A DNA stretch of 64,000 nucleotides, from assembly GCA_041657885.1 (NCBI GenBank), contig JBBABB010000001.1, positions 267,184 to 331,183 on the forward strand. The letters are read 5' to 3'. Positions 1 through 64,000 of this stretch are shown piece by piece. The position numbers were made by a program, and so were the translations under genes. The notes below the pieces were generated by a model. It was not told the origin of the DNA, made no database searches, and worked only from the letters and a program-made list of their open reading frames with translations. Origin of the DNA: Minisyncoccota bacterium (lineage in GTDB: Bacteria; Patescibacteriota; Minisyncoccia; Phycocordibacterales; UBA9973). Each line of letters opens with the position of its first letter. Positions within the stretch are counted from its first letter, which is position 1.

Positions 1-719
1 GCCATCCTCCCACCAACCGATAACCGACTGAAACCTTTTTGTATTACTTGTTCTAAATTTGACAATTCACTGTTCGTTGCAATCCGGAGCGCTTGGAAAG
101 TTTTGGTTGAAGGATTAATCCTTTTCCCTTTGTAAAACCTGCTAACGGCTTTTTCAATAATTTCATTTAGATCGAATGTCGTTTTAATCTTTTTCTCCAT
201 CCTTGCTTCTACGATTCCCTTTGCGATTTTTCTTGAAAATTTCTCTTCACCGAAACCATAAATAATATCTGCTAATGTTTCTTCACTCCAAGTGTTTACT
301 ATCTCATAAGCCGTCAGGTCATCACCACTCGGATCTCTTTTCATTGTCATCAATAGTGATTCGTTTTTAGAAAATGAGAATCCCCTATCTCCCTCTTCAA
401 GCTGGAATGAACTGAGACCTAGGTCAAGCAGAATTCGATCAACTTTTGGAATCTTTAAATCATCAAGAACTTTGTCTATGTTCTGAAATCCAGTTGTTTC
501 GAAAGTTACATTAGAATAAGTCTCATCAATTATTTTTTTTGATCTGGATATCGCATCTTTATCCAAATCAAAACAAATAATTTTTACATTCTTACCAAAA
601 CGCTTGATTATCTCAAGGGTATGACCTCCACCACCGAGTGTCCCATCTACAATCGTATCTCCAGACTTTATTTGAAGTCCATCGATTGATTCACCTAGTA
701 ATACAGAAATATGTTTCAT
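1..719 (-). CDS. rsmH: 16S rRNA (cytosine1402-N4)-methyltransferase RsmH (MraW), partial; the C-terminus runs off the window
   Basis: Translating the minus strand from the ATG at 717-719 gives MKHISVLLGESIDGLQIKSGDTIVDGTLGGGGHT..., a SAM-binding motif, followed by RsmH-like sequence. It sits immediately downstream of mraZ, the conserved mraZ-rsmH arrangement. Confidence 0.8.
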   Translation of the reverse strand, partial: MKHISVLLGESIDGLQIKSGDTIVDGTLGGGGHTLEIIKRFGKNVKIICFDLDKDAISRSKKIIDETYSNVTFETTGFQNIDKVLDDLKIPKVDRILLDLGLSSFQLEEGDRGFSFSKNESLLMTMKRDPSGDDLTAYEIVNTWSEETLADIIYGFGEEKFSRKIAKGIVEARMEKKIKTTFDLNEIIEKAVSRFYKGKRINPSTKTFQALRIATNSELSNLEQVIQKGFSRLSVGGRM

Positions 720-720
720 T

Positions 721-1155
721 TTAAAGAACACCTATCTGCCCCAATTTATCTGCGAGGGCGTCTGCCTGCGTCTCTACAACTTTTTTGTAGTCATTCCATG
801 CTTTTTCATTCCAGATTTCTGCGCGATTCTGTACACCAATAACAACAACTTTGGAAGTCAGGCCTGAACGATTTTTTAAATTTTCCGGGATTAGTATTCG
901 GCCATTCGTATCTACATCTACAATCACAGCTTGACCAAACATAAATCTCGAGAAACTTCTGTTATCACTCGCGAGCATTGAGGAGTCAGATAATTTCCCT
1001 GAAATCTTTTGCCACTCGTGGGTGGTAAAGATTGAAAGACAATTATCTAATCCTGGAGCAACAACAACACTCTTCCCCATTTCCTTTCGGAATTTAACGG
1101 GTAATGACATTCTATTCTTGTCATCCAATGTGTGAGTGTATTCTCCTATGAGCAT
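721..1155 (-). CDS. mraZ: Transcriptional regulator MraZ
   Basis: The 144 aa protein has two MraZ/SpoVT-AbrB-like halves, each with a DXXXR-type motif (LDDKNRMSLP and VDTNGRILIP). It lies directly upstream of rsmH. Confidence 0.85.
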   Translation of the reverse strand: MLIGEYTHTLDDKNRMSLPVKFRKEMGKSVVVAPGLDNCLSIFTTHEWQKISGKLSDSSMLASDNRSFSRFMFGQAVIVDVDTNGRILIPENLKNRSGLTSKVVVIGVQNRAEIWNEKAWNDYKKVVETQADALADKLGQIGVL

Positions 1156-1261
1156 AAAATTTCGTGGAATGAGTTTAATTTATAAAAAATTCTTTAACCC
1201 TAAAAATTTTCTTTATGAAAATTTCGGGCGAACAATTTTTAACAAAATTGTTTTAGCCCAC

Positions 1262-1310
1262 TTCATCCCACTTGCCTAATATTATACACCACTTCATCCC
1301 ACAAAACAAA
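1262..1310 (-). promoter_or_regulatory. Putative mraZ promoter/operator: direct repeats of GTGGGATGAAGTGG (MraZ-box-like TGGGA/GTGG repeats) flanking a TATAAT -10 hexamer
   Basis: On the gene strand the sequence reads GTGGGATGAAGTGGtgTATAATattaggcaaGTGGGATGAAGTGGG. MraZ is known to bind direct GTGGG/TGGGA repeats in its own promoter. Confidence 0.45.
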
Positions 1311-1340
1311 CAACCCCTCCCACCCTAAAACTGTGGATAA

Positions 1341-1387
1341 CTAATCAAGAAAAAACCTGTCCAAAAGACAGGTTTTTTCTTGATTAG
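1341..1387 (-). terminator. Rho-independent terminator downstream of lysS (bidirectional hairpin)
   Basis: aaaaacctgtc-caaaa-gacaggttttttt is a perfect stem flanked by A and T tracts. The outer repeat ctaatcaag...cttgattag extends the stem. Confidence 0.7.
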
Positions 1388-1390
1388 TTT

Positions 1391-2878
1391 CTATTCCTTC
1401 GGTTTCATTATCGGGAAAAAGATTACATCGCGGAGATTTTTCTGTTCTGTGAATATTGCCACGAGGCGGTCTATTCCCATTCCAAAGCCTGTCATTGGTG
1501 GCATACCGTGCTCCATGGCCGTCAGGAATCGCTCATCTATTTGCATCGCTTCTTCGTCACCCTCTTCTTTGGCTTTTGATTGTGCTGATAGAAGTTCTCT
1601 TTGTATCATTGGATTTACCAATTCAGCGTATTGATTTGTAATCTCTGCTCCAGCAATGATAAGCTGGCAAACTTTCGCTGTCCCATTTTCATTTTGTTGA
1701 GCCAAAGGTTTTAAGTCCCCCGGAAAATCTATCACAAAAGTTGGATTTATTATTTTTGAACGAGATGATTTTTTATAAATTTTATCCAGCAAGTTTCCAC
1801 GTCCAAATTTTTTTACTTCTTCTTCTTTTACTCCCCATTTTATAGCTTCCTTGCGAGCTTCATCAAGAGTGATAGTTTCTATATCAATACCGGCATCTTT
1901 TTGGAGCAATGAGCCAAAAGTAATACGAGGCCACTCCCCGCCCAAATCTACATCAGTACCATTGCCATCATTATCGTAAACTTTGTATGTTGTCTTTCCG
2001 ACTAAATTTGTCGCAATATTCTTAATAAGTTCTTCGGTCCATTCCATATTCGTCTCAAGTGTTTGATAAGCCGCATACCATTCAATCATTGTAAATTCTT
2101 GCAAGTGAGTAGGGTCGGTTCCTTCATTTCTAAAATTCTTTCCTATTTCATATACTCTTTCATACCCTCCAACCATAAGAATCTTATGGTCAAGTTCAAG
2201 AGCGATACGAAGAACCATCGGCATCGCATAATCATTGTGATAAGTCTCAAATACTTTCGCCATCGCGCCCCCTGCTTGAGTTTGCAATATTGGTGTTTCA
2301 ACTTCAAGGAAATTTTTATTATCAAAAAACTCTCGTGTAAATTTAATTATTTTTGAGCGAAGGATAAAGCGATTATATACATCTTTATCCATCAAAATAT
2401 CGAGATAGCGCTTGCGATATATCTCTTCTTGGTCTTGAAGGCCGTGCCATTTATCAGGAATAGGAAGAAGGGCTTTTGTCGCCATCTTCCAGTCTTTTAT
2501 TAAAATACTTTGTTCCCCTCTTTGAGTGACAAAAAGGGACCCAGTTACAGATATAAAATCGCCATTATCAATTGTGTCTACAAATAAATTAAATACCTCA
2601 TCGCTCAAAGAATCTTTTTTAAGAACTGCTTGTAATCTCTTGTCTCCATCTTGCAATACTATAAACAATATTGACCCTTGTCCTCGCACAACGATAACTC
2701 TACCAACAACTGAAATATTTTTCTTTTCGGAAGTGGATGCAAGTTTATCAAAAGAATTTTTTACTTCCTTTATTGAATAATCGCGCGCGACAAAAGGAGG
2801 ATACGGATCCATCCCTGCTACCCTTAATAATTCTATTTTCTTGATTCGCGCGTCGCGCAATTCTTCTATTGATGCCAT
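1391..2878 (-). CDS. lysS: Lysyl-tRNA synthetase, class II
   Basis: The 495 aa protein has an N-terminal OB anticodon-binding domain and class II motifs (FRNEG, GGAGMGIDRLVAIF-like GFGMGIDRLV). Confidence 0.9.
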   Translation of the reverse strand: MASIEELRDARIKKIELLRVAGMDPYPPFVARDYSIKEVKNSFDKLASTSEKKNISVVGRVIVVRGQGSILFIVLQDGDKRLQAVLKKDSLSDEVFNLFVDTIDNGDFISVTGSLFVTQRGEQSILIKDWKMATKALLPIPDKWHGLQDQEEIYRKRYLDILMDKDVYNRFILRSKIIKFTREFFDNKNFLEVETPILQTQAGGAMAKVFETYHNDYAMPMVLRIALELDHKILMVGGYERVYEIGKNFRNEGTDPTHLQEFTMIEWYAAYQTLETNMEWTEELIKNIATNLVGKTTYKVYDNDGNGTDVDLGGEWPRITFGSLLQKDAGIDIETITLDEARKEAIKWGVKEEEVKKFGRGNLLDKIYKKSSRSKIINPTFVIDFPGDLKPLAQQNENGTAKVCQLIIAGAEITNQYAELVNPMIQRELLSAQSKAKEEGDEEAMQIDERFLTAMEHGMPPMTGFGMGIDRLVAIFTEQKNLRDVIFFPIMKPKE

Positions 2879-2883
2879 ACCCT

Positions 2884-3348
2884 CTATTGTATATCAATTA
2901 GAGTGTATTTGACTAGTCCCTTGGGGGTTTTGATAGATATAACATCTCCCTTTCTCTTGCCGAATAGTGCTTCACCTAGCGGAGATTTATTTGATATTTT
3001 GTTATTTGTCATATCTGCTTCCTCTGCCCCTACAATACTGTAGGTTATCTCATCTTTGGAATTTTCTTTTATAACTTTAACAGTAGTTCCAATTTCAACA
3101 CTTGCACTAAAATGCTTTTTTACCACTACGGCAGATTTGAGCATATGATCTATTTGGAGTATGCGGTCTTCTGTTTTTCCTTGATCCTCGCGTGCTTGGT
3201 GATATTCGGCATTCTCCGAAAGATCCCCGAGAGCCCTAGCAGCTTCTAAAGATTCAAGTATTTCCTTGCGTTTTGTCGTCTTTAAATAATTGAGCTCATT
3301 TTCTAAGGCTTGTTTTTTCTCTTCTGTTATATAATTTATTTCATCCAT
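2884..3348 (-). CDS. greA: Transcription elongation factor GreA
   Basis: The 154 aa protein has an N-terminal coiled coil with acidic tip residues and a C-terminal FKBP-like domain, in a GreA-like arrangement. Confidence 0.8.
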   Translation of the reverse strand: MDEINYITEEKKQALENELNYLKTTKRKEILESLEAARALGDLSENAEYHQAREDQGKTEDRILQIDHMLKSAVVVKKHFSASVEIGTTVKVIKENSKDEITYSIVGAEEADMTNNKISNKSPLGEALFGKRKGDVISIKTPKGLVKYTLIDIQ

Positions 3349-3369
3349 AATTTGTCCATATTAGCTTAT

Positions 3370-5076
3370 TTAGTGATATAAGTCAAAGTATTCTGGAGTA
3401 TAAACACTTATATAATCTATGACTTCGCTCATTACTCGAGTTGCATTACCTGATGCTGCTTTGGGACCACGCTCCATAACGAGGGCAAAGGCATATTTAG
3501 GATTATCATACGGGAAAAAACCTATTATCCAAGAGTTTGTATTTGTATTACCAAGTCCGACTTGTGCCGTACCAGACTTGGCAGCAACTTTTACATTTAC
3601 TAGATTAAGCGCTGTCGCAGTCCCCTCTGTTACTGCCATTCTCATACCCTCGTGTATAACATTTATATTATTGGCATCAACGGGAATAGTTATTTTTTGT
3701 GATTCAAAACTGCTATCTGCAAGAGTAATATGCGGAGTATAAATTGTTCCCATATTTGCAATTCCTGCTATTGCTTTTACCATTTGAATAGGAGTCACTT
3801 GAAAACCATACTGACCAATGGCAGTATTATAAGTATCACCAACTCGCCATATTTCCCCTTTAAATGTTTTTGTTTTCCATTCTGGAGTCGGGATTGTGCC
3901 GTCCTTTTCACCATTAAGATTAATCCCTGTCTTTTCTCCTATTCCAAATAATCTTGAATATTTATCAATATTTACTATACCTAAACCTTTTTGACTTTCA
4001 TATCCACCACCTATTTCATAAAAATATACGTCAGAAGAAATTGCAATCGCTTTTCTCATATCCACATAACCGAAAGTCCCGTGGTCCTTAAATACCGATT
4101 TTTTATCTGGAAAATAAGGATTAGGAATAGAAATTGACCCATTTGAGAAAATTACCTTTAATGGACTAATAATATTCTCAACTAACGCTCCATATCCCAA
4201 AAATGGTTTTATTATAGAACCTGGACTATACAATCCAGAAATAGTACGATTCAAAAATACTTTTCTTTTATCTGAAAAATATCCATTTATTGTTTTACTA
4301 TCACTGCCAAGAGATAAAACATTTCCATCGTATTCTGGAAAGCTGGTGATAGCGAGTAATTCACCAGTTTTTATATCCATAATTACTCCAGCTCCACCTT
4401 GGAAATTCACGTTTTGTGCCATCGACGATATTGAATCATACATTTTTTTTTGAATTCTGGAATCGATAGAAAGATTTATATTTTCCCCCGCTTTAGGTGG
4501 TGATATTATATTTTCTGATTGAATAACTCCATTAACATCTGTTTCTGTAATACGAACCCCATTGACTCCCGTGAGAATGTCATTATAAAAATTCTCTACC
4601 CCATCTTTACCTATAAAATTATCTTGCCAATAACGTCCAGATGAGTCTTTAGCTGGAGAGCTCACATAACCAAGAAGCAACCCAAATCCTGGGGATGAAT
4701 AATAAGATCTCTCGGGCGAAGATAATTTATTTATATCTTCCTTGTCCCATGTGTTCCAAGAAAGCAAAACTCCCTTACGATCATATATTAATCCCCTGTC
4801 AGAAAAAATAGGTTGCTTCTGGAGTGTATTATTTTCACTTTTTTTGAAATATGACCCACCTTTAATTATTTGGAGATTAAAAACTTGCCCAATGAATATA
4901 AATGATATCCCAAGAAAGAACAACCCGACCCAAAAGATAGAACGCTTTGATATTGCCTTCTCTAACCTGCCTTCAAACTGTTGTATATTAAAATTAGGTA
5001 AGTTTTTAGAATCAAGAAAAATTTCATCCGGATCAATATCTTTTTTTATTCGATTGTGATTAATGTGAAACCTCAT
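3370..5076 (-). CDS. Class B penicillin-binding protein (FtsI/PBP2-type transpeptidase)
   Basis: The 568 aa protein has an N-terminal TM anchor, a dimerisation domain and a transpeptidase domain with SXXK (SIIK), SXN (SSD) and KSGT (KSGTA) motifs. Confidence 0.85.
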   Translation of the reverse strand: MRFHINHNRIKKDIDPDEIFLDSKNLPNFNIQQFEGRLEKAISKRSIFWVGLFFLGISFIFIGQVFNLQIIKGGSYFKKSENNTLQKQPIFSDRGLIYDRKGVLLSWNTWDKEDINKLSSPERSYYSSPGFGLLLGYVSSPAKDSSGRYWQDNFIGKDGVENFYNDILTGVNGVRITETDVNGVIQSENIISPPKAGENINLSIDSRIQKKMYDSISSMAQNVNFQGGAGVIMDIKTGELLAITSFPEYDGNVLSLGSDSKTINGYFSDKRKVFLNRTISGLYSPGSIIKPFLGYGALVENIISPLKVIFSNGSISIPNPYFPDKKSVFKDHGTFGYVDMRKAIAISSDVYFYEIGGGYESQKGLGIVNIDKYSRLFGIGEKTGINLNGEKDGTIPTPEWKTKTFKGEIWRVGDTYNTAIGQYGFQVTPIQMVKAIAGIANMGTIYTPHITLADSSFESQKITIPVDANNINVIHEGMRMAVTEGTATALNLVNVKVAAKSGTAQVGLGNTNTNSWIIGFFPYDNPKYAFALVMERGPKAASGNATRVMSEVIDYISVYTPEYFDLYH

Positions 5077-5083
5077 TTTAATT

Positions 5084-5347
5084 TTATTTTTTATATAAAA
5101 TAATATTATTTTTTATATACTCAATTGCAATATATAAAGTTATAAGAACTGAAGAGAAAAATATTGGGGAAGAAATTATTCTATCTCCAGGAATAGTATA
5201 TAAAGAATAGATGATTACGCTAGCTACTATAAATTCATAAAAATTATTAAAAATAAATATACCAATAAATAACAAAAAAATACTAACCCACCAAGGAAAA
5301 ATAAAAACCGAAAGAAATAATACTATATCAAAAATAACTCTTTTCAT
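5084..5347 (-). CDS. Hypothetical small integral membrane protein
   Basis: The 87 aa protein is very hydrophobic with 2-3 predicted TM helices. It sits just upstream of the PBP gene on the same strand. Confidence 0.4.
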   Translation of the reverse strand: MKRVIFDIVLFLSVFIFPWWVSIFLLFIGIFIFNNFYEFIVASVIIYSLYTIPGDRIISSPIFFSSVLITLYIAIEYIKNNIILYKK

Positions 5348-5392
5348 TATATATATATTATACTAGAGTATAACTCTATTTGACAAATATTA

Positions 5393-6223
5393 TTATCTGT
5401 TTCGTATTTTACGATATATAAAACGTAGAATAAAAAATACAACTATGACTAAAATTCCATAGAAAACAATTTTGTTACCAAAAATAAAAGAAAGGAATGT
5501 AAATAAAAAGAGCTTAATATAAGCGATTGGTTTCTTTACTGCATCTTCAATATTACTTTTTTCATCTAAGGTTTTGGCTACTGTTTTTTCTTCACTTTTA
5601 ATTAAATTTATTTCTTTTTGTGTTTCATCCTTAACCGCAGTTACTTGTGTAAAAGTTTTATCGCGAAAATTATCTAATACAGTAAAACCATCTGAAATAG
5701 AAGTACTAACTTTTTCTGGAATAATGCCATTTATTTCAGCACTTGTTTTATTTATTTGATTCTTTAGTAAATCCGTCTCGGACACAGATTCACCTAAATT
5801 ATTCTTAACTACTACAGAGACAAATTGCTTGTCGTTAGAAGTTGCGATACGAGTAAGTATAACTTTTTCTTTTTTACTAGAAACAGTTACTGCTGATGAG
5901 ATAATTTTTGCAGATAGGACATGATCCCCAGATGTAACTTTCCACGGGATATACACATCTTTTAATTCTAAAGCATTCAACACAACATCTCTATCACCTA
6001 GAACTACATTCTTATCATAAAATTCAACTTTTACGGACAATGAATTACTCTCTCCATTCCAAACTGCTGTGTGAATGTTAACAGTATCACCTTCTATAAG
6101 CTTATCTTTGGAATACCAAATCTGCCCAGGAATAAAGCCAGAAACAGCAGATACTTCAGCGTAAACTGGTAGTGAAAAGAAAATGGAAAATATAATTAAT
6201 AAAGAGAGAAAATATTTTTTCAT
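5393..6223 (-). CDS. Hypothetical secreted/membrane-anchored protein
   Basis: The 276 aa protein has an N-terminal signal peptide and a C-terminal hydrophobic anchor followed by a basic tail. I recognise no family. Confidence 0.4.
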   Translation of the reverse strand: MKKYFLSLLIIFSIFFSLPVYAEVSAVSGFIPGQIWYSKDKLIEGDTVNIHTAVWNGESNSLSVKVEFYDKNVVLGDRDVVLNALELKDVYIPWKVTSGDHVLSAKIISSAVTVSSKKEKVILTRIATSNDKQFVSVVVKNNLGESVSETDLLKNQINKTSAEINGIIPEKVSTSISDGFTVLDNFRDKTFTQVTAVKDETQKEINLIKSEEKTVAKTLDEKSNIEDAVKKPIAYIKLFLFTFLSFIFGNKIVFYGILVIVVFFILRFIYRKIRNR

Positions 6224-6241
6224 TATTTTATTATACCATAT

Positions 6242-7618
6242 TTAAATTTTTAATAAGTAATCCCCAACTTTTGAGGCTTCTCCTGCTCCCATTGTAATAA
6301 TAATGTCTTTATCATTCATATTTGGAAGTCCGACCTGCCTTGCCGTCAGGCAGGCTTCCAAATATTTTTCTACTTCCCTAAAGCCAAGAAAAGATTTTGC
6401 GTTATGTGTATTATTGTTTATTTCCTCTGCTAAAATTTCTGAACTTATCGTACCATCATCAATTTCACGAGCATAATAAATCGGTAATAATAAAACTTCG
6501 TCAGCATCGAAAAAACTTTTAGCGAAGTCCGGCAAAAGTAATTTTGTACGAGAAAATAAATGTGGTTGAAATACTACTGTTATTTTCCATCTGTCCCTCT
6601 TCGGATATAATTCGCGGAATCCTTCAAGCGTCGCTATTATTTCTGTTGGGTGGTGAGCATAATCATCGTAAAGAAGTGAACCTTGTGAGAGTTTTCCCCT
6701 AAACTCAAATCTTTTCCATGTTCCAGGAAATTCTCTCAAATATTTCTCGGAATCGGATTGAGAGACTCCGAGAACTGCGGCGGCGGCTACAGCCGCCACC
6801 GCATCCTTTTTGTTGTGTACTCCAGGAATTTTTAATTTCAAATCTGTATTAAAATAATCTTGCCAATCTACAACACGCGCATTTATGTCTTTGATTACAT
6901 CCGCAATATTTACATCGTTTGGATTACAAACTACATATCCATCACTTGGCACTTTCATCGCCATCTCATGGAATGCACTTTTTATATCTTCAATATCTTT
7001 ATAATAATCCAAATGGTCGCTATCAATATTCGTAATTACCAAAATCTTTGGATTTATATTTAAAAATGACCTTCTATACTCACAGGCCTCAACAACCAAA
7101 TACTTACTCTTTCCCGCAATAAAATTACTTTTGGTACCTATAAGTAAACTTCCCACAATAACAGTTGGATCATTACCATTATCACAAAGAATCTGTGCAA
7201 TCATTGCCGTAGTGGTTGTTTTACCGTGTGTTCCTGAAATCGCAATCGTATATTTATCACGACTTATAATATCAAGCATTTGCGGATATGAACGAACTTG
7301 GATTTCGGTTTCTTGCCCGTTTGCATTTTTATGCAAAATAGGGTGTTCTTTTATTTTTTTTGCAAGTTCTGGGTCATAAGTATCTATAGCAATTGTATAA
7401 ACTATTAAATCAGTATCTTTTGGAATATTCTCATATGATTGGCCAATTTTAATCGAAATCCCCAGCTTTTTAAGTTCCATCACAATTTCCCCTTCCTGCA
7501 TATCTTGCCCTGTCACATTCTTCCCTTCATGGAGCATCATTCTGGCCACCGCCGAAATCCCGATACCACCGATACCGATAAAGTGAACATTTTTAATTTT
7601 TGATAAATCTAGGTCCAT
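6242..7618 (-). CDS. murC: UDP-N-acetylmuramate--L-alanine ligase
   Basis: The 458 aa protein has a Mur ligase N-terminal Rossmann fold (GIGGIGISAVA) and the P-loop GTHGKTTTTAMIA. Confidence 0.85.
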   Translation of the reverse strand: MDLDLSKIKNVHFIGIGGIGISAVARMMLHEGKNVTGQDMQEGEIVMELKKLGISIKIGQSYENIPKDTDLIVYTIAIDTYDPELAKKIKEHPILHKNANGQETEIQVRSYPQMLDIISRDKYTIAISGTHGKTTTTAMIAQILCDNGNDPTVIVGSLLIGTKSNFIAGKSKYLVVEACEYRRSFLNINPKILVITNIDSDHLDYYKDIEDIKSAFHEMAMKVPSDGYVVCNPNDVNIADVIKDINARVVDWQDYFNTDLKLKIPGVHNKKDAVAAVAAAAVLGVSQSDSEKYLREFPGTWKRFEFRGKLSQGSLLYDDYAHHPTEIIATLEGFRELYPKRDRWKITVVFQPHLFSRTKLLLPDFAKSFFDADEVLLLPIYYAREIDDGTISSEILAEEINNNTHNAKSFLGFREVEKYLEACLTARQVGLPNMNDKDIIITMGAGEASKVGDYLLKI

Positions 7619-7619
7619 A

Positions 7620-8129
7620 TTATTTAAATAATTCTTCCAAATTTAATTTTCTAGGTTCTTTAATAACTAAAAACTTTTTATCTTTTATAGATTCTAATAT
7701 AGAAAATATTTTTGGTTTGCTATGATTATTCCAATTATACACCCATGAAAAAAATTTGATATCAAACTTGTTCTTAGATTCTATTGGTCGTCCATACCTT
7801 TTATCTAATCCTAGTTTAACTCTAATTAATCGTTTAATAATACGATACAACTGTAATCTTCTTGGAATATCAATAAAAATAATTAGATTTGCCCAATCCA
7901 CTCTTTGGGGTAAAGTGCTTGTATAATTTCCTTCTATAACACCAACATTTTCAGATAATAATTTTTTATTTATTTCTATTAATTCATTAATATCTTTCTT
8001 TTTCCAATTAAAATCTAAAAATAAATTATCTAAATGATATACTGGGTAACCTGTATATAAAGAAATTCTATTCGCTAAGGTAGATTTACCAGAGCCACTT
8101 CCTCCTAAAATTATGATTCTCTTATACAT
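7620..8129 (-). CDS. P-loop NTPase, adenylate-kinase-like (topology modulation/FlaR-like family)
   Basis: The 169 aa protein has the Walker A motif ILGGSGSGKSTLA at its N-terminus. Confidence 0.5.
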   Translation of the reverse strand: MYKRIIILGGSGSGKSTLANRISLYTGYPVYHLDNLFLDFNWKKKDINELIEINKKLLSENVGVIEGNYTSTLPQRVDWANLIIFIDIPRRLQLYRIIKRLIRVKLGLDKRYGRPIESKNKFDIKFFSWVYNWNNHSKPKIFSILESIKDKKFLVIKEPRKLNLEELFK

Positions 8130-8130
8130 T

Positions 8131-8739
8131 TTATTTGGCTTTATTTATAATATTTAGTATCTCAGGAAAAGCGGGTTGTTTAAAATGCCCTTTATTTTTA
8201 AATATATGGAAATTTGCATTAGAAATAATACTTTTAATAAATTCTGAATTTTTAAAGATACAAATATCATCGTCTTTTGAGTGCCAAAGATGTAATTCCT
8301 TACATTTCCTTCTAATTTTTTTAATATTTTTTACATTCAATTTAAAAGTTGAAAGCTTTTCTGGTCCCAGTCCATCATCAAAAATAGCTGGTGCAACTAA
8401 ATGAAGTTGATATATTTTTTTGGGAAAATTATTTTCAGATAGATATTTTAATAAGAAAATAGCCCCTAGTGAATGCCCAATTAAAATTGGATTTTTATCT
8501 TTAATAAAATCAAAATATTTTTTAAACCAAATTTTCCACTCTTCATACTTGGCATTTTTTTCACAAGGCATTTGTGGAATTAACACTTGATATTTATTTT
8601 TTAGACGCAAAGATAACCAATTTATCCAATATTTTTTCTTTTTATTTGGAACTAATTTATAATTTTTCAAAAAGTTCAAATAGTCCTTTTTTGAGCCAAA
8701 AGTATAACCTCCATGTATAAATAATATTTGTTTTTTCAT
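8131..8739 (-). CDS. Alpha/beta serine hydrolase (RBBP9/YdeN-like)
   Basis: The 202 aa protein has a GHSLG nucleophile elbow and downstream Asp and His residues (SKDD, KGHF) consistent with a catalytic triad. Confidence 0.5.
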   Translation of the reverse strand: MKKQILFIHGGYTFGSKKDYLNFLKNYKLVPNKKKKYWINWLSLRLKNKYQVLIPQMPCEKNAKYEEWKIWFKKYFDFIKDKNPILIGHSLGAIFLLKYLSENNFPKKIYQLHLVAPAIFDDGLGPEKLSTFKLNVKNIKKIRRKCKELHLWHSKDDDICIFKNSEFIKSIISNANFHIFKNKGHFKQPAFPEILNIINKAK

Positions 8740-9233
8740 ATATTTAATGATATTTCATCTACTTCTATTAATTCTTTACTAATAATTTTTGATGAATATT
8801 CTTTATTAGAGGGACAGTCAAAAAGAAAAGTTCCTTTGAATTTTTTTCCATCTAATAATAGTGGTAACCAAAATATATCATCTGGCCACATACTATCATA
8901 TGGTATCTCATCAACAGAAAACCAGCGTGGATTCATCTCTTCTGTTTCTTCGGGTGTTCCATCAAACTTATCAATAGAGTAAATATGAACTTCAAGCGAC
9001 GAAGAATGATCTTCAAATTCGAAATTTAATATTCCTCTTTTAGTCATTTCCTGTGCTTCCAGACAAGCCTCTTCTTTTAGTTCTCGTATAACAGCTTCTT
9101 CTATTGTCTCCTCTTGTCCTAATTTACCACCAAAACCGTTCCATCTACCAACACCAAATCCGCGCTTTTTCATTCCAAGCAATACTTTGAAATTCTGATG
9201 TATTATGCAAAGTGTTAATATTTTTTTCTGCAT
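8736..9233 (-). CDS. NUDIX hydrolase (MutT-like)
   Basis: The 165 aa protein has a NUDIX box, GGKLGQEETIEEAVIRELKEEACL, matching GX5EX7REUXEEXGU. Confidence 0.8.
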   Translation of the reverse strand: MQKKILTLCIIHQNFKVLLGMKKRGFGVGRWNGFGGKLGQEETIEEAVIRELKEEACLEAQEMTKRGILNFEFEDHSSSLEVHIYSIDKFDGTPEETEEMNPRWFSVDEIPYDSMWPDDIFWLPLLLDGKKFKGTFLFDCPSNKEYSSKIISKELIEVDEISLNI

Positions 9234-9234
9234 T

Positions 9235-10716
9235 TTATTTTACTTTCTTAACAATTTTCATGAATAAATCGTTGCGTTCATATTCGTTGTTAAACATTCC
9301 AAATGATGCAAAAGCAGGAGAGAAAAGAATTGTGTCACCTTTCTTTGCTAGTTTAATTGCTTTTTGAATTACGTCTTTCAAATCCTTCCCTATTTCATTC
9401 GTAATTGGTAATTTGTAATTCTTAATTAATTTTTCTGTTCCACTTCCTTCCAGAAAAATTACCGCTTTACAATATTTATTTATAACTTTTACAAAATCAC
9501 CAAGCGGAAGATTTTTGTCTGAACCCCCACAAATTAAAACAATTTTCTTTCCCCCTAGGCCTTGCCTAGGGGACACCAATGCTTCTATCCCCGCTATTGT
9601 CGCATCGGGGGTTGTAGCATTGTTATCATTGTAAATTTTTATTCCCTTATATATTTTTAGTAGTTGGAGACGTCCCTCTAATCCTTTAAATTTTTCTATA
9701 CTCTTTTTAATAGCTTCCATTGGCACGCCAAGCACTTGTGCGACGGCTACTGCACAAGCCATATTTTCTCGATGGTGGATTCCAGGGACATTGAATTTCC
9801 AACTTTCAACATCTTTTTTATCTATAACAATCAACTTTCCTTTTATTTCATTTTTATTTATTAACTTTTTCATTCCAGGACGGATAATAAGAATATCTCC
9901 CTTTTTTTGAAATTTAAAAATATTTGCCTTATCACTAAAATATCTCTCCATTGCTTTACTTGTAGTGAACTTAGTTGAACTATAATAATTCATATGGTCA
10001 GGCATAAATGTTGTAAAAACGGAAATATGAGGAGAAAGTTTCGCTTCGCCGAACCCTTGTAATTGCCAAGAATCTAATTCACAAACTAAAATATCACCAT
10101 CTTTTACTTTTTTAAGCAACGGTAATGTTGCAACACCACGAAGATTGCCACCTAAATATACATTTCTTTTTCCTCGTCCCGCCGTAGCCTTGGCGGAGGA
10201 GGATAAAATCTCATAAATCAAAGTTGTCGTCATCGATTTCCCTCTTGTCCCTGTTACTCCGATTATCATTACACCAGGTGCACATTTAGCAAAAAGAGAG
10301 ACGTCCATCTCAACGGGAATATTATTCTTTTTTGCCTCAGCAATATAGATGGAATCAAGAGGAACCCCTGCAGATTTTATAATCATATCTCTATCTTTAA
10401 AATTCTCAAGCCTATGTTCTCCTAAGACAAATTTTACTTTAGCTCCGTGATCGCGAAGCGATTTTACGGGGTTTTTTGAATTCTTATCCTTAATTCTTAA
10501 CCCGCCTGCTCCCGAACTATCGTGAGGGCGGGCAGGTTCGTAATTCTTAATTGCTTCTACTGAAGCTTTGAGTTGTTCTTTTGTCTTCAAGTCTGTGACT
10601 ATCAAATCTGCCCCGCATTCTGCCAAGAATTTGGTATATCCCAACCCACGTCCCAAAATCCCCAGTCCCATAACTGTAATTTTCTTCCCCTTAAAAAATT
10701 GTTTGTAATTTTTCAT
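9235..10716 (-). CDS. murD: UDP-N-acetylmuramoylalanine--D-glutamate ligase, carrying at least three in-frame GC-rich palindromic insertions
   Basis: The 493 aa protein has an N-terminal Rossmann fold (MGLGILGRGLG) and the Mur ligase P-loop GVTGTRGKSMTT. The segment ARPHDSSGAGGLRIKDKNSKNPVKSLRDHGAKV is atypical, and GC-rich repeats lie at 9551-9573, 10175-10202 and 10501-10535. Confidence 0.85.
   Translation of the reverse strand: MKNYKQFFKGKKITVMGLGILGRGLGYTKFLAECGADLIVTDLKTKEQLKASVEAIKNYEPARPHDSSGAGGLRIKDKNSKNPVKSLRDHGAKVKFVLGEHRLENFKDRDMIIKSAGVPLDSIYIAEAKKNNIPVEMDVSLFAKCAPGVMIIGVTGTRGKSMTTTLIYEILSSSAKATAGRGKRNVYLGGNLRGVATLPLLKKVKDGDILVCELDSWQLQGFGEAKLSPHISVFTTFMPDHMNYYSSTKFTTSKAMERYFSDKANIFKFQKKGDILIIRPGMKKLINKNEIKGKLIVIDKKDVESWKFNVPGIHHRENMACAVAVAQVLGVPMEAIKKSIEKFKGLEGRLQLLKIYKGIKIYNDNNATTPDATIAGIEALVSPRQGLGGKKIVLICGGSDKNLPLGDFVKVINKYCKAVIFLEGSGTEKLIKNYKLPITNEIGKDLKDVIQKAIKLAKKGDTILFSPAFASFGMFNNEYERNDLFMKIVKKVK
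9551..9573. repeat. Family B palindrome ccccctaggccttgcctagggga (in frame in murD; second copy 37527-37547 in miaA)
   Basis: It is the inverted repeat CCTAGGC/GCCTAGG flanked by C and G runs, and is identical apart from the central base in the two genes. Confidence 0.75.
10175..10202. repeat. Family C GC-rich repeat (CGCCGTAGCC-TTGG-CGGAGGCGG-like), in-frame copy in murD
   Basis: It reads cgtcccgccgtagccttggcggaggagg. Related copies are 20232-20259 (intergenic), 27369-27397 (leuS), and weaker variants at 37751-37776 and 14641-14665. Confidence 0.6.
10501..10535. repeat. Family A GC-rich palindrome (cccgcctgctcc-N-gggcgggcagg), in-frame copy in murD
   Basis: It reads cccgcctgctcccgaactatcgtgagggcgggcagg, a hairpin CCCGCC/GGCGGG. 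Other copies are at 40039-40069 (alr) and 42111-42140 (murB), and split arms lie at 19844-19854 and 19944-19953. Confidence 0.8.
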
Positions 10717-10761
10717 TATTTTACATTCTCACATTCTTGAGAATGTCGGAATGTTATTTTT

Positions 10762-12429
10762 TTAATTTATTTCTCTTTTGTAACAATCCTCACAGTATAT
10801 TTTATATTGGTTATGTTTTTCTTTGGGATATGTTGTTTGTGTTATATTACCACAAGAAGCACATTTCACTTCATTGAGAATTCTAGGATTTCGAGCATCC
10901 ATACGAGCTTGATGACGACAGTTGAAACATTTTGGTGGAATTGGTAATTTCATTCTTTTATAAAATGCAATTTCTCTTGAAATAAATTTATAATTATTAC
11001 CACAAGATTCACATTTCAAAATTTTATCAAGAAGCCCATCATCATTATACATCTCTGGATTTTTAGGTAAATCTTCATAATTACAATTTTCTTGCCCTTT
11101 TGTATGCGGAATATCATCTCGCCATCTAAATCCTTGCTCAATTGCCTCTTCTTTTGTAAGTGGCATATATTCATTAGCAATTGATTCATTATAACCAAAA
11201 GGACTCATCCAAATTGGAAAGAAGTTTCCCCAATCACCACTTTCTTTCATATTTTTAATAATTTGTGGCACAAGTTTTTCATATTCATCTTTGGGGTAAG
11301 GTTTATTTAAAATATGATATTCCTTATTTCGCAAACCAAAACAACCAAAACAATTCTTAGAATTATAGCAAGTATTCGAATAATACATGTAATTCGATTC
11401 TACAACGAGCTGTATCCCAATAACATTATTACTATTACCACCAGTTAAAACCTGATAACCGTACTCGACATCAACAGTAAAAGAAACATCTCGTGATTCA
11501 ATTGGGTTATTAACCGTATAACAATAACTACTATTTTCGCCTCCATTTTTTATATCAAAAGATTGTTGGACATTATGAGCATCATAAATATGATCCCCTG
11601 ACACATTATTATTATGAGACCCAAAGACAGTTCGCGTTGGCATTTTCTTTCTTAATTCTTCTCTTTTACCTAAAAAATATAAGATGCTTGCCTCACTATT
11701 TAGCGGATATTTTTCTAAAAATTTTTGATATTCTTCTTTTGTAAATTGTTCATTAAAAATACAATTATTTTTATGACGCAAGCCGACACAGCCAATACAA
11801 TTTACACAATCTCTGCAATCATAAAGTCCGATAGAATCTGCACAAGATTCACACTCTTGTGAATAAAATAATTTATTGCAGTTTACACAATCTATACACT
11901 CATAACAAAGCTCACATTTATTTATATAAAGATTATCTACACAATCAGTAGAATACCAAACAATATGTCCATAGTCACAATTTTCATCCTCAACACAACC
12001 AAAAATTAAATAACAATTTTTTGACCTAAGGGCAAAATTTGAATATTCACAATTTACACTATTTACATTAGTAATAGCAAAATGAGGCACTTTGTTTTCA
12101 AGTTCACCTAATTGTTCAATAAACGACTTGGTTAAATCTAAAGGAACAGCATATTCTCCTGCTTCCCAATCATCAGCCCACCATTCAGCGATATCCCAAA
12201 CAGGAAATGGAACATCAGGATTATACATAGAAATAATCATTTTGTTAGATTTGCTTGATGGTCGTTTATATAATGTTTTGAAATTTCTAAAAAGCATTTG
12301 CTGTTGTTGACGACATGTAGGGCAAAATTCTGGTACAGGTACTTTCATTCGATCGTAAAAAATATGATCATTCTGATCTACAATAAATCGATTTTTACAT
12401 TTTTGACAATTTTTTGTTTCTGTTTGCAT
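10762..12429 (-). CDS. Large cysteine-rich protein with N- and C-terminal CxxC zinc-ribbon modules (paralog 1 of 3 in the window; uncharacterised family)
   Basis: The 555 aa protein has more than 50 Cys. Terminal motifs of the form CxxC-x(n)-FY-x-K/R-x-K/D-V/L-P-x-P-x2-C-P/F-x-C-R are shared with the ORFs at 48864-50573 and 51444-53090. There is an internal duplicated block C.GC.GLR.K.Y.I.N.QY.KEEY. Confidence 0.6.
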   Translation of the reverse strand: MQTETKNCQKCKNRFIVDQNDHIFYDRMKVPVPEFCPTCRQQQQMLFRNFKTLYKRPSSKSNKMIISMYNPDVPFPVWDIAEWWADDWEAGEYAVPLDLTKSFIEQLGELENKVPHFAITNVNSVNCEYSNFALRSKNCYLIFGCVEDENCDYGHIVWYSTDCVDNLYINKCELCYECIDCVNCNKLFYSQECESCADSIGLYDCRDCVNCIGCVGLRHKNNCIFNEQFTKEEYQKFLEKYPLNSEASILYFLGKREELRKKMPTRTVFGSHNNNVSGDHIYDAHNVQQSFDIKNGGENSSYCYTVNNPIESRDVSFTVDVEYGYQVLTGGNSNNVIGIQLVVESNYMYYSNTCYNSKNCFGCFGLRNKEYHILNKPYPKDEYEKLVPQIIKNMKESGDWGNFFPIWMSPFGYNESIANEYMPLTKEEAIEQGFRWRDDIPHTKGQENCNYEDLPKNPEMYNDDGLLDKILKCESCGNNYKFISREIAFYKRMKLPIPPKCFNCRHQARMDARNPRILNEVKCASCGNITQTTYPKEKHNQYKIYCEDCYKREIN

Positions 12430-12462
12430 TTTAATTCTTAATTCGTAATTATTAATTCTTAA

Positions 12463-13959
12463 TTACTCAAAGCATTTCTGCAATTCTTCCATATCATCAA
12501 AATGGGTTTTCAAACCATTCACTTCTTGATAATCCTCATGACCTTTGCCAGCAATAAGGACGAAGTCGCCTGCGAGTGCTAACGAGCAGGCTTTCTCTAT
12601 GGCCATGTGTCTATCTTCTATTATATGAACTTTATCTTTAAGAGAGAGACCTTTCAATCCTTTTTTCATTTCTTTTAAAATATCTACTGGTTTTTCAGTT
12701 CGAGGATTATCAGACGTGAGAATAAGAATATCACTCATATCATAACCAATTTTTGCCATGATAGGCCGTTTGCTTTTATCTCGGTCTCCACCACAACCAA
12801 TAACTGCAATAACTCGTCCATTTTCCTTCATTCCATTTGCAGTTTTTAAAACATTTTCTAATGCGTCTGGAGTGTGAGCATAATCAACTATTCCAGTTAC
12901 TCCACTTTTACTTTTTATGTATTGAAATCGCCCTGGAACTGCTTCTAGTATTTTAATAATTTCTTTTATTTTTTCCCCGCCTTGTATTGCTTCAGGCGAG
13001 GCAAGTTTATCTCCATATAGAAGTAAAATTGCAACAGCATAAATTCCAAGCAAATTATAAGCATTAAATTCTCCAATTAATTTTGATTCAAATCTTTCGT
13101 TAAAATATTCGCACAGGTCTGACCTGTGCAAAATCTGCATAGGTCTGACCTGTGCATTTTTTAACCCAAAAGCATACTTTTTGGCTTTCGTCGTACTTAA
13201 CATATATTCTCCCTTTTCATCATCAATATTGGCTATTGCAAAACCTGTGGCGGGCAACATATCAAAGAAGCCCTTTTTTGCATCACAATAATTATCGATA
13301 GTTTTATGATAATCTAAGTGATCAAGTGTAAGATTTGTAAATATACCACCAACAAAAGAAAGTGCTGTTATTCTCTTTTCGCTAAACGAATGTGAGCTAA
13401 CTTCCATAAAACAATATTCGCAACTATTATCTACCATTCGAGCTAATAATTCATTTAAGGTTATGGAATCAGGAGTTGTTCTAGTTGCTTCAAAAAATTC
13501 ATCATTTATTTTGTTTACCACGGTCCCAATCATTCCAGCCTTATATCCTAAATTACGGAAAAGTTGGTGTAGAAGAGTCACGGTAGTAGTTTTTCCATTT
13601 GTTCCTGTCACCCCTATCAATTTTAATTTACGAGATGGATTACCATAAAAATTACCTGCAATTACGCCAACAACACTGTGGGTATCTGCTACTTTTATAT
13701 AAGTAACACCATTTTTAAATTCTTTAGGATTATTTTCATAAACTATTGTTGTTGCTCCTTTTTCAATAACTTCATCTATGAAAGAGTGTCCATCTAGAAC
13801 ATTCCCCCTTAACGCGACGAAAATAGCATGAGGTTCTATAACTTTAGAATTGAGCGACACGGAAGACACATGGGCTTCAAGATTACCATGACTTTCTAAA
13901 ACTGGGATATTTTCTAATAGTTCGCTTAGTATTTTCATCGATTTTATTTGTTTAACCAA
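12463..13959 (-). CDS. murE: UDP-N-acetylmuramoyl-L-alanyl-D-glutamate--2,6-diaminopimelate ligase
   Basis: The 498 aa protein has the Mur ligase P-loop GVTGTNGKTTT and a MurE-like C-terminal domain. It contains a tandem in-frame palindrome (13111-13155). Confidence 0.85.
   Translation of the reverse strand: MVKQIKSMKILSELLENIPVLESHGNLEAHVSSVSLNSKVIEPHAIFVALRGNVLDGHSFIDEVIEKGATTIVYENNPKEFKNGVTYIKVADTHSVVGVIAGNFYGNPSRKLKLIGVTGTNGKTTTVTLLHQLFRNLGYKAGMIGTVVNKINDEFFEATRTTPDSITLNELLARMVDNSCEYCFMEVSSHSFSEKRITALSFVGGIFTNLTLDHLDYHKTIDNYCDAKKGFFDMLPATGFAIANIDDEKGEYMLSTTKAKKYAFGLKNAQVRPMQILHRSDLCEYFNERFESKLIGEFNAYNLLGIYAVAILLLYGDKLASPEAIQGGEKIKEIIKILEAVPGRFQYIKSKSGVTGIVDYAHTPDALENVLKTANGMKENGRVIAVIGCGGDRDKSKRPIMAKIGYDMSDILILTSDNPRTEKPVDILKEMKKGLKGLSLKDKVHIIEDRHMAIEKACSLALAGDFVLIAGKGHEDYQEVNGLKTHFDDMEELQKCFE
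13111..13155. repeat. Family D palindrome (gcacaggtctgacctgtgc) in tandem, in frame in murE; a third copy in inverse orientation lies at 43968-43984
   Basis: It reads gcacaggtctgacctgtgcaaaatctgcataggtctgacctgtgc. The intergenic copy reads cacaggtcagacctgtg. Confidence 0.75.
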
Positions 13960-14519
13960 TTTTTATATTCTTCAATAATTTTTTGAGAAACTTCTTCAAG
14001 GGGTATTTGCGATGTATCAATTACCAAATCAAAATTATCATGAGCAGTAAAGTTCTCTATATCATATAATTTTTTATATCTTTTTCTTTCGCTTAAAAGA
14101 CGAGTGTTTATACTTTCCATAATACTTTCTCTTGTATCAAAACCAGAGGATTCAGTATGTCTGTTAGGATTTGATTTTTTATCTTCTAGAATTCTTTCCG
14201 AGGCAATACTTGGGTCAAGTTCTAAAAATACTTTAAATGATTCAGGTATAAAATAAAAACCGAGACGTGAATCTAAAACAACATCTTCTTTTTTACCTAT
14301 TTCTAAATTTCTATCATCTAACTCTTTATCTATAGAATTATCAGTTTCTGCATCTAAACCTAATTCAGCCAATGAAATTCCTTTATCATTCGCAATGGAA
14401 CGCATAAAGTCCCCAGTAGAATAATGTTTATAACCTAGAATTTCTGCCATTCTTTTTGCTGTTGATGACTTACCGCTTCCAAGCTTGCCAGCTATAGTGA
14501 TAATATGCTTTTTGTTCAT
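13944..14519 (-). CDS. cmk: Cytidylate kinase
   Basis: The 191 aa protein has the P-loop IAGKLGSGKSST and an NMP-kinase fold. Confidence 0.7.
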   Translation of the reverse strand: MNKKHIITIAGKLGSGKSSTAKRMAEILGYKHYSTGDFMRSIANDKGISLAELGLDAETDNSIDKELDDRNLEIGKKEDVVLDSRLGFYFIPESFKVFLELDPSIASERILEDKKSNPNRHTESSGFDTRESIMESINTRLLSERKRYKKLYDIENFTAHDNFDLVIDTSQIPLEEVSQKIIEEYKNWLNK

Positions 14520-14576
14520 AAACTTATTCTATCATAAATGATAGTCAAATAAAAACCCTTATGGTATAGTATTCTT

Positions 14577-15770
14577 ATGAAAATTCTGGCGATTGAAACA
14601 TCGTGTGACGAAACAGGAATAAGTATATTGGAGGTGAAAAAACCTGCCTCGCGCCAAGGCGGGTCTGGTAAAAAAGATATTTTTAAAATTTTAGCCAATA
14701 ATATACATTCCCAAGTTGAAATTCACGCCCAATATGGCGGTGTTTTCCCTGCTCTGGCTAAAAGAGAACATATAAAGAATCTACCTATTCTTTTTGAAAA
14801 AACAATTAAACAAGCAAAAATAAAAATAGAACAAATTGATGCAATCGCTGTAACATATGGACCTGGTCTTGAACCAGCCCTTTGGACTGGAATAGTTTTT
14901 GCTAAGGAACTTTCAAAGAAATACAATATTCCAATCGTGAAAGTTAATCATATGGAGGGTCATATATTTTCTATATTTCCCAAAAAAAGAAAAACATTCA
15001 CAATTGATTCTGATAAAAAAATATTCCCAATGCTTTCACTTCTTGTTTCAGGTGGACACACTGAACTTATTTTAGTAAAAAATTGGCACAAATATAAAAA
15101 AATAGGGCAAACGCGAGATGATGCAGTTGGGGAAGCTTTTGATAAAGTAGCACGTATGCTTGGACTTCCCTATCCGGGAGGACCAGAGGTCTCAAAGCTG
15201 GCAGAAATAGAACGAGAAAAAATTCCCCTCTCGAGGGGTGGCTTGAAAAGTCGGGGTGGATGCATTCCACCTCCCCCTTCGGGTACTCCTCAAGAGGAGA
15301 ATCTGCAACTCCCACGTCCTATGATTTATTCAAAAGATTATGATTTCTCTTTTTCGGGATTAAAAACCGCAGTATTGTATCTAATAAGAGATTTAAAAAA
15401 AGAACATTCCGACATTCTTGAGAATGTCGGAATAAAACAAAAAATCGCAAAAGAATTTGAAGATGCGGTAGTTGAAACATTAGTATACAAAACAATAAAA
15501 GCAATTAAAGAATATAAAATAAAAACTCTTATTGTTGGTGGTGGGGTCTCGGCAAATAAATATTTACAGGAGATAATGAACAAAGAAGTAAAAAATCTAA
15601 ATTTTAGTAGTCGGACTACTAAAATTTTAACAAAAGTTCACTTCCCTTCTAAAAGTTTAACTGGAGATAATGCTCTTATGATTGCTATCGCTGGATATTT
15701 TCAATATAAAAATAAAAAAGGAGTAAAAAATTTAAATTCTATAAAAGCCAAAGGAAATTTATCTTTATGA
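14577..15770 (+). CDS. tsaD: tRNA N6-adenosine threonylcarbamoyltransferase TsaD (Kae1/Gcp family) with a roughly 30 aa in-frame GC-rich insertion
   Basis: MKILAIETSCDETGISIL... and the HMEGH metal site match TsaD. The segment IPLSRGGLKSRGGCIPPPPSGTPQEENLQLPRP, encoded by the GC-rich palindromic DNA at 15225-15318, is not part of canonical TsaD. Confidence 0.85.
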   Translation: MKILAIETSCDETGISILEVKKPASRQGGSGKKDIFKILANNIHSQVEIHAQYGGVFPALAKREHIKNLPILFEKTIKQAKIKIEQIDAIAVTYGPGLEPALWTGIVFAKELSKKYNIPIVKVNHMEGHIFSIFPKKRKTFTIDSDKKIFPMLSLLVSGGHTELILVKNWHKYKKIGQTRDDAVGEAFDKVARMLGLPYPGGPEVSKLAEIEREKIPLSRGGLKSRGGCIPPPPSGTPQEENLQLPRPMIYSKDYDFSFSGLKTAVLYLIRDLKKEHSDILENVGIKQKIAKEFEDAVVETLVYKTIKAIKEYKIKTLIVGGGVSANKYLQEIMNKEVKNLNFSSRTTKILTKVHFPSKSLTGDNALMIAIAGYFQYKNKKGVKNLNSIKAKGNLSL

Positions 15771-15792
15771 TAAAATATGTTATATTTTATAT

Positions 15793-17994
15793 ATGAATAA
15801 TGACCAGCCCAACATTGACCCAAAATTCTTAAAACCATACAATCCACAAGAAACGGAAGATAGAATATATAAACTCTGGGAAGAGAGTGGTTTTTTTAAC
15901 CCAGATGTTTGTATTGAAAAAGGAATAATAGAGGAAAATGCTGAACCTTTTACTATAATAATGCCTCCGACTAATGCCAATGGGTCACTTCACGCCGGGC
16001 ACGGACTTGTGATGACAATTGAAGACCTAATGGTCCGATATAAAAGAATGCGCGGTTTTAAAACTCTTTGGCTTCCAGGACTTGACCATGCAGGATTTGA
16101 AACCCAAGTAGTTTATGAAAAAAAATTAGAAAAAGAAGGACGGACTCGATTTGGCATGGAAAGAAATGAACTATACAAAGAAATTTTAGATTTTACATTG
16201 CTTAACTCCTCAAATATCAAAGGTCAAGTTAGAAAAATGGGGGCCTCTTGCGATTGGTCACGAGAAAAGTTCACTCTTGATGACAATGTTATAAAAATTG
16301 TTTATAAAACATTTAAAAAACTTTATGATGATGAGTTGCTTTATAGAGGAAAAAGAATTATAAGCTGGTGTTCTAAACATCAAACTTCTTTTGCAGATAT
16401 AGAAATAAAAGACGAAGAAAAAATAGAACCTTATTATTATCTCAAATATGGTCCATTTATTATTTCTACTTCACGACCAGAAACAAAATTTGGTGATAAA
16501 TATGTCGTCATGCATCCAGACGATGAAAGATATGCTGAATACAAAGATGGACAAAAGATAGATCTCGAATGGATTAATGAACCAATAACAGCTACCATTA
16601 TTAAAGATAATGTTGTAGATATGGAATTCGGCACAGGAGTTATGACTATCACACCTTGGCATGATGTAATTGATTTTGAAATCGCTCAAAGACATAATTT
16701 AGAAAAAGAACAGATAATAGATGAAAACGGAAAACTTTTACCGATAGCCGGAGAATTTGCTGGAATGCATATAAAAAAGGCTCGTCCTTTAATCATTGAA
16801 AAATTACGAGGCAAAGGATTGGTTGAAAAAATAGAAGAAGACTACAAACACGTTATTCATACATGTTATAAATGTGGTACTACTATAGAACCTCAAATAC
16901 AAAATCAATGGTTTGTAAAAACAAAACCACTTGCTGAAAAAGCTCTTAAAAAAATACTAGAGGGAGAAATACAATATATCCCAGAACATTATAAAAAAAT
17001 TACAACTCATTGGTTAGAAAATATAATAGATTGGAATATTTCTCGTCAAATCGTATGGGGTATACCAATTCCTGCAAAAATCTGCGATAAATGTGAAAGT
17101 GGTTTTGTAGATTTAGAAGACAAAATTACAAAATGTGAAAAGTGCGGGAGTGAAGTTCGAAAAGATAATGATACCTTTGATACTTGGTTCTCATCAGCAC
17201 AGTGGCCATTTGCAGTATTTGACTATCCAGATGGAAAAGATTTTAAAATTTTTTACCCAACAAACGTTTTAGAAACTGCTGGGGATATTTTTCATTGGGT
17301 GGCAAGAATGATAATGCTAGGACTTTATATCACAGGGAAATCTCCATTTAACACAGTTTATATGCATGGTATGGTCCTTGACGCCAAAGGACAAAAAATG
17401 AGTAAAAGTAAGGGCAATGTTATTGATCCACTCACTTTAACCGATAAATATGGAATAGATGCCTTTAGAATAGGAATGGTAGTCGGGAATACTCCTGGTA
17501 CTTCTCTTTCTTTGTCCGAAGATAAAATTAGAGCTTATAAAAATTATGCGAATAAACTTTGGAATATAACTCGATTTGTATTGAGTAATACAAAATTTGT
17601 TAAATATAATGAAAAGTTTGAAGAATATACAGAAAGAGAAAATAATTTAATTGAAGAAATAGATGGATTGATAAAAGAAATCACCAAAGAAATGGATGGA
17701 TATAAATTCTATCTTGTTGGAGAAAAGATATACCAATACACTTGGTCTCGTTTTGCTGATGTAATAATAGAAGAAAGTAAGAATATTCTTATGGGAGATG
17801 ATGAAAAAGCACCTGCTTCCGCACAAGGCTCCAGCGAGACACAGAAAATTTCAAGAGCACAATTTTTGCTTGGAACATTAATAAAAATTCTTAAGATACT
17901 TCACCCATTCATGCCATTTGTGACAGAAGAAATATGGGGCATGATGCCAGTTCCCAATAAGAGATTATTAATGGTAGAAAAGTGGCCAAGTTAA
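15793..17994 (+). CDS. valS: Valyl-tRNA synthetase (short form lacking the long C-terminal coiled coil)
   Basis: It is a class I aaRS with HAGHGL (HIGH) and KMSKSKGN (KMSKS) motifs. The ValRS-type editing-domain signature TSRPETKFGDKYVVMHPDDERY is present. At 733 aa it is shorter than typical ValRS. Confidence 0.7.
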   Translation: MNNDQPNIDPKFLKPYNPQETEDRIYKLWEESGFFNPDVCIEKGIIEENAEPFTIIMPPTNANGSLHAGHGLVMTIEDLMVRYKRMRGFKTLWLPGLDHAGFETQVVYEKKLEKEGRTRFGMERNELYKEILDFTLLNSSNIKGQVRKMGASCDWSREKFTLDDNVIKIVYKTFKKLYDDELLYRGKRIISWCSKHQTSFADIEIKDEEKIEPYYYLKYGPFIISTSRPETKFGDKYVVMHPDDERYAEYKDGQKIDLEWINEPITATIIKDNVVDMEFGTGVMTITPWHDVIDFEIAQRHNLEKEQIIDENGKLLPIAGEFAGMHIKKARPLIIEKLRGKGLVEKIEEDYKHVIHTCYKCGTTIEPQIQNQWFVKTKPLAEKALKKILEGEIQYIPEHYKKITTHWLENIIDWNISRQIVWGIPIPAKICDKCESGFVDLEDKITKCEKCGSEVRKDNDTFDTWFSSAQWPFAVFDYPDGKDFKIFYPTNVLETAGDIFHWVARMIMLGLYITGKSPFNTVYMHGMVLDAKGQKMSKSKGNVIDPLTLTDKYGIDAFRIGMVVGNTPGTSLSLSEDKIRAYKNYANKLWNITRFVLSNTKFVKYNEKFEEYTERENNLIEEIDGLIKEITKEMDGYKFYLVGEKIYQYTWSRFADVIIEESKNILMGDDEKAPASAQGSSETQKISRAQFLLGTLIKILKILHPFMPFVTEEIWGMMPVPNKRLLMVEKWPS

Positions 17995-18102
17995 AACCTG
18001 TCCCGTACTAAATTTTTGATTAGGAAAAAATAAGAACATAAATAATTTATATAATATGAAGTCGAACAAAATGATGATTAATATTAAAATTTTAGTACTG
18101 GG

Positions 18103-18816
18103 ATGATTGAATTATTACAAAATCCTAAAATACTCTTGTTCGCCATTATAAGTGGTATAGTTCCAGCTATATTTTGGCTTTGGTTTTGGCTAAAAGAAGA
18201 AGATGAAGACGATCGTGAACCAATAGGACTTATCATTATATCTTTCATACTTGGTGGATTAATGGTTTTTGTTGCTGTTTGGCTTGAAAAATACTCCCTA
18301 AACTTTATTAAAGATAGTACTGTAAAAATTGTAACGTGGGCAACCATTGAAGAATTGCTTAAGTTTTTTGGCGTGGCAATTATTATATTCGGAAATCGTA
18401 ATATCAATGAGCCAATAGATTATCCTATATATTTTATAGCAACAGCACTAGGATTTGCTGCACTGGAAAATTTCCTTTATTTATTAAATCCATTTAATGT
18501 AAGCGGAACAATGGTCGGTATGCTTACTGGGAATTTGAGGTTCCTTGGTTCTACTTTACTACATGCCATATCAAGTGCTATGATAGGTAGTGCTCTGGGA
18601 TTATCTTTTTACCTAAAAAAATATCGAGCAATATATCTTTTCGCTGGTATATTATGTGCTGTCGCCTTGCATAGTGTCTTTAATTTTTTTATAATGAAAG
18701 GAAGTGGTGAAAATTTCCTTTCTGTTTTTGGATTTTTGTGGGTCGTCACGATTATTAACATACTTATATTTGAAAAATTAAAACGTATGGGCAAACATGT
18801 TCCCGTACTTAATTAA
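18103..18816 (+). CDS. PrsW-family intramembrane metalloprotease-like membrane protein
   Basis: The 237 aa polytopic protein has an EExxK motif (IEELLKFFG) and downstream His-containing helices (HAIS, ALHSVFNFF), as in PrsW/M82. Confidence 0.45.
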   Translation: MIELLQNPKILLFAIISGIVPAIFWLWFWLKEEDEDDREPIGLIIISFILGGLMVFVAVWLEKYSLNFIKDSTVKIVTWATIEELLKFFGVAIIIFGNRNINEPIDYPIYFIATALGFAALENFLYLLNPFNVSGTMVGMLTGNLRFLGSTLLHAISSAMIGSALGLSFYLKKYRAIYLFAGILCAVALHSVFNFFIMKGSGENFLSVFGFLWVVTIINILIFEKLKRMGKHVPVLN

Positions 18817-18825
18817 ATAAATAAT

Positions 18826-19323
18826 ATGATGAAAAAGAAATCATTTTTAGAACGCCTTACAGGTAGTATTCGATTTGAAGATAATGAGGAAAACGAGGAA
18901 GAAGAAGTGTCTTCTAATGGGTCAAAGAGAAAGATTAATTTTGAGTTAAAAGATAAAGACTTACCAAAAGAACCAAAATGGGAAGAAGAAATAGATGCGG
19001 AGTTAACAGTAGACCTATATCAAACCCCATCAGATATTATTGTACAGACAATGGTTGCTGGAGTACAACCAGATAACCTTTCTATAACTATTACTCGTGA
19101 TATGATTACAGTCCGTGGTAAACGTGAAGAAAATCAATCAATTGATAAAGATAATTACTTTGTCCAAGAACTTTACTGGGGATCATTCTCTAGAACCATT
19201 TCCCTACCAGAAGAAGTTGACCCCGAGGGAGCCGAAGCAATTGAAAAACATGGATTGTTAATTATTAAACTTCCGAAATTAGACAAAAATAGAGAGACGA
19301 AATTAAAAGTAAAATCAATTTAA
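18826..19323 (+). CDS. Hsp20/alpha-crystallin family small heat-shock protein
   Basis: A conserved alpha-crystallin domain (DLYQTPSDIIVQTMVAGVQPDNLSITI ... GSFSRTISLPEEVDPEGAEAIEKHGLLIIKLPK) is present. Confidence 0.8.
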   Translation: MMKKKSFLERLTGSIRFEDNEENEEEEVSSNGSKRKINFELKDKDLPKEPKWEEEIDAELTVDLYQTPSDIIVQTMVAGVQPDNLSITITRDMITVRGKREENQSIDKDNYFVQELYWGSFSRTISLPEEVDPEGAEAIEKHGLLIIKLPKLDKNRETKLKVKSI

Positions 19324-19325
19324 TT

Positions 19326-19356
19326 AAAAATCCTCCGACAATGTTGGAGGATTTTT
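19326..19356 (+). terminator. Rho-independent terminator after the hsp20 gene
   Basis: aaaaatcctccgacaatgttggaggattttt is an 8-bp GC-containing stem followed by a T-tract. Confidence 0.7.
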
Positions 19357-19365
19357 AATTTATTG

Positions 19366-19438
19366 TGCTTGGAGGCAGATTTGCACTGCCGACCCTTCCC
19401 TCTTCAGGGGAATGCTCTACTAACTGAGCTATCCAAGC
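19366..19438 (-). tRNA. tRNA-Phe (anticodon GAA)
   Basis: The minus-strand read GCTTGGATAGCTCAGTTAGTAGAGCATTCCCCTGAAGAGGGAAGGGTCGGCAGTGCAAATCTGCCTCCAAGCA folds as a cloverleaf with a 7-bp acceptor stem and anticodon loop CTGAAGA. No CCA is encoded. Confidence 0.75.
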
Positions 19439-19443
19439 GTATT

Positions 19444-19743
19444 TTATTCATTCAATGATTTTAATAAATTTTGTATGTCTGCTCCTCCGTTTTTAAGATT
19501 TTTTGTAATATCACTAACATTGTTTATTCCAGATACTCCTCCTGTATATACATTCAACAAATTTCCTAAATAAGGTTTAATAAAGTAAAAAGCTCCAACC
19601 GAAACTCCTATAATGAGAAACCAGTAAAAAATACGTGTAATCTGGGCCCAACGTTGAATTTTATAGAGTTTAAGAAGTATTTTATTATTCTCTTTAGATA
19701 ATCTTAAATTTTCCTCTAAAAGTTTTTTTGTTTCTTCTTCCAT
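19444..19743 (-). CDS. Hypothetical membrane protein with N-terminal coiled-coil
   Basis: The 99 aa protein has an N-terminal coiled-coil segment and one central TM helix. I recognise no family. Confidence 0.35.
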   Translation of the reverse strand: MEEETKKLLEENLRLSKENNKILLKLYKIQRWAQITRIFYWFLIIGVSVGAFYFIKPYLGNLLNVYTGGVSGINNVSDITKNLKNGGADIQNLLKSLNE

Positions 19744-19792
19744 TAATTATACTTTATCATATTTAAATGGAAAATAAAAGGTGCTAAAAAAG

Positions 19793-19973
19793 TGCCCTCG
19801 GCCAGAGTCGGACTGACATTAGACCCTTAGGACGGGCCGGTTCCCCGCCTGCCTAAGCCTGTGCCCCCGACACGAATCGAACGTACATCTATCCCTTAGG
19901 ACGGGACTGTTCTATCCATTGAACTACGGGGGCATAGGCACTGGCGGGCAGGTATCCGTTGAACTACGAGGGC
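19793..19973 (-). tRNA. Second tRNA-Arg(CCT)-like gene, interrupted in its D-loop by a 109-nt insertion that contains the complete tRNA-Arg above. The 5' piece is 19953-19973 and the 3' piece is 19793-19843.
   Basis: The 5' piece GCCCTCGTAGTTCAACGGATA joined to the 3' piece GAACCGGCCCGTCCTAAGGGTCTAATGTCAGTCCGACTCTGGCCGAGGGCA forms a full 72-nt cloverleaf (acceptor GCCCTCG/CGAGGGC). The insert is bounded by CCCCGCCTGCC...GGCGGGCAGG palindrome arms of repeat family A. Confidence 0.4.
19862..19933 (-). tRNA. tRNA-Arg (anticodon CCT), complete and embedded within a larger interrupted tRNA-like gene
   Basis: The minus-strand read GCCCCCGTAGTTCAATGGATAGAACAGTCCCGTCCTAAGGGATAGATGTACGTTCGATTCGTGTCGGGGGCA has a perfect 7-bp acceptor stem, a D-arm GTTC/GAAC, anticodon loop GTCCTAA and T-loop TTCGATT. 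Confidence 0.6.
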
Positions 19974-19980
19974 AATTTTG

Positions 19981-20220
19981 CTACTCTTTAATATCCAAAA
20001 GCTCCATAATTTTAGGCTTATTAAAACCAACGACTAATTTATCATCAATCGCAATAACGGGAACTCCCATTTGTCCACTTTTATCTATCATTTCTTTTCT
20101 TTTTTCTAAATTAGAAGAAACATCAAAATCTTCATAAACAATTCCTTTAGATGTAAAGAAATCTTTTGCCATGCGACAAAAATGACATGTTGGTGTACTG
20201 TAAACTGTTACTTTGCTCAT
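19981..20220 (-). CDS. Glutaredoxin-like protein (NrdH/Grx family thiol-disulfide oxidoreductase)
   Basis: The 79 aa protein has a CHFC active site after an N-terminal beta strand (VTVYSTPTCHFCRMAK) and a thioredoxin-fold C-terminal (GVPVIAIDDKLVVGF). Confidence 0.75.
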   Translation of the reverse strand: MSKVTVYSTPTCHFCRMAKDFFTSKGIVYEDFDVSSNLEKRKEMIDKSGQMGVPVIAIDDKLVVGFNKPKIMELLDIKE

Positions 20221-20392
20221 AATTTTTCTTTGGCTCGCCGTAGCGGAAGCGGAGGCGGCTATTATTAATTAATAAAGGATTTTCATTGTAACATAAAAAT
20301 AAAAATAAAAACAATTGTGCGAGTAGCGAGAATCGGACTCGCGTTTTTTGCTTGGGAAGCAAACATATTACCACTATATGATACTCGCATTT

Positions 20393-20773
20393 TTATTTAT
20401 TAAATATCTTTTTAACCCAATTCCAAAAACCATGACTCGTTTTATTGTCTATTACTGAAGAATTATTTTTATTTTCTTCATCAACTATTATTACCATTTT
20501 TTCTCCTTCTTTGGCAACTTGATATTTTTCTCTAATTATTTCTTCCTTACCTTCTTCTGTATCTAATTTTGATATGTCGAGAGATAAAGAAGATTCTCTT
20601 TGTTTTAAACTGTCTATTTGGTCTAAAATAAGTTCTTTTTTGTGAGAAGTTTCTCTTTCTTTTTGAATCAAGCCTACAATATTATATCCAAACAATACCA
20701 AAATACAAAAAAGAAATACCAGAGCAACCGGCGAATGCCAAAACTTATAATTACTTTTCTTCCATTTCTTCAT
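20393..20773 (-). CDS. FtsB/DivIC-like septum formation initiator (bitopic membrane coiled-coil protein)
   Basis: The 126 aa protein has one N-terminal TM helix, a coiled coil and an IIREKYQVAKEGEKMVII segment resembling the FtsB/DivIC C-terminal motif. Confidence 0.45.
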   Translation of the reverse strand: MKKWKKSNYKFWHSPVALVFLFCILVLFGYNIVGLIQKERETSHKKELILDQIDSLKQRESSLSLDISKLDTEEGKEEIIREKYQVAKEGEKMVIIVDEENKNNSSVIDNKTSHGFWNWVKKIFNK

Positions 20774-20918
20774 AATTAATGGTAGTATTATATCATGTTT
20801 TTCAACACAAAAAATAAGAAGAAAATAGAGAAAGCTTTTGCTATAGTTTCAATACTTGTAATCATAAGTATGATATTACTCTATATGCCTGGACTTTTTA
20901 GATAAGGGTAATAAAAAG

Positions 20919-22808
20919 CTAATTGTTACTACCACGTATCATTTTTAAAAACACATCATGGGATATGTTTATTTTTGCGTTTGATTGCATTCTTTTCTTA
21001 CCCCTTTTTTGTTTCTCAAGCAACTTTTTCTTTCTACTCACATCCCCTCCACCCACAACTTTACTTCTGTGCATAAGAACATCCTTTCTGAAAGCAGACA
21101 CTGATTCTGATGATATAATTCGCCCTAATGCCTTCCCTTGAATTTTAAAAGCAAATTGCTGTCTTGGAATAATATCTTTTAATTTTTCAACTTGGGCTTT
21201 CGCTTCATCTGTCACTTTTCTTCGTGATACCACTCGACAAAATGCCACCATTGGTTCATCAGCGACAACGATATCAAGCCTAACAACATCAGCTTCTCTG
21301 TACTCACCTATTTCATACGAAATAGAAGAATACCCCGAAGTGATGCTTTTCATATCATCAAAAAAATTACGCATGAGTTCTCGTAATGGCATTTCTAAAT
21401 CAATCGAGGACCTGTTGTCTCCAAAATTATCAGTTCCTTTAACTATGGCTTCGTGGTCATAGAAGAATGGCATAAGAGAACTTATATAGGTTGATGGGGT
21501 GATAATTTTTACATTGACCCACGGCTCAAAAACTTTGACGATATTTCCATCATCAGGGAAAAGATGAGGTGAGTAAATAATTTCTTCTTTTCCATTACGA
21601 AGTAATACTTTGTAAGTAATAGAAGGCATTGTTACTATTAATTGTAAATTAAATTCACGACTCAACCTTTCTGTAATTATTTCTAAATGAAGCATCCCCA
21701 AAAAACCACAGCGATATCCTCTCCCAAGTGAACCTGAATTTTCTTCTTCATATGAAAAAGATGAATCTGATAGTCGTAGTCGCCCCAGTGCTTGTCTGAG
21801 ATTGGGAAAATCATCCTGACTTTCTGGGTACACAGAGGCCCAAACTACTGGTTTAGGATTTTTATACCCCGGTAAAGCAAGCATCGGCTTTTTAAGAAAA
21901 GTAATAGTATCTCCAACTGATGCAATTCCTGGTTTTTTAATACCTGTCACAATATAACCAATTTCTCCACTACTTAAAAATTCACGTGGTTGTTCTTCGG
22001 GAGAAAATGTCCCAACTTCAAGTGAAATAAATTTTTCGGCAGAAACTGCAAACAAAAGTGATTCTCCTTTTTTAAATCCTCCATTAACCACACGTACATA
22101 AACTATAACTCCTCTATGATTATCATATTTGAAATCAAAAACTAAAGCTCGCCCTGTGTTTGATGATAATGCTAAATTTTCTCCAATATGAGGACAAGGA
22201 ATCTTTTTTATTATTTCTTCAAGTAACATTGCCACACCCTCACCCGTTTTTCCCGAAACAAGTAAAATAGTGTCTGGGTCGATGTCTAAAAGTAGCGCCA
22301 CTTCCATTTTTATTTCTTCAACTCGAGCCAGTGATGAATCAATCTTGGAAAGTACTGGTATAATCACAAGCCCAGAATCACGCGCCATTTGTAAGGTAGT
22401 GAGTGTTTGAGCTTGCACGCCCTGAGTCGCGTCCACGAGCAAAATAGAGCCTTCTACGGCCTTAAGAGCGCGAGAAACTTCATAAGAGAAGTCAATATGC
22501 CCAGGCGTATCTATCAAATTCAAAATATAATTCTCACCCCCTCCATGCCTCCCCCAAGAGGAGAGGTTTTGAATTTCCCCTTCCCCTTTGGGGAGGGGTT
22601 GGGGTGAGGTGTACTCCATTCTAACGGGCTGCATTTTTATAGTAATACCACGTTCTCTTTCCAATTCCATTGAATCTAAAACTTGATCTTTCATTTTACG
22701 TTTTTCTATCGTGCCAGTTATTTCTATCATTCGGTCAGCCAAAGTACTCTTGCCATGGTCAATGTGGGCAATAATTGAAAAATTTCTGATATTCTTAATA
22801 TCTGTCAT
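20919..22808 (-). CDS. lepA: Elongation factor 4 (LepA) with an in-frame MITE-like insertion of about 26 aa in the GTPase domain
   Basis: FSIIAHIDHGKSTLADR, NLIDTPGH and the LepA C-terminal domain match EF4. The insertion SPQPLPKGEGEIQNLSSWGRHGGGEN is encoded by the GC-rich element at 22534-22612. Confidence 0.9.
   Translation of the reverse strand: MTDIKNIRNFSIIAHIDHGKSTLADRMIEITGTIEKRKMKDQVLDSMELERERGITIKMQPVRMEYTSPQPLPKGEGEIQNLSSWGRHGGGENYILNLIDTPGHIDFSYEVSRALKAVEGSILLVDATQGVQAQTLTTLQMARDSGLVIIPVLSKIDSSLARVEEIKMEVALLLDIDPDTILLVSGKTGEGVAMLLEEIIKKIPCPHIGENLALSSNTGRALVFDFKYDNHRGVIVYVRVVNGGFKKGESLLFAVSAEKFISLEVGTFSPEEQPREFLSSGEIGYIVTGIKKPGIASVGDTITFLKKPMLALPGYKNPKPVVWASVYPESQDDFPNLRQALGRLRLSDSSFSYEEENSGSLGRGYRCGFLGMLHLEIITERLSREFNLQLIVTMPSITYKVLLRNGKEEIIYSPHLFPDDGNIVKVFEPWVNVKIITPSTYISSLMPFFYDHEAIVKGTDNFGDNRSSIDLEMPLRELMRNFFDDMKSITSGYSSISYEIGEYREADVVRLDIVVADEPMVAFCRVVSRRKVTDEAKAQVEKLKDIIPRQQFAFKIQGKALGRIISSESVSAFRKDVLMHRSKVVGGGDVSRKKKLLEKQKRGKKRMQSNAKINISHDVFLKMIRGSNN
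22534..22612 (-). mobile_element. Solo MITE-like GC-rich element (family F) inserted in frame in lepA
   Basis: It reads ctcacccccctccatgcctcccccaagaggagaggttttgaatttccccttcccctttggggaggggttggggtgag, with terminal inverted repeats CTCACCCC/GGGGTGAG. It is related to the leuS copies. Confidence 0.55.
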
Positions 22809-22850
22809 TCTTCTATCCTAACAAAAAAGACCCTGAAATCAAAGGTCATA

Positions 22851-22879
22851 CCTAGATAGAGGCTTCGCCTCTATCTAGG
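22851..22879 (-). terminator. Hairpin terminator between murJ and lepA
   Basis: cctagatagaggc-ttcg-gcctctatctagg is a 13-bp perfect stem with a TTCG tetraloop. Confidence 0.5.
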
Positions 22880-22885
22880 ATATGA

Positions 22886-24574
22886 TTACAGTTCGCCTTG
22901 TTCGGGGGCGATGACGCGGTTACGCCAGAATTTATTTTTAAAGGCATGGATGATATCAAATAATTCTTTATTCTTTAACATAATCAAAACTAACACTCCA
23001 GTGGTTATGCCTAAAATTCCAGACAAAAATCCCTGTAAGAAAATTCCTTTTCCTGTATTTATATTAAATATATTATCAAAAAAACCTAAAGAAATATAAG
23101 TAACTAATCCCATAACAACTGCACTTATAGTACTTTGAATAAAAGTTAAAGAGAGGTTAATTTTTTTATTGTCAAGAAAATCTCTTTTGAATAAAATCCA
23201 GATTAAAAAGAAATTGAGGAGTGAGCCCATAGCATAAGCAAGTGGCAATGCCAACATTATAGTCCCTGGAACATCTTTAACCCGTAAAATTATTTCTAAC
23301 CTTGAAAGTAATTCTGGATAATTACGGAAAATATAAATTAATATTTGGGCAAAAACAATAACCATAACAGAGGAAAAAACGTTTATTAATAAGGGTTTTT
23401 TTGTGTTTCCTGCGGCATAATATCCTCTAACAAATAAGAGTACAAGTCCCTGAGAAGCAAGTGATATTACAAAAAGTGCAACTGAAGCGGCAGTTAAACG
23501 AGTATCAAACCACGAGAAATTATTTGAACCGAGTATTACACGGACAATCTGAGCACGAAGAACAATTAAAAGAGTAATTGCGGGTAGTGACCAAAATATA
23601 ATTTGCCTAGCAGCAAAAATTATCTGCCCAATAAAATTATCCATATCTTTCATAGAAAATGATTTAACTAAAATTGGAAAAGCTGCCACGGAATAAGAAA
23701 TGCCAATAATACCGACTGGAACAGATTGAAGATTGTAAGCAAAAGTAAATAAAGATATAGACCCTTCCTTAAGAGTTGAAGCCATAGCTATAAGAAAAAT
23801 AAAAGCCAAACTATTACATGAAAGAGCTAATGTTCTCGGAGCAGATAATTTTACCACATGGATGACTTCTCGCCATTTTATTTTAAAACTAAATTTAGGG
23901 AAAAAGTTATGCTTCAACACCACGGGAACTTGTATAAGGAAATGCATAGTAGCCCCCACAATAACTCCAATACTTAAGCCATAAACTCCAAATTGGGGAT
24001 AAAGAAATATTACACCTAAAAGAATTCCAAAATTATAAAAGATAGGAGATAATGAGAAAACAAGAAAATTTCTAAATAATTGAGTCACTGTGCCAATCAA
24101 ATTAGATAATCCAATAAAAATTGGGGAGATCAACATTATGCGACTAGTTGTAATTAGTAAATGAATCTGAGAATCATTAAAACCAGGAGCTATATAAGAA
24201 ACTATATACGGAATAAAAATAGCAATTAAAATACTGGCCAATGCCATAAAGAGCATGAAGGCACTAAAAATATTATTCATAAATGCCCGAGCTTTGAGAG
24301 TTGTATCATTATCATTATTTATTTTATCCATCAAAAACGGCATAAGCACCGTAACGGAAGCAAGAGAAGCTATAGATATATATAAAAAATCCGGTATTCT
24401 AAAAGCTGCATAATAGACATCTAGTGTTGGGCCTGCTCCAACTATATGAGCAAGCGTTCTGTCTCTAATTAGCCCTAATAACTGAGACAGAAAAGCAAAG
24501 CCGCCAAGTAATAGGGCGGCTTCGTTTACTCCACGGAATTCTTTATTTAGGAATGTAAGAATACGATTAACCAT
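22886..24574 (-). CDS. murJ: Lipid II flippase MurJ (MviN)
   Basis: The 562 aa polytopic protein has a MurJ-like N-terminus (LLGGFAFLSQLLGLIRDRTLAHIVGAGPTLDVYYAAFRIPDFLY). Confidence 0.8.
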   Translation of the reverse strand: MVNRILTFLNKEFRGVNEAALLLGGFAFLSQLLGLIRDRTLAHIVGAGPTLDVYYAAFRIPDFLYISIASLASVTVLMPFLMDKINNDNDTTLKARAFMNNIFSAFMLFMALASILIAIFIPYIVSYIAPGFNDSQIHLLITTSRIMLISPIFIGLSNLIGTVTQLFRNFLVFSLSPIFYNFGILLGVIFLYPQFGVYGLSIGVIVGATMHFLIQVPVVLKHNFFPKFSFKIKWREVIHVVKLSAPRTLALSCNSLAFIFLIAMASTLKEGSISLFTFAYNLQSVPVGIIGISYSVAAFPILVKSFSMKDMDNFIGQIIFAARQIIFWSLPAITLLIVLRAQIVRVILGSNNFSWFDTRLTAASVALFVISLASQGLVLLFVRGYYAAGNTKKPLLINVFSSVMVIVFAQILIYIFRNYPELLSRLEIILRVKDVPGTIMLALPLAYAMGSLLNFFLIWILFKRDFLDNKKINLSLTFIQSTISAVVMGLVTYISLGFFDNIFNINTGKGIFLQGFLSGILGITTGVLVLIMLKNKELFDIIHAFKNKFWRNRVIAPEQGEL

Positions 24575-24592
24575 TGCTAATTTAAAGAATAA

Positions 24593-26962
24593 TTATTGTT
24601 TTTCTTGTAATGGTGGTTTTGTCGTACTATCTACTGTTTTAGTAGTATCGCTTTGTTGTGTAGGTGCATTAATTCCACTTATAGCATCTTTTATATCTTG
24701 ATTATCTGGAGCAATCTTGCTCAAGATATTAAATTGTATTAAAGCGTCACTTGTTCGTCCAACTTTCTTATATGACATACCTAAAAAGTAACGAGCGTTC
24801 AAGTAGCTATTATCTAAAATAACAGCTTTTTCAAAAGCGGAAACTGCCCCAGTATAATCACTTTTATTATAACGTAGTAACCCAAGTCTAAAGAAAACAG
24901 TAGGATCGTTTGGGGCTAATTCCCCTGCATATTCGGCTTGTTTTATAGCCTCAGAGAGATTACCTTCATTTGTTTCTATTTGAACTAGAAAGAAAATAGC
25001 ATCTATATAATTAGCCTTCAAATCGAGAGCTTGTTTTATATACTTTCTTGCTTCACTATTATTTTTATTTGTAAATTCAAGCGATGCTTTCGCTAAAATT
25101 ATAGATGGATTATTTGGAGCAAGTTGTGATGCTTTATTATAAGCAGCGATAGCACTTTCGTAGCTATTAGTGACAGATAAGGAAACTAGCGCACTATAAA
25201 CATTACCAAGGTTCATGTAATTTAAATATTGTTTTGGATTTTGATTTACCGCTAACCCTGCAGATTCTTGAGCAAGATTTATAAGTTGCTGAAGGTTTGA
25301 TTTAAGTGTATCTTGGGAAATTCCTTTATCATTAACAAGTATACCGATTTTACTTATGTATATTTGTGATAAGTTACGATAATAAACGTCATTTTTATCC
25401 AGATTTATCGCTTTTAATAACATTTCTTCTGAGGTAGATAGGGATTCCATTGTATTTTCACTATTTAATGCTTTAGAGAAATAAATAACCGAAGTAAATT
25501 TTTCAACATAAATATAGGTTAAAGAAATAGCAGAAACCATTAAAACAAGCAAAATCAGAATGGAAAAAAAACTATTGCGTGGATCAGATAAGAAGGAGAA
25601 ATCCTTGACTGGAATTGCTTGCTTATGAACCAATATACTAATCAATATACCGCTTGAAGAAAATGCCAACATTAACATCAAAATATTAGGATTATAAAAG
25701 ATAATAGTAACCCATGAATATATTGAAACCATTAAGGTCGTCATTATAAAATAGTTAGAGAGCGGATTCTGTAATGCTATACGGATAGATTGAATACCCC
25801 TTGCAACATATATAACTAAGAATAATAACAATGAAATAAGACCGAGTAATCCAGTGGTTACAACAAAGGTAGTAAACAAACTAAAACCATTTGTAAAATC
25901 AACATTCCAGAATATTGTCTGCGCTATTTCTTTTGGTTGCCAAAGAGCCCAGTCAATGACAAAGGTGTTTGGACCAGTTCCAAAGAGTGGGTTGTGTTTT
26001 ATAGATTTCCATGCAATTTGAGTTGTAGTTACTATTGATGGACGAATATCAGGATTATTAAGGTTTACATATTTAGAAATAAAACCATTTACCAAATTAC
26101 CACCAACTAAGAACATCAAAGAAACAAAGATAATAATTAAAGAAGTAAAAGGAAATTTCTTTTTATTGTTTTCACCTTGAATAATTTTAACTCCGGAATG
26201 TTGTAAAGATGTACTATAAACAAAAATAATTACAGAAAAAACACCAACAAGAATCCATGCTAAAGGAATATTTATTATAACAAGGAATAACAATCCTAGA
26301 ACCAATAACAAATATTGAGCTATTTTAAATACTCCCTTTGTTTTTAATAATTCTAGAGTAAATATTGATAGCAAAACCAAAAGACCAAACAATAGGGCAA
26401 AGTTATTCCAACTACCAACTAAATTGCCCGATGATACTCCTTGTAAAAACCCTGGTAAAATACGGTCAAAACCAATAAATATATTAAACAACTCAAATAA
26501 TGCCAAAAACAATCCCCCTATAAATAAAGCGCCTATAAAATACCATGAACGCTTCTCTGATTGAAAATAAATAGAGGATAAGAAAAAAATAATGAAAAGA
26601 ACCAGCATTGACCCGAATGTTCCAATCTCAAAACCACTACCAAAAAGTGATACATATAGAGACGATGAAAAAAATGAAGAAACCAAAAATACCAAAGGAA
26701 TAGCCATTGCAAATAAAATCAATTTATCTTTAGGAACCACAAATTTACCATCACCTAATCTAGAGATTAACCAGAAAAACAGAGAAAGCGTTACTCCGAC
26801 AGATAATAGAAATCCTTTACTTGCTTCAAGTGTGACAGAAGTATAAGGAATAAAGAAGAAAAGACACGCAAACAAAGTAAAAAGAAGAGTCACAAACGAC
26901 AATTTATTAAAAAATGCTACTTTTTTTGATTCCATTTGATTTTGCAAAATCATGTCGCGCAA
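24593..26962 (-). CDS. Polytopic membrane protein with O-antigen ligase/polymerase-like (Wzy_C-type) domain and C-terminal TPR repeats
   Basis: The 789 aa protein has about 12 TM helices followed by roughly 5 TPR-like repeats (AIAAYNKASQLAPNN..., AIKQAEYAGELAPND..., AVSAFEKAVILDNSY...). Confidence 0.45.
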   Translation of the reverse strand: MRDMILQNQMESKKVAFFNKLSFVTLLFTLFACLFFFIPYTSVTLEASKGFLLSVGVTLSLFFWLISRLGDGKFVVPKDKLILFAMAIPLVFLVSSFFSSSLYVSLFGSGFEIGTFGSMLVLFIIFFLSSIYFQSEKRSWYFIGALFIGGLFLALFELFNIFIGFDRILPGFLQGVSSGNLVGSWNNFALLFGLLVLLSIFTLELLKTKGVFKIAQYLLLVLGLLFLVIINIPLAWILVGVFSVIIFVYSTSLQHSGVKIIQGENNKKKFPFTSLIIIFVSLMFLVGGNLVNGFISKYVNLNNPDIRPSIVTTTQIAWKSIKHNPLFGTGPNTFVIDWALWQPKEIAQTIFWNVDFTNGFSLFTTFVVTTGLLGLISLLLFLVIYVARGIQSIRIALQNPLSNYFIMTTLMVSIYSWVTIIFYNPNILMLMLAFSSSGILISILVHKQAIPVKDFSFLSDPRNSFFSILILLVLMVSAISLTYIYVEKFTSVIYFSKALNSENTMESLSTSEEMLLKAINLDKNDVYYRNLSQIYISKIGILVNDKGISQDTLKSNLQQLINLAQESAGLAVNQNPKQYLNYMNLGNVYSALVSLSVTNSYESAIAAYNKASQLAPNNPSIILAKASLEFTNKNNSEARKYIKQALDLKANYIDAIFFLVQIETNEGNLSEAIKQAEYAGELAPNDPTVFFRLGLLRYNKSDYTGAVSAFEKAVILDNSYLNARYFLGMSYKKVGRTSDALIQFNILSKIAPDNQDIKDAISGINAPTQQSDTTKTVDSTTKPPLQEKQ

Positions 26963-27038
26963 TTGTCTTTTAAGCGCAACGTTGATAAATTAAATAATAA
27001 TATAACCGTTTAATTATACACAATAAGTGTAAATAAAA

Positions 27039-29849
27039 CTAGACGACTATGTTGATAACTTTACCTGTAACATAAATAACTCTTTTAATCTCTTTATTCT
27101 CTGTCCAAGCGATTATACTCTTGTTTTTGAGGGCTATATTTTTAATTTCTTCTTCAGTTATATCCTTTGATATCATGATTTCAGCCCTAACTTTACCATT
27201 TACCTGTATTGCTATTTTTATTTCTTCTTCTATAATTTTCTTTTTGTCCCATTTTGGCCATTTACTTTTATTTATGGACTTTTTTTCTCCCAATAAATAC
27301 CATAACTCTTCTGTTATATGAGGGGCAAATGGCGAGAGAATTTGAAGAAACATTTTAAAATCTTTCTTCGTCACGCCGTAGCCTTTGGCGAAGGCGGATT
27401 CCATCTCATTTATCAATACCATCATAGATGAAACCGCTGTGTTGAAATTCATGGACTCTATATCTTCCGAAACTTTTTTGATTGTTTTATGAAGAAGCGT
27501 TTGAAACGAAGCAACCCCTCCTAAATCCTCCCCAGAAGGAAGGACTTTAAATTCCACTCCCTTCCCTTTGGGAAGGGTTGGGGATGGGTTGTAATGAATC
27601 CTCTCTCCTATTCGCCAAACTTTTTCAAGAAAACGACGCGACCCGATTATACTTTTTGTGTTCCAAACAACTGTCTGGTCGAATGGGCCCATAAACATTT
27701 CATAAAGTCGCAAAGTGTCTGCGCCATAAGTTTTCACGATATCGTCTGGATTAACAATATTGCCAAAGCGTTTAGACATTTTTCTCCCATCTTCACCGAT
27801 AATTAAACCAACTGATTGTAATTTCTTAAATGGTTCAAGAGTTGAAACAACTCCAATATCATAAAGGAATTTGTGCCAAAAACGAGCATAAATTAAATGC
27901 CTTGTGGCATGTTCAGCTCCGCCGACATAAAAATCAACTTGATTCCAATATTTTTCCTTTTTCTTATCAACTAGAGCTTTGTTGTTCTTTGGATCCATAT
28001 AACGCAAGTAATACCACGAACTCCCAGCCCATTGGGGCATTGTATTTGTTTCGCGTTTCATCATTTTTGCATTTTTACCTTTACCAACTTTAACATTTAC
28101 CCAATTAGAAATATTTGCCAGTGGTGATTCCCCTGTACCAGTTGGTTCATAAAATTTTACTCTTGGTAAAACAACTGGTAAATCTTTTTCCTTAATAGGA
28201 ACAATTTTGTCGCCATCGTGCAAAACAGGAATTGGTTCCCCCCAATAACGTTGTCTTGAAAATACCCAATCACGAAGTTTGTATTTTGTAACAATTTTTC
28301 CGCCAACTTCTTTGGTAATTTCATTAGCATCAACAAGCTGTCTATTAATAATTGGCAAGTTGTATTTTTCAGCAAATTCTTTATCACGACTGTCGTGTTG
28401 TGGTACTGCCATTATTGCTCCCGTGCCGTAACTAGCCAAAACATAATCCGCAATCCAGATTGGGATTTCTTCACCGTTTGCTGGATTTATCGCTTTTATT
28501 CCTTTTAATTCAACTCCTGTTTTTAGTTTATCTTCTCTAGTTCTTTCTATGTCTGTTTTGTTTTTAATTTGTTTTATATAATCTTCTACTTCTTTTTTAT
28601 TTGAAATATTATCAGAAAGTTTCTTCACTAATTCGTGTTCAGGTGCAAGTACAAGATAAGTAGCACCGAAAATAGTATCTGCCCGAGTAGTAAATACTTT
28701 AATACTTCCTAACTCAACCCCTCCTAAATCCTCCCCAAAGGGAAGGACTTTTAATGCTTTATTAATTTTATTTATAACAGAATCTATATTTTTTAAAACT
28801 TCTTCATTTTTAAATCTGATAACTTTAAAACCAAGTATTTTTAAAATTTCAGTTCTTTCTTCATCTTTTTCTTTTTGTAAGTCATGAATATCTCCATCAA
28901 CTTCTATTACTAAATTTTTTGAGAGACACACAAAATCAACAATGAATTTATTTATGATATGTTGTCTTCTAAAATGATATTCTTTATTCTTTTTTAAGAT
29001 TTGCCATAATTTTTTCTCAGCTTCTGTAGAGTTTTCACGCATCTCAAGAACCTTACCTTGAAGCAATTTCCATGTTTGTGAATCTGTCGTATAGTACCCC
29101 GGCATTTCTCCCTTCCCTTTGGGAAGGGCTGGGGATGGGTTCTTAATTTTAAATTCTATTTCACTTCCTTCTGACTTTCCTATCCAGTTTTTTTGACTTT
29201 CTTTAATTGATTCAGGCCAATTCAGTGAATCTAAATCTTTAAGTAATCTTTCAGCATAATCTGTAATGCGAAGCACCCATTGACGCATAGGTTTTTGTTC
29301 AACAAAAAAACCACAACGTTCACATTTACCATCTTCTACATCTTCATTAGCTAAACCAGTTTTGCAAGAAGGACACCAATTAATTGGTTCATACGATTCA
29401 TAAGCTAAACCTTTTTCTAAAAGTTTCAAAAATATCCATTGGGTCCATTTATAAAATTTCGGGTCAGTTGTATTTACTTCTCTAGACCAATCATAATCAA
29501 ATCCGAGTATTTCTAATTGTTTCTTAAAACGAATAACATTTTTAGGTACCGAAACAGCAGGATTAGTTTTAGTTTTTATGGCATAATTTTCAGCCGGAAG
29601 ACCAAAAGCATCAAAACCCATGGGATGCATAACGTTTGCTCCTTGCATTCTCTTCATTCTAGATATGACGTCAGTGGCAATATAACCCTTAGGATGACCA
29701 ACATGAAGACCTTCACCAGAAAGATATGGGAACATATCAAGCACATAATATTTAGGCTTTTTAGAAAAATCTAAAGTTTTATAAATTTTCTTCTTTTCCC
29801 AATCTTTTTGCCATTTTGATTCTATTTTTTTATGGTCGTATGTTTTCAT
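27039..29849 (-). CDS. leuS: Leucyl-tRNA synthetase carrying two in-frame MITE-like insertions, one with an embedded DUF559 (Vsr-like PD-(D/E)xK) endonuclease domain
   Basis: It is a class I aaRS with HVGHPKGY (HIGH), KMSKRFGN (KMSKS) and the LeuS editing domain, 936 aa in total. Between EIEFKIK and SIKVFTTRADT there is an insert of about 145 aa containing ...LWQILKKNKEYHFRRQHIINKFIVDFVCLSKNLVIEVDGDIHDLQKEKDEERTEILKILGFKVIRFKNEEV..., which matches DUF559. Confidence 0.9.
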   Translation of the reverse strand: MKTYDHKKIESKWQKDWEKKKIYKTLDFSKKPKYYVLDMFPYLSGEGLHVGHPKGYIATDVISRMKRMQGANVMHPMGFDAFGLPAENYAIKTKTNPAVSVPKNVIRFKKQLEILGFDYDWSREVNTTDPKFYKWTQWIFLKLLEKGLAYESYEPINWCPSCKTGLANEDVEDGKCERCGFFVEQKPMRQWVLRITDYAERLLKDLDSLNWPESIKESQKNWIGKSEGSEIEFKIKNPSPALPKGKGEMPGYYTTDSQTWKLLQGKVLEMRENSTEAEKKLWQILKKNKEYHFRRQHIINKFIVDFVCLSKNLVIEVDGDIHDLQKEKDEERTEILKILGFKVIRFKNEEVLKNIDSVINKINKALKVLPFGEDLGGVELGSIKVFTTRADTIFGATYLVLAPEHELVKKLSDNISNKKEVEDYIKQIKNKTDIERTREDKLKTGVELKGIKAINPANGEEIPIWIADYVLASYGTGAIMAVPQHDSRDKEFAEKYNLPIINRQLVDANEITKEVGGKIVTKYKLRDWVFSRQRYWGEPIPVLHDGDKIVPIKEKDLPVVLPRVKFYEPTGTGESPLANISNWVNVKVGKGKNAKMMKRETNTMPQWAGSSWYYLRYMDPKNNKALVDKKKEKYWNQVDFYVGGAEHATRHLIYARFWHKFLYDIGVVSTLEPFKKLQSVGLIIGEDGRKMSKRFGNIVNPDDIVKTYGADTLRLYEMFMGPFDQTVVWNTKSIIGSRRFLEKVWRIGERIHYNPSPTLPKGKGVEFKVLPSGEDLGGVASFQTLLHKTIKKVSEDIESMNFNTAVSSMMVLINEMESAFAKGYGVTKKDFKMFLQILSPFAPHITEELWYLLGEKKSINKSKWPKWDKKKIIEEEIKIAIQVNGKVRAEIMISKDITEEEIKNIALKNKSIIAWTENKEIKRVIYVTGKVINIVV
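27513..27591 (-). mobile_element. Solo family F MITE-like element (both terminal repeats adjacent, no cargo) inserted in frame in leuS
   Basis: It reads caacccctcctaaatcctccccagaaggaaggactttaaattccactcccttccctttgggaagggttggggatgggttg. In the leuS frame this gives NPSPTLPKGKGVEFKVLPSGEDLGGVA. Confidence 0.6.
28715..29141 (-). mobile_element. Family F element with cargo: about 427 bp, with terminal inverted repeats, encoding in frame with leuS a DUF559 endonuclease-like domain
   Basis: The ends caacccctcctaaatcctccccaaagggaaggactttt (28715-28752) and ctcccttccctttgggaagggctggggatgggtt (29108-29141) are inverted repeats. Translated in the leuS frame they give LPFGEDLGGVEL and NPSPALPKGKGE. Confidence 0.6.
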
Positions 29850-30000
29850 GAATTAATGTATTATACCAGAAAAATATGATTATAGGGAAACAATATAAAA
29901 AGCTCCTCTCTGAATAGCTCTTCTTGAAGGGTACGCAAATTTTTTACTAGAAATTTGTTCAGTTCTCGCGCCGTCGCGCTCCAAAGCCCCTTCAATAAGA

Positions 30001-30600
30001 CTATTCAGAGATACGCTTTAATTTCTTCTCCCCTTGGCGTAAAATGACAAAACTATTATTTTCTAGTTTAATGAGAGTTGAAGGTTTTAATTTTCTTTTC
30101 CCGCCGTTGATATATAGATTCGGTCCTAAGCAATGCTTAGGACTGAAATATGCTTTGGCTTGTTTTATTGTTTCCGCAGGTGGTAATCCTTCAGGGTTTG
30201 CGCTTGGCGCCACAAGTGGCCCAACTTTTTTTATTAGATTGTAAAGATTTTTATTTCGAGGTCCAATCATCCGAAAAGCAATTCCATTTGTTCCTCGATG
30301 AATATATTTAAATTTTGAAAGTTTGCAAGGCAAAATGACACTGACTTTCCCCGGCCAAATTTTTTTCAAAAATTTGGCCTGTTCTTTTCCTATCTTTACC
30401 TCAAACAATCTCAAATCATTATACGAAGCAATAAGAACAATAAAAGGTTTATTTTCGTTTCTTCCTTTTATTTCGTAAATTTTTTCAACTACCCTTTTCG
30501 ACATCGCCTTTCCGATTATCCCATACAAAGTATCCGTAGATAATACAACTATCCCATCATTCTTAAGTATTTTTATCGCTTTTTTCCAATCATTTTTCAT
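30001..30600 (-). CDS. tsaC: L-threonylcarbamoyladenylate synthase (TsaC/YrdC/Sua5 family)
   Basis: The 199 aa protein has the YrdC-domain motifs VVLSTDTLYGIIG and IKGRNENKPFIVL. Confidence 0.7.
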   Translation of the reverse strand: MKNDWKKAIKILKNDGIVVLSTDTLYGIIGKAMSKRVVEKIYEIKGRNENKPFIVLIASYNDLRLFEVKIGKEQAKFLKKIWPGKVSVILPCKLSKFKYIHRGTNGIAFRMIGPRNKNLYNLIKKVGPLVAPSANPEGLPPAETIKQAKAYFSPKHCLGPNLYINGGKRKLKPSTLIKLENNSFVILRQGEKKLKRISE

Positions 30601-30602
30601 TA

Positions 30603-31592
30603 TTATATTCTAAACTCTATTACATCCCCATTTTTAACTATATAATCCTTGCCTTCTGTCCTCACTTTCCCATGGGCGCGAGCGTCAGTGTAACTTCCAG
30701 CATTGAGCAAATCCTGCCAATACACAACTTCGGCACGAATAAATTTATCTCGAAAATCCGTGTGAATTGCCATCCCAGCCACAGGTGCGGTGCTTCCCTT
30801 TTTTATTGTCCAAGCTCGTGTCTCATCAAGTCCCGTTGTAAAATAAGTTTGAAGCCCAAGCAATTCATAACTTTTTGTAATCAATTCATCAAAACCACTT
30901 TCAAAAACAGGATCAACTTTTACTGAACAAATGTTTGGAAGTTCGACTTCCAAATTTGGGCACGCCTGCGAAGTATTTAGCACATAAAGCATTGGTTTCA
31001 GTGTAAGTAAATTCAAAGATTTAATTTTAAATTTTTCATCATCATTCAAGTTTGCTTCTGTGGCCATTTCCCCTTTTTCAAAAACAACCATCAGCTTTTT
31101 CAAAATTAATTCTTCAGCAATTGCCTCTTTATCTTGTTTTTTTAATTCCTTTCCTATGCTTGCAATTCTCTTTGAAACTATTTCAAAATCAGAAAGAACA
31201 AGCTCGAGATTTATAACCCCAATATCATCCATTGGATTTATTTTATTTTCTACATGGATTACTGAATTGTCTTCAAATGTACGCACCACGTGTGCAATCG
31301 CATTCACTTCACGAATATTCGTTAAAAATTTATTTCCAAGACCTTCCCCTTTTGATGCTCCAGCTACAAGCCCGGCGATATCCACGAATTCTATAACCGC
31401 TGGAATTGTCTTGGCTGACTTGGAAAACTCCGAAAGCTTCCATAAACGCTCGTCAGGAACAGGCACAATCCCCACAGATGGGTCTATTGTGCAAAATGGG
31501 TAATTCTCACAAGGTACACTCTTTTTCGTAAGAGCGTTAAACAGCGTGGATTTCCCGACATTTGGCAAACCAACAATTCCGATACTAAGCAT
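30603..31592 (-). CDS. ychF: Ribosome-binding ATPase YchF (Obg-family GTPase/ATPase)
   Basis: The 329 aa protein has the G1 motif GIVGLPNVGKSTLFNALT and a C-terminal TGS domain (HTDFRDKFIRAEVV). Confidence 0.8.
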   Translation of the reverse strand: MLSIGIVGLPNVGKSTLFNALTKKSVPCENYPFCTIDPSVGIVPVPDERLWKLSEFSKSAKTIPAVIEFVDIAGLVAGASKGEGLGNKFLTNIREVNAIAHVVRTFEDNSVIHVENKINPMDDIGVINLELVLSDFEIVSKRIASIGKELKKQDKEAIAEELILKKLMVVFEKGEMATEANLNDDEKFKIKSLNLLTLKPMLYVLNTSQACPNLEVELPNICSVKVDPVFESGFDELITKSYELLGLQTYFTTGLDETRAWTIKKGSTAPVAGMAIHTDFRDKFIRAEVVYWQDLLNAGSYTDARAHGKVRTEGKDYIVKNGDVIEFRI

Positions 31593-31957
31593 AGAATGAG
31601 TTTAACAAAAAAAAATTATATTTCCAAATACAAAATTAAATGATAATATTAAATTATGGAAAAAATACCAGAAATAAGATTTGTTCCCTTCGAGAGATTT
31701 GCTGTAAAGGCTGAGCAAAAAGAGAATCCTAGGCTAATGCCATATTTGTCATATTCTATAGCAATACCAGATGAAGAGAGTAAAAATGTAGTTAATAATT
31801 TAATAAAAGAAGATTTGGAAAGACTTTTCGAAGAATAGATAAGGTCAGTTTTGTCTTAATATTTCCATTCAAACATCATCCCAAGTTCGGAGCCAGTTAG
31901 TATAGAGATATTCAAAGCTATTTACTATTTAAGTATAAAGGTGTTATAATATATAAT

Positions 31958-33403
31958 ATGAAAACAAATATTATAAAAAGGGGTGTTATAACTTTATTTT
32001 TATTAATAATTTTTTTAATCTCTCCTTCGGTTTTAGCTCAAGAACAAGTTCAAGTTTATTCAGGATTTAATAGATTTACTGATAATGTCAGATTACTTTT
32101 TTCTAATGGAGATAGTAAAGTTAGGTTAGCTTTAGAAATAAGAAAAAAAGAAGTAAATTCTGCTTTAGAAAATACAAAAAATGGTAAAACTGAAAATGCT
32201 ACCAATAATCTTAAGAGGGCTCAAAAAAAACTTAAAGTTATTCAAGAAAGTGTATCCCTAAAAACTTCTGAAGAGGTTAAGATAAGTGTTGAAGAAATTC
32301 AAAAAATAATAGATGAAGATAATCTCCCGGAAAAGTTTAGAGAGTACAAATTAGAAGAAGAAAAAACACAATTAGCTACAGAGCTTACTCTAAAAACTTT
32401 TGAATATTGTAAAGAACTTGCAAAAGGAGGATACGAGGAAATGCTAAAAGAAGAAGTATGTAATCCAGATACTGCGCAAGAAGGACTAGAGGATGAATTA
32501 AAAGAACTAAAAAATCTTCAAGAAAAATTATTCACTGATTTAATGTGGAATATTAGAAGTTGTATAGATGACCCTGGAACTTGTAGTTGTGATGAAGTTC
32601 TTGATATTGGACAAAAAACAAAATGCCAAAAAATGATTGCTTTTGCAATTAAATGTGAATATAAAGAGGATGAAATCTCTTGTGGTGAATTAAAAGCCAT
32701 GGAACCTAAACAAGGAGATAATTTTGCAGAAAGTTTTATCCCTAGTTTTTTAATGAATTTATTTAAAGAAAAACAATCAATGATAGATTATAATATTCAA
32801 AAGTCAGATGGTGTTCCTCCTGAATGCTGGAATTATAATAATAAACCAGAATGTAGACAATATGATTATCTAAAAGAATGGCATTATAGGGGGGAGAATG
32901 ATGAAGAAAGGCCGGGGAAACCGAAAGAAAAAGAACCAACAATGCAAGAATCAATTCCAGTATGTTTCAATAAAGATGGAACTTTTCTAGAAGAAAAATG
33001 TGGAGAAATTATAATAGTTAAAAATGAGAAAGGGTTAATAAATTATATTACTAAAAATCAGATTGATGAAATTATTAATAATTTTGAAAATGTTTCAGAA
33101 GAACATAAGATAGATATAAATGGAGAAAAAGGAGGAATCATGATAAATGAAATGAAGGAAGAAATTAATAATATTAAAGAAGAGATAGGAGAAAGAACTT
33201 TTGCTCCGGGAACTCAGGAAACTGGAAAAGTAGAAAATGATGTAAAAAATAATGTAATAGAAGAAAATAATGGTGCAAAAGATGGTGATGATGGTTTAAA
33301 ACCAGAAATTAAGATAGATGTTGATTCTGATTCTAATAATGGAGATGATGGTTTTACTAATGAAATTAAAACAGATATTTCTGGAAGTAGCCAAAATAAC
33401 TAA
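31958..33403 (+). CDS. Hypothetical secreted protein (signal peptide, Cys-containing central region, acidic Gly/Asp-rich C-terminus)
   Basis: The 481 aa protein has an N-terminal signal peptide (FLLIIFLISPSVLAQEQ) and a K/E-rich coiled-coil region. I recognise no family. Confidence 0.45.
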   Translation: MKTNIIKRGVITLFLLIIFLISPSVLAQEQVQVYSGFNRFTDNVRLLFSNGDSKVRLALEIRKKEVNSALENTKNGKTENATNNLKRAQKKLKVIQESVSLKTSEEVKISVEEIQKIIDEDNLPEKFREYKLEEEKTQLATELTLKTFEYCKELAKGGYEEMLKEEVCNPDTAQEGLEDELKELKNLQEKLFTDLMWNIRSCIDDPGTCSCDEVLDIGQKTKCQKMIAFAIKCEYKEDEISCGELKAMEPKQGDNFAESFIPSFLMNLFKEKQSMIDYNIQKSDGVPPECWNYNNKPECRQYDYLKEWHYRGENDEERPGKPKEKEPTMQESIPVCFNKDGTFLEEKCGEIIIVKNEKGLINYITKNQIDEIINNFENVSEEHKIDINGEKGGIMINEMKEEINNIKEEIGERTFAPGTQETGKVENDVKNNVIEENNGAKDGDDGLKPEIKIDVDSDSNNGDDGFTNEIKTDISGSSQNN

Positions 33404-33433
33404 AAAGGTCGAGATTAAAAAAAAATTAATTAT

Positions 33434-33781
33434 ATGAAAATAAAAATATTTTCTAATGTTGCAAAAGTTTGTGTAGTTTTATTAGTAGTTTCTACCCTTA
33501 TTTACAGAATTACTGAAATAATGCTTTTTAAAGGTACGGTGGGATACTCATTCTCTAGTGCTATTACTGGGATGATAACCTTAATTCTTCTTTTAGCAGT
33601 TTCCTTTTTTTGTTTACACAAAAAACAAAAATGGGGATTTTGGTATTGTCTTTTCTTGTTTATCTTCTTGCTCCTGGCTTATCTATTTAAAGCTCCTTTT
33701 GTTTGGCCATATGCTGTTTTTGTAATTCTGTCTATAATTCCGATTATTTCACTATTTATTTTAAAAAAGGAATTTAAATAA
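33434..33781 (+). CDS. Hypothetical integral membrane protein
   Basis: The 115 aa protein has 3-4 predicted TM helices. Confidence 0.4.
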   Translation: MKIKIFSNVAKVCVVLLVVSTLIYRITEIMLFKGTVGYSFSSAITGMITLILLLAVSFFCLHKKQKWGFWYCLFLFIFLLLAYLFKAPFVWPYAVFVILSIIPIISLFILKKEFK

Positions 33782-33829
33782 GGTCGATGTATTAAATATT
33801 AATAATTAAGATAAAAATAATTTTATTTT

Positions 33830-34468
33830 ATGAATGAAATAATAGAGAAAAAATCTATGCCAAAATGGATCAAGATCGGTATTTTGATAGCCGGTGCAAT
33901 TCTTATTGTAGTTGGTCTCTTTAAAATTTTTGGTAATGATACTAATGTCCTTGTTAATAAATTTAACGAAGTACAGGCTCCGAATGCGGTTATTAAGAAT
34001 GATCTCATAAGCGTAAGCAATATTTTACTTGGAATTGGCGCAAAGGAAACAAACAAAGATTACACTGGTATAGTTTCCGATCTTCAAACTATCTTTGTTA
34101 AACTTGATGATGCCGAAGTCCAGATTGCATCAACGTCAGCCCCCTTAACTGAACTTCAAGGTATAATTGACAGTTCTTCCGATCAGAGCGTGAAAATAAC
34201 TGGTACGCACTTTATTGACGTTTTTAAATTAAAGAATGTTGCTCAGCTGAAAATGATTAGTGACACCAGAGATTTCGTAAATCAAGCCATTACTTTCTAT
34301 AATGAAATGGCTCAGAATAAGAAAATAACTATTGATGTGAAAAAGTTTAATGCTACAGTGAGTACCCTTGGTGTGAATGCGCAGAGTATGACGGATATTG
34401 GTGTGCAGTATGAAGTAGCTGCAAATGACTTTGCCAAAGCAGCTGGGTTTATAATTGAGAGTAAATAG
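33830..34468 (+). CDS. Hypothetical membrane-anchored protein
   Basis: The 212 aa protein has a single N-terminal TM helix and a soluble helical domain. Confidence 0.4.
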   Translation: MNEIIEKKSMPKWIKIGILIAGAILIVVGLFKIFGNDTNVLVNKFNEVQAPNAVIKNDLISVSNILLGIGAKETNKDYTGIVSDLQTIFVKLDDAEVQIASTSAPLTELQGIIDSSSDQSVKITGTHFIDVFKLKNVAQLKMISDTRDFVNQAITFYNEMAQNKKITIDVKKFNATVSTLGVNAQSMTDIGVQYEVAANDFAKAAGFIIESK

Positions 34469-34550
34469 AAAAATAAACAATTCCTTAAAAAATAACCTAA
34501 TTTGATATAGCAAGTATATAGCAAGAACGATTCTTGCTACTTTTAACCTT

Positions 34551-35585
34551 TTACATTCCCATTCCAGAGCTACTTCTAGTGTCTAGATAAGTTTCTGGTA
34601 TTGGGTTTTCAAATTGCCCTTGTTCTTGTGCTTTTTTCATCCACTCTAATTGTTCAGGAGTCAGTTTATTATATTCTTCTTCCATTTTTTGTTGTAAATT
34701 ATTTAAATCTTCCATATTAAGAGAACTCCCATTAGATGGAATTGTATCTCCTTGTGGAATTAGACTATCATCTAACCCTTGCAGTTGTTTAAAAGTTTCT
34801 AAATCTTTCGGAGACAAACTATTTCCATAAAATTCTTGCATCTTTTTTAAAGCTTCTTTATTAATTCTATTATTAGCTCCAGATGGAATTTTGGTTCCAC
34901 TTGGCAGACAATTTTGCATAATTATTGACATAAAATCATTTTGACTAACTTCACCATTTTTTGTTTTATCACCAATATTATTTATTATTGATTTAAAACA
35001 ACTTTGCATTTCTGGTGGTGCCTGTTTAAGCCCTTCTCCTACTTGTTTTGATATATCTTCAGAAATTAAATTAAATTTTTTGCTGAATTCTAAACATTTA
35101 GAAAAGTTTATTTCTTTTGAGCAATATTCAATGCATGTTTTTTGGTCTTTACATTCACCTGGAAGTTTGTCAATATCTTTCAATACCTTAGAAATAGCTT
35201 TAGCTCGCTTTAATTGCTCAAGTGAAATAAGTTCATGTTTTTCTGCAAATGTTAAACATTCATTAATATGCAAAGATTCTTCACAATATTGTTCGCAAGT
35301 TCTTTGATTTGCGCATTTCCCAGGTCCACCTTGTTTTAATACTTCTGAAAATTTTCGTGTTTTTGTAGCATCCTCTGTAGAAATTATACCTGCTTTTTCA
35401 CCAAAATCCACGCATTTTAAAATATTTTCTTGTTTTTCGCAATATACATGGCAATCTTTTATGTCTTTACAATTTCCTAATTTTATTACTGGATATTTAA
35501 TGTTTTCTAAAGATGTTGTCGCTAAAACTACATTAAAAAAAATTATGCTTGTAATAAATGTTAAAATTATAAATAATGTTTTCAT
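34551..35585 (-). CDS. Secreted cysteine-repeat protein (about five tandem roughly 40-aa modules, 4 Cys each)
   Basis: It has a signal peptide and repeated modules such as NCKDIKDCHVYCEKQENILKCVDFGEKAGII, KCANQRTCEQYCEESLHINECLTFAEKHELI and ECKDQKTCIEYCSKEINFSKCLEFSKKFNLI. Confidence 0.5.
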   Translation of the reverse strand: MKTLFIILTFITSIIFFNVVLATTSLENIKYPVIKLGNCKDIKDCHVYCEKQENILKCVDFGEKAGIISTEDATKTRKFSEVLKQGGPGKCANQRTCEQYCEESLHINECLTFAEKHELISLEQLKRAKAISKVLKDIDKLPGECKDQKTCIEYCSKEINFSKCLEFSKKFNLISEDISKQVGEGLKQAPPEMQSCFKSIINNIGDKTKNGEVSQNDFMSIIMQNCLPSGTKIPSGANNRINKEALKKMQEFYGNSLSPKDLETFKQLQGLDDSLIPQGDTIPSNGSSLNMEDLNNLQQKMEEEYNKLTPEQLEWMKKAQEQGQFENPIPETYLDTRSSSGMGM

Positions 35586-35596
35586 ATTATTATTTA

Positions 35597-35797
35597 TTAA
35601 TTGCTAAATGGATTCTTGTAACTATTAGAAAAAGGGTTTGTTTCCGTTTTAAACGGATTTGTTTCTGGTAATTTTATAGGCTCTTCAATTTTTTGAGAAA
35701 AAAATTTATTTAAAAAAACAGGCTTTTTTATAAAAACTACCCATGCAATAGCTATTACGACGATTATAATAATAACTGCAATAATTATTTTTTTCAT
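35597..35797 (-). CDS. Small hypothetical membrane protein
   Basis: The 66 aa protein has one TM helix (IIAVIIIIVVIAIAWVVFI). Confidence 0.3.
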   Translation of the reverse strand: MKKIIIAVIIIIVVIAIAWVVFIKKPVFLNKFFSQKIEEPIKLPETNPFKTETNPFSNSYKNPFSN

Positions 35798-36035
35798 AAA
35801 ATACTTTAAATTAGCTTCTAGTATCTAAATTATACAACAAAAATCATAAAATAACCACAATCCAACCCTCTTTTAAGTGGCGACGGAAGTTCTATCGTAA
35901 ATTCAAATGGAATCTGTTTTTGAGCTATATTATTATCAAAAAATCGTGTTGTGTTCGTGTCGTGCCGATACTTAGTGACATATAGAGAACTCTACCAAAT
36001 TAGAGAGTAAAAAATAAAGAAATTATTAATTTTAA

Positions 36036-36635
36036 TTAGTCCACTTTTCTTGTAATATATCCAGTAATTAATCTATTCAAAAAATATATCAAAATTATCA
36101 AAGCGATAATTACCAAGAAGACATATTCACTTCTTTTTATAACTTTGCTAAGAGTTAAATATGCTTGGCCTGATAAAAAACCAACAACGGAATAAAAAAT
36201 AGTTTTGGGTATCGCAACGCTAACCGCTGTCTCAAAAAACTTTTTAAACGGTGTATGAGTCGCCCCGATAATGATTATCCCCGGAGTTCCAATAAATGGA
36301 GAGACCTTGATTAAAATAACTGCTTTGCGAGTATGTTTATGTAAAAGTTGCTCTATCCTTTTTACACGACTTTCGGTTAATCCAAGAGATTGGAAAAATG
36401 GAGTATTTATAATCTTACGACTTTTGTATCCAACAGTATAAAAAAACAAGTCTCCTCCTATATCACCCAAAATAGCAAGAATCACAATAAAAAAAAGATT
36501 AAAGACTCCCAGTGCTGCTCCAACTCCTGCAGCTATTGTAACCATCGGTCCTTCAATTAAAGATGCAATTAGAAAAAGAAAATATCCATGTGATATAACC
36601 CAAGGAACAAGAGTGGAAAGATTTGATGCGTCCAT
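36036..36635 (-). CDS. DedA-family (VTT/SNARE-associated domain) membrane protein
   Basis: The 199 aa protein has a DedA-like core (GYFLFLIASLIEGPMVTIAAGVGAALG ... G.PG.) and 4-5 TM helices. Confidence 0.6.
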   Translation of the reverse strand: MDASNLSTLVPWVISHGYFLFLIASLIEGPMVTIAAGVGAALGVFNLFFIVILAILGDIGGDLFFYTVGYKSRKIINTPFFQSLGLTESRVKRIEQLLHKHTRKAVILIKVSPFIGTPGIIIIGATHTPFKKFFETAVSVAIPKTIFYSVVGFLSGQAYLTLSKVIKRSEYVFLVIIALIILIYFLNRLITGYITRKVD

Positions 36636-36661
36636 AATTATTTTTTAATTTAAAATTTCTA

Positions 36662-36964
36662 TTATTTCTGCATTAATCCCATAAGTGGTTCTAACGCTTC
36701 GCGATGCTTCATTATTTCTGCTTTGTATTTACCCATGACTAAAACCGCAGCATATTGCTCCCCTAATCCAGTTTTTTTCTTAGCTTCAATTTCTTTGGTA
36801 ATTTTTTCAAAAAGCTCTTTAACTTCTTTGTTTGACTCAAGCTCTTTCAAACTTTTTGCAATTTCTGGATTTTCATCAAGTTGCTTTGCAATTTCTTCTG
36901 CCTTATCAGAAGATACCCCTTTCAAACGAAGAGCTTGTTTTGTAATAAATTTTTTGAATCCCAT
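36662..36964 (-). CDS. Hypothetical protein
   Basis: The 100 aa protein is a helical K/E-rich ORF with good coding periodicity. I recognise no family. Confidence 0.35.
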   Translation of the reverse strand: MGFKKFITKQALRLKGVSSDKAEEIAKQLDENPEIAKSLKELESNKEVKELFEKITKEIEAKKKTGLGEQYAAVLVMGKYKAEIMKHREALEPLMGLMQK

Positions 36965-37005
36965 AGTATATAAATTCTAACACAAAATATGCTAGAATTC
37001 AAAAT

Positions 37006-37935
37006 ATGAATAAAATCATTGTTATACTCGGCCAAACCTCTACTGGAAAGAGTGATTTTGCAGTAGAAGTAGCAAAAAATATAAATGGCGAAATAATTTC
37101 AGCAGATTCAAGACAAGTTTATAAAGGTATGAATTTAGGAACTGGTAAAATTACAAAAAAAGAAATGTGGGGTATACCGCATTATTTACTTGATATCACT
37201 TCCCCCTCACGAGTTTTTTCCGTTAGTGATTTCCAAAAATTGGCAAACAAAAAAATAAAAGAAATTTTAGAAAAAGGTAAAACTCCCATAATTTGTGGTG
37301 GTACAGGATTTTATATTGATTCCATCATAAATAGAACAATTTTCCCTGAAGTTCCACCAAATAAAAAACTCCGAGAAATTCTCGAGAGAAAAACCACAGA
37401 AAAACTTTTGGAAATATTAAAAAAAATAGATAAAAATCGCGCCCAAAATATTGACCAAAAAAATAGAATTCGCCTGATTCGTGCAATTGAAATAGTAAAA
37501 ACTCTCGGCAAGGTCCCAAGTCTTTCCCCTAGGCCGTGCCTAGGGGAAGATAAATATTTAAAAATTGGACTCACTATGCCACCTGAAGTTTTGAAAGAAA
37601 GAATCAAGACTCGTTTACTCATACGCATTAAAAAAGGTATGATAAAAGAAGTTGAAAATTTACACAATCAAGGCGTGTCTTGGAAACGAATGAATGCTCT
37701 TGGGCTTGAATATCGATACGTTAGTAATTATTTAAAAGATAGCAAAACCATGCCTCCGCTAAAGCTTCGGCAGGCGAAGAAAGAAATGATTGAAAAATTA
37801 AATACCGAGATTTGGCATTACGCTAAACGTCAAAAGACATGGTTTAAAAGAGATTTTAACACAATTTGGATAGACCCAAGAAAAAAGAGTGAGAAAAATA
37901 AAGCTCTAAAAGAGATAAAGAGATTTTTAAAATAG
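37006..37935 (+). CDS. miaA: tRNA dimethylallyltransferase MiaA (contains two in-frame GC-rich palindromes)
   Basis: The P-loop ILGQTSTGKSDFAVEVAK and the IPT-family motif SADSRQVYKGMNLGTGKI match MiaA. In-frame repeats lie at 37527-37547 (SPRPCLGE) and about 37751-37776. Confidence 0.8.
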   Translation: MNKIIVILGQTSTGKSDFAVEVAKNINGEIISADSRQVYKGMNLGTGKITKKEMWGIPHYLLDITSPSRVFSVSDFQKLANKKIKEILEKGKTPIICGGTGFYIDSIINRTIFPEVPPNKKLREILERKTTEKLLEILKKIDKNRAQNIDQKNRIRLIRAIEIVKTLGKVPSLSPRPCLGEDKYLKIGLTMPPEVLKERIKTRLLIRIKKGMIKEVENLHNQGVSWKRMNALGLEYRYVSNYLKDSKTMPPLKLRQAKKEMIEKLNTEIWHYAKRQKTWFKRDFNTIWIDPRKKSEKNKALKEIKRFLK

Positions 37936-37938
37936 AGA

Positions 37939-38277
37939 CTAATAATACAAAATGAATAAATAAACAGCAAATGGAATAATCCAAGACAACCAATCAAGTA
38001 TTCCATTTAGTAATTTCTGATTATATTTTTTAGGATGTAAATAAAATTCTTGATAAGTTATCCAAATGACTAAGAGGATAAAAACAATAATTGGTACATT
38101 TATATATACATAAAAATATAAAATGTGTGAAAGAATTATCAACAGTAATGATCCAATAATATGAAAAATCTCCCTAAAAAACTTACAAGGGAAAAATAAA
38201 AAACCATCTACTATTTTTGGTTTAAGTTGAGGAAATACTTTATCTGGTATTCTATCTAAATAATCTAAAAATAACAT
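37939..38277 (-). CDS. Hypothetical integral membrane protein
   Basis: The 112 aa protein has 3 predicted TM helices. Confidence 0.35.
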   Translation of the reverse strand: MLFLDYLDRIPDKVFPQLKPKIVDGFLFFPCKFFREIFHIIGSLLLIILSHILYFYVYINVPIIVFILLVIWITYQEFYLHPKKYNQKLLNGILDWLSWIIPFAVYLFILYY

Positions 38278-38361
38278 TATAATTATTCTAAACTACTGCG
38301 GGCAGTGTGGTTGGCTGTTGGAACTAGTTTGTTGAGAAATAAGAACATAATAGATTTTTAA

Positions 38362-38862
38362 TTACTTATTAGGTTTTGAGTTAAAAGGATAAAGGTTAAA
38401 AAAATCATTCATGAGTTTAATAAAAGCAATATGGTCATCTTCTAAGTCCCATTTAAGGTCTCCCGACACTATATGATTATTCATTAATGAAGTTGTAATT
38501 TTAATATTAGTTCCTGGTGGTGCAGAAATTGTTCCTGATGGTAGGCTAGCTATATCTATTGATTGCATATTTTCTAAATCTACTCCGTGCTCAAAGTCGT
38601 CTCGTATTTTAATTTTCTTTATTAAAGAGGTGTTTTTACCTTTAAGATTTGCTATGCGAGAATCGTAAGTAGCTACATCTTCTAATTGTCTAAATAATCT
38701 ACGTAGAAGTATTACATAAAAATCTACATCGTGAATTGGTGAAACTTTTTTCTTCCTAAATTCTTCGTGAGAAGTATTTAAAATACGTTCGCGTTGAAAT
38801 TCTAAACTATTTAGTTTTGATTTTATGTCATGTTGAAACAACATTTTATCTCTGTCATACAT
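38362..38862 (-). CDS. Hypothetical protein
   Basis: The 166 aa soluble ORF shows coding-like periodicity. I recognise no family. Confidence 0.35.
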   Translation of the reverse strand: MYDRDKMLFQHDIKSKLNSLEFQRERILNTSHEEFRKKKVSPIHDVDFYVILLRRLFRQLEDVATYDSRIANLKGKNTSLIKKIKIRDDFEHGVDLENMQSIDIASLPSGTISAPPGTNIKITTSLMNNHIVSGDLKWDLEDDHIAFIKLMNDFFNLYPFNSKPNK

Positions 38863-38873
38863 ATATTTTTTTG

Positions 38874-38944
38874 CGGGCGATGGAGGAATTGAACCCCCGC
38901 CAATTCTTTTGGAGAGAATTGTACTACCACTATACTAATCGCCC
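38874..38944 (-). tRNA. tRNA-Trp (anticodon CCA)
   Basis: The minus-strand read GGGCGATTAGTATAGTGGTAGTACAATTCTCTCCAAAAGAATTGGCGGGGGTTCAATTCCTCCATCGCCCG folds as a cloverleaf with anticodon loop CTCCAAA. Confidence 0.75.
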
Positions 38945-38967
38945 TAGAACGCTTGGATTATAACACA

Positions 38968-38995
38968 AAATTAACAAAAATAAAAATCCCATTTG
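38968..38995 (-). terminator. Hairpin terminator between rpmG and tRNA-Trp
   Basis: aaaaatcccatttgggattttt is a palindromic stem flanked by A and T tracts on both strands. Confidence 0.55.
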
Positions 38996-39001
38996 GGATT
39001 T

Positions 39002-39160
39002 TTATTTTTTGGACTCTTTATGTTTAGTGTTCTTTTTACACCATTTGCAATACTTCTTAAGCTCAATCTTTTTAGTGACGAGTTTCTTGTTCTTGCTTGA
39101 CCAATAATTTGTGCGCTTACAGGTAGTGCAAGCCAATCTAAATAATCTATCTTGTGACAT
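39002..39160 (-). CDS. rpmG: 50S ribosomal protein L33 (below the 60-aa cutoff of the ORF track)
   Basis: The minus strand translates to MSQDRLFRLACTTCKRTNYWSSKNKKLVTKKIELKKYCKWCKKNTKHKESKK. This has the L33 zinc-ribbon pattern C-x2-C ... LELKKYC-x2-C-x3-T-x-HKE and lies in the conserved rpmG/tRNA-Trp neighbourhood. Confidence 0.8.
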   Translation of the reverse strand: MSQDRLFRLACTTCKRTNYWSSKNKKLVTKKIELKKYCKWCKKNTKHKESKK

Positions 39161-39289
39161 AGTGGTTATACAATACTATAAAAGACCCCAAAATGCAAGA
39201 GAAAAACAGCAGGAATTTATTTTCAAATTATTGACTTAACTAATTTTATGTGTTAAATTTACGAAAACTGTTAAAAGAAAGGATCACAA

Positions 39290-39907
39290 ATGAAAGAAAT
39301 CTGTGTTTGGGCTGTGGGCTTCGTAATGTTATTGTTTTCCTTGAGATATATCTATCTCATCAAGAAACAAAAGATTAGCCCCGCCCTCTCAACTTGGGTT
39401 GTCTTTCTTTTGGGGACGATCTTGAGTTTGGTAACTTATGCCATCGCCGAAGATCATGATTTTCGGTCAGGTATTTTAAACACCGTAGATGTTGCTTCTG
39501 TCTCTATTATCATAATCGCTATTATAATTTATAGGGATAAAAATAGAAAAATTAAACCCTTTGATAGATGGTATATGATAGGTATAGGATTAATTGTTCT
39601 GTATGGTTTTCTTTCTAAGGATGCGTGGAATTCAAATATTTTCACCCAGATATTGATTGGAGTTGGATACATACCAACTTTCCAAAAATTAATATCAGAA
39701 AAGAAAAATACGGAATCCTTTTCAACTTGGAGCTTGAGCATTTTGTCAGGTGTGATTGCTTTTTACCCCGCGATAGTAGATGGTAATTCTTTGGCGATAA
39801 TTTACGCCACCCGTGCCATTATTATTGTCTCTCTTTTGATGTTAACTATGCTCTACTTTGAAATTTATTCAAAAAGGAAATTGGTTAATTCAAAAAAAAT
39901 AAACTGA
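39290..39907 (+). CDS. Hypothetical integral membrane protein
   Basis: The 205 aa protein has about 6 TM helices. Confidence 0.4.
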   Translation: MKEICVWAVGFVMLLFSLRYIYLIKKQKISPALSTWVVFLLGTILSLVTYAIAEDHDFRSGILNTVDVASVSIIIIAIIIYRDKNRKIKPFDRWYMIGIGLIVLYGFLSKDAWNSNIFTQILIGVGYIPTFQKLISEKKNTESFSTWSLSILSGVIAFYPAIVDGNSLAIIYATRAIIIVSLLMLTMLYFEIYSKRKLVNSKKIN

Positions 39908-39935
39908 GCCATTAAAATTTTAGTGGCTTTTGTTT

Positions 39936-41099
39936 TTATTTAATAACTCTTGGCAAAAGAGCACTTATCCTTGTTGTTGCTTCATAATTTATCGTTCCTG
40001 ACTCCTTAGCAATTTGTTCAGCAGTAATTTCATTTTTACCCCGCCTGCTCCCTCGTGAGGGCGGGCAGGCCTGTTTTCCTAAAATTACGACTTCATCCTC
40101 TGGCAACACATCTTTAATATGAGAAATATCAACTACAATCATATTCATAGCAACTCTCCCCAAAATTTTTGCTCTCTTACCTTTTACTAAAACTTCCCCA
40201 GTATTTGAAAGCAGACGTGGAATACCATCAGCATAACCCTGTGGAATTACTGCTATCTTGGTCGTTTTCTTTGTTATATATGTAAGCCCATAACCGATTG
40301 GATGATTCGCGGGGAGAACTTTAATCTGAGCTACGTGTGTCACCCATTTCAAAACTGGTTTCAAAATTATTTTCTTTTTATTTAAATATTCTAAATGTTC
40401 ACTTGGCCACATTCCATAAAGCCCGATACCAAGTCGAACAATATTGTGTAAGCTATTTCCTTTTTCATAAACTAGAATTCCAGAAGTTGCTGAAATGTGG
40501 GTTTTAATATTTTCAAAACTATTTTTTCTAAAAATTTCTACACATTTATGATACATATCTATTTGTTTCTGTGCGTAGGTGAAATTCATGGTGTCTTCAA
40601 TATTTGCAAAATGAGAATAAATTCCATCGAGTTCTATATTCTTCAACTTTTTGAGTTCAACAATAAAATTATCAATCTGGCTTGGCATTATTCCTTCTCT
40701 ACCAAGACAAGAATCAATAGCAACATGTACTTTGACTTTCATTTTTAAACTCCCAGCAATAAAATTTATTTTCAATAAATGAATCAAATCAAAAGCAGAT
40801 ATTATCGCTTTTGATTTTATGGCTCTTTTTATACCATCTCCATTCAAATAACCAAATACCAAAACGGGTTTATTTGTAACCTTTCCAACTCTTTCAAATT
40901 CTTCAATACTATTTACTTGGAAATAATCTGTATAAGGAGCAATAATTTTCGTCACCTCAACATCCCCATGCCCGTAAGCATTTGCTTTTATAACAGAAGC
41001 AATCTTTGTACCGTTTTTCAGTAATCCTCGAAACTGCTTGATATTATGTATCAAGTTTTCTTTTGAAATCTCTATATATGAAAGTGGTAAATTTTGCAT
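39936..41099 (-). CDS. alr: Alanine racemase with an in-frame family A palindrome insertion. Its start is revised to the internal Met because the longer ORF overlaps tRNA-Leu.
   Basis: ASVIKANAYGHGDVEV contains the PLP-lysine motif and the fold is Alr-like. QACPPSRGSRRGKNEI is encoded by ccccgcctgctccctcgtgagggcgggcagg at 40039-40069. The track ORF 39936-41177 would overlap the tRNA at 41102-41183. Confidence 0.75.
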   Translation of the reverse strand: MQNLPLSYIEISKENLIHNIKQFRGLLKNGTKIASVIKANAYGHGDVEVTKIIAPYTDYFQVNSIEEFERVGKVTNKPVLVFGYLNGDGIKRAIKSKAIISAFDLIHLLKINFIAGSLKMKVKVHVAIDSCLGREGIMPSQIDNFIVELKKLKNIELDGIYSHFANIEDTMNFTYAQKQIDMYHKCVEIFRKNSFENIKTHISATSGILVYEKGNSLHNIVRLGIGLYGMWPSEHLEYLNKKKIILKPVLKWVTHVAQIKVLPANHPIGYGLTYITKKTTKIAVIPQGYADGIPRLLSNTGEVLVKGKRAKILGRVAMNMIVVDISHIKDVLPEDEVVILGKQACPPSRGSRRGKNEITAEQIAKESGTINYEATTRISALLPRVIK

Positions 41100-41101
41100 T
41101 G

Positions 41102-41183
41102 TGCCGGAGGAGAGAATCGAACTCTCACCCCTTACGAGACACGATTTTGAGTCGTGCGCGTCTACCAATTCCGCCACTCCGGC
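41102..41183 (-). tRNA. tRNA-Leu (anticodon CAA), type II with a long variable arm
   Basis: The minus-strand read GCCGGAGTGGCGGAATTGGTAGACGCGCACGACTCAAAATCGTGTCTCGTAAGGGGTGAGAGTTCGATTCTCTCCTCCGGCA has anticodon loop CTCAAAA and T-loop TTCGATT. Confidence 0.8.
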
Positions 41184-41220
41184 AATAGAAGTAGTATACT
41201 AAAAATCTATTTAAAATCAA

Positions 41221-42384
41221 TTATATTATCTCCGGTTCTTGCTCTAGTGTTATCCCAAATTTTTGCTCAACTATTTTTATTATTTCATTTCTAGCATTTA
41301 TAAGATCTTCTTTTGTAGCATTTCCGTTGTTTACCAAGACAAGGGCATTCTTGTCATAGACAGAAACATTACCAAATGACTTCCCTTTTAATCCTGCATT
41401 TTCAATGAGCCAACCAGCGGGAATTTTTACTAGGTCTTGCCTAGTCGTTTCCAGTGGAAAAAATTTAGCATTTGGGAAATCTGCTTTAATTTTATCGGCT
41501 ACACTATTTGAAACAATAGGATTCTTGAAAAATGAACCGACATTTGGAATTTCTTTTGGGTTTGGTAATTTTTCTTTACGAATTTCAATAATTGCTTCGC
41601 GAATTTGTTTTAAATTAGGATTCTCTATTTTGTGTTCTTCGAAATATTTTGAGACGCCAGGATATCCTAATGCTGGAGAAAGGTTTTTTTCTCCTCCTTG
41701 TTGAGGAGGAGTGCCCTTTGGGGCGAGGTGGTGACTAATTAATTCTAAATCACCACCCCCTACCCCCTCCTCCAAAAGGAGGGGAGGAACTTTATTAAGT
41801 CTATATGTTACAGCGGTTATTATGTATTTCCCTTTATCTTCATTTTTGAAAATACTATCACGGTACCCAAATTTACAATCTTTATTTGAAATAGTTTTAA
41901 TTTTATTTTCTTTGATATCAAAAACCTCCACTTCCAAAATGGTATCTTTAACTTCTACTCCATAAGCCCCGACATTTTGGACTGGCGTTGCTCCAACTGT
42001 TCCAGGAATTGCCGAAAGTGCCTCTAATCCTTGCAGATTCATTTCAACAGTTTTCTCTACAATTTTGTCCCAAATCTCGCCAGCTCCAACTTTTATATCT
42101 GCATATTTTTCCGTTTCGTTCCCGCCTGCTCCCTTGTGAGGGCGGGCAGGTATTATTTCAAAACCTTTAATTTCTATTTTTATAGCAAACACATCAATAA
42201 TTCCATCCGAAAATACAATATTTGAACCCCCGCCTAATATAAAAATTGGGGTATTTTTTTCTCTTGCCATTAAATAAACATTTCCTAGCTCATCTTTTTT
42301 ATCAATTTTTACAAAATAGCGAAATTGCCCTCCTATATGTAGTGATGAATAATCCCGGATATCTACGTATTCTTGTATTTTCAT
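41221..42384 (-). CDS. murB: UDP-N-acetylenolpyruvoylglucosamine reductase MurB with two in-frame GC-rich palindromic insertions
   Basis: It has an FAD-binding domain (ILGGGSNIVF) and a MurB C-terminal domain. Inserts occur at ARPHKGAGGNETEK (family A, 42111-42140) and VPPLLLEEGVGGGDLELISHHLAPKGTPPQQGGEK (41690-41790). Confidence 0.8.
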   Translation of the reverse strand: MKIQEYVDIRDYSSLHIGGQFRYFVKIDKKDELGNVYLMAREKNTPIFILGGGSNIVFSDGIIDVFAIKIEIKGFEIIPARPHKGAGGNETEKYADIKVGAGEIWDKIVEKTVEMNLQGLEALSAIPGTVGATPVQNVGAYGVEVKDTILEVEVFDIKENKIKTISNKDCKFGYRDSIFKNEDKGKYIITAVTYRLNKVPPLLLEEGVGGGDLELISHHLAPKGTPPQQGGEKNLSPALGYPGVSKYFEEHKIENPNLKQIREAIIEIRKEKLPNPKEIPNVGSFFKNPIVSNSVADKIKADFPNAKFFPLETTRQDLVKIPAGWLIENAGLKGKSFGNVSVYDKNALVLVNNGNATKEDLINARNEIIKIVEQKFGITLEQEPEII

Positions 42385-42425
42385 ATTACTTGCAATTATA
42401 TCATATATGAGATAAAATAGTAAGT

Positions 42426-43940
42426 ATGAAAAAAGAACAAACCGAGCAACAAAAAATTGGGTATTTTATTAAGGAATTGAGAGAAAGCCGTGGTATGACT
42501 CAAGAAGCATTTGCGAAAGCACTGGAGACATCGCAAAGCTCTATTCCCCGCATGGAAAAGGGTGAGCAAAATTTCACAACTGAATTATTATTAAAAATAA
42601 GTAAAGTCCTAGACCATCAGGTTGTCTGCATAAATGATTCAATAGATTTTCAAGTACACGGCGGGAAAAAGTTAAGCGGAAGTATCAAAACAAATTTTTC
42701 TAAGAATGGTTCTGTTGGGCTTCTTTGTGCTTCACTACTCAACAAAGGGATAACAACCCTTCACGGCATCGCGCGCATCGAAGAAGTTAATCGTGTAATT
42801 GAAATCCTTGAAAGTATTGGAGTTCAAACAAAATGGGTTGGTCCAAATTCTCTTCAGCTTAATCCACCTAAACAACTAGCTTTAGAAAAAATAAATGTTG
42901 AATCTGCAGTTAAAACTCGTTCTATTGTAATGCTCATGGGTCCGCTCATACATTTATTCCCCACTTTTAAACTTCCTCACGCTCAAGGATGCAACCTTGG
43001 TAAACGCACTATCGCTGCTCACACTTATGCCCTTGAAGATTTAGGCGTAAAGATAAAGACAACTGCAACAAATTATGAAATAGAGTCCAAGAAATTAAAG
43101 CCTGGAAATATTGTCATGTATGAATCCGGAGATACTGCTTGCGAAAATGTCCTCACCGCTGCGTCAAAAATTGATGGAATCACAACTATTAGTTTCGCCA
43201 GTGCCAACTATATGGTTCAGGAAGTTTGTTTTTTCCTTGAAACACTTGGAGTAAAGATTGACGGCATTGGTACCTCTACTCTCGTTGTCCACGGAATAAA
43301 AGAAATTAATAAAAATATTGAATACTGGAATAGTGAAGACCCTATTGAATCAATGATGTTCATATCTGCAGCGGTTATCACTGACTCAGAACTCGTAATC
43401 ACCCGTTGCCCTATTGATTTCCTTTCGCTTGAATTAGAAAAAATGAAAAGAATGGGATTAAAATATAAAATATTGAAAAGATATCTCTCGTACAATGGAC
43501 GAACAAAATTAGCTGACATTAAAATACTACCTGGTAAATTAGTTGCTCTTGCTGACAAAATTTCTACAAATCCATACCCTGGAATAAATATTGATAATTT
43601 GCCATTTTTCGTACCTATTGCAATAAAAGCAAAAGGTCAGACCATGATTCACGACTGGGTCTACGAGAACCGCGCTATTTACTTCACAGAACTTAATCGT
43701 CTTGGAGCCAATGTCACTCTCGCTGATCCGCATCGGGTTTATATTCAAGGTGGTACACCATTAAAACCTGCTCAAGTCGTTTGTCCTCCTGCGCTTCGTC
43801 CATCTATGGTAATACTCGTCTCAATGCTTGCCGCTCCTGGTACTTCAATCTTGCGTAATGTCTATATGATTAATCGTGGTTATGAAGAAATAGCCGAACG
43901 TCTAAACTCTATTGGCGCTGATATTAAAATTTTGAAATAA
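42426..43940 (+). CDS. murA: UDP-N-acetylglucosamine 1-carboxyvinyltransferase (MurA/EPT family) fused to an N-terminal XRE-type helix-turn-helix domain
   Basis: Residues 10-65, IGYFIKELRESRGMTQEAFAKALETSQSSIPRMEKGEQNFTTELLLKISKVL, form a Cro/C1-type HTH. The remaining roughly 430 aa match MurA (KLSGSIKTNFSKNGSVGLLCASLL, active-site loop KLPHAQGCNLGKRTIAAH). Confidence 0.7.
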   Translation: MKKEQTEQQKIGYFIKELRESRGMTQEAFAKALETSQSSIPRMEKGEQNFTTELLLKISKVLDHQVVCINDSIDFQVHGGKKLSGSIKTNFSKNGSVGLLCASLLNKGITTLHGIARIEEVNRVIEILESIGVQTKWVGPNSLQLNPPKQLALEKINVESAVKTRSIVMLMGPLIHLFPTFKLPHAQGCNLGKRTIAAHTYALEDLGVKIKTTATNYEIESKKLKPGNIVMYESGDTACENVLTAASKIDGITTISFASANYMVQEVCFFLETLGVKIDGIGTSTLVVHGIKEINKNIEYWNSEDPIESMMFISAAVITDSELVITRCPIDFLSLELEKMKRMGLKYKILKRYLSYNGRTKLADIKILPGKLVALADKISTNPYPGINIDNLPFFVPIAIKAKGQTMIHDWVYENRAIYFTELNRLGANVTLADPHRVYIQGGTPLKPAQVVCPPALRPSMVILVSMLAAPGTSILRNVYMINRGYEEIAERLNSIGADIKILK

Positions 43941-44023
43941 AAAACCACAACACATTTTATTCATTTTCACAGGTCAGACCTGTGACTGTGAGAACTCAAG
44001 AAAAATGCTAAAATGTATATGTA

Positions 44024-44596
44024 ATGACGAAACGAGAACAATTGGATAAATTAAATATTTACTGGCAGGAGAACTGCAAGTGCGAACTGCGAAAAACAGC
44101 AACTCAAGCGGTTTTTGGTGATGGAAATGCGGAAAGTGATATCGTATTTATCGGAGAAGCTCCGGGGAAAAATGAAGATATTAAGGGAAGACCATTTGTT
44201 GGAGCTGCAGGAAAATTCTTAGAAGAAATGCTTGAAGGTATTGGAAAAAATCGTAGTGATATTTATATTACAAATATTGTAAAATATCGCCCGCCAAATA
44301 ATCGCGACCCAGAACCAGAAGAAAAAGAAGCTTGCAACGAATGGCTTATAAATGAACTCAAAATAATTTCTCCAAAATTAATTGTCTTTCTCGGAAGACA
44401 TTCAATGACACGGTTTTTCCCTACGGAAAAAATCTCTGAAATTCACGGGAAGCTTTTAATAAAAACTATCCCCGAACTTGGCAGACAAGCATTTCTTCCA
44501 CTTTATCATCCTGCCGCCGCTTTATATAACGGAGACATGAGGGAAAAATTAATCAAAGACTTCAAAAAAATTCCAAAAGCCCTAGAGAAAATTTGA
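44024..44596 (+). CDS. Uracil-DNA glycosylase, family 4 (Fe-S type)
   Basis: The 190 aa protein has GEAPG and a Cys cluster (CKCEL...C) at the N-terminus, followed by FVGAAGKFL and HP.A motifs typical of UDG family 4. Confidence 0.8.
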   Translation: MTKREQLDKLNIYWQENCKCELRKTATQAVFGDGNAESDIVFIGEAPGKNEDIKGRPFVGAAGKFLEEMLEGIGKNRSDIYITNIVKYRPPNNRDPEPEEKEACNEWLINELKIISPKLIVFLGRHSMTRFFPTEKISEIHGKLLIKTIPELGRQAFLPLYHPAAALYNGDMREKLIKDFKKIPKALEKI

Positions 44597-45985
44597 TTAT
44601 TCAATTATTGTCATATCTTCGACCCTGATTCCTTTTTCTATATAATCTTCCACACTATTTTTCTTTTTTATGAGTAAAAAGGAAGCTACTCCTATGCCAA
44701 TAACCACCAAAAGGCCGATAATTGGGTAAATTGATTTTGGGATATTAGAACCAGATTCTCCGGCACTTGCGCCAAGGTCATTTAAATTTATTACCTGTGA
44801 GTCTTGTGATAAATCATCATCTAGCGAACTACTGTCCGCTTGAATTGGATTGATATATGATACTACTTTGCTTACTGACGAAACTCTCGATGTTAACTTT
44901 TTTGTTTCTGTTGGATAAGTAGCAGTTATCTCTTTGTTCGGGTCTGTGATAACAACCGAGGCGATATCCCCACCCACAAAACCAGTTATCTTCGGCGATA
45001 ATTTTATTTTTTTATTTGGTAAAAGAGTTGTTTCCTCTGGAATTATAAAATAATGCGTTCCGGCCGTGACAATCCAATTTGAAAGAATTATTTCAGAACT
45101 TGATTTATTCTCAATTTCTATATATGGGTCTGATGCGCTTCCAACTGAGCTTATGAAAATTTCGGACGGAATAACTTTTATTGTAATCCTATTTGTAGCA
45201 TCAGCTATTTGACTAAAAGTGCTATCAAAATACGAAAGTGTTAAGGCGTATTCTCCAGGATACTCATATATGTATTCAAAGGAGCTAGAATCTCCAACCT
45301 TTCTCACCATCCCATCGCCGAAATTCCAAACAAAGTTACCAACAGTGTAGGTCTCTCCTCTGTTGGTAGTAGTCAGTGAACTAAGTAAAAAAGGAATTCC
45401 AGCTGTAATAATCTTTGGCGATATAATTTTGGTTGTTATTTTTAGAATTTCAGGATTGTTTTTAACAAGAGGAGTAGGGTCAATGTTTTCGTCTGTTGTA
45501 TCACTAGTATTTTCATCTAGTGAATTATTTGATGAATCAGAATTAGGTAAATTTTTTGTTGGATCTTGATTTGTTATCCATTTGCCAGATATTAAAACCC
45601 CAGACTTATCTTTTGCAGGAGCCTTAATAATTCCATCTGTACCATAGATTACCGAATCAATTGTATTAGATGAGTTATCTTTTAGAATAATTGTATCCCC
45701 ATCATTATTGAGCCAACTTTTAGAATTTTCAAAAACAATAAATCCATTTGCAGATATTGTTCCATTTAAAATTAGGTCATCTGTCACTTTGTCGTTACCA
45801 TCAACCAATTTCCATCCATTAAGAACGATTGGACTTCCTGTTGTATTTAATAATTCAATCCATTCAATTCCGTCGGTTGGGCTAGATACAAATTCATTAA
45901 TAATTACATTTGCATGCGCTAAATTTATCCAAGAGAAAAATACTACTAGCAAAATTATATAATGTTTAATTATTTTTGGTGTCAT
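44597..45985 (-). CDS. Secreted lamin-tail-domain (LTD) protein with C-terminal membrane anchor
   Basis: It has a signal peptide, an N-terminal LTD signature (ANVIINEFVSSPTDGIEWIELLN), a Ser/Asp-rich linker and a C-terminal TM helix followed by KKKN. Confidence 0.5.
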   Translation of the reverse strand: MTPKIIKHYIILLVVFFSWINLAHANVIINEFVSSPTDGIEWIELLNTTGSPIVLNGWKLVDGNDKVTDDLILNGTISANGFIVFENSKSWLNNDGDTIILKDNSSNTIDSVIYGTDGIIKAPAKDKSGVLISGKWITNQDPTKNLPNSDSSNNSLDENTSDTTDENIDPTPLVKNNPEILKITTKIISPKIITAGIPFLLSSLTTTNRGETYTVGNFVWNFGDGMVRKVGDSSSFEYIYEYPGEYALTLSYFDSTFSQIADATNRITIKVIPSEIFISSVGSASDPYIEIENKSSSEIILSNWIVTAGTHYFIIPEETTLLPNKKIKLSPKITGFVGGDIASVVITDPNKEITATYPTETKKLTSRVSSVSKVVSYINPIQADSSSLDDDLSQDSQVINLNDLGASAGESGSNIPKSIYPIIGLLVVIGIGVASFLLIKKKNSVEDYIEKGIRVEDMTIIE

Positions 45986-45995
45986 AACAATAAAT

Positions 45996-48173
45996 TTATT
46001 CTAATACTTTACGTAGCACATCTTCCGGCACTTCCCTTTTTGCCTTGCGTTTCTGCCAAGAATTTGTATTAGGTTTTATTTCGGGTTCTGGTTGCGAAAC
46101 AGGAATGTCTTTTTGAGATGGTCTGGCTCCTCGTCCTCCCTCATCCGAGGACCTCTCAAAAAGATTTTCCTGTGAAGCAACCTCTATCTTCTCTTCTTTT
46201 TTTACTTCTACTGATTGAATCACTTTTTCTTTCTCTTTAATCCTTGATAACACATCTTTAAGCGTTGCTTTCTTTTCTTCTGACGCCTCTTTTGTGGGTA
46301 AAGTATTTGCTACTCTTACATTAGAATTATTATTTTCTTTTAATGCAGAAAGAGACATAGGTTCTTGTTTAGAAATAGGCGCAACAGTTTCCTCTATTTT
46401 AAATCCTTTTTCTTCTGCCCCCTCCTTACCTCCTTTAGCAATTTTCTCCAACAATCCTCGCAAAAGTGGAGAAGGCCCAGAGTGTTTCTTTTTTTCTACA
46501 AAAGAAGTCCTTCTGTCATTGGTATTAACATTGTTTGTTGCTTGAGATGAACCCTGTGGTTTATATGAAGAATCTTTCGGCTTACTAAACCCAGAAAAAT
46601 TATTGTGAGGTGCCCCAGCTTTTTGTTCCATGGGTTTAAATTCTATCCCCAACATCGCTAACGGCTCAGTCGAAACTTTTTCTTCTTGATGAGCTGAACG
46701 AGATGCCACAAATCCGCTTTCTGGTTTAAGCTCACCACTTTTAATTTTGTACATACACTCTTTACAATAAACAGGCCTACCTTCTTTGGGCTCAAAAGGG
46801 ACCATCGTGGACTTACCACAATTTGAACAATCAGCTTTGTATTTCGCATCACCATCTCCGACTTGAAGCATTCCACTCCACTTTGAAATTTCATCTTCAA
46901 CTTCTGCTCGTGGACGAGTATATAGTTTACGTGATGACTCTATAATTTTATCTTTAACACCTTTTGATAAATCTATTTTTATTGGAGGAAGAGTTGTCGC
47001 CGAGAATGGACGACTAGTTACACCATCAATCATTAACTTAACATAAATATGAAAGTTGGGTAAATTTACCAAATCTAGTGCTGTAAATTCAGGCTCAAAT
47101 TCTTTTTCTAAAAATTCGGCATCATCTCCACCAACACGGAAAACAATCATAGTCCCAACGTTACCGAAAACAGCATCACGAACTTTTGTGCTATCTTTAC
47201 TCTCAAGTTGAGCTGTATATTGGTGAGCCACAGTAAGATTGAGTCGATATTTACGAGCTTCAGAGAGAATATTTGCAAATGCATCCGTCGCAAAGTTTTG
47301 GAATTCATCAACATACAAATAAAAATCTTTTCTATCTTCTTCGGGAATTCTGACACGCTCCATCGCGGCAAGCTGAATTTTTGTAATAATCATACCTCCT
47401 AAAAGTGCTGAATTGTCTTCACCGATACGCCCTTTTGAAACGTTGACGAGAAAAATTTTCCCCTCATTCATTATTTTGAAAATATCAATAGTTGATTTTG
47501 GCTGACCAACAACATTACGAATAATAGAAGTTGAAAGGAATTGACCGACCTTATTTTGAATCGGAGCTATTGCTTCATTACGAAATTGGTCACGCCATTG
47601 TTCATATTCATGAACCCAAAAAGCTTTAACAACAGGGTCTTTCAAATTACCAATTATCATTTGTCGATAATCTTTATCCACCAAGAGTCTTGGGATACCT
47701 AGAAGCGTTGTCCCTGGAGTATCAAGAAGCGCAAGAATTGCATTATTCAAAATGTATTCCATACGAGAACTCCAAGCATTAGCCCAAATCTTCGTAAAAA
47801 TACCCATCAGCCCTGATGCTACTAAGTGTTTATATTTTGGATCGTCAAGTTGTATAACATTAAAACCGATATGAAATTCTGTATCAGCTGGATTAAAATA
47901 TATTACATCTTTTACTCTGTGGTCTGGAATAAGATGGAGGATTTCTTCTACGGTCTCTCCGTGCGGGTCCACCACACAAACGCCTTCACCATTCTGAATA
48001 TTCTGGGCAATAAGATTGGAAAGAAGAACAGATTTACCAGTACCTGACTTTCCCAAGATATACATATGCTGGCGACGATCTTTACGTTTTATGCCAAAAA
48101 TAGCATTAGTACTACGGAAGTTTGTTCTACCAAAATAAGTAATGTCTCGATTGTGTGGAATTTCATTTTCCAT
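45996..48173 (-). CDS. FtsK/HerA/T4CP-superfamily P-loop ATPase (DUF87 or TraG/VirD4-like, soluble) with an internal CxxC zinc ribbon and a long low-complexity C-terminal tail (paralog B)
   Basis: Walker A ILGKSGTGKSVLLSNL is followed by VCVVDPHGE, Walker B FYLYVDEFQNF and VAHQY. The zinc ribbon CSNCGKSTMVPFEPKEGRPVYCKEC sits at about aa 440-470, followed by a roughly 250 aa K/E/S/P-rich tail. There is no N-terminal TM segment. Confidence 0.6.
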   Translation of the reverse strand: MENEIPHNRDITYFGRTNFRSTNAIFGIKRKDRRQHMYILGKSGTGKSVLLSNLIAQNIQNGEGVCVVDPHGETVEEILHLIPDHRVKDVIYFNPADTEFHIGFNVIQLDDPKYKHLVASGLMGIFTKIWANAWSSRMEYILNNAILALLDTPGTTLLGIPRLLVDKDYRQMIIGNLKDPVVKAFWVHEYEQWRDQFRNEAIAPIQNKVGQFLSTSIIRNVVGQPKSTIDIFKIMNEGKIFLVNVSKGRIGEDNSALLGGMIITKIQLAAMERVRIPEEDRKDFYLYVDEFQNFATDAFANILSEARKYRLNLTVAHQYTAQLESKDSTKVRDAVFGNVGTMIVFRVGGDDAEFLEKEFEPEFTALDLVNLPNFHIYVKLMIDGVTSRPFSATTLPPIKIDLSKGVKDKIIESSRKLYTRPRAEVEDEISKWSGMLQVGDGDAKYKADCSNCGKSTMVPFEPKEGRPVYCKECMYKIKSGELKPESGFVASRSAHQEEKVSTEPLAMLGIEFKPMEQKAGAPHNNFSGFSKPKDSSYKPQGSSQATNNVNTNDRRTSFVEKKKHSGPSPLLRGLLEKIAKGGKEGAEEKGFKIEETVAPISKQEPMSLSALKENNNSNVRVANTLPTKEASEEKKATLKDVLSRIKEKEKVIQSVEVKKEEKIEVASQENLFERSSDEGGRGARPSQKDIPVSQPEPEIKPNTNSWQKRKAKREVPEDVLRKVLE

Positions 48174-48255
48174 AGATTGGATTCATTATACAATGATTCT
48201 TCCAAATAAAAAAGGGGTTATAATATTCAAAACATAAATGCTATAATCTAAAAAT

Positions 48256-48849
48256 ATGATTCCAGAATATTTCGCCTATCTTTCAATTCCTTTCATTGCT
48301 ATCGGTTCTTTCTTTTATATAAGAGATACCATCAGGGGGAAAACAAAACCCAATAGAGTTTCTTGGATATTTTGGATGATTGCTCCTTTTGTTGGTGTAT
48401 ATATAGGTTATAAATCTGGAGTTAGTCTTCCCCTACTTGCATCTACATTTGCCGCAGGATTTTGTCCTTTTCTTGTTTTAATTGCATCTATCTTTAATAA
48501 AAATTCGTATTGGAAAACTACAAAGTTTGATATTTTGTGTGGAATATTATCTCTAATAGCAATTATAATATGGGTTACAACAAAAAATGGAGCTATCTCA
48601 ATCACCTTTGCTGTTCTAGCTGATTTGTTCGCAAGTATTCCAACAATTATTAAAAGTTGGAAACATAGCGAGACAGAAAACATTGGCCCATATTCTTTTG
48701 GCACGATAAATCAAATAATTACTATTTTGGCTATAAGTAAATTTTCTTTTTTAAACCTAATTTTCCCTATTTATTTTATTTTAGATAATATAATTATTAT
48801 TTTAGGAGTAAAAAGAAAAAGTATTTTCAAACTAATCACTAGAAACTAG
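48256..48849 (+). CDS. Hypothetical integral membrane protein (about 6 TM) located between the ATPase and Cys-rich genes
   Basis: The 197 aa ORF is hydrophobic. It is the only plus-strand gene inside the 45996-54700 module. Confidence 0.4.
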   Translation: MIPEYFAYLSIPFIAIGSFFYIRDTIRGKTKPNRVSWIFWMIAPFVGVYIGYKSGVSLPLLASTFAAGFCPFLVLIASIFNKNSYWKTTKFDILCGILSLIAIIIWVTTKNGAISITFAVLADLFASIPTIIKSWKHSETENIGPYSFGTINQIITILAISKFSFLNLIFPIYFILDNIIIILGVKRKSIFKLITRN

Positions 48850-48863
48850 CTACTGGAAACTAA

Positions 48864-50573
48864 TTAATAAACTTCCGCTTGATAGCATTTTTCACAATAG
48901 ATTATTTCTGGACGGTCGGGGGCATAAGGGGTTTTAATTTCTATACCACATTTATTACAATTTCTATCATATAATCCGGGCTTATTTGTCCTATTAAATC
49001 TACGAGCGTGTCGACATTTTGGGCAAGAATGTGGAATTGGTTGATTAAATTTTTCTAATAATTCAAATTCAACATCGCTTATATTAAATCCTTTGTCACA
49101 GGTGCTACACCTGATAACTTCCTTTTTTATTCCTTTTGTCGTCTCATTAAATGTCTGTGGTAAAGAATCCGCCGAGTAGGTAAAGTTGTAAGTTTGTTTT
49201 GGAATATCGCACCAATTATAACCCTGAGTTTCAGCTTGTTTTTTTGATAATGGATTATATTCATAAGCCATGGTTTCATTATATCCAAAGGGAGATAGTT
49301 CTGGCGGTAAAAATTCTCCATATGTATAAGTATGCCCTGTTTTGTTTTTCCAAGGATTCTTTTTCATATCAGCAATAATTTTTTCTTTTAGTTCAAAATA
49401 TTCTTCTTTTGTGTATTGTTTATTCAAAATACAATATTGTTTTCTTTTCAAATTTACACAACCAAAACAATCTTTTCCTTGAATACAATAAAAAGAATAT
49501 TCTACATTTTGTGCATTTGGCCAACACTCTGCGCAAAATTTATTATTGTAAGCTCCTTCTCCTACAATGTAACATTCATAAAGTAGAGACGATTCAGCCC
49601 CCCATCCAGTATAATCATAACAATCTTTTGCCCCCTTAAGAGATAAATATTGAACGAAGCGACAATCTTCAGCTCCCGAAACAAGAAAAGCATTTTTTGT
49701 ATTCTTCGATTCATAAACATATTCTCCTGTAACATTTATATTTAAACTATTACCATGATAGGATCGTTTAGGCGCACTACTCCAAAAATTTTCAGATTGA
49801 TTTTTTAATTTTTGTTGACTTCCATAAGTATCTAATTTTAATTCTTTTAACTTTTCAAAATATTCATTTTTTAAATATTTCTTATTAAAAATAAAGTAAC
49901 TTTTATTTCGTAGATTTACGCATCCAATACAATCATTACACCCATAACACGACTGGCAAAAATAACAATTTATACAACTATCTAATTCTTCGCTCCATTT
50001 GCAGTTATAACATTTATAAATTCCAACACATTCATAACACAATTCTGATTCTTTGGCACGATAACAGTCAAGAAGATCTTTATTGTGAGCAGTCATCATT
50101 GTATAAGCACAGTGTTCATCGTAGTCAGCATAGATTGTCATAAAACAATTTTTCTGATACGAGGCGTTGTTTGCATATTTTGTATTAACAAGTGATGGGT
50201 AAAGGGATTCAAGCGCAACAAAGATAGATTTCTTTCGAAGCTCAATTAATTGCTCAAAAAAAGGTCTATTTTCATCGTATTCCATCCCATATTCTGTCCC
50301 ATCCCAATTGTCTTTCCACCAACAAGGATTACAGTACATTTTTGTTTCCCCCTCTGGGGGATACAAACAAATAACAAGCTCCCCACATGAATCGCATTTT
50401 TTCTTATAAAATGACGACAAATTACCAAAAACCATTCTTCGCATCATCCTACACTCTGGACAAAAAGTTGGTGCTGGAACTTTTATTTTCTCGTAAAATG
50501 AAAAATCGTCAGGCTCGATAACGAAGTCGTGTTTGCAATTCTGACATATTCGGTTTTCGCTTTTATATTCCAT
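48864..50573 (-). CDS. Large cysteine-rich multi-zinc-ribbon protein (paralog 2)
   Basis: The 569 aa protein has the N-terminal ribbon CQNCKHDFVIEPDDFSFYEKIKVPAPTFCPECR and the C-terminal ribbons CPKCRHARR...CNKCGIEIKTPYAPDRPEIIYCEKCY. Its internal repeat blocks are shared with the ORFs at 10762-12429 and 51444-53090. Confidence 0.6.
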   Translation of the reverse strand: MEYKSENRICQNCKHDFVIEPDDFSFYEKIKVPAPTFCPECRMMRRMVFGNLSSFYKKKCDSCGELVICLYPPEGETKMYCNPCWWKDNWDGTEYGMEYDENRPFFEQLIELRKKSIFVALESLYPSLVNTKYANNASYQKNCFMTIYADYDEHCAYTMMTAHNKDLLDCYRAKESELCYECVGIYKCYNCKWSEELDSCINCYFCQSCYGCNDCIGCVNLRNKSYFIFNKKYLKNEYFEKLKELKLDTYGSQQKLKNQSENFWSSAPKRSYHGNSLNINVTGEYVYESKNTKNAFLVSGAEDCRFVQYLSLKGAKDCYDYTGWGAESSLLYECYIVGEGAYNNKFCAECWPNAQNVEYSFYCIQGKDCFGCVNLKRKQYCILNKQYTKEEYFELKEKIIADMKKNPWKNKTGHTYTYGEFLPPELSPFGYNETMAYEYNPLSKKQAETQGYNWCDIPKQTYNFTYSADSLPQTFNETTKGIKKEVIRCSTCDKGFNISDVEFELLEKFNQPIPHSCPKCRHARRFNRTNKPGLYDRNCNKCGIEIKTPYAPDRPEIIYCEKCYQAEVY

Positions 50574-50628
50574 GTTGAATTTTTCTTATCCATAACACTT
50601 TTTGACGACCGCATTAATCCGTTATTGT

Positions 50629-51054
50629 CTATTCTTTATCCTTTTTATTTAAAATTGAAGAATGGAAAATTTCGGGGTTGTGTGGTTTGCCACACACAAT
50701 TTCTATTTTTGGTAAATTACCATTTTTTATGGATTTATTTAAATTATTTAAAAGTGCATGTTGGTCATAGCCGAGATAAACAACATCCGGTTTAACTTCT
50801 TTTAAAATATTATATGTCCCTATTTTAAGGTCACCTAAAAGAACTAAATCTATATCTGGAACTTCTAAAAGTGTATTTATTCTTTCCACTTCATTATTTT
50901 CTGGTAATTGACCCTTCAACTCTTTTACAACACTATCACGCGCAATAATAGCCACAAGATGATTACCTTGCTTTTTTGCATCCTTTATAAAAGATGAGTG
51001 TCCATCATGTATCCCATCAAAAACACCAAAAATTACTACGGTTTTATTAATCAT
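50629..51054 (-). CDS. Cytidylyltransferase-like nucleotidyltransferase (TagD/RibL-like HxGH family)
   Basis: The 141 aa protein has VVIFGVFDGIHDGHSSFIKDAKKQG, an HxGH nucleotidyltransferase motif, and a Rossmann-like fold. Confidence 0.5.
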   Translation of the reverse strand: MINKTVVIFGVFDGIHDGHSSFIKDAKKQGNHLVAIIARDSVVKELKGQLPENNEVERINTLLEVPDIDLVLLGDLKIGTYNILKEVKPDVVYLGYDQHALLNNLNKSIKNGNLPKIEIVCGKPHNPEIFHSSILNKKDKE

Positions 51055-51057
51055 ATT

Positions 51058-51363
51058 TTATTCAATAACTTTCATCATCCATTCTTTGTATGGGTGGTTT
51101 ATTCGGCGGACATCTACCCCTGCAATAAGTGGAACACTATAAGTGTGGTGTTCTGAAATAATCTGATTCACTTCTTCTATTTTTAATTCAAATGTAGTGA
51201 CCAAAAGCATCGCTTGCGACACACATTGAAAAGAACCTTCCCAACTATAACAAGAAGATATTGACCAAAAATCAACACAAGCCGCTATCTTTTTATTTAC
51301 AATTAATGACCCAAGTTCTTGAGCTTCGTCCATATTTTTACATGTTGTATATATAAATACCAT
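51058..51363 (-). CDS. cutA: Divalent-cation tolerance protein CutA
   Basis: The 101 aa protein has IAACV, SISSCYSWEGS and HTYSVPLIA...NHPYKEWM motifs that match the CutA1 family pattern. Confidence 0.55.
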   Translation of the reverse strand: MVFIYTTCKNMDEAQELGSLIVNKKIAACVDFWSISSCYSWEGSFQCVSQAMLLVTTFELKIEEVNQIISEHHTYSVPLIAGVDVRRINHPYKEWMMKVIE

Positions 51364-51443
51364 AAAATATATAGATAAATTAGGTTACGACCCTTATTTT
51401 TTAATTATATCACTATTTAAAGAGAGGTCTATATAAAAACACT

Positions 51444-53090
51444 TTAGTTTATATTTTGCTTATAGCACTCTTCACAAGCAATTTTTTTATATCCCCACTC
51501 GGGAGGATAATAGGCATCGATATTTTTCTTGCAGTAATAACAATTATATGGATAAGCCGTCAAAACTGTCGTGTACTTCATATTATTTTTTATTCGCACA
51601 TCAAAATGATATCGTGGAAGTGGAATATTATTTTGTTTGTAAAAAATTAATTCATTTTCAGCTATATTAAACCGCCAACCTGTCTCTGGACAAATAAGTG
51701 CTTGAGTTATTATAGTATCAGGAACATCATCTATGGAATCAGGTAATTCACTTGTTGGTATTCCTTCTATATGACTTTCACTAACATCTTCCCAATAACC
51801 ACCAAGTTTTAAAATATCTTCTTTTTTGGTTTCTGGAAAATATAAGAAGCTAGTAGAAAAATTAAATGGCCCAGCACTCATAGAATATGGCAAAAACTTT
51901 CCATATTCGCCTCTTTCTTTCATATCTTCAATAATTCTTGTCCTGAGCTTGTCGAAGGATTCTTTCGTATATTGTTTATTCAAAATACAATATTTCTTTT
52001 TCTTCAAACCAACACAACCGAAACAATATTCACATTCAAGACATAAATCCAAATATTCGGAATATCTTGATTGGGTCCAAGCCGAATATTTTAAAGCAAA
52101 AATATTCATACAACCGGCACAATTACCAGATAATTCTCCATACCAGCAACCATTACAATCTATATTGGATGTCTCTTTCATCCCTCTGACGCAATTATAA
52201 CTATCTTCAGAGTCGCTGATAGTAAAACAATTATGACAATTTTTCGTGTTCATCAGATTATCTCCATCAGAATTATAAGTTTTCAAATTAAAGTTTTCCC
52301 TATGAATTGCTTCTTTTTGCGCAATTTCTTCGAAATGTTTTTTGTGTAATTGAATTGATTTATATGAGCCAAGAAAGAATAACCCTAATTTTTTATCATA
52401 TTCCTCCTTAGAATACTGAACATTCTCTATGCAGTATGATTTGCCTCGCAAATTCCAACACATAAAACAATCCTGGCAGTTGCGACAATCTTGTAAAAAA
52501 TATGAATCAATACAATCCTTGGAATTTCTGGAATAGAACAATTTAAAAGAATTGAAACAATTAACCGAATCAAAACACTTTTCCGAATCAAAACAAACTA
52601 CTACATCTATTGAATTTCTAACTCTTAGATTTCTGTATGAATAATATAAATCTTCACATACTTCCATTGAACGAGATAAGTAACAATTTTTAGAATTCCA
52701 AACATCATCACACCAATCACAATTCGTATTTTTACTTCCATTCTGATGCGGATGTGGAACTTTTTCTTGAAGTTTTTGTAATTGAGTAAAAAATGGTTTT
52801 GAAGAATCATAATCTTGTCCAAAACTCATCACATCCCAAGCATCACTATGCCATTCTGTTAAAGTATAAATCGGATATCTATTCTTTTCTGGAAAAGTTG
52901 TAATTAAACTGTCCCCTGATAAATCAGAAACCCCTTTACGAAATTTACCAAACAACCAAAAAGACAAGTGTAATTTTATTCGGCAAAAGAAACACAATGT
53001 CGGTAATTCAATATCAACCTTTTCATACATAGATAATTTATCTTTTGTTATAGAAAACTCTTTCTTACAGTGTTCGCAAACTTTTTTCAT
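51444..53090 (-). CDS. Large cysteine-rich multi-zinc-ribbon protein (paralog 3)
   Basis: The 548 aa protein has the N-terminal ribbon CEHCKKEFSITKDKLSMYEKVDIELPTLCFFCR and the C-terminal ribbon CYYCKKNIDAYYPPEWGYKKIACEECY. Its internal block CFGCVGLKKKKYCILNKQYTKESFDKL is conserved with the other two paralogs. Confidence 0.6.
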   Translation of the reverse strand: MKKVCEHCKKEFSITKDKLSMYEKVDIELPTLCFFCRIKLHLSFWLFGKFRKGVSDLSGDSLITTFPEKNRYPIYTLTEWHSDAWDVMSFGQDYDSSKPFFTQLQKLQEKVPHPHQNGSKNTNCDWCDDVWNSKNCYLSRSMEVCEDLYYSYRNLRVRNSIDVVVCFDSEKCFDSVNCFNSFKLFYSRNSKDCIDSYFLQDCRNCQDCFMCWNLRGKSYCIENVQYSKEEYDKKLGLFFLGSYKSIQLHKKHFEEIAQKEAIHRENFNLKTYNSDGDNLMNTKNCHNCFTISDSEDSYNCVRGMKETSNIDCNGCWYGELSGNCAGCMNIFALKYSAWTQSRYSEYLDLCLECEYCFGCVGLKKKKYCILNKQYTKESFDKLRTRIIEDMKERGEYGKFLPYSMSAGPFNFSTSFLYFPETKKEDILKLGGYWEDVSESHIEGIPTSELPDSIDDVPDTIITQALICPETGWRFNIAENELIFYKQNNIPLPRYHFDVRIKNNMKYTTVLTAYPYNCYYCKKNIDAYYPPEWGYKKIACEECYKQNIN

Positions 53091-53170
53091 AATATTTTTA
53101 ATTCATAGAATTTTTCTCCTCAAGGACTTGCCTTGGGCTCTCTAAAGGCAAGACCTTTTCCCGAAAAATT

Positions 53171-54700
53171 CTAAATCAACGGCTCGCCACCTTTTTCTCC
53201 TTTTTTTGGTTTCTCTCTAGGGTTTGATTCTTTATTTATACTTTCACTTTTATTTTCTTCATTACCTATTTCTTCTTCACCTTCTTCTTTTTTATCTGCC
53301 ATTATGGCAGCTTTTTCTTGAGCAGACCTTATGATAGTTGCTTCTTCTTCAGCAATTAATCTCTGCGCTTCACCTGCCAAAATAGAATATTTGCGTCGAG
53401 AGGCCTCTATAGCTTCTTGACGATAAGAAGGATGAGTGGCTGGCAATACACGCAATGTTTCAGCAGAAAATGGGTCATAACTTTCTCCATCAATTGTCAT
53501 CTTAATAAAAAATTCCCCAACTCCAAGATTAATCATATCTTTTACATCAAAAATAGGAGCAAAATCCGATTTAAGTTTTACGGCGTCATCTCCCCCAACA
53601 CGAAAGGCAATAATAGAACCTGTATTACCAAGTACTGCTTCTTCAACCTTAGGCATAAGTTGACCAACATATTGGTGGGCTACTATAAGATTTATGCCAT
53701 ATTTACGAGCTTCTGAAATAATATTTTCAAAAGTATCAGTAACAATATTATGGAACTCATCCACATATAGATAAAAATCATTACGATCTTGTGGTTCTAA
53801 TTTAGCACGAGCCATACCAGCTTGCTTAATTTTAGTAAGAAACATTGCTCCAAAGAAAGAAGAGTTCTCCTCACCTATTTTCCCTTTTGACAGATTAATC
53901 AAAAGAATCTTTCGCTCATTCATTAATTCTTCCAGATCAATTTTATTTTCTTTTTGTCCAAAAATATTACGGAGCATTGGGTCAGAAAGAAACTGGCCTA
54001 ATTTGTTAACCAGAGGAATAATAGCATCAGTATCAAATTTCTCAGACCAGTCAGCGAATTCTATTGCCCAGAATCTTTTTACCATATCATCCCCTATATA
54101 CTCCACAACCTTCTGACGATAGTTACGATCAGTAAGCATACTAATCATTCCCCGCATAGTAGCATGAGGATAATCAAGAAGAGCAAGCGTTGTAAAACGA
54201 AAAACGTGCTCAAGACGAGGAGTCCAGTTTGCTCCGAATTGTTTTCTTAAAACTTCTATCAATCCTTGAGTGAGTTGATGTTTAAAAGTTGGGTCGATGT
54301 TTGCTAGAGGATTAAATGATGAAGGATAATTTATGTCGCCTGGGTCGATTATACAAATATCTTCAATTCTCTCTTTAGGAATAAAATTTAAAATATCTTC
54401 AATAAGCTCTCCGTGTGGGTCTATAACACAAACACCTTGGCCGTAAGCTATATCTTGTCTAATCATTAATTCTAAAAGCTTAGACTTACCAGTACCTGAC
54501 TTTCCAATTATGTACATATGACGTCTACGGTCAATACGCTTGATACCAAAGACGAATTTCTTTTCTTCTAGAGATGCAACATAGTTCGTACGCCCAATAA
54601 AAACAACATCACTTGGGTCTGATTTCCCGAGAGTTGGAAGATCTGGAGGCGGCGGAGCATATTTAATTATCTGAATTTTGTTTGGCTTATTGAGTGACAT
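53171..54700 (-). CDS. FtsK/HerA/T4CP-superfamily P-loop ATPase (paralog A, shorter, lacking the zinc ribbon and tail)
   Basis: The 509 aa protein has Walker A IIGKSGTGKSKLLELM, then VCVIDPHGE, Walker B FYLYVDEFHNI and VAHQY. It is collinear with residues 1-430 of the ATPase at 45996-48173. Confidence 0.6.
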   Translation of the reverse strand: MSLNKPNKIQIIKYAPPPPDLPTLGKSDPSDVVFIGRTNYVASLEEKKFVFGIKRIDRRRHMYIIGKSGTGKSKLLELMIRQDIAYGQGVCVIDPHGELIEDILNFIPKERIEDICIIDPGDINYPSSFNPLANIDPTFKHQLTQGLIEVLRKQFGANWTPRLEHVFRFTTLALLDYPHATMRGMISMLTDRNYRQKVVEYIGDDMVKRFWAIEFADWSEKFDTDAIIPLVNKLGQFLSDPMLRNIFGQKENKIDLEELMNERKILLINLSKGKIGEENSSFFGAMFLTKIKQAGMARAKLEPQDRNDFYLYVDEFHNIVTDTFENIISEARKYGINLIVAHQYVGQLMPKVEEAVLGNTGSIIAFRVGGDDAVKLKSDFAPIFDVKDMINLGVGEFFIKMTIDGESYDPFSAETLRVLPATHPSYRQEAIEASRRKYSILAGEAQRLIAEEEATIIRSAQEKAAIMADKKEEGEEEIGNEENKSESINKESNPREKPKKGEKGGEPLI

Positions 54701-54751
54701 ATGTTTATATATTGTATCAAATTACAATAAAATAGTATAATATAGACGTAT

Positions 54752-56065
54752 ATGGAGAAGGAAGAAAAGAAAGAACCATTATCACAAGAAGGAGACCTGC
54801 CCGAAATGCACAAGCAGGCGGGAAATTATATTAAAAAGCTTGGCCCAGGAATTATTACTGGAGCAGCCGATGATGACCCCGCTGGAATTGCTACCTATTC
54901 TCAAGCTGGTGCTCAATATGGAACAGGTCTAACTTGGCTTGCTGCTTGGACATATCCCTTTGTAGCTACCGTTCAAGAAATGTGCGCTCGTATTGCTCTC
55001 GTCACCGGACGAGGTTTGGCCGCTAACATAAAACATACCTATTCAAGAGAAATACTTTACGTTTGTACAATTCTTTTATTTTTTGCTAACACATTAAATA
55101 TTGGTGCTGATTTAGGGGCCATGGCAAAAGCAGTCCAGCTACTAGCTCCCGGGGCTTCATTTATTTTTTTAGTTGTGTTTATTGGTATCGTTGGATTATT
55201 TTTAGAAATATTAATTCCCTATAGAAGATATACAAAATATCTCAAATGGTTAGTTATCGCCGTTTTTGCATATATTGCCACTGGATTAATTATCAATATG
55301 GATTGGTCTGTGTTGCTACGAGATGGACTTATTCCACAAATTACATTTTCTAAAACTCAAATTCTTCTCATCACCGGAATATTGGGAACTACCATTTCTC
55401 CATATTTATTTTTCTGGCAAACTTCACAAGAAATAGAAGAGGAAATTTCCGAAGGCAAGACGACTGTTCGCTCACGCAAAGGAACTACCCACGCCGAAAT
55501 TAAAGAAATGCGAGTTGATATTTGGGCTGGAATGTTTTTGTCTAATCTCGTCATGTTCTTTATTATTGCTGTCTGCGCTAATACTCTTTTTGTCAATGGA
55601 ATTACAAACATAAGTACCGCCGCCGATGCTGCTCGTGCACTTCGTCCTCTTGCTGGACAATGGGCATCGTTACTTTTTGCCGTAGGAATTATTGGAACTG
55701 GATTGTTGGCTATTCCAGTACTGGCGGGTTCCGCTGCTTACGCAATTTCTGAAAGTTTTGGATGGAGAGAAGGATTATACCGAAAATTTAAAACAGCTCA
55801 TGCATTTTATGGAGTCATCGCTGTTTCAATTATCATCGGTATTTTAATTAATTTTATTGGCATTGACCCGATTAAAGCGCTCATTTATTCGGCCATTGTA
55901 AACGGAGTTGTTGCTCCAGTAATTCTGATATTCATAGTTAAAATAAGTAGTAGTAAAAAAATAATGGGTGAATTTAAAAATTCCCTGATAATAAAAATAT
56001 TAGGATGGACAGCAACCATATTTATGGGCATTGCCGCAGTTGCTACAATTATTTCCTTGTTCTAA
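54752..56065 (+). CDS. mntH: NRAMP-family divalent metal (Mn2+/Fe2+) transporter
   Basis: The 437 aa protein has about 11 TM helices and an NRAMP signature near the N-terminus (GPGIITGAADDDPAGIATYSQAGAQYG). Confidence 0.7.
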   Translation: MEKEEKKEPLSQEGDLPEMHKQAGNYIKKLGPGIITGAADDDPAGIATYSQAGAQYGTGLTWLAAWTYPFVATVQEMCARIALVTGRGLAANIKHTYSREILYVCTILLFFANTLNIGADLGAMAKAVQLLAPGASFIFLVVFIGIVGLFLEILIPYRRYTKYLKWLVIAVFAYIATGLIINMDWSVLLRDGLIPQITFSKTQILLITGILGTTISPYLFFWQTSQEIEEEISEGKTTVRSRKGTTHAEIKEMRVDIWAGMFLSNLVMFFIIAVCANTLFVNGITNISTAADAARALRPLAGQWASLLFAVGIIGTGLLAIPVLAGSAAYAISESFGWREGLYRKFKTAHAFYGVIAVSIIIGILINFIGIDPIKALIYSAIVNGVVAPVILIFIVKISSSKKIMGEFKNSLIIKILGWTATIFMGIAAVATIISLF

Positions 56066-56084
56066 TAAAAATGTAATTGGGTTT

Positions 56085-56495
56085 TTATCCATGGTTTAGT
56101 TTATTTCGGAATCTCTTATTTTCAAGTTGGCGGATACCTGCTTCACTAAAACCGAAATGATGCCCGACTTCATGCCAGACAACTTCGTAAACTAGCTCCT
56201 TTATTTTTTCTGGGTCGCCTGCGCAAATATTTTCTATCGGTTTCTGAAAGATAGTAATCTTGTCGGGTAGAACATTGAAATACCCTTCCCCCCGCTTCGT
56301 CCGAGGTACACCTTCATAGAGCCCAAGAAGTGTTTGTCTGAGCATTATATTTTTCTCTCTTAATTTTCTGCTTCGAGTCTCGTCTTCCACAAAAAAAGCA
56401 ACATTGTTGATTTTCTTTTTTATGTTATCTGGAAACCTCTTTAGTGCGTCCGCCACCAACTTTTCAAAATCTTCTGTTCTCATATTGTGCCCCAC
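56085..56495 (-). CDS. Zincin-like metallopeptidase (DUF1025/Zincin_1 family)
   Basis: The 136 aa protein has an HExxH motif in VVWHEVGHHFGFSE. Confidence 0.5.
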   Translation of the reverse strand: MGHNMRTEDFEKLVADALKRFPDNIKKKINNVAFFVEDETRSRKLREKNIMLRQTLLGLYEGVPRTKRGEGYFNVLPDKITIFQKPIENICAGDPEKIKELVYEVVWHEVGHHFGFSEAGIRQLENKRFRNKLNHG

Positions 56496-56500
56496 TAATA

Positions 56501-56755
56501 TTACTCTGCCGGGAAAATTGCCAAACCTTCCCCTGCTTTTTGTGAAAGCTTTATTGCTATCTCTTGTCCCTTTTTCCCTGACTGGATTGGCTTATGATCC
56601 AGTTCCATGGAAGTGATTGTCTCCTCAAACTCTTGGCCACCGTGTTTTATTTTTATCTTGTCTCCAACTCGAAGAACTTCATTGAGTTTGACCACAGCTA
56701 CGCTAATCTTGTCGTACCAGTGGGTTATTTTCCCAATTGAATTATTTTTTACCAT
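56501..56755 (-). CDS. Hypothetical small beta-barrel protein (EF-Tu domain-2-like)
   Basis: The 84 aa protein has the G-x-I-x-G ... GD-x-I pattern (IGKITHWYDKISVAVVKLNEVLRVGDKIKIK) of translation-factor beta-barrel domains. Confidence 0.3.
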   Translation of the reverse strand: MVKNNSIGKITHWYDKISVAVVKLNEVLRVGDKIKIKHGGQEFEETITSMELDHKPIQSGKKGQEIAIKLSQKAGEGLAIFPAE

Positions 56756-56858
56756 AAAATTTATATGTTAAATTGTTTTATAAAATCGACTCCTTTTTTC
56801 TCTCTAATACTATAATTGTAATACAAACAACAAAAAAAGAAAACAAGCCAACCAAATA

Positions 56859-56890
56859 ACATTCTCACATTCTTGAGAATGTGAGAATGT
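56859..56890. repeat. Family E perfect palindrome (acattctcacattcttgagaatgtgagaatgt) immediately downstream of the ArsR-family gene
   Basis: It is a 32-bp near-perfect inverted repeat. Related copies lie at 57184-57219, 10723-10754 and 15403-15432. Confidence 0.8.
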
Positions 56891-57171
56891 TAAAATTGGC
56901 TAATAAAAAGACAGAAATTCTTTCCGTAGGGGGAAATAGTATGTTCTACTTTGCGTCCTCTATATGATTTATTTAGCAAACCGGCTTGAACTAGACGTCG
57001 AGTATGTTCAGATATAGTTTTCATATTACAATCCAGACTCTCTGCAATATCTTCTAATGTAATCCCTGAATTTTTAAACACAAGCATTAATATCGCAATA
57101 CGACGATGATTTGCTACTCCCTTAAAATGCCTTTCAAGTTGTTTGGCTGTTTTTAATTTATTTGTTTTCAT
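56890..57171 (-). CDS. ArsR/SmtB-family winged-helix transcriptional regulator
   Basis: The 93 aa protein has an HTH in ANHRRIAILMLVFKNSGITLEDIAESLDCNMKTISEHTRRLVQAGLL followed by a wing (SYRGRKVEHTI). Confidence 0.65.
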   Translation of the reverse strand: MKTNKLKTAKQLERHFKGVANHRRIAILMLVFKNSGITLEDIAESLDCNMKTISEHTRRLVQAGLLNKSYRGRKVEHTISPYGKNFCLFISQF

Positions 57172-57183
57172 ATTTTTATTCTA

Positions 57184-57219
57184 CCACATTCCGACATTCT
57201 TGAGAATGTCGGAATGTGG
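57184..57219. promoter_or_regulatory. Family E 36-bp perfect palindrome (ccacattccgacattcttgagaatgtcggaatgtgg) in the promoter region of the ArsR-family gene; candidate operator
   Basis: It lies between the sppA stop (57234) and the ArsR start (57171). It shares the core ACATTCTTGAGAATGT with three other copies. Confidence 0.5.
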
Positions 57220-57233
57220 TTTAATACTTATTT

Positions 57234-58130
57234 TTACTCCCAGCAAATCTCTAGTTTCTCCCCTATTACTCCTTCGAGATATTTCTCAACTTCATTTATT
57301 CCCCCTATCTCATCTATCAAACCTAGTTCTTTCGCTTTCTCTCCAAGTACTGTTGAACCATCGGCAAATTTTTTGACTTCCTCTATCGGTATTTTACGAT
57401 TATCTGAAACTGCTTTGACGAAATTCTCATAAATAATATTTACATCTCTCATAAACAAATCTTTTTCTTCTTTAGTTAAAGACATATCAGGACTTCCAGA
57501 ATCTTTAAATTTACCTGAACTTAACTGCTCATATGCATATCCCTCTTTTTTATTATTTTCTGCATTATTCAAATAAGACATTGTCACTCCAATACTTCCC
57601 ACATCTGAATTCTTTGATGCCCATATTCTACTTGCGCTACTTATTGACCAATATGCAGACGAAGCTCCTATATCTCTTATGAAAGCAATGACTGGCTTAT
57701 CACTATTTTTAATCGCGTCAGCAATCTCTTCTCCAGCTACAGGTGAACCACCAACTGAATCCACTTCAACTACAATAGCTTTAATATCAGGATTTGCATT
57801 GGCATTTTGTATTGACCAGAGAACGTTTTCACTCGCAACAACATCATAATCAACAGAAGGGTCACCCTCTGCATGCTCCGGTATATACGTCATTACAGTT
57901 CCATGCAAGTTAATACCTGTAACTGTGCAATCCTCATTTATATATTTATCAGAACCATCTGAAAATGAATTATTACCAGAAGGCCAACCAATCACAAAAT
58001 AAAGGATAATTCCCCCAATCCCGATACCTAAAGCAATAATCAATATCCACCTAATAGGTGACACAAGTTTTTTAAAAAATGTTTTAATTTTTTCCAATAT
58101 AATTTTCCCTTTAAATGTCGGCTCGTCCAT
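57234..58130 (-). CDS. sppA: Signal peptide peptidase SppA (S49 family, 36K type)
   Basis: The 298 aa protein has an N-terminal TM segment and an S49 catalytic region (IRDIGASSAYWSISSASRIWASKNSDVGSIGV). Confidence 0.75.
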   Translation of the reverse strand: MDEPTFKGKIILEKIKTFFKKLVSPIRWILIIALGIGIGGIILYFVIGWPSGNNSFSDGSDKYINEDCTVTGINLHGTVMTYIPEHAEGDPSVDYDVVASENVLWSIQNANANPDIKAIVVEVDSVGGSPVAGEEIADAIKNSDKPVIAFIRDIGASSAYWSISSASRIWASKNSDVGSIGVTMSYLNNAENNKKEGYAYEQLSSGKFKDSGSPDMSLTKEEKDLFMRDVNIIYENFVKAVSDNRKIPIEEVKKFADGSTVLGEKAKELGLIDEIGGINEVEKYLEGVIGEKLEICWE

Positions 58131-58226
58131 AAAGTTATACTTTCATCATAAACCTTTTTATAAAAGATGACAAATTATTCCATAATAAGAACTGCTCTTG
58201 TTATACAATGGAGGATATAATTGAAG

Positions 58227-58541
58227 TTATTTTATCATTTTAAAAACGACTTCATCACCATCAAAAAGTGGAGAATATTGTTTTGGTGGATAACCATTGA
58301 TAGTAAACCCTAATTCCCCTGGCTTACAAACTTTCATCATTTTGGGATATTCCATAAAAATACTATTAAGTAAAAACATAAAATTAGCACTAGTACTCAT
58401 CGCTACTTTGTGACCAGAAGTACCTGTTATTTTTTCTAAATTTTTATCAAATATAACATTAATAGAGATAGAACTTGAAAAATTTTTTTCATCTTGAATT
58501 TCAGGCTTATATGATTTTACTTTTTGTATTTTTGTTTTCAT
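58227..58541 (-). CDS. Hypothetical protein
   Basis: The 104 aa ORF overlaps the upstream ORF by 4 nt, which suggests translational coupling. I recognise no family. Confidence 0.35.
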   Translation of the reverse strand: MKTKIQKVKSYKPEIQDEKNFSSSISINVIFDKNLEKITGTSGHKVAMSTSANFMFLLNSIFMEYPKMMKVCKPGELGFTINGYPPKQYSPLFDGDEVVFKMIK

Positions 58542-58753
58542 AAAATTATTCTTTTCTTAATCTCATCTAGCACTTTTAAAAACTCCTCAATGTGATCATG
58601 AAATATGACGATATTATTTTTGATTCGCTCTTCATTTTCTTGCCTAGATTCTGTGATGTGGAGATATTTCTCACCTGATTTAGTCATCCTTATATCAAAA
58701 AAGTATGTCCGACCCCCGGCTTTAATGTTTTTTGAATAAATAGATTCTTGCAT
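58538..58753 (-). CDS. PUR-alpha-like (DUF3276-like) nucleic-acid-binding protein
   Basis: The 71 aa protein has KAGGRTYFFDIRMTKSGEKYLHITESR, which matches the bacterial PUR-like repeat pattern. Confidence 0.35.
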   Translation of the reverse strand: MQESIYSKNIKAGGRTYFFDIRMTKSGEKYLHITESRQENEERIKNNIVIFHDHIEEFLKVLDEIKKRIIL

Positions 58754-58774
58754 AATATTTATTATTTAGTTATT

Positions 58775-59374
58775 TTATTTTTTCCAGATAATATGTCCAT
58801 TAATACTATGCTTTTCATAAGTTTCTAGGATATCGGTACAAAACTTTTCTAATTCCCTATTATTTTCACTTTTTGCTAATTCATATAAACGAATGAACAT
58901 TCTCTTGCCAGTTTCGGTTTGTTTTAAATTTTTCTTAATAAAATTATGTTGTGAGCATAAAATTTGTCCATTTTCAATTGTTGCTTCACCTCCAAGATCT
59001 TTGGGTTTTATATGATCAACATGTAAATCAATACCGTCTTTTTTACCTCTGCCACAAATTACACATTTATATCCATCTCTTTTCAGAATTATCACTTTTT
59101 GAGCAACAGTAAAATCTTCCAATTCTCTTTTGTATGCTTTATCGGGATCATATTTATAAATCCCTTTTGCAATTTTTATTAAAAAACCACTTTGAGATAA
59201 ATGACGAATAGCTCTGTCGGGGTCACGAAAAACATTGCCTGTTCTTTTCAGATAAGTTGATACCACCCAATCAACAACTTCTGGGTGTTTTATATCTCTA
59301 TTTGGATTTTTCTTAAAAAACTCAATAATAAGGTTTTTTTGAATATTATTATTTTTCTTATTGTTTTTTTTCAT
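58775..59374 (-). CDS. HNH endonuclease (candidate restriction endonuclease partner of the adjacent methyltransferase)
   Basis: The 199 aa protein has an HNH/zinc-finger core DGYKCVICGRGKKDGIDLHVDHIKPKDLGGEATIENGQILCSQHN. The N-terminal winged-helix-like domain is K-rich. Confidence 0.65.
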   Translation of the reverse strand: MKKNNKKNNNIQKNLIIEFFKKNPNRDIKHPEVVDWVVSTYLKRTGNVFRDPDRAIRHLSQSGFLIKIAKGIYKYDPDKAYKRELEDFTVAQKVIILKRDGYKCVICGRGKKDGIDLHVDHIKPKDLGGEATIENGQILCSQHNFIKKNLKQTETGKRMFIRLYELAKSENNRELEKFCTDILETYEKHSINGHIIWKK

Positions 59375-59378
59375 AAAA

Positions 59379-60305
59379 TTATTTCAATAAATTTAATTGA
59401 TTAATTTTTGCTTCTTCTTGTAAGCGTTTTATTGCCATATTACAATAATCTTTATCTATATCAATACCAATTCCTTTTCTATTATGTAAATAAGAAGCAA
59501 TAAGAGTTGACCCACTACCTAAAAATGGATCCAATACTATATCACCAATAAAACTAAAAAGTTTTATGCATCGTTTTGGTAATTCAACTGGAAATGGTGC
59601 AGGATGTCCACCTGCCCCCTTTTTACTTTGTCCATTAAATGTCCAAATGCCATTTGTCCAATCCATAAATTCTTTTTTAGTAATATCATTTTCTCTACTA
59701 TTTCCAGTTTTTTTCCAGCTATCTTTATATAAAACTAATATTAGTTCTACTGGTGCAATAACATAAGGAGCAGAGGCAGACATAAAAGAACCCCATGCGG
59801 TACGACGAGATATATTTCCTTCGTTCCAAATAATTGTTGAGTGATATTTCCAGCCAACATCTTTTGCAATTTTTGTAATATCCGCACCAACAGACTTCTG
59901 TCCTCCTTTATTTTTATCAAGTGGAATGTTGAGTAAAAATCGTCCTTCATTTTTAGCTAAATCAAAACATTTTTTAATCCATTTTTGAGTAAATTCTAAA
60001 TAATCTTCATAGGTTAAATTATCACCATTGGAATTATAATGAATGTCAACATTATATGGTGGCGAAGTAATAATCAAATCAACTGAATTGTTTGGAATTG
60101 TGGAAATTTTTAAAATATCATCATTAAAAATTTTTATATTCTTTGTTTCAAAATAAACCCCATCCATTTTTTTTGCAATTGGAACAGAGTATGAGGCCAC
60201 TGAAGTCTCGCGAACTAAATCATTTTTCAAAGATGGTTTTTTATAATATTTCCTGATTATTTTTTGTGTTTTTTTATAAATCTTTTTTTGTTTTTTATTT
60301 TTCAT
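59379..60305 (-). CDS. DNA methyltransferase, beta-class amino-MTase (N4-cytosine or N6-adenine)
   Basis: Motif IV DLIITSPPYN precedes motif I VLDPFLGSGSTLIAS, the beta permutation found in PF01555 N4/N6 methyltransferases. Confidence 0.75.
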   Translation of the reverse strand: MKNKKQKKIYKKTQKIIRKYYKKPSLKNDLVRETSVASYSVPIAKKMDGVYFETKNIKIFNDDILKISTIPNNSVDLIITSPPYNVDIHYNSNGDNLTYEDYLEFTQKWIKKCFDLAKNEGRFLLNIPLDKNKGGQKSVGADITKIAKDVGWKYHSTIIWNEGNISRRTAWGSFMSASAPYVIAPVELILVLYKDSWKKTGNSRENDITKKEFMDWTNGIWTFNGQSKKGAGGHPAPFPVELPKRCIKLFSFIGDIVLDPFLGSGSTLIASYLHNRKGIGIDIDKDYCNMAIKRLQEEAKINQLNLLK

Positions 60306-60342
60306 TAGTCATATTATATCATATTTAAAAGCTTTTTGTATA

Positions 60343-60603
60343 TTACCAACTCTTATACGCATCTTTGCGATGGTGGATTCTAAGGATTAAAATAACGAGT
60401 TCTTTTTTTCTTATTTCATATATAATCCGAAAAGGCCAGGCTCGCATAGAATATTGATTTGGTAATTCACCACTCAATTTCTTCCCAGAAAAAGGATACT
60501 TGAGAATTGCTTCAAGAATTACACGAGCTTTTATACGGTCTGCATCTTCTAAATTAGCGAGTCCTTTTTTTGCTCTTGGTTTTAGAACGAGTATAAACGC
60601 CAT
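60343..60603 (-). CDS. RelE/ParE-family type II toxin
   Basis: The 86 aa protein has WPFRIIYEIRKKELVILILRIHHRKDAYK, which matches the RelE/ParE C-terminal pattern. Confidence 0.6.
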   Translation of the reverse strand: MAFILVLKPRAKKGLANLEDADRIKARVILEAILKYPFSGKKLSGELPNQYSMRAWPFRIIYEIRKKELVILILRIHHRKDAYKSW

Positions 60604-60925
60604 ATTTTCTTTTTGGTTTTTCTGCGACCTTTACTGCCATCCCCCATTCTCTTTTTAAATCATCAAATGTGGACCATTTTTTCCATTCACCAGTACGAAA
60701 TGCTTCATCTGCTTCTGCAATGTCTTTTTTAATATCAGGAAATTCTTCTAAAACAGAAATTGTTTCAATCAATGATTCATATTCCTCGGCAGACATAATA
60801 ACTACCTTTGGTTTGCCACCTTCGGTAATAGTATAAACTCTGTTTGGTATTTGCACTTCTTCGGCAATATCAAATATGCGCTTACGAGCCTCTGTTATTG
60901 AAATTGTTCTTTTTGTATCCATCAT
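60554..60925 (-). CDS. Phd/YefM-family antitoxin (overlaps the toxin start; basic C-terminal extension)
   Basis: The N-terminus ISITEARKRIFDIAEEVQIPNRVYTITEGGKPKVVIMSAEEYESLIETISVLE is Phd/YefM-like. It lies upstream of and overlaps the RelE-like ORF. Confidence 0.6.
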   Translation of the reverse strand: MMDTKRTISITEARKRIFDIAEEVQIPNRVYTITEGGKPKVVIMSAEEYESLIETISVLEEFPDIKKDIAEADEAFRTGEWKKWSTFDDLKREWGMAVKVAEKPKRKYGVYTRSKTKSKKRTR

Positions 60926-60964
60926 ATGTGTACATTATAACGTACATACTTTTTTAAAGCAAGC

Positions 60965-61624
60965 TTATAAAATTTTTGCTTGTTGAAAACTCAAATAGCC
61001 ACTTTTACTTAAAATGATATGATCTATAATATTAATGCCAAGAATTTTACCAGCTTCCACTAAACGCTTTGTAACTTCTTTATCTTCAGGCGAAGGTTCT
61101 AAATCTCCAGATGGATGATTATGTGCAATAATTATACTCGCTGCATGAAAAGATAATGCAGGTTCAAAAACTTCCCGTGGGTGCACAAGACTGGCATTCA
61201 ATGTTCCGATAGAAATAGTCTGACGTTCTATAAGACAATTTTGAGTATCAAGATAAAAAGCAACGAAATTTTCTCTTTGCAATGTACGAATATCCGCGCA
61301 AAAATTCCAAACATCACTCGCAGAAAGAATTTCTGGTTTATTTTCAGTATTTAATCTTTTTCCTAATTCAAGGAGAGCTGTGATTTGTGAAGCTTTTGCA
61401 GAGCCAAGACCTTTTATTTCTAATAAATCCTTGAGAGTTATTTTTTTAATTCCTATTTTTTTTATCTTTACTAAAATTTTCTTTGATAATTCAAGAACAT
61501 TTAACCCTTGAATTCCAGAACCTAAGAGAAGTGCTAAAAGTTCATAATCTTTTAATTTTTCAGAACCATATTTTGCAAGTTTTTCACGGGGTAAATCTAC
61601 TTTTTGTAAATCTTTAATTTTCAT
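60965..61624 (-). CDS. radC: RadC-like JAB/MPN-domain protein (UPF0758)
   Basis: The 219 aa protein has an N-terminal HhH-like region and the JAMM motif HNHPSGDLEPSPED. Confidence 0.75.
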   Translation of the reverse strand: MKIKDLQKVDLPREKLAKYGSEKLKDYELLALLLGSGIQGLNVLELSKKILVKIKKIGIKKITLKDLLEIKGLGSAKASQITALLELGKRLNTENKPEILSASDVWNFCADIRTLQRENFVAFYLDTQNCLIERQTISIGTLNASLVHPREVFEPALSFHAASIIIAHNHPSGDLEPSPEDKEVTKRLVEAGKILGINIIDHIILSKSGYLSFQQAKIL

Positions 61625-61693
61625 AATTAATTCGTAATTACTCTTCCATCATACTCCTTTTTTCTCATCTTCTCAAACCCCCAAAGAAAAAGG

Positions 61694-61726
61694 TCGCATC
61701 CAATCTGATTGGGCGACCTTAATTAG
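61694..61726 (-). terminator. Hairpin plus T-tract (minus strand) ending an ORF-less transcription unit
   Basis: The minus strand reads AAGGTCGCCCAATCAGATTGGATGCGACCTTTTTCTTTGG, an 8-bp outer stem plus inner palindrome followed by T-rich sequence. Confidence 0.45.
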
Positions 61727-62282
61727 CATCTTGAATTTTCATGGGGGAATTTTTTTGTAAAACTTTTAATAATTAAACAAATTTTTCTGCGTATTTTCGG
61801 CAGTGTTTATTGCCACAGCAATAAACGGAATTGTTATTTAAAGACACTTTCCATTTTGCTGATTTTTTACAATCTGGCTTTAAACAAATTTTTTTTCGAC
61901 TTAAACTCCAAGATACTTTTTGAAAAATCAGTCGTTCTTTTGTCATAGTAGTGCGTTTTTAGATTAACGAATTTTGCCTTCATTTTACAATTTATGGAGG
62001 GAGTTGTCAAATTAAACTTTTTGCACAAAATTAAAAGATGAAATTTTTTGTATGCTTCGCATGCAGAATTATTGTGTATCACGAGTTACTAAGTATAGCG
62101 GACCATGAGTACATTTCTCGCCCGCGACTAAAATTAGTGTTGTATGCTTCATATGCTAAATTATTGTGTATCACGAGTTACTAAATTTTTTGCTTCATTA
62201 AATCGCAAAAAACGTAAGTACTCGCGACCCCGGCTCGGTAATTTTTGTACTCAAAAATTATACCTGCGCCTTCCACAGACTA

Positions 62283-62310
62283 AAAATCCCCAAGCAGTTG
62301 GGGATTTTTT
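62283..62310 (-). terminator. Rho-independent terminator immediately after tRNA-Ala
   Basis: aaaaatccccaagcagttggggatttttt is a 10-bp stem with flanking A and T tracts. The outer repeat cacagac...gtctgtg extends it. Confidence 0.6.
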
Positions 62311-62317
62311 ACGTCTG

Positions 62318-62390
62318 TGGACCTTAGCGGACTCGGACCGCTTGCCTCCTCATTGCAAATGAGGCGCTCTACCAGATGAGCTAAAGGCCC
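62318..62390 (-). tRNA. tRNA-Ala (anticodon TGC)
   Basis: The minus-strand read GGGCCTTTAGCTCATCTGGTAGAGCGCCTCATTTGCAATGAGGAGGCAAGCGGTCCGAGTCCGCTAAGGTCCA has a G3:U70 identity pair, anticodon loop TTTGCAA and an unusual T-loop TCCGAGT. Confidence 0.75.
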
Positions 62391-62484
62391 AATGTAAACA
62401 TCTTACCGTATTTTTATTTTTTTGCAATAGTTAGTTTTATACTTTTCAATAAAAAACAAAAGTGATCTCCCTCTTTTTTATATA

Positions 62485-63621
62485 CTATCTCACAGGAAAA
62501 TATTCTCCTGTGAGATTCTTTGAAAGGACAAACTGATACAGCTGACTCTTTCTTGAACGGAAGGAGGCAGCGGAAGATAAAAGGTAATACTCCCACATAC
62601 GATAAAACCTTTCATCGTAATAATCGGATTTTACCTTGTCCCAATTTCTTTTGAAATTTCTATACCAAGCCATTAATGTTTTATCATAATGTCTTGGCCC
62701 AAAATTGTGAAGATCATGGATTGTAAACAACCTCTCAGATGCTTTCGCTATTTGTTTTATTGAAGGCACCATAGAATTCGGGAAGATGTACTTTCCGAGC
62801 CAAGGTTCAGAGTGTGTTACAGACTTCAATTCTCCGATAGTATGCAAGAGAAATAAACCACCATCGGCAAGAGATTTGTGAACAATTTTCATAAACTCTC
62901 TGTGGTTTTTGTAACCAACATGTTCAATCATGCCACAAACTACTATTTTGGAAAATTTCTCTTTTTCTAGGTCACGGTAATCCATTTGTATTATCGTGAC
63001 GGGTAAACCACTCGTAAAATTGCGAGCGTATTCGGCCTGTTCCGAAGAAATAGTTACGCCAGTTACCCGGCAACCATAATTCTTTGAAGCAAACTTTGCA
63101 AACCCTCCCCAGCCACAACCAATGTCTAAAACATGGTCTTCGGGGGTAAGTTTTAATTTCTGACAAATGAGATGAAGTTTTTGTTCTTGGGCTACACCAA
63201 GAGCATCAGTATTTTTAAAATATCCACATGTGTATTGATTATATGGGTCTAAAAATGATTCATATAATTCCGGGGACAAATCGTAGTGATCTCTCGCCAC
63301 TTTCGTACTCCCTGAGCGGGTTTGGGGATTGAAAAGAATAGCTCCAAGGTATGAAAACGCTATTCTCCACGGATTTATTTTTTTATCCAAATTCGCGTTT
63401 AAAATCTTCGTGAAAAACTCATCAAGTTTTTCACAATTAAACCACCCGTCCATATATGCCTCACCTAATCCAAGCGAGCCATAGCGGATGACACGGTAGT
63501 AAAGCGGAACAAGAAATTGAGGCTCAATACGGATATCCCAAGGATTTGGGCCATTGACCTCGACCCCTGAACCACTTAATAAGTGATTAATTTTATGCAA
63601 CGCTTTTTCTTCTTTCTTCAT
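62485..63621 (-). CDS. cfa: Cyclopropane-fatty-acyl-phospholipid synthase family SAM-dependent methyltransferase
   Basis: The 378 aa protein has SAM motif I VLDIGCGWGGFAKFASKNYGCRVTGVTIS and a CFA-synthase-like N-terminal and C-terminal organisation. Confidence 0.75.
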   Translation of the reverse strand: MKKEEKALHKINHLLSGSGVEVNGPNPWDIRIEPQFLVPLYYRVIRYGSLGLGEAYMDGWFNCEKLDEFFTKILNANLDKKINPWRIAFSYLGAILFNPQTRSGSTKVARDHYDLSPELYESFLDPYNQYTCGYFKNTDALGVAQEQKLHLICQKLKLTPEDHVLDIGCGWGGFAKFASKNYGCRVTGVTISSEQAEYARNFTSGLPVTIIQMDYRDLEKEKFSKIVVCGMIEHVGYKNHREFMKIVHKSLADGGLFLLHTIGELKSVTHSEPWLGKYIFPNSMVPSIKQIAKASERLFTIHDLHNFGPRHYDKTLMAWYRNFKRNWDKVKSDYYDERFYRMWEYYLLSSAASFRSRKSQLYQFVLSKNLTGEYFPVR

Positions 63622-63813
63622 ATTTTTATATTATACATTAAACCTAAAAAGAGTAAAATTATGTGCGCGTCCATTTGGGAAACCTAGTTGACAACAATTT
63701 TCACTTGTGGCACTATAGTGAAGATATTGGCTCTTTGATATTTGAGTTAAGTATTTGGTTAGTTTTCTTAGCTTCTTTAGGGAATTTAAGATAACTAACC
63801 AAAAAATAAAAAT

Positions 63814-64000
63814 ATGATACAAGCCGTTGCTTTATTAGCTGAATTGTTCTTTGGTGATTTAATGACTGAAGAACAACCCACTGTAGAAAAATACCCGAAT
63901 TTTACTAACCGAAGAGGGGAAGAGTTATCTTTGGAAGATATTATAGATGGAAGAGTAGTGACTATTGCAGAAATTACTTATCTTTTTAAAAAACCCGCAA
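63814..64000 (+). CDS. Hypothetical protein, 5' partial ORF running off the window end
   Basis: The ATG at 63814 opens a frame with no stop before the window end (MIQAVALLAELFFGDLMTEEQPTVEKYPNFTNRRGEELSLEDIIDGRVVTIAEITYLFKKP...). It is preceded by an AT-rich spacer. Confidence 0.3.
   Translation, partial: MIQAVALLAELFFGDLMTEEQPTVEKYPNFTNRRGEELSLEDIIDGRVVTIAEITYLFKKPA

What the first reader, a model, noticed from the sequence alone, without database searches (positions are those of the whole stretch)
10501..10535. Family A palindromic element inserted in frame in three cell-wall genes, always adding an ARPH...GAGG-like peptide
The element CCCGCCTGCTCC-N(6-12)-GGGCGGGCAGG occurs in murD (ARPHDSSGAGG), murB (ARPHKGAGG) and alr (PPSRGSRRGKN on the other strand and frame). 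It forms a CCCGCC/GGCGGG hairpin, and at about 65-75% GC it stands out sharply from the roughly 30% GC host genes. In murD it is flanked on both sides by taattcttaa, which may be a target-site duplication. Recurrent in-frame insertion into essential enzymes implies strong selection for frame preservation, or a mechanism that targets codon phase.
Basis: seen in the sequence. Interest (0 to 1): 0.7.

Follow-up and report, generated by a model that had tools for sequence, protein, structure and literature searches.

The report
Mobile GC-rich hairpin inserted inside genes
A 30-36-base GC-rich hairpin has been pasted precisely, in frame, into essential genes of an ultra-small (Patescibacteria) bacterium, and the same hairpin ends also bracket whole tRNA genes nested inside resident tRNA genes with the same anticodon, a pattern I could not find described.

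Summary
Three copies of CCCGCCTGCTCCC-loop-GAGGGCGGGCAGG lie in murD, alr and murB; none is expected by chance.

Two details are wrong. The alr copy is on the same strand in another frame. The taattcttaa repeat is host sequence, not a target-site duplication.

Empty orthologous sites show exact 36-bp (murD) and 30-bp (murB) insertions with no duplication. They fall in loops; the murD loop is modelled as disordered.

The family is widespread in Patescibacteria MAGs: at least 117 genome loci.
- Copies of 30, 33, 36 or 39 nt mostly sit inside long ORFs. In low-GC loci, 36 of 42 face the sense direction and 30 of 42 read PARP..GAGG.
- Copies of 34, 35 or 40 nt are essentially confined to non-coding DNA. 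Deleting them restores no ORF.
- So selection filters for frame. There is no sign of splicing or bypass.

Unexpectedly, the same ends (CCTGCCCGC...GCAGGCGGG) bracket roughly 100-125-bp versions that carry a complete tRNA. These sit in the D-, anticodon- or T-loop of a resident tRNA with the same anticodon. One is in this window (19844-19952) and 85 more are in metagenomes.

Best reading: a transposase-less mobile hairpin, moved in trans by an unidentified enzyme. It resembles Rickettsia palindromic elements and REPs but belongs to neither.

The parts
10501..10536 (-). Family A hairpin element, 36 nt. In gene sense it reads CCTGCCCGCCCTCACGATAGTTCGGGAGCAGGCGGG. It is inserted in murD and encodes PARPHDSSGAGG (MurD residues 62-73).
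   Evidence: Exact empty site in orthologs at protein level and DNA level. AF2 gives pLDDT below 50 and coil for residues 61-91.
40040..40069 (-). Family A hairpin element, 30 nt, in alr. Same orientation but a different frame; it reads (A)CPPSRGSRRG.
   Evidence: It aligns to a gap in C. difficile Alr 4luy, in the loop between 'VILFG' and 'EVTAERIA'.
42121..42150 (-). Family A hairpin element, 30 nt, in murB. It encodes PARPHKGAGG.
   Evidence: It is absent from the orthologous MurB of L111, which carries its own copy at another site. It aligns to a gap in P. aeruginosa MurB 7orz.
54796..54822 (+). Decayed 27-nt copy, CCTGCCCGAAATGCACAAGCAGGCGGG, near the N-terminus of an Nramp/MntH-type transporter. 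It reads DLPEMHKQAG. It occupies the same site as a full 36-nt copy in L068 (DLPALTTIREQAG).
   Evidence: Host gene is PF01566 Nramp, 5e-86.
19844..19952 (-). 109-nt member of the family with the same ends (CCTGCCCGCC...GGCAGGCGGG). It carries a complete tRNA-Arg(CCU) and is inserted after nucleotide 21 (D-loop) of another tRNA-Arg(CCU) gene.
   Evidence: Deleting exactly these 109 nt yields a tRNA-Arg(cct) that ARAGORN calls.
19861..19933 (-). Inner, intact tRNA-Arg(CCU), the cargo of the 109-nt element.
   Evidence: ARAGORN. Rfam tRNA, 58.3 bits.
19953..19973 (-). 5' part (nucleotides 1-21) of the outer, interrupted tRNA-Arg(CCU).
19792..19843 (-). 3' part of the outer, interrupted tRNA-Arg(CCU).
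9235..10716 (-). murD host gene, 493 aa against about 445 aa in insert-free orthologs. It also carries other GC-rich mini-inserts at about 9551-9574, 10171-10203 and 10455-10485.
39936..41099 (-). alr host gene. The true start is probably the ATG at 41099; the longer listed ORF runs into tRNA-Leu 41101-41183.
41221..42384 (-). murB host gene. It also carries a second, longer GC-rich inverted-repeat insert at about 41705-41774.
6334..6354 (.). Related short hairpin CCTGCCTTGCCGTCAGGCAGG inside a Mur ligase gene (6242-7618). It has similar ends, but family membership is uncertain.
14643..14663 (.). Related short hairpin CCTGCCTCGCGCCAAGGCGGG inside tsaD (14577-15770). It has the same outer hexamers, CCTGCC...GGCGGG.

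Best explanation
The segment at 10501-10536 is one copy of a family of very short (30-39 bp) GC-rich imperfect-palindrome insertion elements. The family is widespread in Patescibacteria (CPR); this window comes from a Candidatus Paceibacterota MAG.

Shown:
- The element is added to DNA precisely, with no target-site duplication.
- Its conserved part is the two ends, CCTGCCCGC...GCAGGCGGG in gene sense. The ends pair end-to-end with a fixed U.G wobble at pair 3 and a fixed C.A mismatch at pair 7. The interior is free to vary.
- Copies occur in coding DNA, intergenic DNA and tRNA genes.
- Inside genes, only copies whose length is a multiple of 3 and that are stop-free in the host frame persist.
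- The murD and murB inserts are absent from orthologs and lie in loops.
- The same ends bracket roughly 100-125-bp versions holding a complete tRNA gene. These lie in the D-, anticodon- or T-loop of a resident tRNA gene with the same anticodon.

Inferred:
- The in-gene copies are translated as 10-13-residue Pro/Ala/Arg/Gly/Ser loops.
- The ends act like the terminal inverted repeat of a non-autonomous mobile element. An enzyme encoded elsewhere recognises the folded single strand and cuts at the base of the stem.
- I favour single-stranded DNA and an IS200/IS605- or REP/RAYT-like chemistry. An RNA route (loop cleavage, ligation, then reverse transcription) is the main alternative.
- Purifying selection then removes frame-breaking or structure-breaking insertions.
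- The short in-frame hairpins and the tRNA cassettes are cargo-less and cargo-bearing forms of one system.
- A cassette that destroys a tRNA gene survives because it brings the replacement.
For: Real and non-random:
- 3 copies against 0 expected.

Precise insertion with no duplication:
- MurD orthologs read EAIKNYE|LRIKN.
- The DNA alignment shows a clean 36-bp gap.
- Window murB and L111 murB show reciprocal empty and occupied sites, 10 aa each.
- A tRNA 5' fragment in L013, L021 and L082 gives the same boundaries.

Recent or independent events:
- The insert is absent from all 26 MurD orthologs aligned (69-78% identical to the window protein).
- One of them (P0066) carries an ARPHDS-like insert at another MurD site.

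Selection on frame:
- Lengths of 30, 33, 36 and 39 nt dominate, and these copies lie in long ORFs.
- Copies of 34, 35 and 40 nt do not, and deleting them restores no ORF (Fisher p=0.012).
- 3n copies are in ORFs about as often as random positions are: 66% against 75%.

Loops:
-.

Constraint at the nucleotide level rather than the peptide level:
- The element is used in several frames and both orientations.
- The arms are 26/26 identical at orthologous occupied sites whose flanks are only 61-73% identical.
- In 794 kb of loci there are 100 perfect-arm copies against 5 with one mismatch.

Stem:
- Stable folds.
- Covariation in the extended stem of the cassettes: score 0.121 against 0.082 in shuffles (0 of 500 reached it) and 0.063 or less when slid.

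tRNA-bearing members:
- Window 19844-19952 and L092.
- 85 of 120 metagenome hits hold an inner tRNA. 52 give an outer tRNA once the insert is deleted, and 47 of those 52 have the identical anticodon.
- The junctions fall 27 in the D-loop, 17 in the anticodon loop and 8 in the T-region.
- 78 of 87 cassettes lie in a called cognate tRNA or in flanks significantly similar to their own tRNA.
- All 86 tRNAs flanked by these ends have the same end orientation, and 149 other tRNAs in the same loci lack them.
- The same cassette type occurs at different positions of cognate genes.
- tRNA-less derivatives of cassette arms occur in L132 and L190.
Against: - No mobilising enzyme was identified. Of the 59 window ORFs scanned with Pfam or NCBIfam, none is a transposase, HUH/Y1 enzyme, reverse transcriptase or RtcB.
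- No longer 'autonomous' element with these ends was found in 1.66 Mb of fetched loci.
- Mobility is inferred from presence/absence and from multiple sites. It was not observed.
- The target preference is weak: TC| in about 55-65% of low-GC copies.
- The perfect conservation of the arms is partly ascertainment, because the scans required exact arms. Where it is real, it could mean function rather than recency.
- The 47 of 52 same-anticodon rule extends to isoacceptors that are probably dispensable. 'Random hit plus survival' does not easily explain that, so some cognate-directed step remains unexplained.
- Covariation inside the short 36-nt form is weak.
- Translation of the inserts has not been shown directly.
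Confidence: 0.68

Rival explanations
1. Intron-like RNA element. The hairpin, and the hairpin plus tRNA version, is removed from the transcript by an endonuclease and ligase, as with archaeal bulge-helix-bulge introns, or is bypassed by the ribosome, as with mitochondrial 'byps'. Under this reading the DNA insertion is harmless whatever its frame, and the outer tRNAs remain functional.
For: - Insertion positions in tRNA genes are the three exposed loops, including the canonical 37/38 site (L092, L155, L158).
- In tRNA genes the ends always have the same orientation relative to the transcript (86 of 86), and in ORFs 36 of 42 do.
- 52 of 85 outer tRNAs still fold as tRNAs.
- Several outer tRNAs carry more than one insert, like multi-intron archaeal tRNAs.
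Against: - Inside ORFs only 3n, stop-free copies persist, and deleting non-3n copies never restores a gene. Neither constraint would be needed if the element were removed or bypassed.
- By inspection the two ends pair flush, whereas a bulge-helix-bulge needs staggered bulges partly formed by exon sequence, which differs at every site.
- Many outer tRNAs are truncated or internally deleted (L120, L176, L192, L201, L229). The carried tRNA makes the outer copy dispensable.
- From general knowledge, no splicing endonuclease is known in these bacteria. This was not tested here.
Confidence: 0.1
2. A functional sequence motif maintained by selection or molecular drive, rather than a merely selfish insert. 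Candidates are a protein-binding or DNA-uptake-type signal, an antisense-transcription terminator, or a tRNA leader-trailer processing stem that has been co-opted and spread.
For: - The arms are identical (26/26) at orthologous occupied sites whose flanking coding DNA is only 61-73% identical. GC-rich synonymous positions are kept in genomes of about 33-40% GC.
- Perfect-arm copies greatly outnumber decayed ones.
- The plus-orientation strand is often followed by a T-run.
- In cassettes the arms form a leader-trailer stem directly under the tRNA acceptor stem, with compensatory changes.
Against: - The copy number is low: 3-5 per 64 kb in this window.
- Copies arise by insertion of a whole unit, not by point mutation.
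- Sites are not conserved among close orthologs.
- The arm identity is inflated because the searches required exact arms.
- Decayed copies do exist, at 54796-54822 and in L050 and L066.
- T-runs are expected from Lys-rich flanks. The three window copies lack them.
Confidence: 0.15
3. A protein-level module. The PARPH..GAGG peptide itself is selected, for example as a flexible linker or a modification or recognition site, and has spread among proteins.
For: One frame dominates (30 of 42 in-ORF copies), and the flanks are typically charged or hydrophilic.
Against: - The same DNA is read in at least five frames and orientations, giving ACPPSR..GSRRG, DLPAL..REQAG, RLLP..EGGQ and PACSR..RAGR.
- It also occurs in intergenic DNA and in tRNA genes.
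- Nucleotides are conserved at synonymous sites.
- The insert is modelled as disordered.
Confidence: 0.04
4. Assembly or sequencing artefact: a chimeric GC-rich segment or an adapter.
For: The sharp GC contrast with the host DNA. A tandem array next to a scaffold gap in L071.
Against: - The same element lies at the same site in independent MAGs from different projects (L051/L057, L016/L065, L023/L067).
- It always preserves ORFs when 3n.
- The loop sequence varies while the arms are kept.
- The architecture in tRNA genes is coherent across many samples.
Confidence: 0.01

Closest known systems
Rickettsia palindromic elements (RPE-1 to RPE-8; Ogata et al. 2000, Claverie & Ogata 2003; cited from my own knowledge, papers listed)
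   Same: Palindromic repeats of a reduced, AT-rich bacterial genome. They are inserted in frame into essential protein-coding genes, translated as extra surface segments, and also found in non-coding DNA and RNA genes. No transposase is known.
   Different: RPEs are about 100-150 bp and specific to one genus. Here the units are 30-39 bp and about 72% GC in DNA of about 33% GC. The sequence is unrelated. The exact no-duplication boundaries are demonstrated. The family spans many Patescibacteria lineages, and by record title some PVC, Omnitrophota and Marinimicrobia MAGs. It also has tRNA-carrying members.
REP / REPIN elements mobilised by RAYT (HUH Y1) transposases, and the related IS200/IS605 single-strand 'peel and paste' mechanism
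   Same: GC-rich imperfect palindromes of 20-40 nt with fixed mismatches that make the two strands distinguishable. Insertion occurs without target duplication. Orientation is biased. The elements are non-autonomous.
   Different: REPs are by definition extragenic and carry a GTAG or CGTC tag at one end (PMC3733652, listed). This element starts with CCTGCC or CCCGCC, lies mostly inside ORFs, and its two ends pair with each other rather than forming separate left and right hairpins. No RAYT or TnpA gene was found in the window.
Mobile short introns of archaeal tRNA genes (Thermoproteales 'intron transposition', Fujishima et al. 2010) and split or permuted tRNAs joined through GC-rich complementary leaders (Nanoarchaeum, Cyanidioschyzon)
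   Same: Related short sequences occur at several non-canonical positions (D-, anticodon- and T-loops) of many different tRNA genes. GC-rich complementary segments flank tRNA pieces.
   Different: The host is bacterial. By inspection there is no bulge-helix-bulge geometry. The element also sits in ORFs under a strict 3n rule. The insert contains a whole second tRNA, and the outer copies decay.
GC clusters and 'byps' of fungal mitochondria (GC-rich palindromic mobile clusters in AT-rich genomes; translational bypassing in Magnusiomyces, Lang et al. 2014; from my own knowledge)
   Same: Short GC-rich hairpins scattered through AT-rich coding DNA.
   Different: Byps are not multiples of 3 and are skipped by the ribosome. 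Here non-3n copies are excluded from genes.
Integrative elements that target tRNA genes and carry a copy of the displaced tRNA segment (genomic islands, phage att sites)
   Same: Insertion into a tRNA gene is made harmless because the element supplies replacement tRNA sequence.
   Different: Those elements are kilobases long, encode an integrase, recombine at the 3' part of the gene and regenerate a single tRNA. Here a unit of about 110 bp with no gene for an enzyme carries a complete tRNA and sits inside a loop of the old gene, which then decays.

Membership tests
Rickettsia palindromic elements (RPE) | Palindromic repeat inserted in frame in protein-coding genes and compatible with protein fold | tested here: met
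Rickettsia palindromic elements (RPE) | Unit length of about 100-150 bp and membership of RPE-1..8 consensus families of Rickettsia | tested here: not met
   Units are 30-39 bp. The host is Patescibacteria. The sequence was not compared to RPE consensus sequences, which were not available here.
REP / REPIN (RAYT-associated) | 20-40-nt GC-rich imperfect palindrome forming a stable hairpin | tested here: met
   Fixed wobble and mismatch in the stem.
REP / REPIN (RAYT-associated) | Extragenic location | tested here: not met
   42 of 64 3n-length copies in low-GC loci, and all 3 window copies plus the decayed Nramp copy, are inside ORFs.
REP / REPIN (RAYT-associated) | Conserved GTAG or CGTC tetranucleotide at one end | tested here: not met
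   The ends are CCCGCC.../...GGCAGG, and the flanks show only a weak TC| preference.
REP / REPIN (RAYT-associated) | Cognate RAYT (Y1 HUH) gene in the genome, typically flanked by REPs | tested here: inconclusive
   None among the 59 ORFs of this 64-kb window scanned with Pfam or NCBIfam. The rest of the genome was not available.
MITE (DDE-transposon derived) | Terminal inverted repeats plus a target-site duplication | tested here: not met
   Inverted ends are present, but there is no duplication at three independently defined sites.
IS200/IS605-type single-strand elements | No target duplication; insertion 3' of a short specific target; separate subterminal hairpins at the left and right ends; TnpA | tested here: inconclusive
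   No duplication: met. The target is only a weak TC|. The ends pair with each other rather than forming separate hairpins. TnpA was not found in the window.
Archaeal-type bulge-helix-bulge tRNA intron | Two 3-nt bulges separated by a 4-bp helix at the exon-intron boundaries | tested here: not met
   By inspection of the junctions and predicted folds, not by a formal motif search. The element's two ends pair flush, or with a 4-nt tail in the alternative register. Exon context differs at every site.
Archaeal-type bulge-helix-bulge tRNA intron | Removed from the transcript by a splicing endonuclease and ligase | not testable with these tools
   No transcript data were available. The 3n rule in ORFs and the decay of outer tRNAs argue against removal.
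Known RNA families (Rfam 15) | Match to a curated covariance model | tested here: not met
   Only tRNAs reach gathering score in the window and in 17 loci. Nothing overlaps the element even at E up to 10.

The most novel reading that the evidence does not exclude
The conserved ends CCTGCCCGC...GCAGGCGGG define a transposase-less mobile system of Patescibacteria. Its full form is a cassette of about 110 bp carrying a complete tRNA gene.

The cassette inserts into a loop of the resident tRNA gene with the same anticodon. That destroys the resident gene while supplying its replacement, a natural 'cleave-and-rescue' or addiction-type selfish tRNA. The process can recur inside an earlier cassette (L142, L238).

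On this reading, the 30-39-bp in-frame hairpins in murD, murB and alr are cargo-less derivatives of the same system. Some cognate-directed step, guided by homology or by tRNA structure, would explain why inner and outer anticodons always match.
Probability: 0.4. Interest if true: 0.9.

Novelty: new variant of a known kind. Interest (0 to 1): 0.8.

Why it matters
Patescibacteria have some of the smallest and most streamlined bacterial genomes. Even so, this window shows essential cell-wall, translation and tRNA genes peppered with foreign GC-rich hairpins.

If the reading is right, it has four consequences:
- It adds a second, independent and much more widespread case to the Rickettsia paradigm of selfish DNA living inside protein-coding genes. 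It also gives a clean natural experiment on which protein loops tolerate insertions.
- It explains part of the length variation and 'low-complexity' segments in CPR proteins. It also explains tRNA genes that annotation tools miss or miscall.
- It exposes tRNA genes nested in same-anticodon tRNA genes. I found no description of this in the searchable literature. It points to an unknown structure-specific DNA or RNA insertion activity acting on hairpin and tRNA loops, and such an activity could be useful as a tool.
- The conserved, strand-asymmetric stem gives a concrete bait for finding that enzyme.

Tried and rejected
- **Target-site duplication.** Rejected. The taattcttaa repeat is present in empty orthologous sites.
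- **Known RNA family.** Nothing in Rfam, either at gathering score or at E up to 10. I considered SRP RNA helix 8 because of the GGAGCAGGC motif and dropped it when no Rfam family matched the element.
- **CRISPR repeat.** The 36-nt length fits, and L071 has tandem copies, but they have no spacers and lie inside an ORF.
- **Viral vector.** 0 matches in 2.9 million viral contigs.
- **Splicing or bypass of non-3n copies.** Deleting them never restores an ORF.
- **Bulge-helix-bulge geometry.** Not present on inspection.
- **A longer autonomous element with the same ends.** None in 1.66 Mb of loci. Long-range end pairs are chance matches or separate copies. One apparent 157-nt case in L121 is just a tRNA that begins with AGGCGGG.
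- **GIY-YIG link.** In L013 and L082 the hairpin sits in a 21-nt duplicate of a tRNA 5' end upstream of a small GIY-YIG gene. No outer 3' tRNA part follows, so this is a separate phenomenon.
- **Cross-domain spread.** The 'Pacearchaeota' contig L008 encodes a bacterial-type PheS (TIGR00468 passes its cut-off, the archaeal-type model fails), so it is probably a mis-binned CPR contig. Short low-GC contigs binned as Bacteroides (L047) and Ignavibacteriaceae (L067) are probably the same, since their flanks match Saccharibacteria loci.
- **In-situ duplication as the origin of the inner tRNA.** Mean inner-outer identity is 75% against 71% across loci, so most inner tRNAs are not recent copies of their outer gene. 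L142 (98.6%) is the exception.
- **Covariation in the short 36-nt form.** Uninformative, because the search fixed the arms.
- **Literature.** Searches for the sequence, the peptide, CPR palindromes or MITEs, and nested tRNAs found nothing relevant. The 2026 paper on group I introns in Patescibacteria tRNA genes mentions no hairpins or nesting.
Full report
**1. What is in the window**

The motif CCCGCCTGCTCCC-loop-GAGGGCGGGCAGG occurs at 10501-10536 (36 nt), 40040-40069 (30 nt) and 42121-42150 (30 nt). None of 100 dinucleotide-preserving shuffles contains it. A search allowing 3 mismatches per arm finds only these three copies, all with perfect arms, and none in 20 shuffles.

The window averages about 33% GC; the element is 72% GC. 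The host ORFs are MurD, alanine racemase and MurB by NCBIfam equivalog models. The inserts read PARPHDSSGAGG, (A)CPPSRGSRRG and PARPHKGAGG.

All three genes are on the minus strand, and all three elements have the same orientation.

The window belongs to a Candidatus Paceibacterota MAG. The MurD protein is 100% identical to a protein named that way on a 362-kb contig.

**2. It is a precise insertion without target duplication**

- Twenty-six MurD orthologs, 69-78% identical to the window protein, were aligned. None has the 12 residues, and several read EAIKNYE|LRIKN exactly at the site.
- At the DNA level, two orthologous genes (L118, L119) read ...GCAATTAAGAATTACGAA|TTAAGAATTAAGAAT.... The window has the 36 bp CCTGCC...GGCGGG exactly at the bar.
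- The taattcttaa direct repeat is therefore pre-existing host sequence (codons IKNY and LRIK), not a target-site duplication.
- MurB gives reciprocal evidence. The window carries PARPHKGAGG at GFEII|NETEK. The ortholog in L111 lacks it but carries PARPQEGAGG at FDTK|DNTIK, where the window is empty.
- A third set of boundaries comes from a tRNA 5' fragment in L013, L021 and L082: GGCCCTATCGTC|element|TAACGGTTA.

**3. The inserts sit in loops**

- Against solved structures, the MurB and Alr inserts align to gaps (7orz and 4luy).
- An AlphaFold2 model of the window MurD gives pLDDT below 50 and no secondary structure for residues 61-91. That stretch holds the element and a second, unrelated mini-insert. 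The flanking helix 50-56 and strand 94-98 are modelled normally.

**4. The family elsewhere**

- Most are Saccharibacteria, Paceibacterota/Nomurabacteria, Minisyncoccia and other Patescibacteria MAGs.
- By record title, some are Verrucomicrobiota, Lentisphaerae, Kiritimatiellia, Phycisphaerae, Omnitrophota and Neomarinimicrobiota.
- The high-GC hits that also carry the unforced CAGG tail are unlikely to be chance.
- A few hits lack the tail and probably are chance (L042, L043, L058, L090, L091).
- The single 'archaeal' hit (L008) encodes a bacterial-type PheS and is probably mis-binned.
- No copy exists in 2.9 million viral contigs.

Within a genome the loop varies while the arms stay fixed. 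The MAG DATKGV01, for example, has GAACTATCGT, GAACTTTCGT, GAACCTTCGT, GAAACATCGT and GAACATTCGT.

**5. Frame preservation**

Copy lengths including CAGG are mostly 30, 33, 36 or 39 nt. A minority are 34, 35 or 40 nt.

In loci of at most 45% GC with adequate flanks:

| Copy length | In long ORFs | Outside |
|---|---|---|
| Multiple of 3 | 42 | 22 |
| Not a multiple of 3 | 2 | 8 |

- Fisher's exact test gives p=0.012.
- Deleting the non-3n copies restores a spanning ORF in 0 of 10 cases.
- Random positions in the same loci fall in such ORFs 75% of the time. The 3n copies are therefore distributed roughly as if inserted anywhere, while the non-3n copies are purged from genes.
- This is what purifying selection on frame predicts. 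It is the opposite of what splicing or ribosomal bypass would allow.

Of the 42 in-ORF copies, 36 have the orientation in which the mRNA carries CCUGCC...GGCGGG, and 30 are in the phase that reads PARP..GAGG. Other readings do occur: ACPPSR..GSRRG, DLPAL..REQAG, RLLP..EGGQ and PACSR..RAGR.

I cannot tell whether the phase bias reflects peptide tolerance or a phase-aware mechanism. The favoured frame is the most hydrophilic and glycine/proline-rich.

**6. What is conserved**

- A fuzzy search of 794 kb of loci found 100 perfect-arm copies, only 5 with one mismatch, and several relatives. The relatives share just the outermost 9-10 nt (CCCGCCTGC...GCGGGCAGG) around different interiors.
- The ends pair flush. 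In gene sense the pairs run C-G, C-G, U.G, G-C, C-G, C-G, C.A, G-C, C-G. The wobble at pair 3 and the mismatch at pair 7 are fixed, which makes the two strands distinguishable.
- Predicted folds are stable both as RNA and as DNA.
- At three orthologous occupied sites (PyrG in L016/L065, RsmH in L023/L067, DapF in L051/L057) the flanking 150 nt are 61-73% identical. The 26 arm nucleotides are identical and the loops differ.
- Part of that identity is ascertainment, because exact arms were required. Even so, it means either conservation at the nucleotide level or repeated insertion at the same site.
- A decayed copy exists in the window's Nramp gene at 54796-54822, at the site of a full copy in L068.

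**7. The unexpected part: tRNA-bearing members**

At 19844-19952 the same ends (CCTGCCCGCC...GGCAGGCGGG) enclose a complete tRNA-Arg(CCU), 19861-19933. Removing exactly those 109 nt joins the flanks into another tRNA-Arg(CCU) that ARAGORN calls. The insert lies after nucleotide 21, in the D-loop.

L092 (Ca. Chisholmbacteria) has a tRNA-Val(GAC) between the same ends. It sits at position 37/38 of a second, degenerate tRNA-Val(GAC)-like sequence that ARAGORN does not call.

I then scanned metagenomes for CCTGCCCG-N50-75-GTTCGA-N18-34-GCAGGCGGG.

- 85 inserts hold a complete tRNA (Arg with five anticodons, Thr, Leu, Val, Gln, Gly, Ile, Asn, Pro, Glu, Ala). These are essentially all the low-GC contigs. 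The other 35 inserts hold no tRNA; nearly all are on contigs of 56% GC or more and look like chance matches.
- After deleting the insert, 52 give an outer tRNA across the junction.
- 47 of those 52 have exactly the same anticodon. Of the other five, two (L143, L159) are ARAGORN miscalls caused by further inserts, L180 differs by one base at the junction, L165 is degenerate and L149 is unclear.
- Junctions fall 27 in the D-loop (20-25), 17 in the anticodon loop (34-36 counted, which includes 37/38) and 8 in the T-region (mostly 56/57).
- Counting remnants, 78 of 87 cassettes lie in a called cognate tRNA or in flanks significantly similar to their own tRNA.
- Outer copies range from intact, through hit by further hairpins, to truncated. 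They behave like relics.
- The same cassette type occurs at different positions of cognate genes. The Gln cassette is at 36/37 and at 56/57. Arg-TCG is in the anticodon loop and the D-loop. Val-GAC is at all three loops.
- Inner and outer tRNAs are on average only 75% identical, against 71% across loci. The inner tRNA is therefore usually not a local duplicate.
- In L142 inner and outer are 98.6% identical, and a second right arm follows the outer tRNA. L238 shows degenerate arms around its outer tRNA. Both indicate a cassette inserted into the tRNA of an earlier cassette.
- The arms extend into an approximately 17-bp leader-trailer stem with compensatory changes: covariation 0.121 against 0.082 in shuffles (0 of 500 reached it) and 0.063 or less when slid.
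- Among 243 tRNAs in all fetched DNA, 86 are flanked by these ends, always in the same orientation. 149 have no such stem. A few are nested between other stems (L169, L180, L192, L223).
- Cassette arms without the tRNA occur in L132 and L190. These link the long and short forms.

**8. Mechanism**

Shown:
- precise insertion with no duplication
- conserved, strand-asymmetric pairing ends with a free interior that can hold 4 to about 90 nt
- multiple independent sites in orthologs
- filtering by frame
- preference for loops of tRNA genes
- weak TC| context

Inferred: a non-autonomous element moved in trans by an enzyme that recognises the folded single strand and cuts at the stem base.

I favour a single-stranded-DNA, HUH-type (IS200/IS605 or REP-RAYT-like) reaction, because of the missing duplication, the imperfect hairpin and the orientation bias. 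An RNA route (cleavage in exposed loops, ligation, reverse transcription, recombination) is a serious alternative. It fits the tRNA-loop positions and the orientation that follows the host gene. In this window all five copies are in transcript sense, including the one in the plus-strand Nramp gene.

No candidate enzyme is encoded in the window. Fifty-nine ORFs were scanned, and none is a transposase, reverse transcriptase, HUH enzyme or RtcB.

The same-anticodon rule is most simply explained by survival: only a cassette that replaces what it destroys is viable. It also holds for isoacceptors that are probably dispensable, however, so a cognate-directed step may exist. That remains unexplained.

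**9. Comparison with known systems and novelty**

- It works like Rickettsia palindromic elements (in-frame selfish palindromes) and resembles REPs in size and structure.
- It fails the defining features of both: RPE length and lineage, and REP extragenic location and GTAG/CGTC tag.
- It is not a MITE, because there is no duplication.
- It is not an Rfam family.
- It does not have bulge-helix-bulge geometry.
- Literature searches for the sequence, the peptide, CPR palindromes and nested tRNAs found no description. The library is incomplete.

I file the in-frame hairpin as a new variant of a known kind. The tRNA-in-tRNA cassettes with the same ends may be something new in kind.

**10. Verdict**

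Interest is high because of the breadth of the family and the nested-tRNA architecture it led to.

Noticed in passing
window 27039-29849 (LeuRS), residues 269-366: The leucyl-tRNA synthetase ORF contains an in-frame DUF559 / REase_MTES_1575 (Vsr-like endonuclease fold) domain (E=1.6e-33). It lies between the catalytic and editing domains. It could be a nuclease gene inserted in frame into an essential gene; I saw no intein domain in the Pfam hits.
   Followed up: no
window 9551-9574, 10171-10203, 10455-10485, 20231-20261, 22532-22606, 27374-27397, 37526-37549, 41705-41774: There are many other short GC-rich palindromes of different sequence families inside coding DNA. Examples are CCCCTAGGCC.TGCCTAGGGG (read as SPRQGLGG in MurD), CGCCGTAGCC..GGCGG (read as SSSAKATAGRG), and longer inverted repeats of 70-120 nt in LepA and MurB. 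MurD orthologs vary from 442 to 509 aa through such inserts, some shared and some unique. The family studied here is one of several.
   Followed up: partly
L013 4680-5060, L082 620-1010, L021 about 7360-7720: In three different CPR MAGs, a 21-nt duplicate of a tRNA 5' end is followed by a small GIY-YIG nuclease gene (in L013 and L082) and then the intact tRNA. The duplicate is itself interrupted at 12/13 by a 34-35-nt family A hairpin in the opposite orientation. This looks like a mobile GIY-YIG cassette integrated at about position 21 of the tRNA. No outer 3' tRNA part follows the intact tRNA.
   Followed up: partly
L169 503-576, L180 11594-11666, L192 5899-5971, L223 6823-6894: Further tRNAs are nested in tRNA-like flanks but bracketed by different complementary stems, for example CCGCCCCGTTAGATAT...ATATCTAACGGGG and CCGCCCTGCACC...GGTGCAGGG. 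The nested-tRNA architecture is therefore not limited to family A ends.
   Followed up: no
L142 3990-4190; L238 about 4440-4680: These are 'Russian-doll' arrangements. In L142, inner and outer tRNA-Thr(UGU) are 98.6% identical and a second copy of the right arm follows the outer tRNA. In L238, degenerate left and right arms flank the outer tRNA. Both suggest successive cassette insertions into the previous cassette's tRNA.
   Followed up: partly
window tRNAs 19365-19438 (Phe) and 20317-20388 (Gly): Apparently functional tRNAs of this genome have non-canonical T-loops: UGCAAAU in tRNA-Phe and UCCGAUU in tRNA-Gly, so position 55 is not U. Canonical T-loop features therefore cannot be used to judge whether the interrupted tRNAs are decayed.
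   Followed up: no
window 45996-48173 and 53171-54700; 58775-60305; 60343-60925: There are two VirD4/TraG-like coupling-protein ATPases, one with a treble-clef zinc finger. There is also an HNH endonuclease next to an N6/N4 DNA methylase, and a ParE/RelE-Phd toxin-antitoxin pair followed by RadC. None is obviously linked to the hairpins. A ribosome-dependent RelE-type mRNA cleavage would be one way to obtain codon-phase-specific breaks.
   Followed up: no
L071 7264-7522: Tandem head-to-tail copies of the 36-nt element, at least 4 around a scaffold gap, lie inside an ORF. They encode repeated PARPHDSSGAGG units, so the element can also amplify locally.
   Followed up: no
window 39936-41183: The ORF finder extends alr upstream through tRNA-Leu(CAA) at 41101-41183, giving the translated artefact VAELVDAHDSKSC.... 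The real start is probably the ATG at 41099.
   Followed up: yes

What the first reader, a model, noticed from the sequence alone, without database searches (positions are those of the whole stretch)
9551..43984. At least three further families of short GC-rich palindromes are embedded in frame in housekeeping genes
Family B (CCCCTAGGCC-K-TGCCTAGGGG) is in murD and miaA. Family C (CGCCGTAGCC...GGCGRAGGCGG) is in murD, leuS, miaA and tsaD plus one intergenic copy. Family D (CACAGGTCWGACCTGTG) is tandemly duplicated inside murE and has one intergenic copy. Together with families A, E and F, this AT-rich genome has an unusually dense load of GC-rich palindromic repeats that are tolerated inside proteins. 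The three insertions each in murD and leuS make these genes look like hotspots.
Basis: seen in the sequence. Interest (0 to 1): 0.5.

Follow-up and report, generated by a model that had tools for sequence, protein, structure and literature searches.

The report
REP-like palindromes inside CPR bacterial genes
The short GC-rich palindromes sitting in frame inside murD, murE, miaA, leuS and other essential genes of this tiny AT-rich (Paceibacteria, CPR) genome are real, and at least two of the families are the REP sequences of a hairpin-recognising transposase (RAYT) that is widespread in this group, so this is a known kind of selfish DNA in a new lineage rather than a new mechanism.

Summary
GC-rich hairpins are 5-13 times more frequent than in shuffled sequence. 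The window comes from a Candidatus Paceibacterota (CPR) MAG. Alignments with orthologues and solved structures show that the in-gene copies are insertions. They are in frame, stop-free, and lie in disordered surface loops.

The new result is what they are. In related Paceibacteria, a Y1/HUH transposase gene is flanked at fixed distances, in inverted orientation, by family B or family D palindromes. Its best fold match is E. coli TnpA_REP bound to a REP hairpin. It also carries one in-frame copy just after its HUH motif. More distant RAYTs are each flanked by a different palindrome. This is the REP/RAYT (REPtron) arrangement.

About 46% of strong hairpins in 1.3 Mb of Paceibacteria DNA are intragenic. 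One MurD loop holds different palindromes in most lineages. Genomes 90-98% identical differ by hairpin insertions.

Intragenic REPs and Rickettsia RPEs are already published, so this is a new member of a known kind. No RAYT lies in the 64-kb window. Families A, C, E and F have no demonstrated RAYT link.

The parts
9549..9575 (.). Family B palindrome TTCCCCCTAGGC-CTT-GCCTAGGGGA inside murD (ORF 9235-10716, - strand). It encodes VSPRQGLGG at aa 381-389.
   Evidence: Same site occupied in L001 and L002, empty in L004. Lies in a loop between H370-380 and E392-398, with pLDDT<50 at 385-387.
37523..37549 (.). Family B palindrome inside miaA (37006-37935, + strand). It encodes LSPRPCLGE at aa 173-181.
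   Evidence: Falls in a variable region relative to PDB MiaA 3d3q.
10172..10202 (.). Family C imperfect palindrome CCTCGTCCCGCCGTAGCCTTGGCGGAGGAGG in murD. It encodes SSSAKATAGRG at aa 172-182.
   Evidence: Present at the same site in L001 and several MurD homologues, absent in L002 and L004.
27371..27400 (.). Family C copy in leuS (27039-29849, - strand). It encodes ESAFAKGYGVT around aa 817.
   Evidence: Falls in a variable region relative to T. thermophilus LeuS.
20233..20260 (.). Family C intergenic copy, between tRNA-Gly (20317-20388) and a small glutaredoxin-like ORF that starts at 20219 on the - strand.
37752..37781 (.). Diverged family C copy in miaA. It encodes MPPLKLRQAK. This region has about 9 extra residues relative to PDB 3d3q.
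14640..14668 (.). GC-rich weak palindrome in tsaD (14577-15770, + strand), encoding PASRQGG. It is a 7-aa insertion relative to three orthologues. Its membership in family C is doubtful.
13111..13155 (.). Family D tandem pair (GCACAGGTCTGACCTGTGC and GCATAGGTCTGACCTGTGC, 26-nt period) in murE (12463-13959, - strand). It encodes AQVRPMQILHRSDLC, a 14-aa insertion relative to three orthologues.
43967..43985 (.). Family D intergenic copy TCACAGGTCAGACCTGTGA, 27 nt after the murA stop. No T-run follows it.
10507..10545 (.). Family A-like palindrome (CCTGCCCGCCCTCAC...GGGAGCAGGCGGG) in murD. It encodes EPARPHDSSGAGG within a disordered insertion spanning aa 60-89.
40040..40078 (.). Family A copy in alr (- strand). 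It encodes ACPPSRGSRRG.
42121..42159 (.). Family A copy in murB (41221-42384, - strand). It encodes PARPHKGAGG. This is an insertion relative to P. aeruginosa MurB.
22577..22610 (.). Family E-like copy in lepA. It encodes PQPLPKGEGE, within a 20-aa insertion relative to solved EF4.
27557..27590 (.). Family E copy in leuS. It encodes PSPTLPKGKG at aa 755-764.
29108..29141 (.). Family E copy in leuS. It encodes PSPALPKGKG at aa 238-247, at the start of a 142-aa insertion that also holds a DUF559 domain.
15404..15437 (.). Family F palindrome ATTCCGACATTCTTGAGAATGTCGGAAT in tsaD, encoding HSDILENVGI. Intergenic copies lie at 10723-10756, 56857-56892 and 57183-57220.
6320..6363 (.). Nested palindromes in murC. 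The 21-nt CCTGCCTGACGGCAAGGCAGG is inserted inside a GGAAG/TCGGACTTCC palindrome. Together they encode EACLTARQVGLP. L001 has only GGAAGTCCGACTTCC at this site.
41691..41784 (.). Two further GC-rich hairpins in murB (CTCCTCCTTGTTGAGGAGGAG and CCCCTCCTCCAAAAGGAGGGG). They lie inside an insertion of about 34 aa relative to solved MurB.
15599..15627 (.). Palindrome with a GTCNGAC core (TTTAGTAGTCGGACTACTAAA) in tsaD, encoding FSSRTTKI. Relatives carry GGAAGTCCGACTTCC (KSDFL) at the same site.

Best explanation
The palindromes are REP-type elements: short hairpin-forming repeats that are recognised, and probably moved as single-stranded DNA, by a REP-associated tyrosine transposase (RAYT, a Y1/HUH enzyme of the IS200/IS605 superfamily). 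The genome is about 88% coding and AT-rich, so many insertions land in genes. The copies that survive fall in a stop-free frame, add a multiple of three bases, and sit in a surface loop that tolerates a short Gly/Pro/Ala/Arg/Ser-rich peptide. Intergenic copies accumulate at about nine times higher density. Their flanks are often A/T-rich and themselves complementary, which makes them look like terminators.

Shown:
- The families recur within and between genomes.
- The in-gene copies are insertions in frame and in loops.
- RAYT genes in related Paceibacteria are flanked by family B or family D palindromes at fixed distances in inverted orientation, and carry an internal copy.
- Different RAYT clades have different palindromes.
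- Closely related genomes differ by the presence of hairpin insertions.

Inferred:
- That the RAYT catalyses the spread.
- That this genome encodes such a RAYT outside the window.
- That families A, C, E and F spread the same way.
- That secondary processes act on the palindromes: slippage giving tandem copies, nesting, and template-switch correction keeping the arms perfect.
For: Family recurrence and excess over chance.

Insertion status: nearly every indel of at least 3 aa between window genes and three orthologous loci is a GC-rich hairpin in the genome that has it. Among 75 MurD genes there are 95 insertions, with GC 0.50 against 0.36 and hairpin score >=14 in 46% against 4.8% of controls. 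PDB alignments show the same for MurB, LepA, LeuS and MiaA. In the MurD model the inserts are loops of low pLDDT.

Frame constraint: family B has one open frame per orientation, and every in-gene copy uses it.

RAYT link: L050 ORF 4045-4725 hits Pfam Y1_Tnp at 25.9 bits (cut-off 23) and NCBIfam REP_Tyr_transpos at E=2e-10. It has the HUH motif (NHFH) and the Tyr motif (YIHLN), both invariant in the alignment. Its AF2 model has pLDDT 83.5, and the top Foldseek PDB hit is 4er8_A, 'REP associated tyrosine transposase bound to a REP hairpin' (E 6e-6), followed by the ISDra2 and IS608 TnpA structures.

Flanking palindromes: family B sits 43-54 nt upstream, at +264..266 inside, and 2-12 nt after the stop in L050, L022, L027 and L020. 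Family D variants take the same positions in L141, L143 and L144. Distant RAYTs in L040, L135, L106 and L097 are each flanked by their own palindrome. The upstream and downstream copies have reverse-complementary loops, so they are inverted.

Internal copy: in all 120 best RAYT homologues the peptide after HUH is SPRQGLGE (B), SPRSDLGE or SHRSDLW/C (D).

Distribution: 42 of 55 exact family B loci are in Paceibacteria/Parcubacteria, with several copies per genome.

Recent change: L080 and L074 (~90% nt identity) differ by hairpin inserts in MurC and MurD. L070 and L071 (98.4%) differ by a 42-nt double hairpin in MurE.
Against: No RAYT gene lies in the 64-kb window. The rest of this genome could not be read, so a cognate enzyme in this organism is only inferred. 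Families A, C, E and F were not found next to any RAYT, and A, D, E and F were not seen outside this window in their exact form.

The palindromes lack the GTAG or CGTC foot tags that define most described REP families (PMC3733652). The RAYT scores below NCBIfam's curated cut-off (40.6 against 80 bits). It has no sequence-level PDB match.

Mobility itself is not demonstrated. The same MurD loop holding many different perfect palindromes could also come from in-place evolution with arm-to-arm correction. Most singlet REPs in other bacteria are thought to be immobile.
Confidence: 0.7

Rival explanations
1. The hairpins are made and reshaped locally by replication errors, without any transposase. 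The processes would be template switching or quasi-palindrome correction, foldback priming, and slippage. Families would arise only by inheritance and by selection for stable stems.
For: Tandem copies occur (murE 13111-13155; L064 and L073; L070). Nested and very long perfect palindromes grow at one MurD site, and variants differ by symmetric changes in both arms. Intergenic family B copies have flanks that are exactly complementary for up to 12 nt beyond the shared core.
Against: Identical 18-21-nt cores occur at dozens of unrelated sites in unrelated genes and in different genera. Local copying cannot produce that. The clean filled/empty pairs show no half-palindrome at the empty site. The fixed RAYT-flanking arrangement has no explanation under this model. 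It most likely contributes as a secondary process.
Confidence: 0.12
2. The palindromes are selected functional structures in RNA or DNA and are maintained in place for that function. Candidate functions include terminators or attenuators, RNase processing or mRNA-stabilising hairpins, protein-binding sites, and DNA-uptake signals.
For: Intergenic copies are nine times denser than genic ones and often have A-run/T-run flanks typical of bidirectional terminators. Stems are kept perfect at orthologous sites while the surrounding genes are only about 70% identical. REPs in other bacteria are known to act as terminators and mRNA stabilisers (PMC3733652).
Against: Each in-gene copy is absent from many orthologues of the same essential gene. 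For example, 22 of 75 MurD genes have the minimal loop with no hairpin. Positions and sequences differ between lineages, and there are many unrelated families. In-gene copies mostly lack a T-run. No Rfam family matches. A DNA-uptake signal would be one sequence, not ten or more.
Confidence: 0.08
3. Families A, C, E and F (and perhaps others) are a separate class of selfish palindromes with no dedicated transposase. They would resemble the CGTC REPs or Rickettsia RPEs, and only B and D would be RAYT-linked.
For: No RAYT was found next to A, C, E or F in 1.6 Mb of related DNA. C is an imperfect, asymmetric palindrome. E has an asymmetric G-rich tail, unlike B and D. CGTC-type REPs are reported to lack a dedicated transposase (PMC3733652).
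Against: Sampling was small and biased toward family B and murD loci. RAYT clades with other cognate palindromes clearly exist in the group (L040, L135, L106, L097). More than 7,600 RAYT homologues exist and only 120 were inspected.
Confidence: 0.3

Closest known systems
REP / RAYT systems (REPtrons, REPINs) of Proteobacteria, for example E. coli REP with TnpA_REP (PDB 4ER8) and Pseudomonas REPINs
   Same: Both involve short GC-rich hairpin repeats in many copies. Both have a single Y1/HUH transposase gene flanked by its own repeats in inverted orientation. Different RAYT lineages have different repeats. The copies are enriched in intergenic DNA and look like terminators. The best fold match of the Paceibacteria enzyme is TnpA_REP bound to a REP hairpin.
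   Different: The host is a CPR bacterium with a tiny AT-rich genome. The units are mostly single, very short (15-25 nt) and near-perfect palindromes. They have no GTAG or CGTC foot tag. About half of the strong copies are inside genes. The RAYT gene itself carries an in-frame copy after its HUH motif. The enzyme scores below the NCBIfam RAYT cut-off.
Intragenic REPs described by Di Nocera et al. 2013 (PMC3733652): GTAG REPs in Opitutus terrae and CGTC REPs (RPE-4 and RPE-6) in Rickettsia conorii
   Same: These are REP-type palindromes located entirely within ORFs of known proteins and translated as short peptide insertions. Some genes carry two insertions.
   Different: The taxa and sequence families differ. 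Here the density inside core cell-wall and translation genes is high. The same loop is occupied by different palindromes across lineages. A RAYT link is shown for two families.
Rickettsia palindromic elements (RPE-1 and relatives; Ogata et al. 2000, from my own knowledge)
   Same: Both are selfish palindromic DNA inserted in frame into essential genes of a reduced AT-rich genome and tolerated on the protein surface.
   Different: RPE-1 is 100-150 bp, encodes 30-50 residues and has no known transposase. The elements here are 15-35 nt, encode 5-12 residues, and two families are tied to a RAYT.
Small dispersed repeats (SDR) of Nostoc (Elhai et al. 2008) and GC clusters of yeast mitochondria (both from my own knowledge)
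   Same: Both are very small (about 20-30 nt) hairpin repeats that nest inside one another and occur in AT-rich genomes. Yeast GC clusters can sit in frame in var1.
   Different: The hosts differ, no RAYT association has been described for them, and they are mostly non-coding.

Membership tests
REP / RAYT system | Short (about 20-40 nt) GC-rich palindromic repeats dispersed in many copies | tested here: met
   There are 2-4 copies per family in 64 kb and at least 8 families. This is a 5-13-fold excess over shuffles. Family B has several copies per genome in relatives.
REP / RAYT system | A Y1 transposase gene flanked by the cognate repeats in inverted orientation (REPtron) | tested here: met
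   Met in related genomes. Family B flanks the gene in L050, L022, L027 and L020. Family D variants flank it in L141, L143 and L144. Other palindromes flank it in L040, L135, L106 and L097. The loops of the upstream and downstream copies are reverse complements.
REP / RAYT system | The cognate RAYT is present in the same genome as the repeats | tested here: inconclusive
   No Y1/RAYT ORF lies in the 64-kb window. The contig is 362 kb, and the rest of it could not be read.
REP / RAYT system | The enzyme has the HUH motif, the catalytic tyrosine and the TnpA_REP / IS200 fold | tested here: met
   NHFH and Y(I/V)HxN are invariant. Pfam Y1_Tnp scores above its gathering cut-off. NCBIfam RAYT is the best family but scores below its cut-off. 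The top Foldseek hit is 4er8_A, followed by ISDra2 and IS608 TnpA.
REP / RAYT system | Extragenic location | tested here: not met
   173 of 379 strong hairpins lie inside ORFs of at least 100 aa. In the window most copies of B, C, D, A and E are inside genes. Density is still nine times higher in non-coding DNA.
REP / RAYT system | A GTAG or CGTC tetranucleotide tag at one foot of the hairpin (Di Nocera 2013 classes) | tested here: not met
   In 51 aligned family B copies the flanks are T(-1)/A(+1) and A/T-rich, with no GTAG or CGTC. Family C has GTAG only in its interior.
REP / RAYT system | Cleavage or strand transfer of the repeat by the RAYT | not testable with these tools
   This needs biochemistry. 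Only indirect evidence is available, namely presence/absence between close genomes.
Rickettsia palindromic elements (RPE-1 type) | Element length about 100-150 bp, encoding 30-50 residues | tested here: not met
   Units here are 15-35 nt and encode 5-12 residues.
Rickettsia palindromic elements (RPE-1 type) | In-frame insertion in ORFs of housekeeping proteins, at surface positions | tested here: met
MITE (IS-derived, with terminal inverted repeats and target-site duplication) | A target-site duplication flanking the element | tested here: not met
   The clean filled/empty comparison in murC (a 21-nt insert between GGAAG and TCSGAC) shows at most a 1-nt repeat. No duplication is visible in the L080/L074 pairs, but their flanks are too diverged for exact boundaries.
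Intrinsic terminators | A GC-rich hairpin immediately followed by a T-run, downstream of a gene | tested here: inconclusive
   Many intergenic copies fit. In-gene copies and the intergenic D copy at 43967 do not.

The most novel reading that the evidence does not exclude
In Paceibacteria, RAYT-driven turnover of tiny REP hairpins may be a lineage-wide source of loop insertions in essential proteins. This reading has four parts:
- New copies home to existing hairpins or to a few permissive loops.
- Old copies are replaced or corrected to the REP variant current in that lineage, giving concerted evolution at orthologous sites.
- The RAYT keeps a copy of its own substrate inside its coding sequence, perhaps for self-regulation.
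- Pairs of REP arms can carry cargo, as suggested by the complete tRNA-Arg gene bounded by family-A arms and inserted in the D-loop of another tRNA-Arg gene at 19790-19973.
Probability: 0.2. Interest if true: 0.75.

Novelty: new member of a known kind. Interest (0 to 1): 0.55.

Why it matters
CPR/Patescibacteria proteins are known for odd insertions, and their genomes are among the smallest and most gene-dense. A REP/RAYT system that writes short peptides into the loops of Mur ligases, aminoacyl-tRNA synthetases and tRNA-modification enzymes would explain part of that. It would also give a natural experiment on which protein loops tolerate insertions.

The system offers a compact RAYT clade with very simple cognate hairpins: perfect 9-bp stems and a 1-3-nt loop. 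The REP and the enzyme can be seen to co-vary (SPRQGLGE, then SPRSDLGE, then SHRSDLW). This is useful for studying HUH-transposase specificity.

For annotation, these hairpins inflate gene lengths, can break metagenome assemblies, and can hide tRNA genes.

Tried and rejected
- **Exact-sequence lookup of the window's MurD.** It found no record, so the rest of this genome could not be fetched. Relatives were used instead.
- **Literature search.** Searches for CPR plus palindromic insertions found nothing specific. They did turn up the general paper on intragenic REPs.
- **Rfam at gathering thresholds.** It found only six tRNAs, and no RNA family covers the hairpins.
- **Transposases in the window.** Pfam on 30 further window ORFs found none. 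tblastn and jackhmmer with RAYTs found none in the window.
- **Sequence search of the RAYT against PDB.** Both a single sequence and a profile gave nothing. Only the fold search linked it to TnpA_REP.
- **Half-palindromes at empty sites.** I first read two BLAST gaps as showing half-palindromes at empty sites, which would have favoured local inverted duplication. Realignment showed this was a gap-placement artefact. One script failed on unsupported gap penalties.
- **Close strain pairs for the window genome.** None exist in the collections. The next MurD is about 71-73% identical by BLASTP, or 79% in the MAFFT alignment.
- **DNA-uptake sequence, restriction-site and assembly-artefact readings.** These were rejected. 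There are many families. The same insert occurs in independent assemblies of different genomes. The RAYT association also argues against them.
- **Shared reading frame in family A.** I expected family A to use one frame. It does not: murD and murB use PARPH.GAGG, while alr uses CPPSRGSRR.

Full report
**Source and genes.** The window is 29-38% G+C. Its MurD is 100% identical to a protein from a 'Candidatus Paceibacterota bacterium' MAG, on a contig of 361,958 nt. The next relatives are Nomurabacteria/Paceibacteria at about 70% identity. NCBIfam and Pfam identify the following genes (tsaD by synteny):

| Gene | Coordinates | Strand |
|---|---|---|
| murC | 6242-7618 | - |
| murD | 9235-10716 | - |
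| murE | 12463-13959 | - |
| tsaD | 14577-15770 | + |
| lepA | 20919-22808 | - |
| murJ | 22886-24574 | - |
| leuS | 27039-29849 | - |
| miaA | 37006-37935 | + |
| alr | 39936-41177 | - |
| murB | 41221-42384 | - |
| murA | 42426-43940 | + |

**Checking the observation.** Family B matches exactly at 9552-9572 and 37526-37546, with 0 expected. Family D is at 13112, 13138 and 43968, with 0.04 expected. Family C is in murD, leuS, miaA (a diverged copy) and one intergenic site. These four align as one family. The tsaD sequence shares only a 9-mer and lacks 6 nt.

The unbiased repeat finder recovered B and D. It also recovered three further families: A (CCCGCCTGCTCCCTCGTGAGGGCGGGCAGG), E (CCCTTCCCTTTGGGAAGGG+TTGGGGATGGG) and F (ATTCCGACATTCTTGAGAATGTCGGAAT). 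A GC-island scan and a hairpin scan added copies in murC, murB, tsaD and tsaC. Perfect GC-rich hairpins number 12-16 against 0.9-3.4 in dinucleotide shuffles. Rfam finds nothing but six tRNAs.

**The in-gene copies are insertions.** The window MurD is 493 aa, while many homologues are 442-446 aa. An alignment of 27 homologues shows variable short inserts at many loops, often with recurring peptides such as SPRQGLGE, SSSAKATAGRG, RKSDFL, HRSDLC and LPAQAG.

I ran codon-aware alignments of seven window genes with three syntenic loci. In murC, murD, murE, tsaD and an aminoacyl-tRNA synthetase, nearly every indel of at least 3 aa is a GC-rich hairpin in the genome that has it, and the site is empty in the others. 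The PBP and aspS genes show no such insertions.

In 75 distinct MurD genes fetched from metagenomes there are 95 internal insertions. Their G+C is 0.50, against 0.36 in matched controls. A hairpin score of at least 14 occurs in 46% of them against 4.8% of controls, and a score of at least 20 in 22% against 1.3%.

Alignments with solved structures show the same pattern for four more proteins:
- MurB: aa 76-92 and 205-239.
- LepA: aa 67-88.
- LeuS: aa 240-381.
- MiaA: about aa 245-255.

In an AlphaFold model of the window MurD, the inserts (aa 60-89, 172-183, 243-250, 381-391) lie between secondary-structure elements and have low confidence.

Family B has only one stop-free frame in each orientation, and every in-gene copy uses it. 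These facts fit translation through the insert, followed by purifying selection.

**Distribution.** The exact family B palindrome occurs in 55 stretches among 185,579 species genomes. About 42 of these are in Paceibacteria/Parcubacteria MAGs, several per genome. The 13 others are scattered, which is about the number expected by chance for 18 specified bases (my estimate). About a third of the CPR copies lie in long ORFs at recurrent orthologous sites. The rest are intergenic.

In 1.32 Mb of non-redundant Paceibacteria DNA there are 379 strong GC-rich hairpins, and 173 (46%) are inside ORFs. Density is 0.15 per kb in coding DNA against 1.31 per kb in non-coding DNA. This sample is biased toward family B and murD loci.

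**What they are.** Three loci had three or four family B copies with the same spacing. The gene between them is L050 4045-4725, encoding 226 aa. The evidence that it is a RAYT-type Y1 transposase is as follows:
- It hits Pfam Y1_Tnp above the gathering score, and NCBIfam 'REP-associated tyrosine transposase' is its best family (E 2e-10, below the curated cut-off).
- It has an invariant HUH motif (PNHFH) and tyrosine motif (Y-I-H-L-N).
- Its model (pLDDT 83.5) matches best 4er8_A, the E. coli REP-associated tyrosine transposase bound to a REP hairpin, followed by the ISDra2 and IS608 transposases.

The arrangement around the RAYT gene follows one pattern:

| Loci | Palindrome | Upstream of start | Inside | After stop |
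|---|---|---|---|---|
| L050, L022, L027, L020 | Family B | 43-54 nt | +264..266 | 2-12 nt |
| L141, L143, L144 | GCATAGGTCWGACCTATGC (family D variants) | same positions | same positions | same positions |

More distant RAYTs are each flanked by a different palindrome: L040 by CCACCCAGCGCCTWAGGCGCTGGGTGG, and L135, L106 and L097 by TGTCAAAG...CTTTGACA. The upstream and downstream copies have reverse-complementary loops, so they are inverted. This is the REPtron arrangement.

In all 120 best homologues (out of more than 7,600), the peptide after HUH is the translation of the cognate palindrome: SPRQGLGE (B), SPRSDLGE (a hybrid) or SHRSDLW/C (D). It is an 11-residue insertion relative to the distant RAYTs. 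Families B and D of the window are therefore REPs of two sister RAYT clades. Some sources already label these proteins RayT.

**Dynamics.** At the MurD loop between GIEAL and ILICGG, the orthologues behave as follows:
- 22 of 75 have a minimal 6-aa loop and no hairpin.
- 40 of 43 with at least 10 aa contain a hairpin.
- All 20 with at least 15 aa contain strong, tandem or nested palindromes of up to 54 nt.

Variants at this site differ by symmetric changes in both arms, for example CCCCTAGGC, CCGCTAGGC and CCCATAGGC. This is a true hotspot. I cannot tell whether it reflects repeated insertion into a permissive loop, homing to existing hairpins, or in-place evolution with arm correction.

Several other observations bear on dynamics:
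- Nesting is seen in the window's murC, where 21 nt are inserted inside GGAAG/TCGGACTTCC with no target duplication beyond 1 nt.
- Tandem copies occur in murE.
- Intergenic family B copies often have flanks that are complementary well beyond the shared core. This suggests secondary palindrome extension.
- L080 and L074 (~90% nt identity) differ cleanly by hairpin inserts in MurC and MurD. L070 and L071 (98.4%) differ by a 42-nt double hairpin in MurE.

**Limits.** Families A, C, E and F have no RAYT link so far, and A, D (exact form), E and F were seen only in this window. The palindromes lack GTAG and CGTC tags. Catalysis and mobility are inferred.

**Comparison with what is known.** REPs inside genes have been reported in Opitutus terrae and Rickettsia conorii, where RPE-4 and RPE-6 are CGTC REPs (PMC3733652). 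RPE-1 in Rickettsia is the classic case of in-frame selfish palindromes (from my own knowledge). No paper on such elements in CPR bacteria was found in the library.

I therefore file this as a new member of a known kind. What is notable is the host lineage, the small size and perfection of the units, the high intragenic share, the hotspot loops in Mur ligases, and the copy inside the RAYT gene.

Noticed in passing
window 19790-19973 (- strand): A tRNA gene lies inside another tRNA gene. The annotated tRNA-Arg(CCT) at 19861-19933 sits within a 109-nt insertion bounded by family-A-like arms (CCTGCCCGCC...GGCAGGCGGG). That insertion interrupts the D-loop of a second tRNA-Arg(CCT). Removing the 109 nt in silico gives a clean 73-nt tRNA by ARAGORN. 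The outer tRNA has an unusual T-loop (TCCGACT) and may be a pseudogene.
   Followed up: partly
window 28752-29048 (leuS, aa 268-366): LeuS carries a DUF559 (Vsr-like endonuclease) domain. It lies inside a 142-aa insertion just before the editing domain, next to a family E palindrome. It looks like a homing-endonuclease-type domain insertion.
   Followed up: no
L050 4311-4335; also L022, L027, L020, L143, L144: The RAYT gene carries an in-frame copy of its own REP directly after the HUH motif. The copy co-varies with the flanking REP across thousands of homologues. Its function is unknown; self-regulation is one possibility.
   Followed up: partly
window 10762-12429, 48864-50573, 51444-53090 (all - strand): Three paralogues encode an uncharacterised protein of about 550 aa with internal repeats (repeat finder families D1-D3). 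Neither Pfam nor NCBIfam matches them. One copy sits between murE and murD, as it does in relatives.
   Followed up: no
window 42426-42635 (murA N-terminus): MurA has an N-terminal Xre-type helix-turn-helix extension of about 70 aa.
   Followed up: no
window 45996-48173 and 53171-54700: Two paralogous TraG/VirD4-like coupling-protein ATPases are present, with 77-78% identical DNA stretches. One has a treble-clef zinc finger.
   Followed up: no
window 41101-41183 and 39936-41177: The longest alr ORF (GTG start at 41177) overlaps tRNA-Leu(CAA). The true alr start must lie further downstream.
   Followed up: no
window 58775-60305: An HNH endonuclease gene lies next to an N6/N4 DNA methyltransferase gene. 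This is probably a restriction-modification pair.
   Followed up: no
L128 about 1636-1651 compared with L107 about 2635: The leader just upstream of the 16S rRNA gene differs between relatives by a complete 16-nt hairpin (TCAGCCCTAGGCTGA). The next hairpin is also replaced by a different one.
   Followed up: no
L050 and L144: The RAYT gene sits between gyrB and thrS in two lineages whose RAYTs are 65% identical. This fits vertical inheritance at a fixed chromosomal place rather than IS-like hopping.
   Followed up: no
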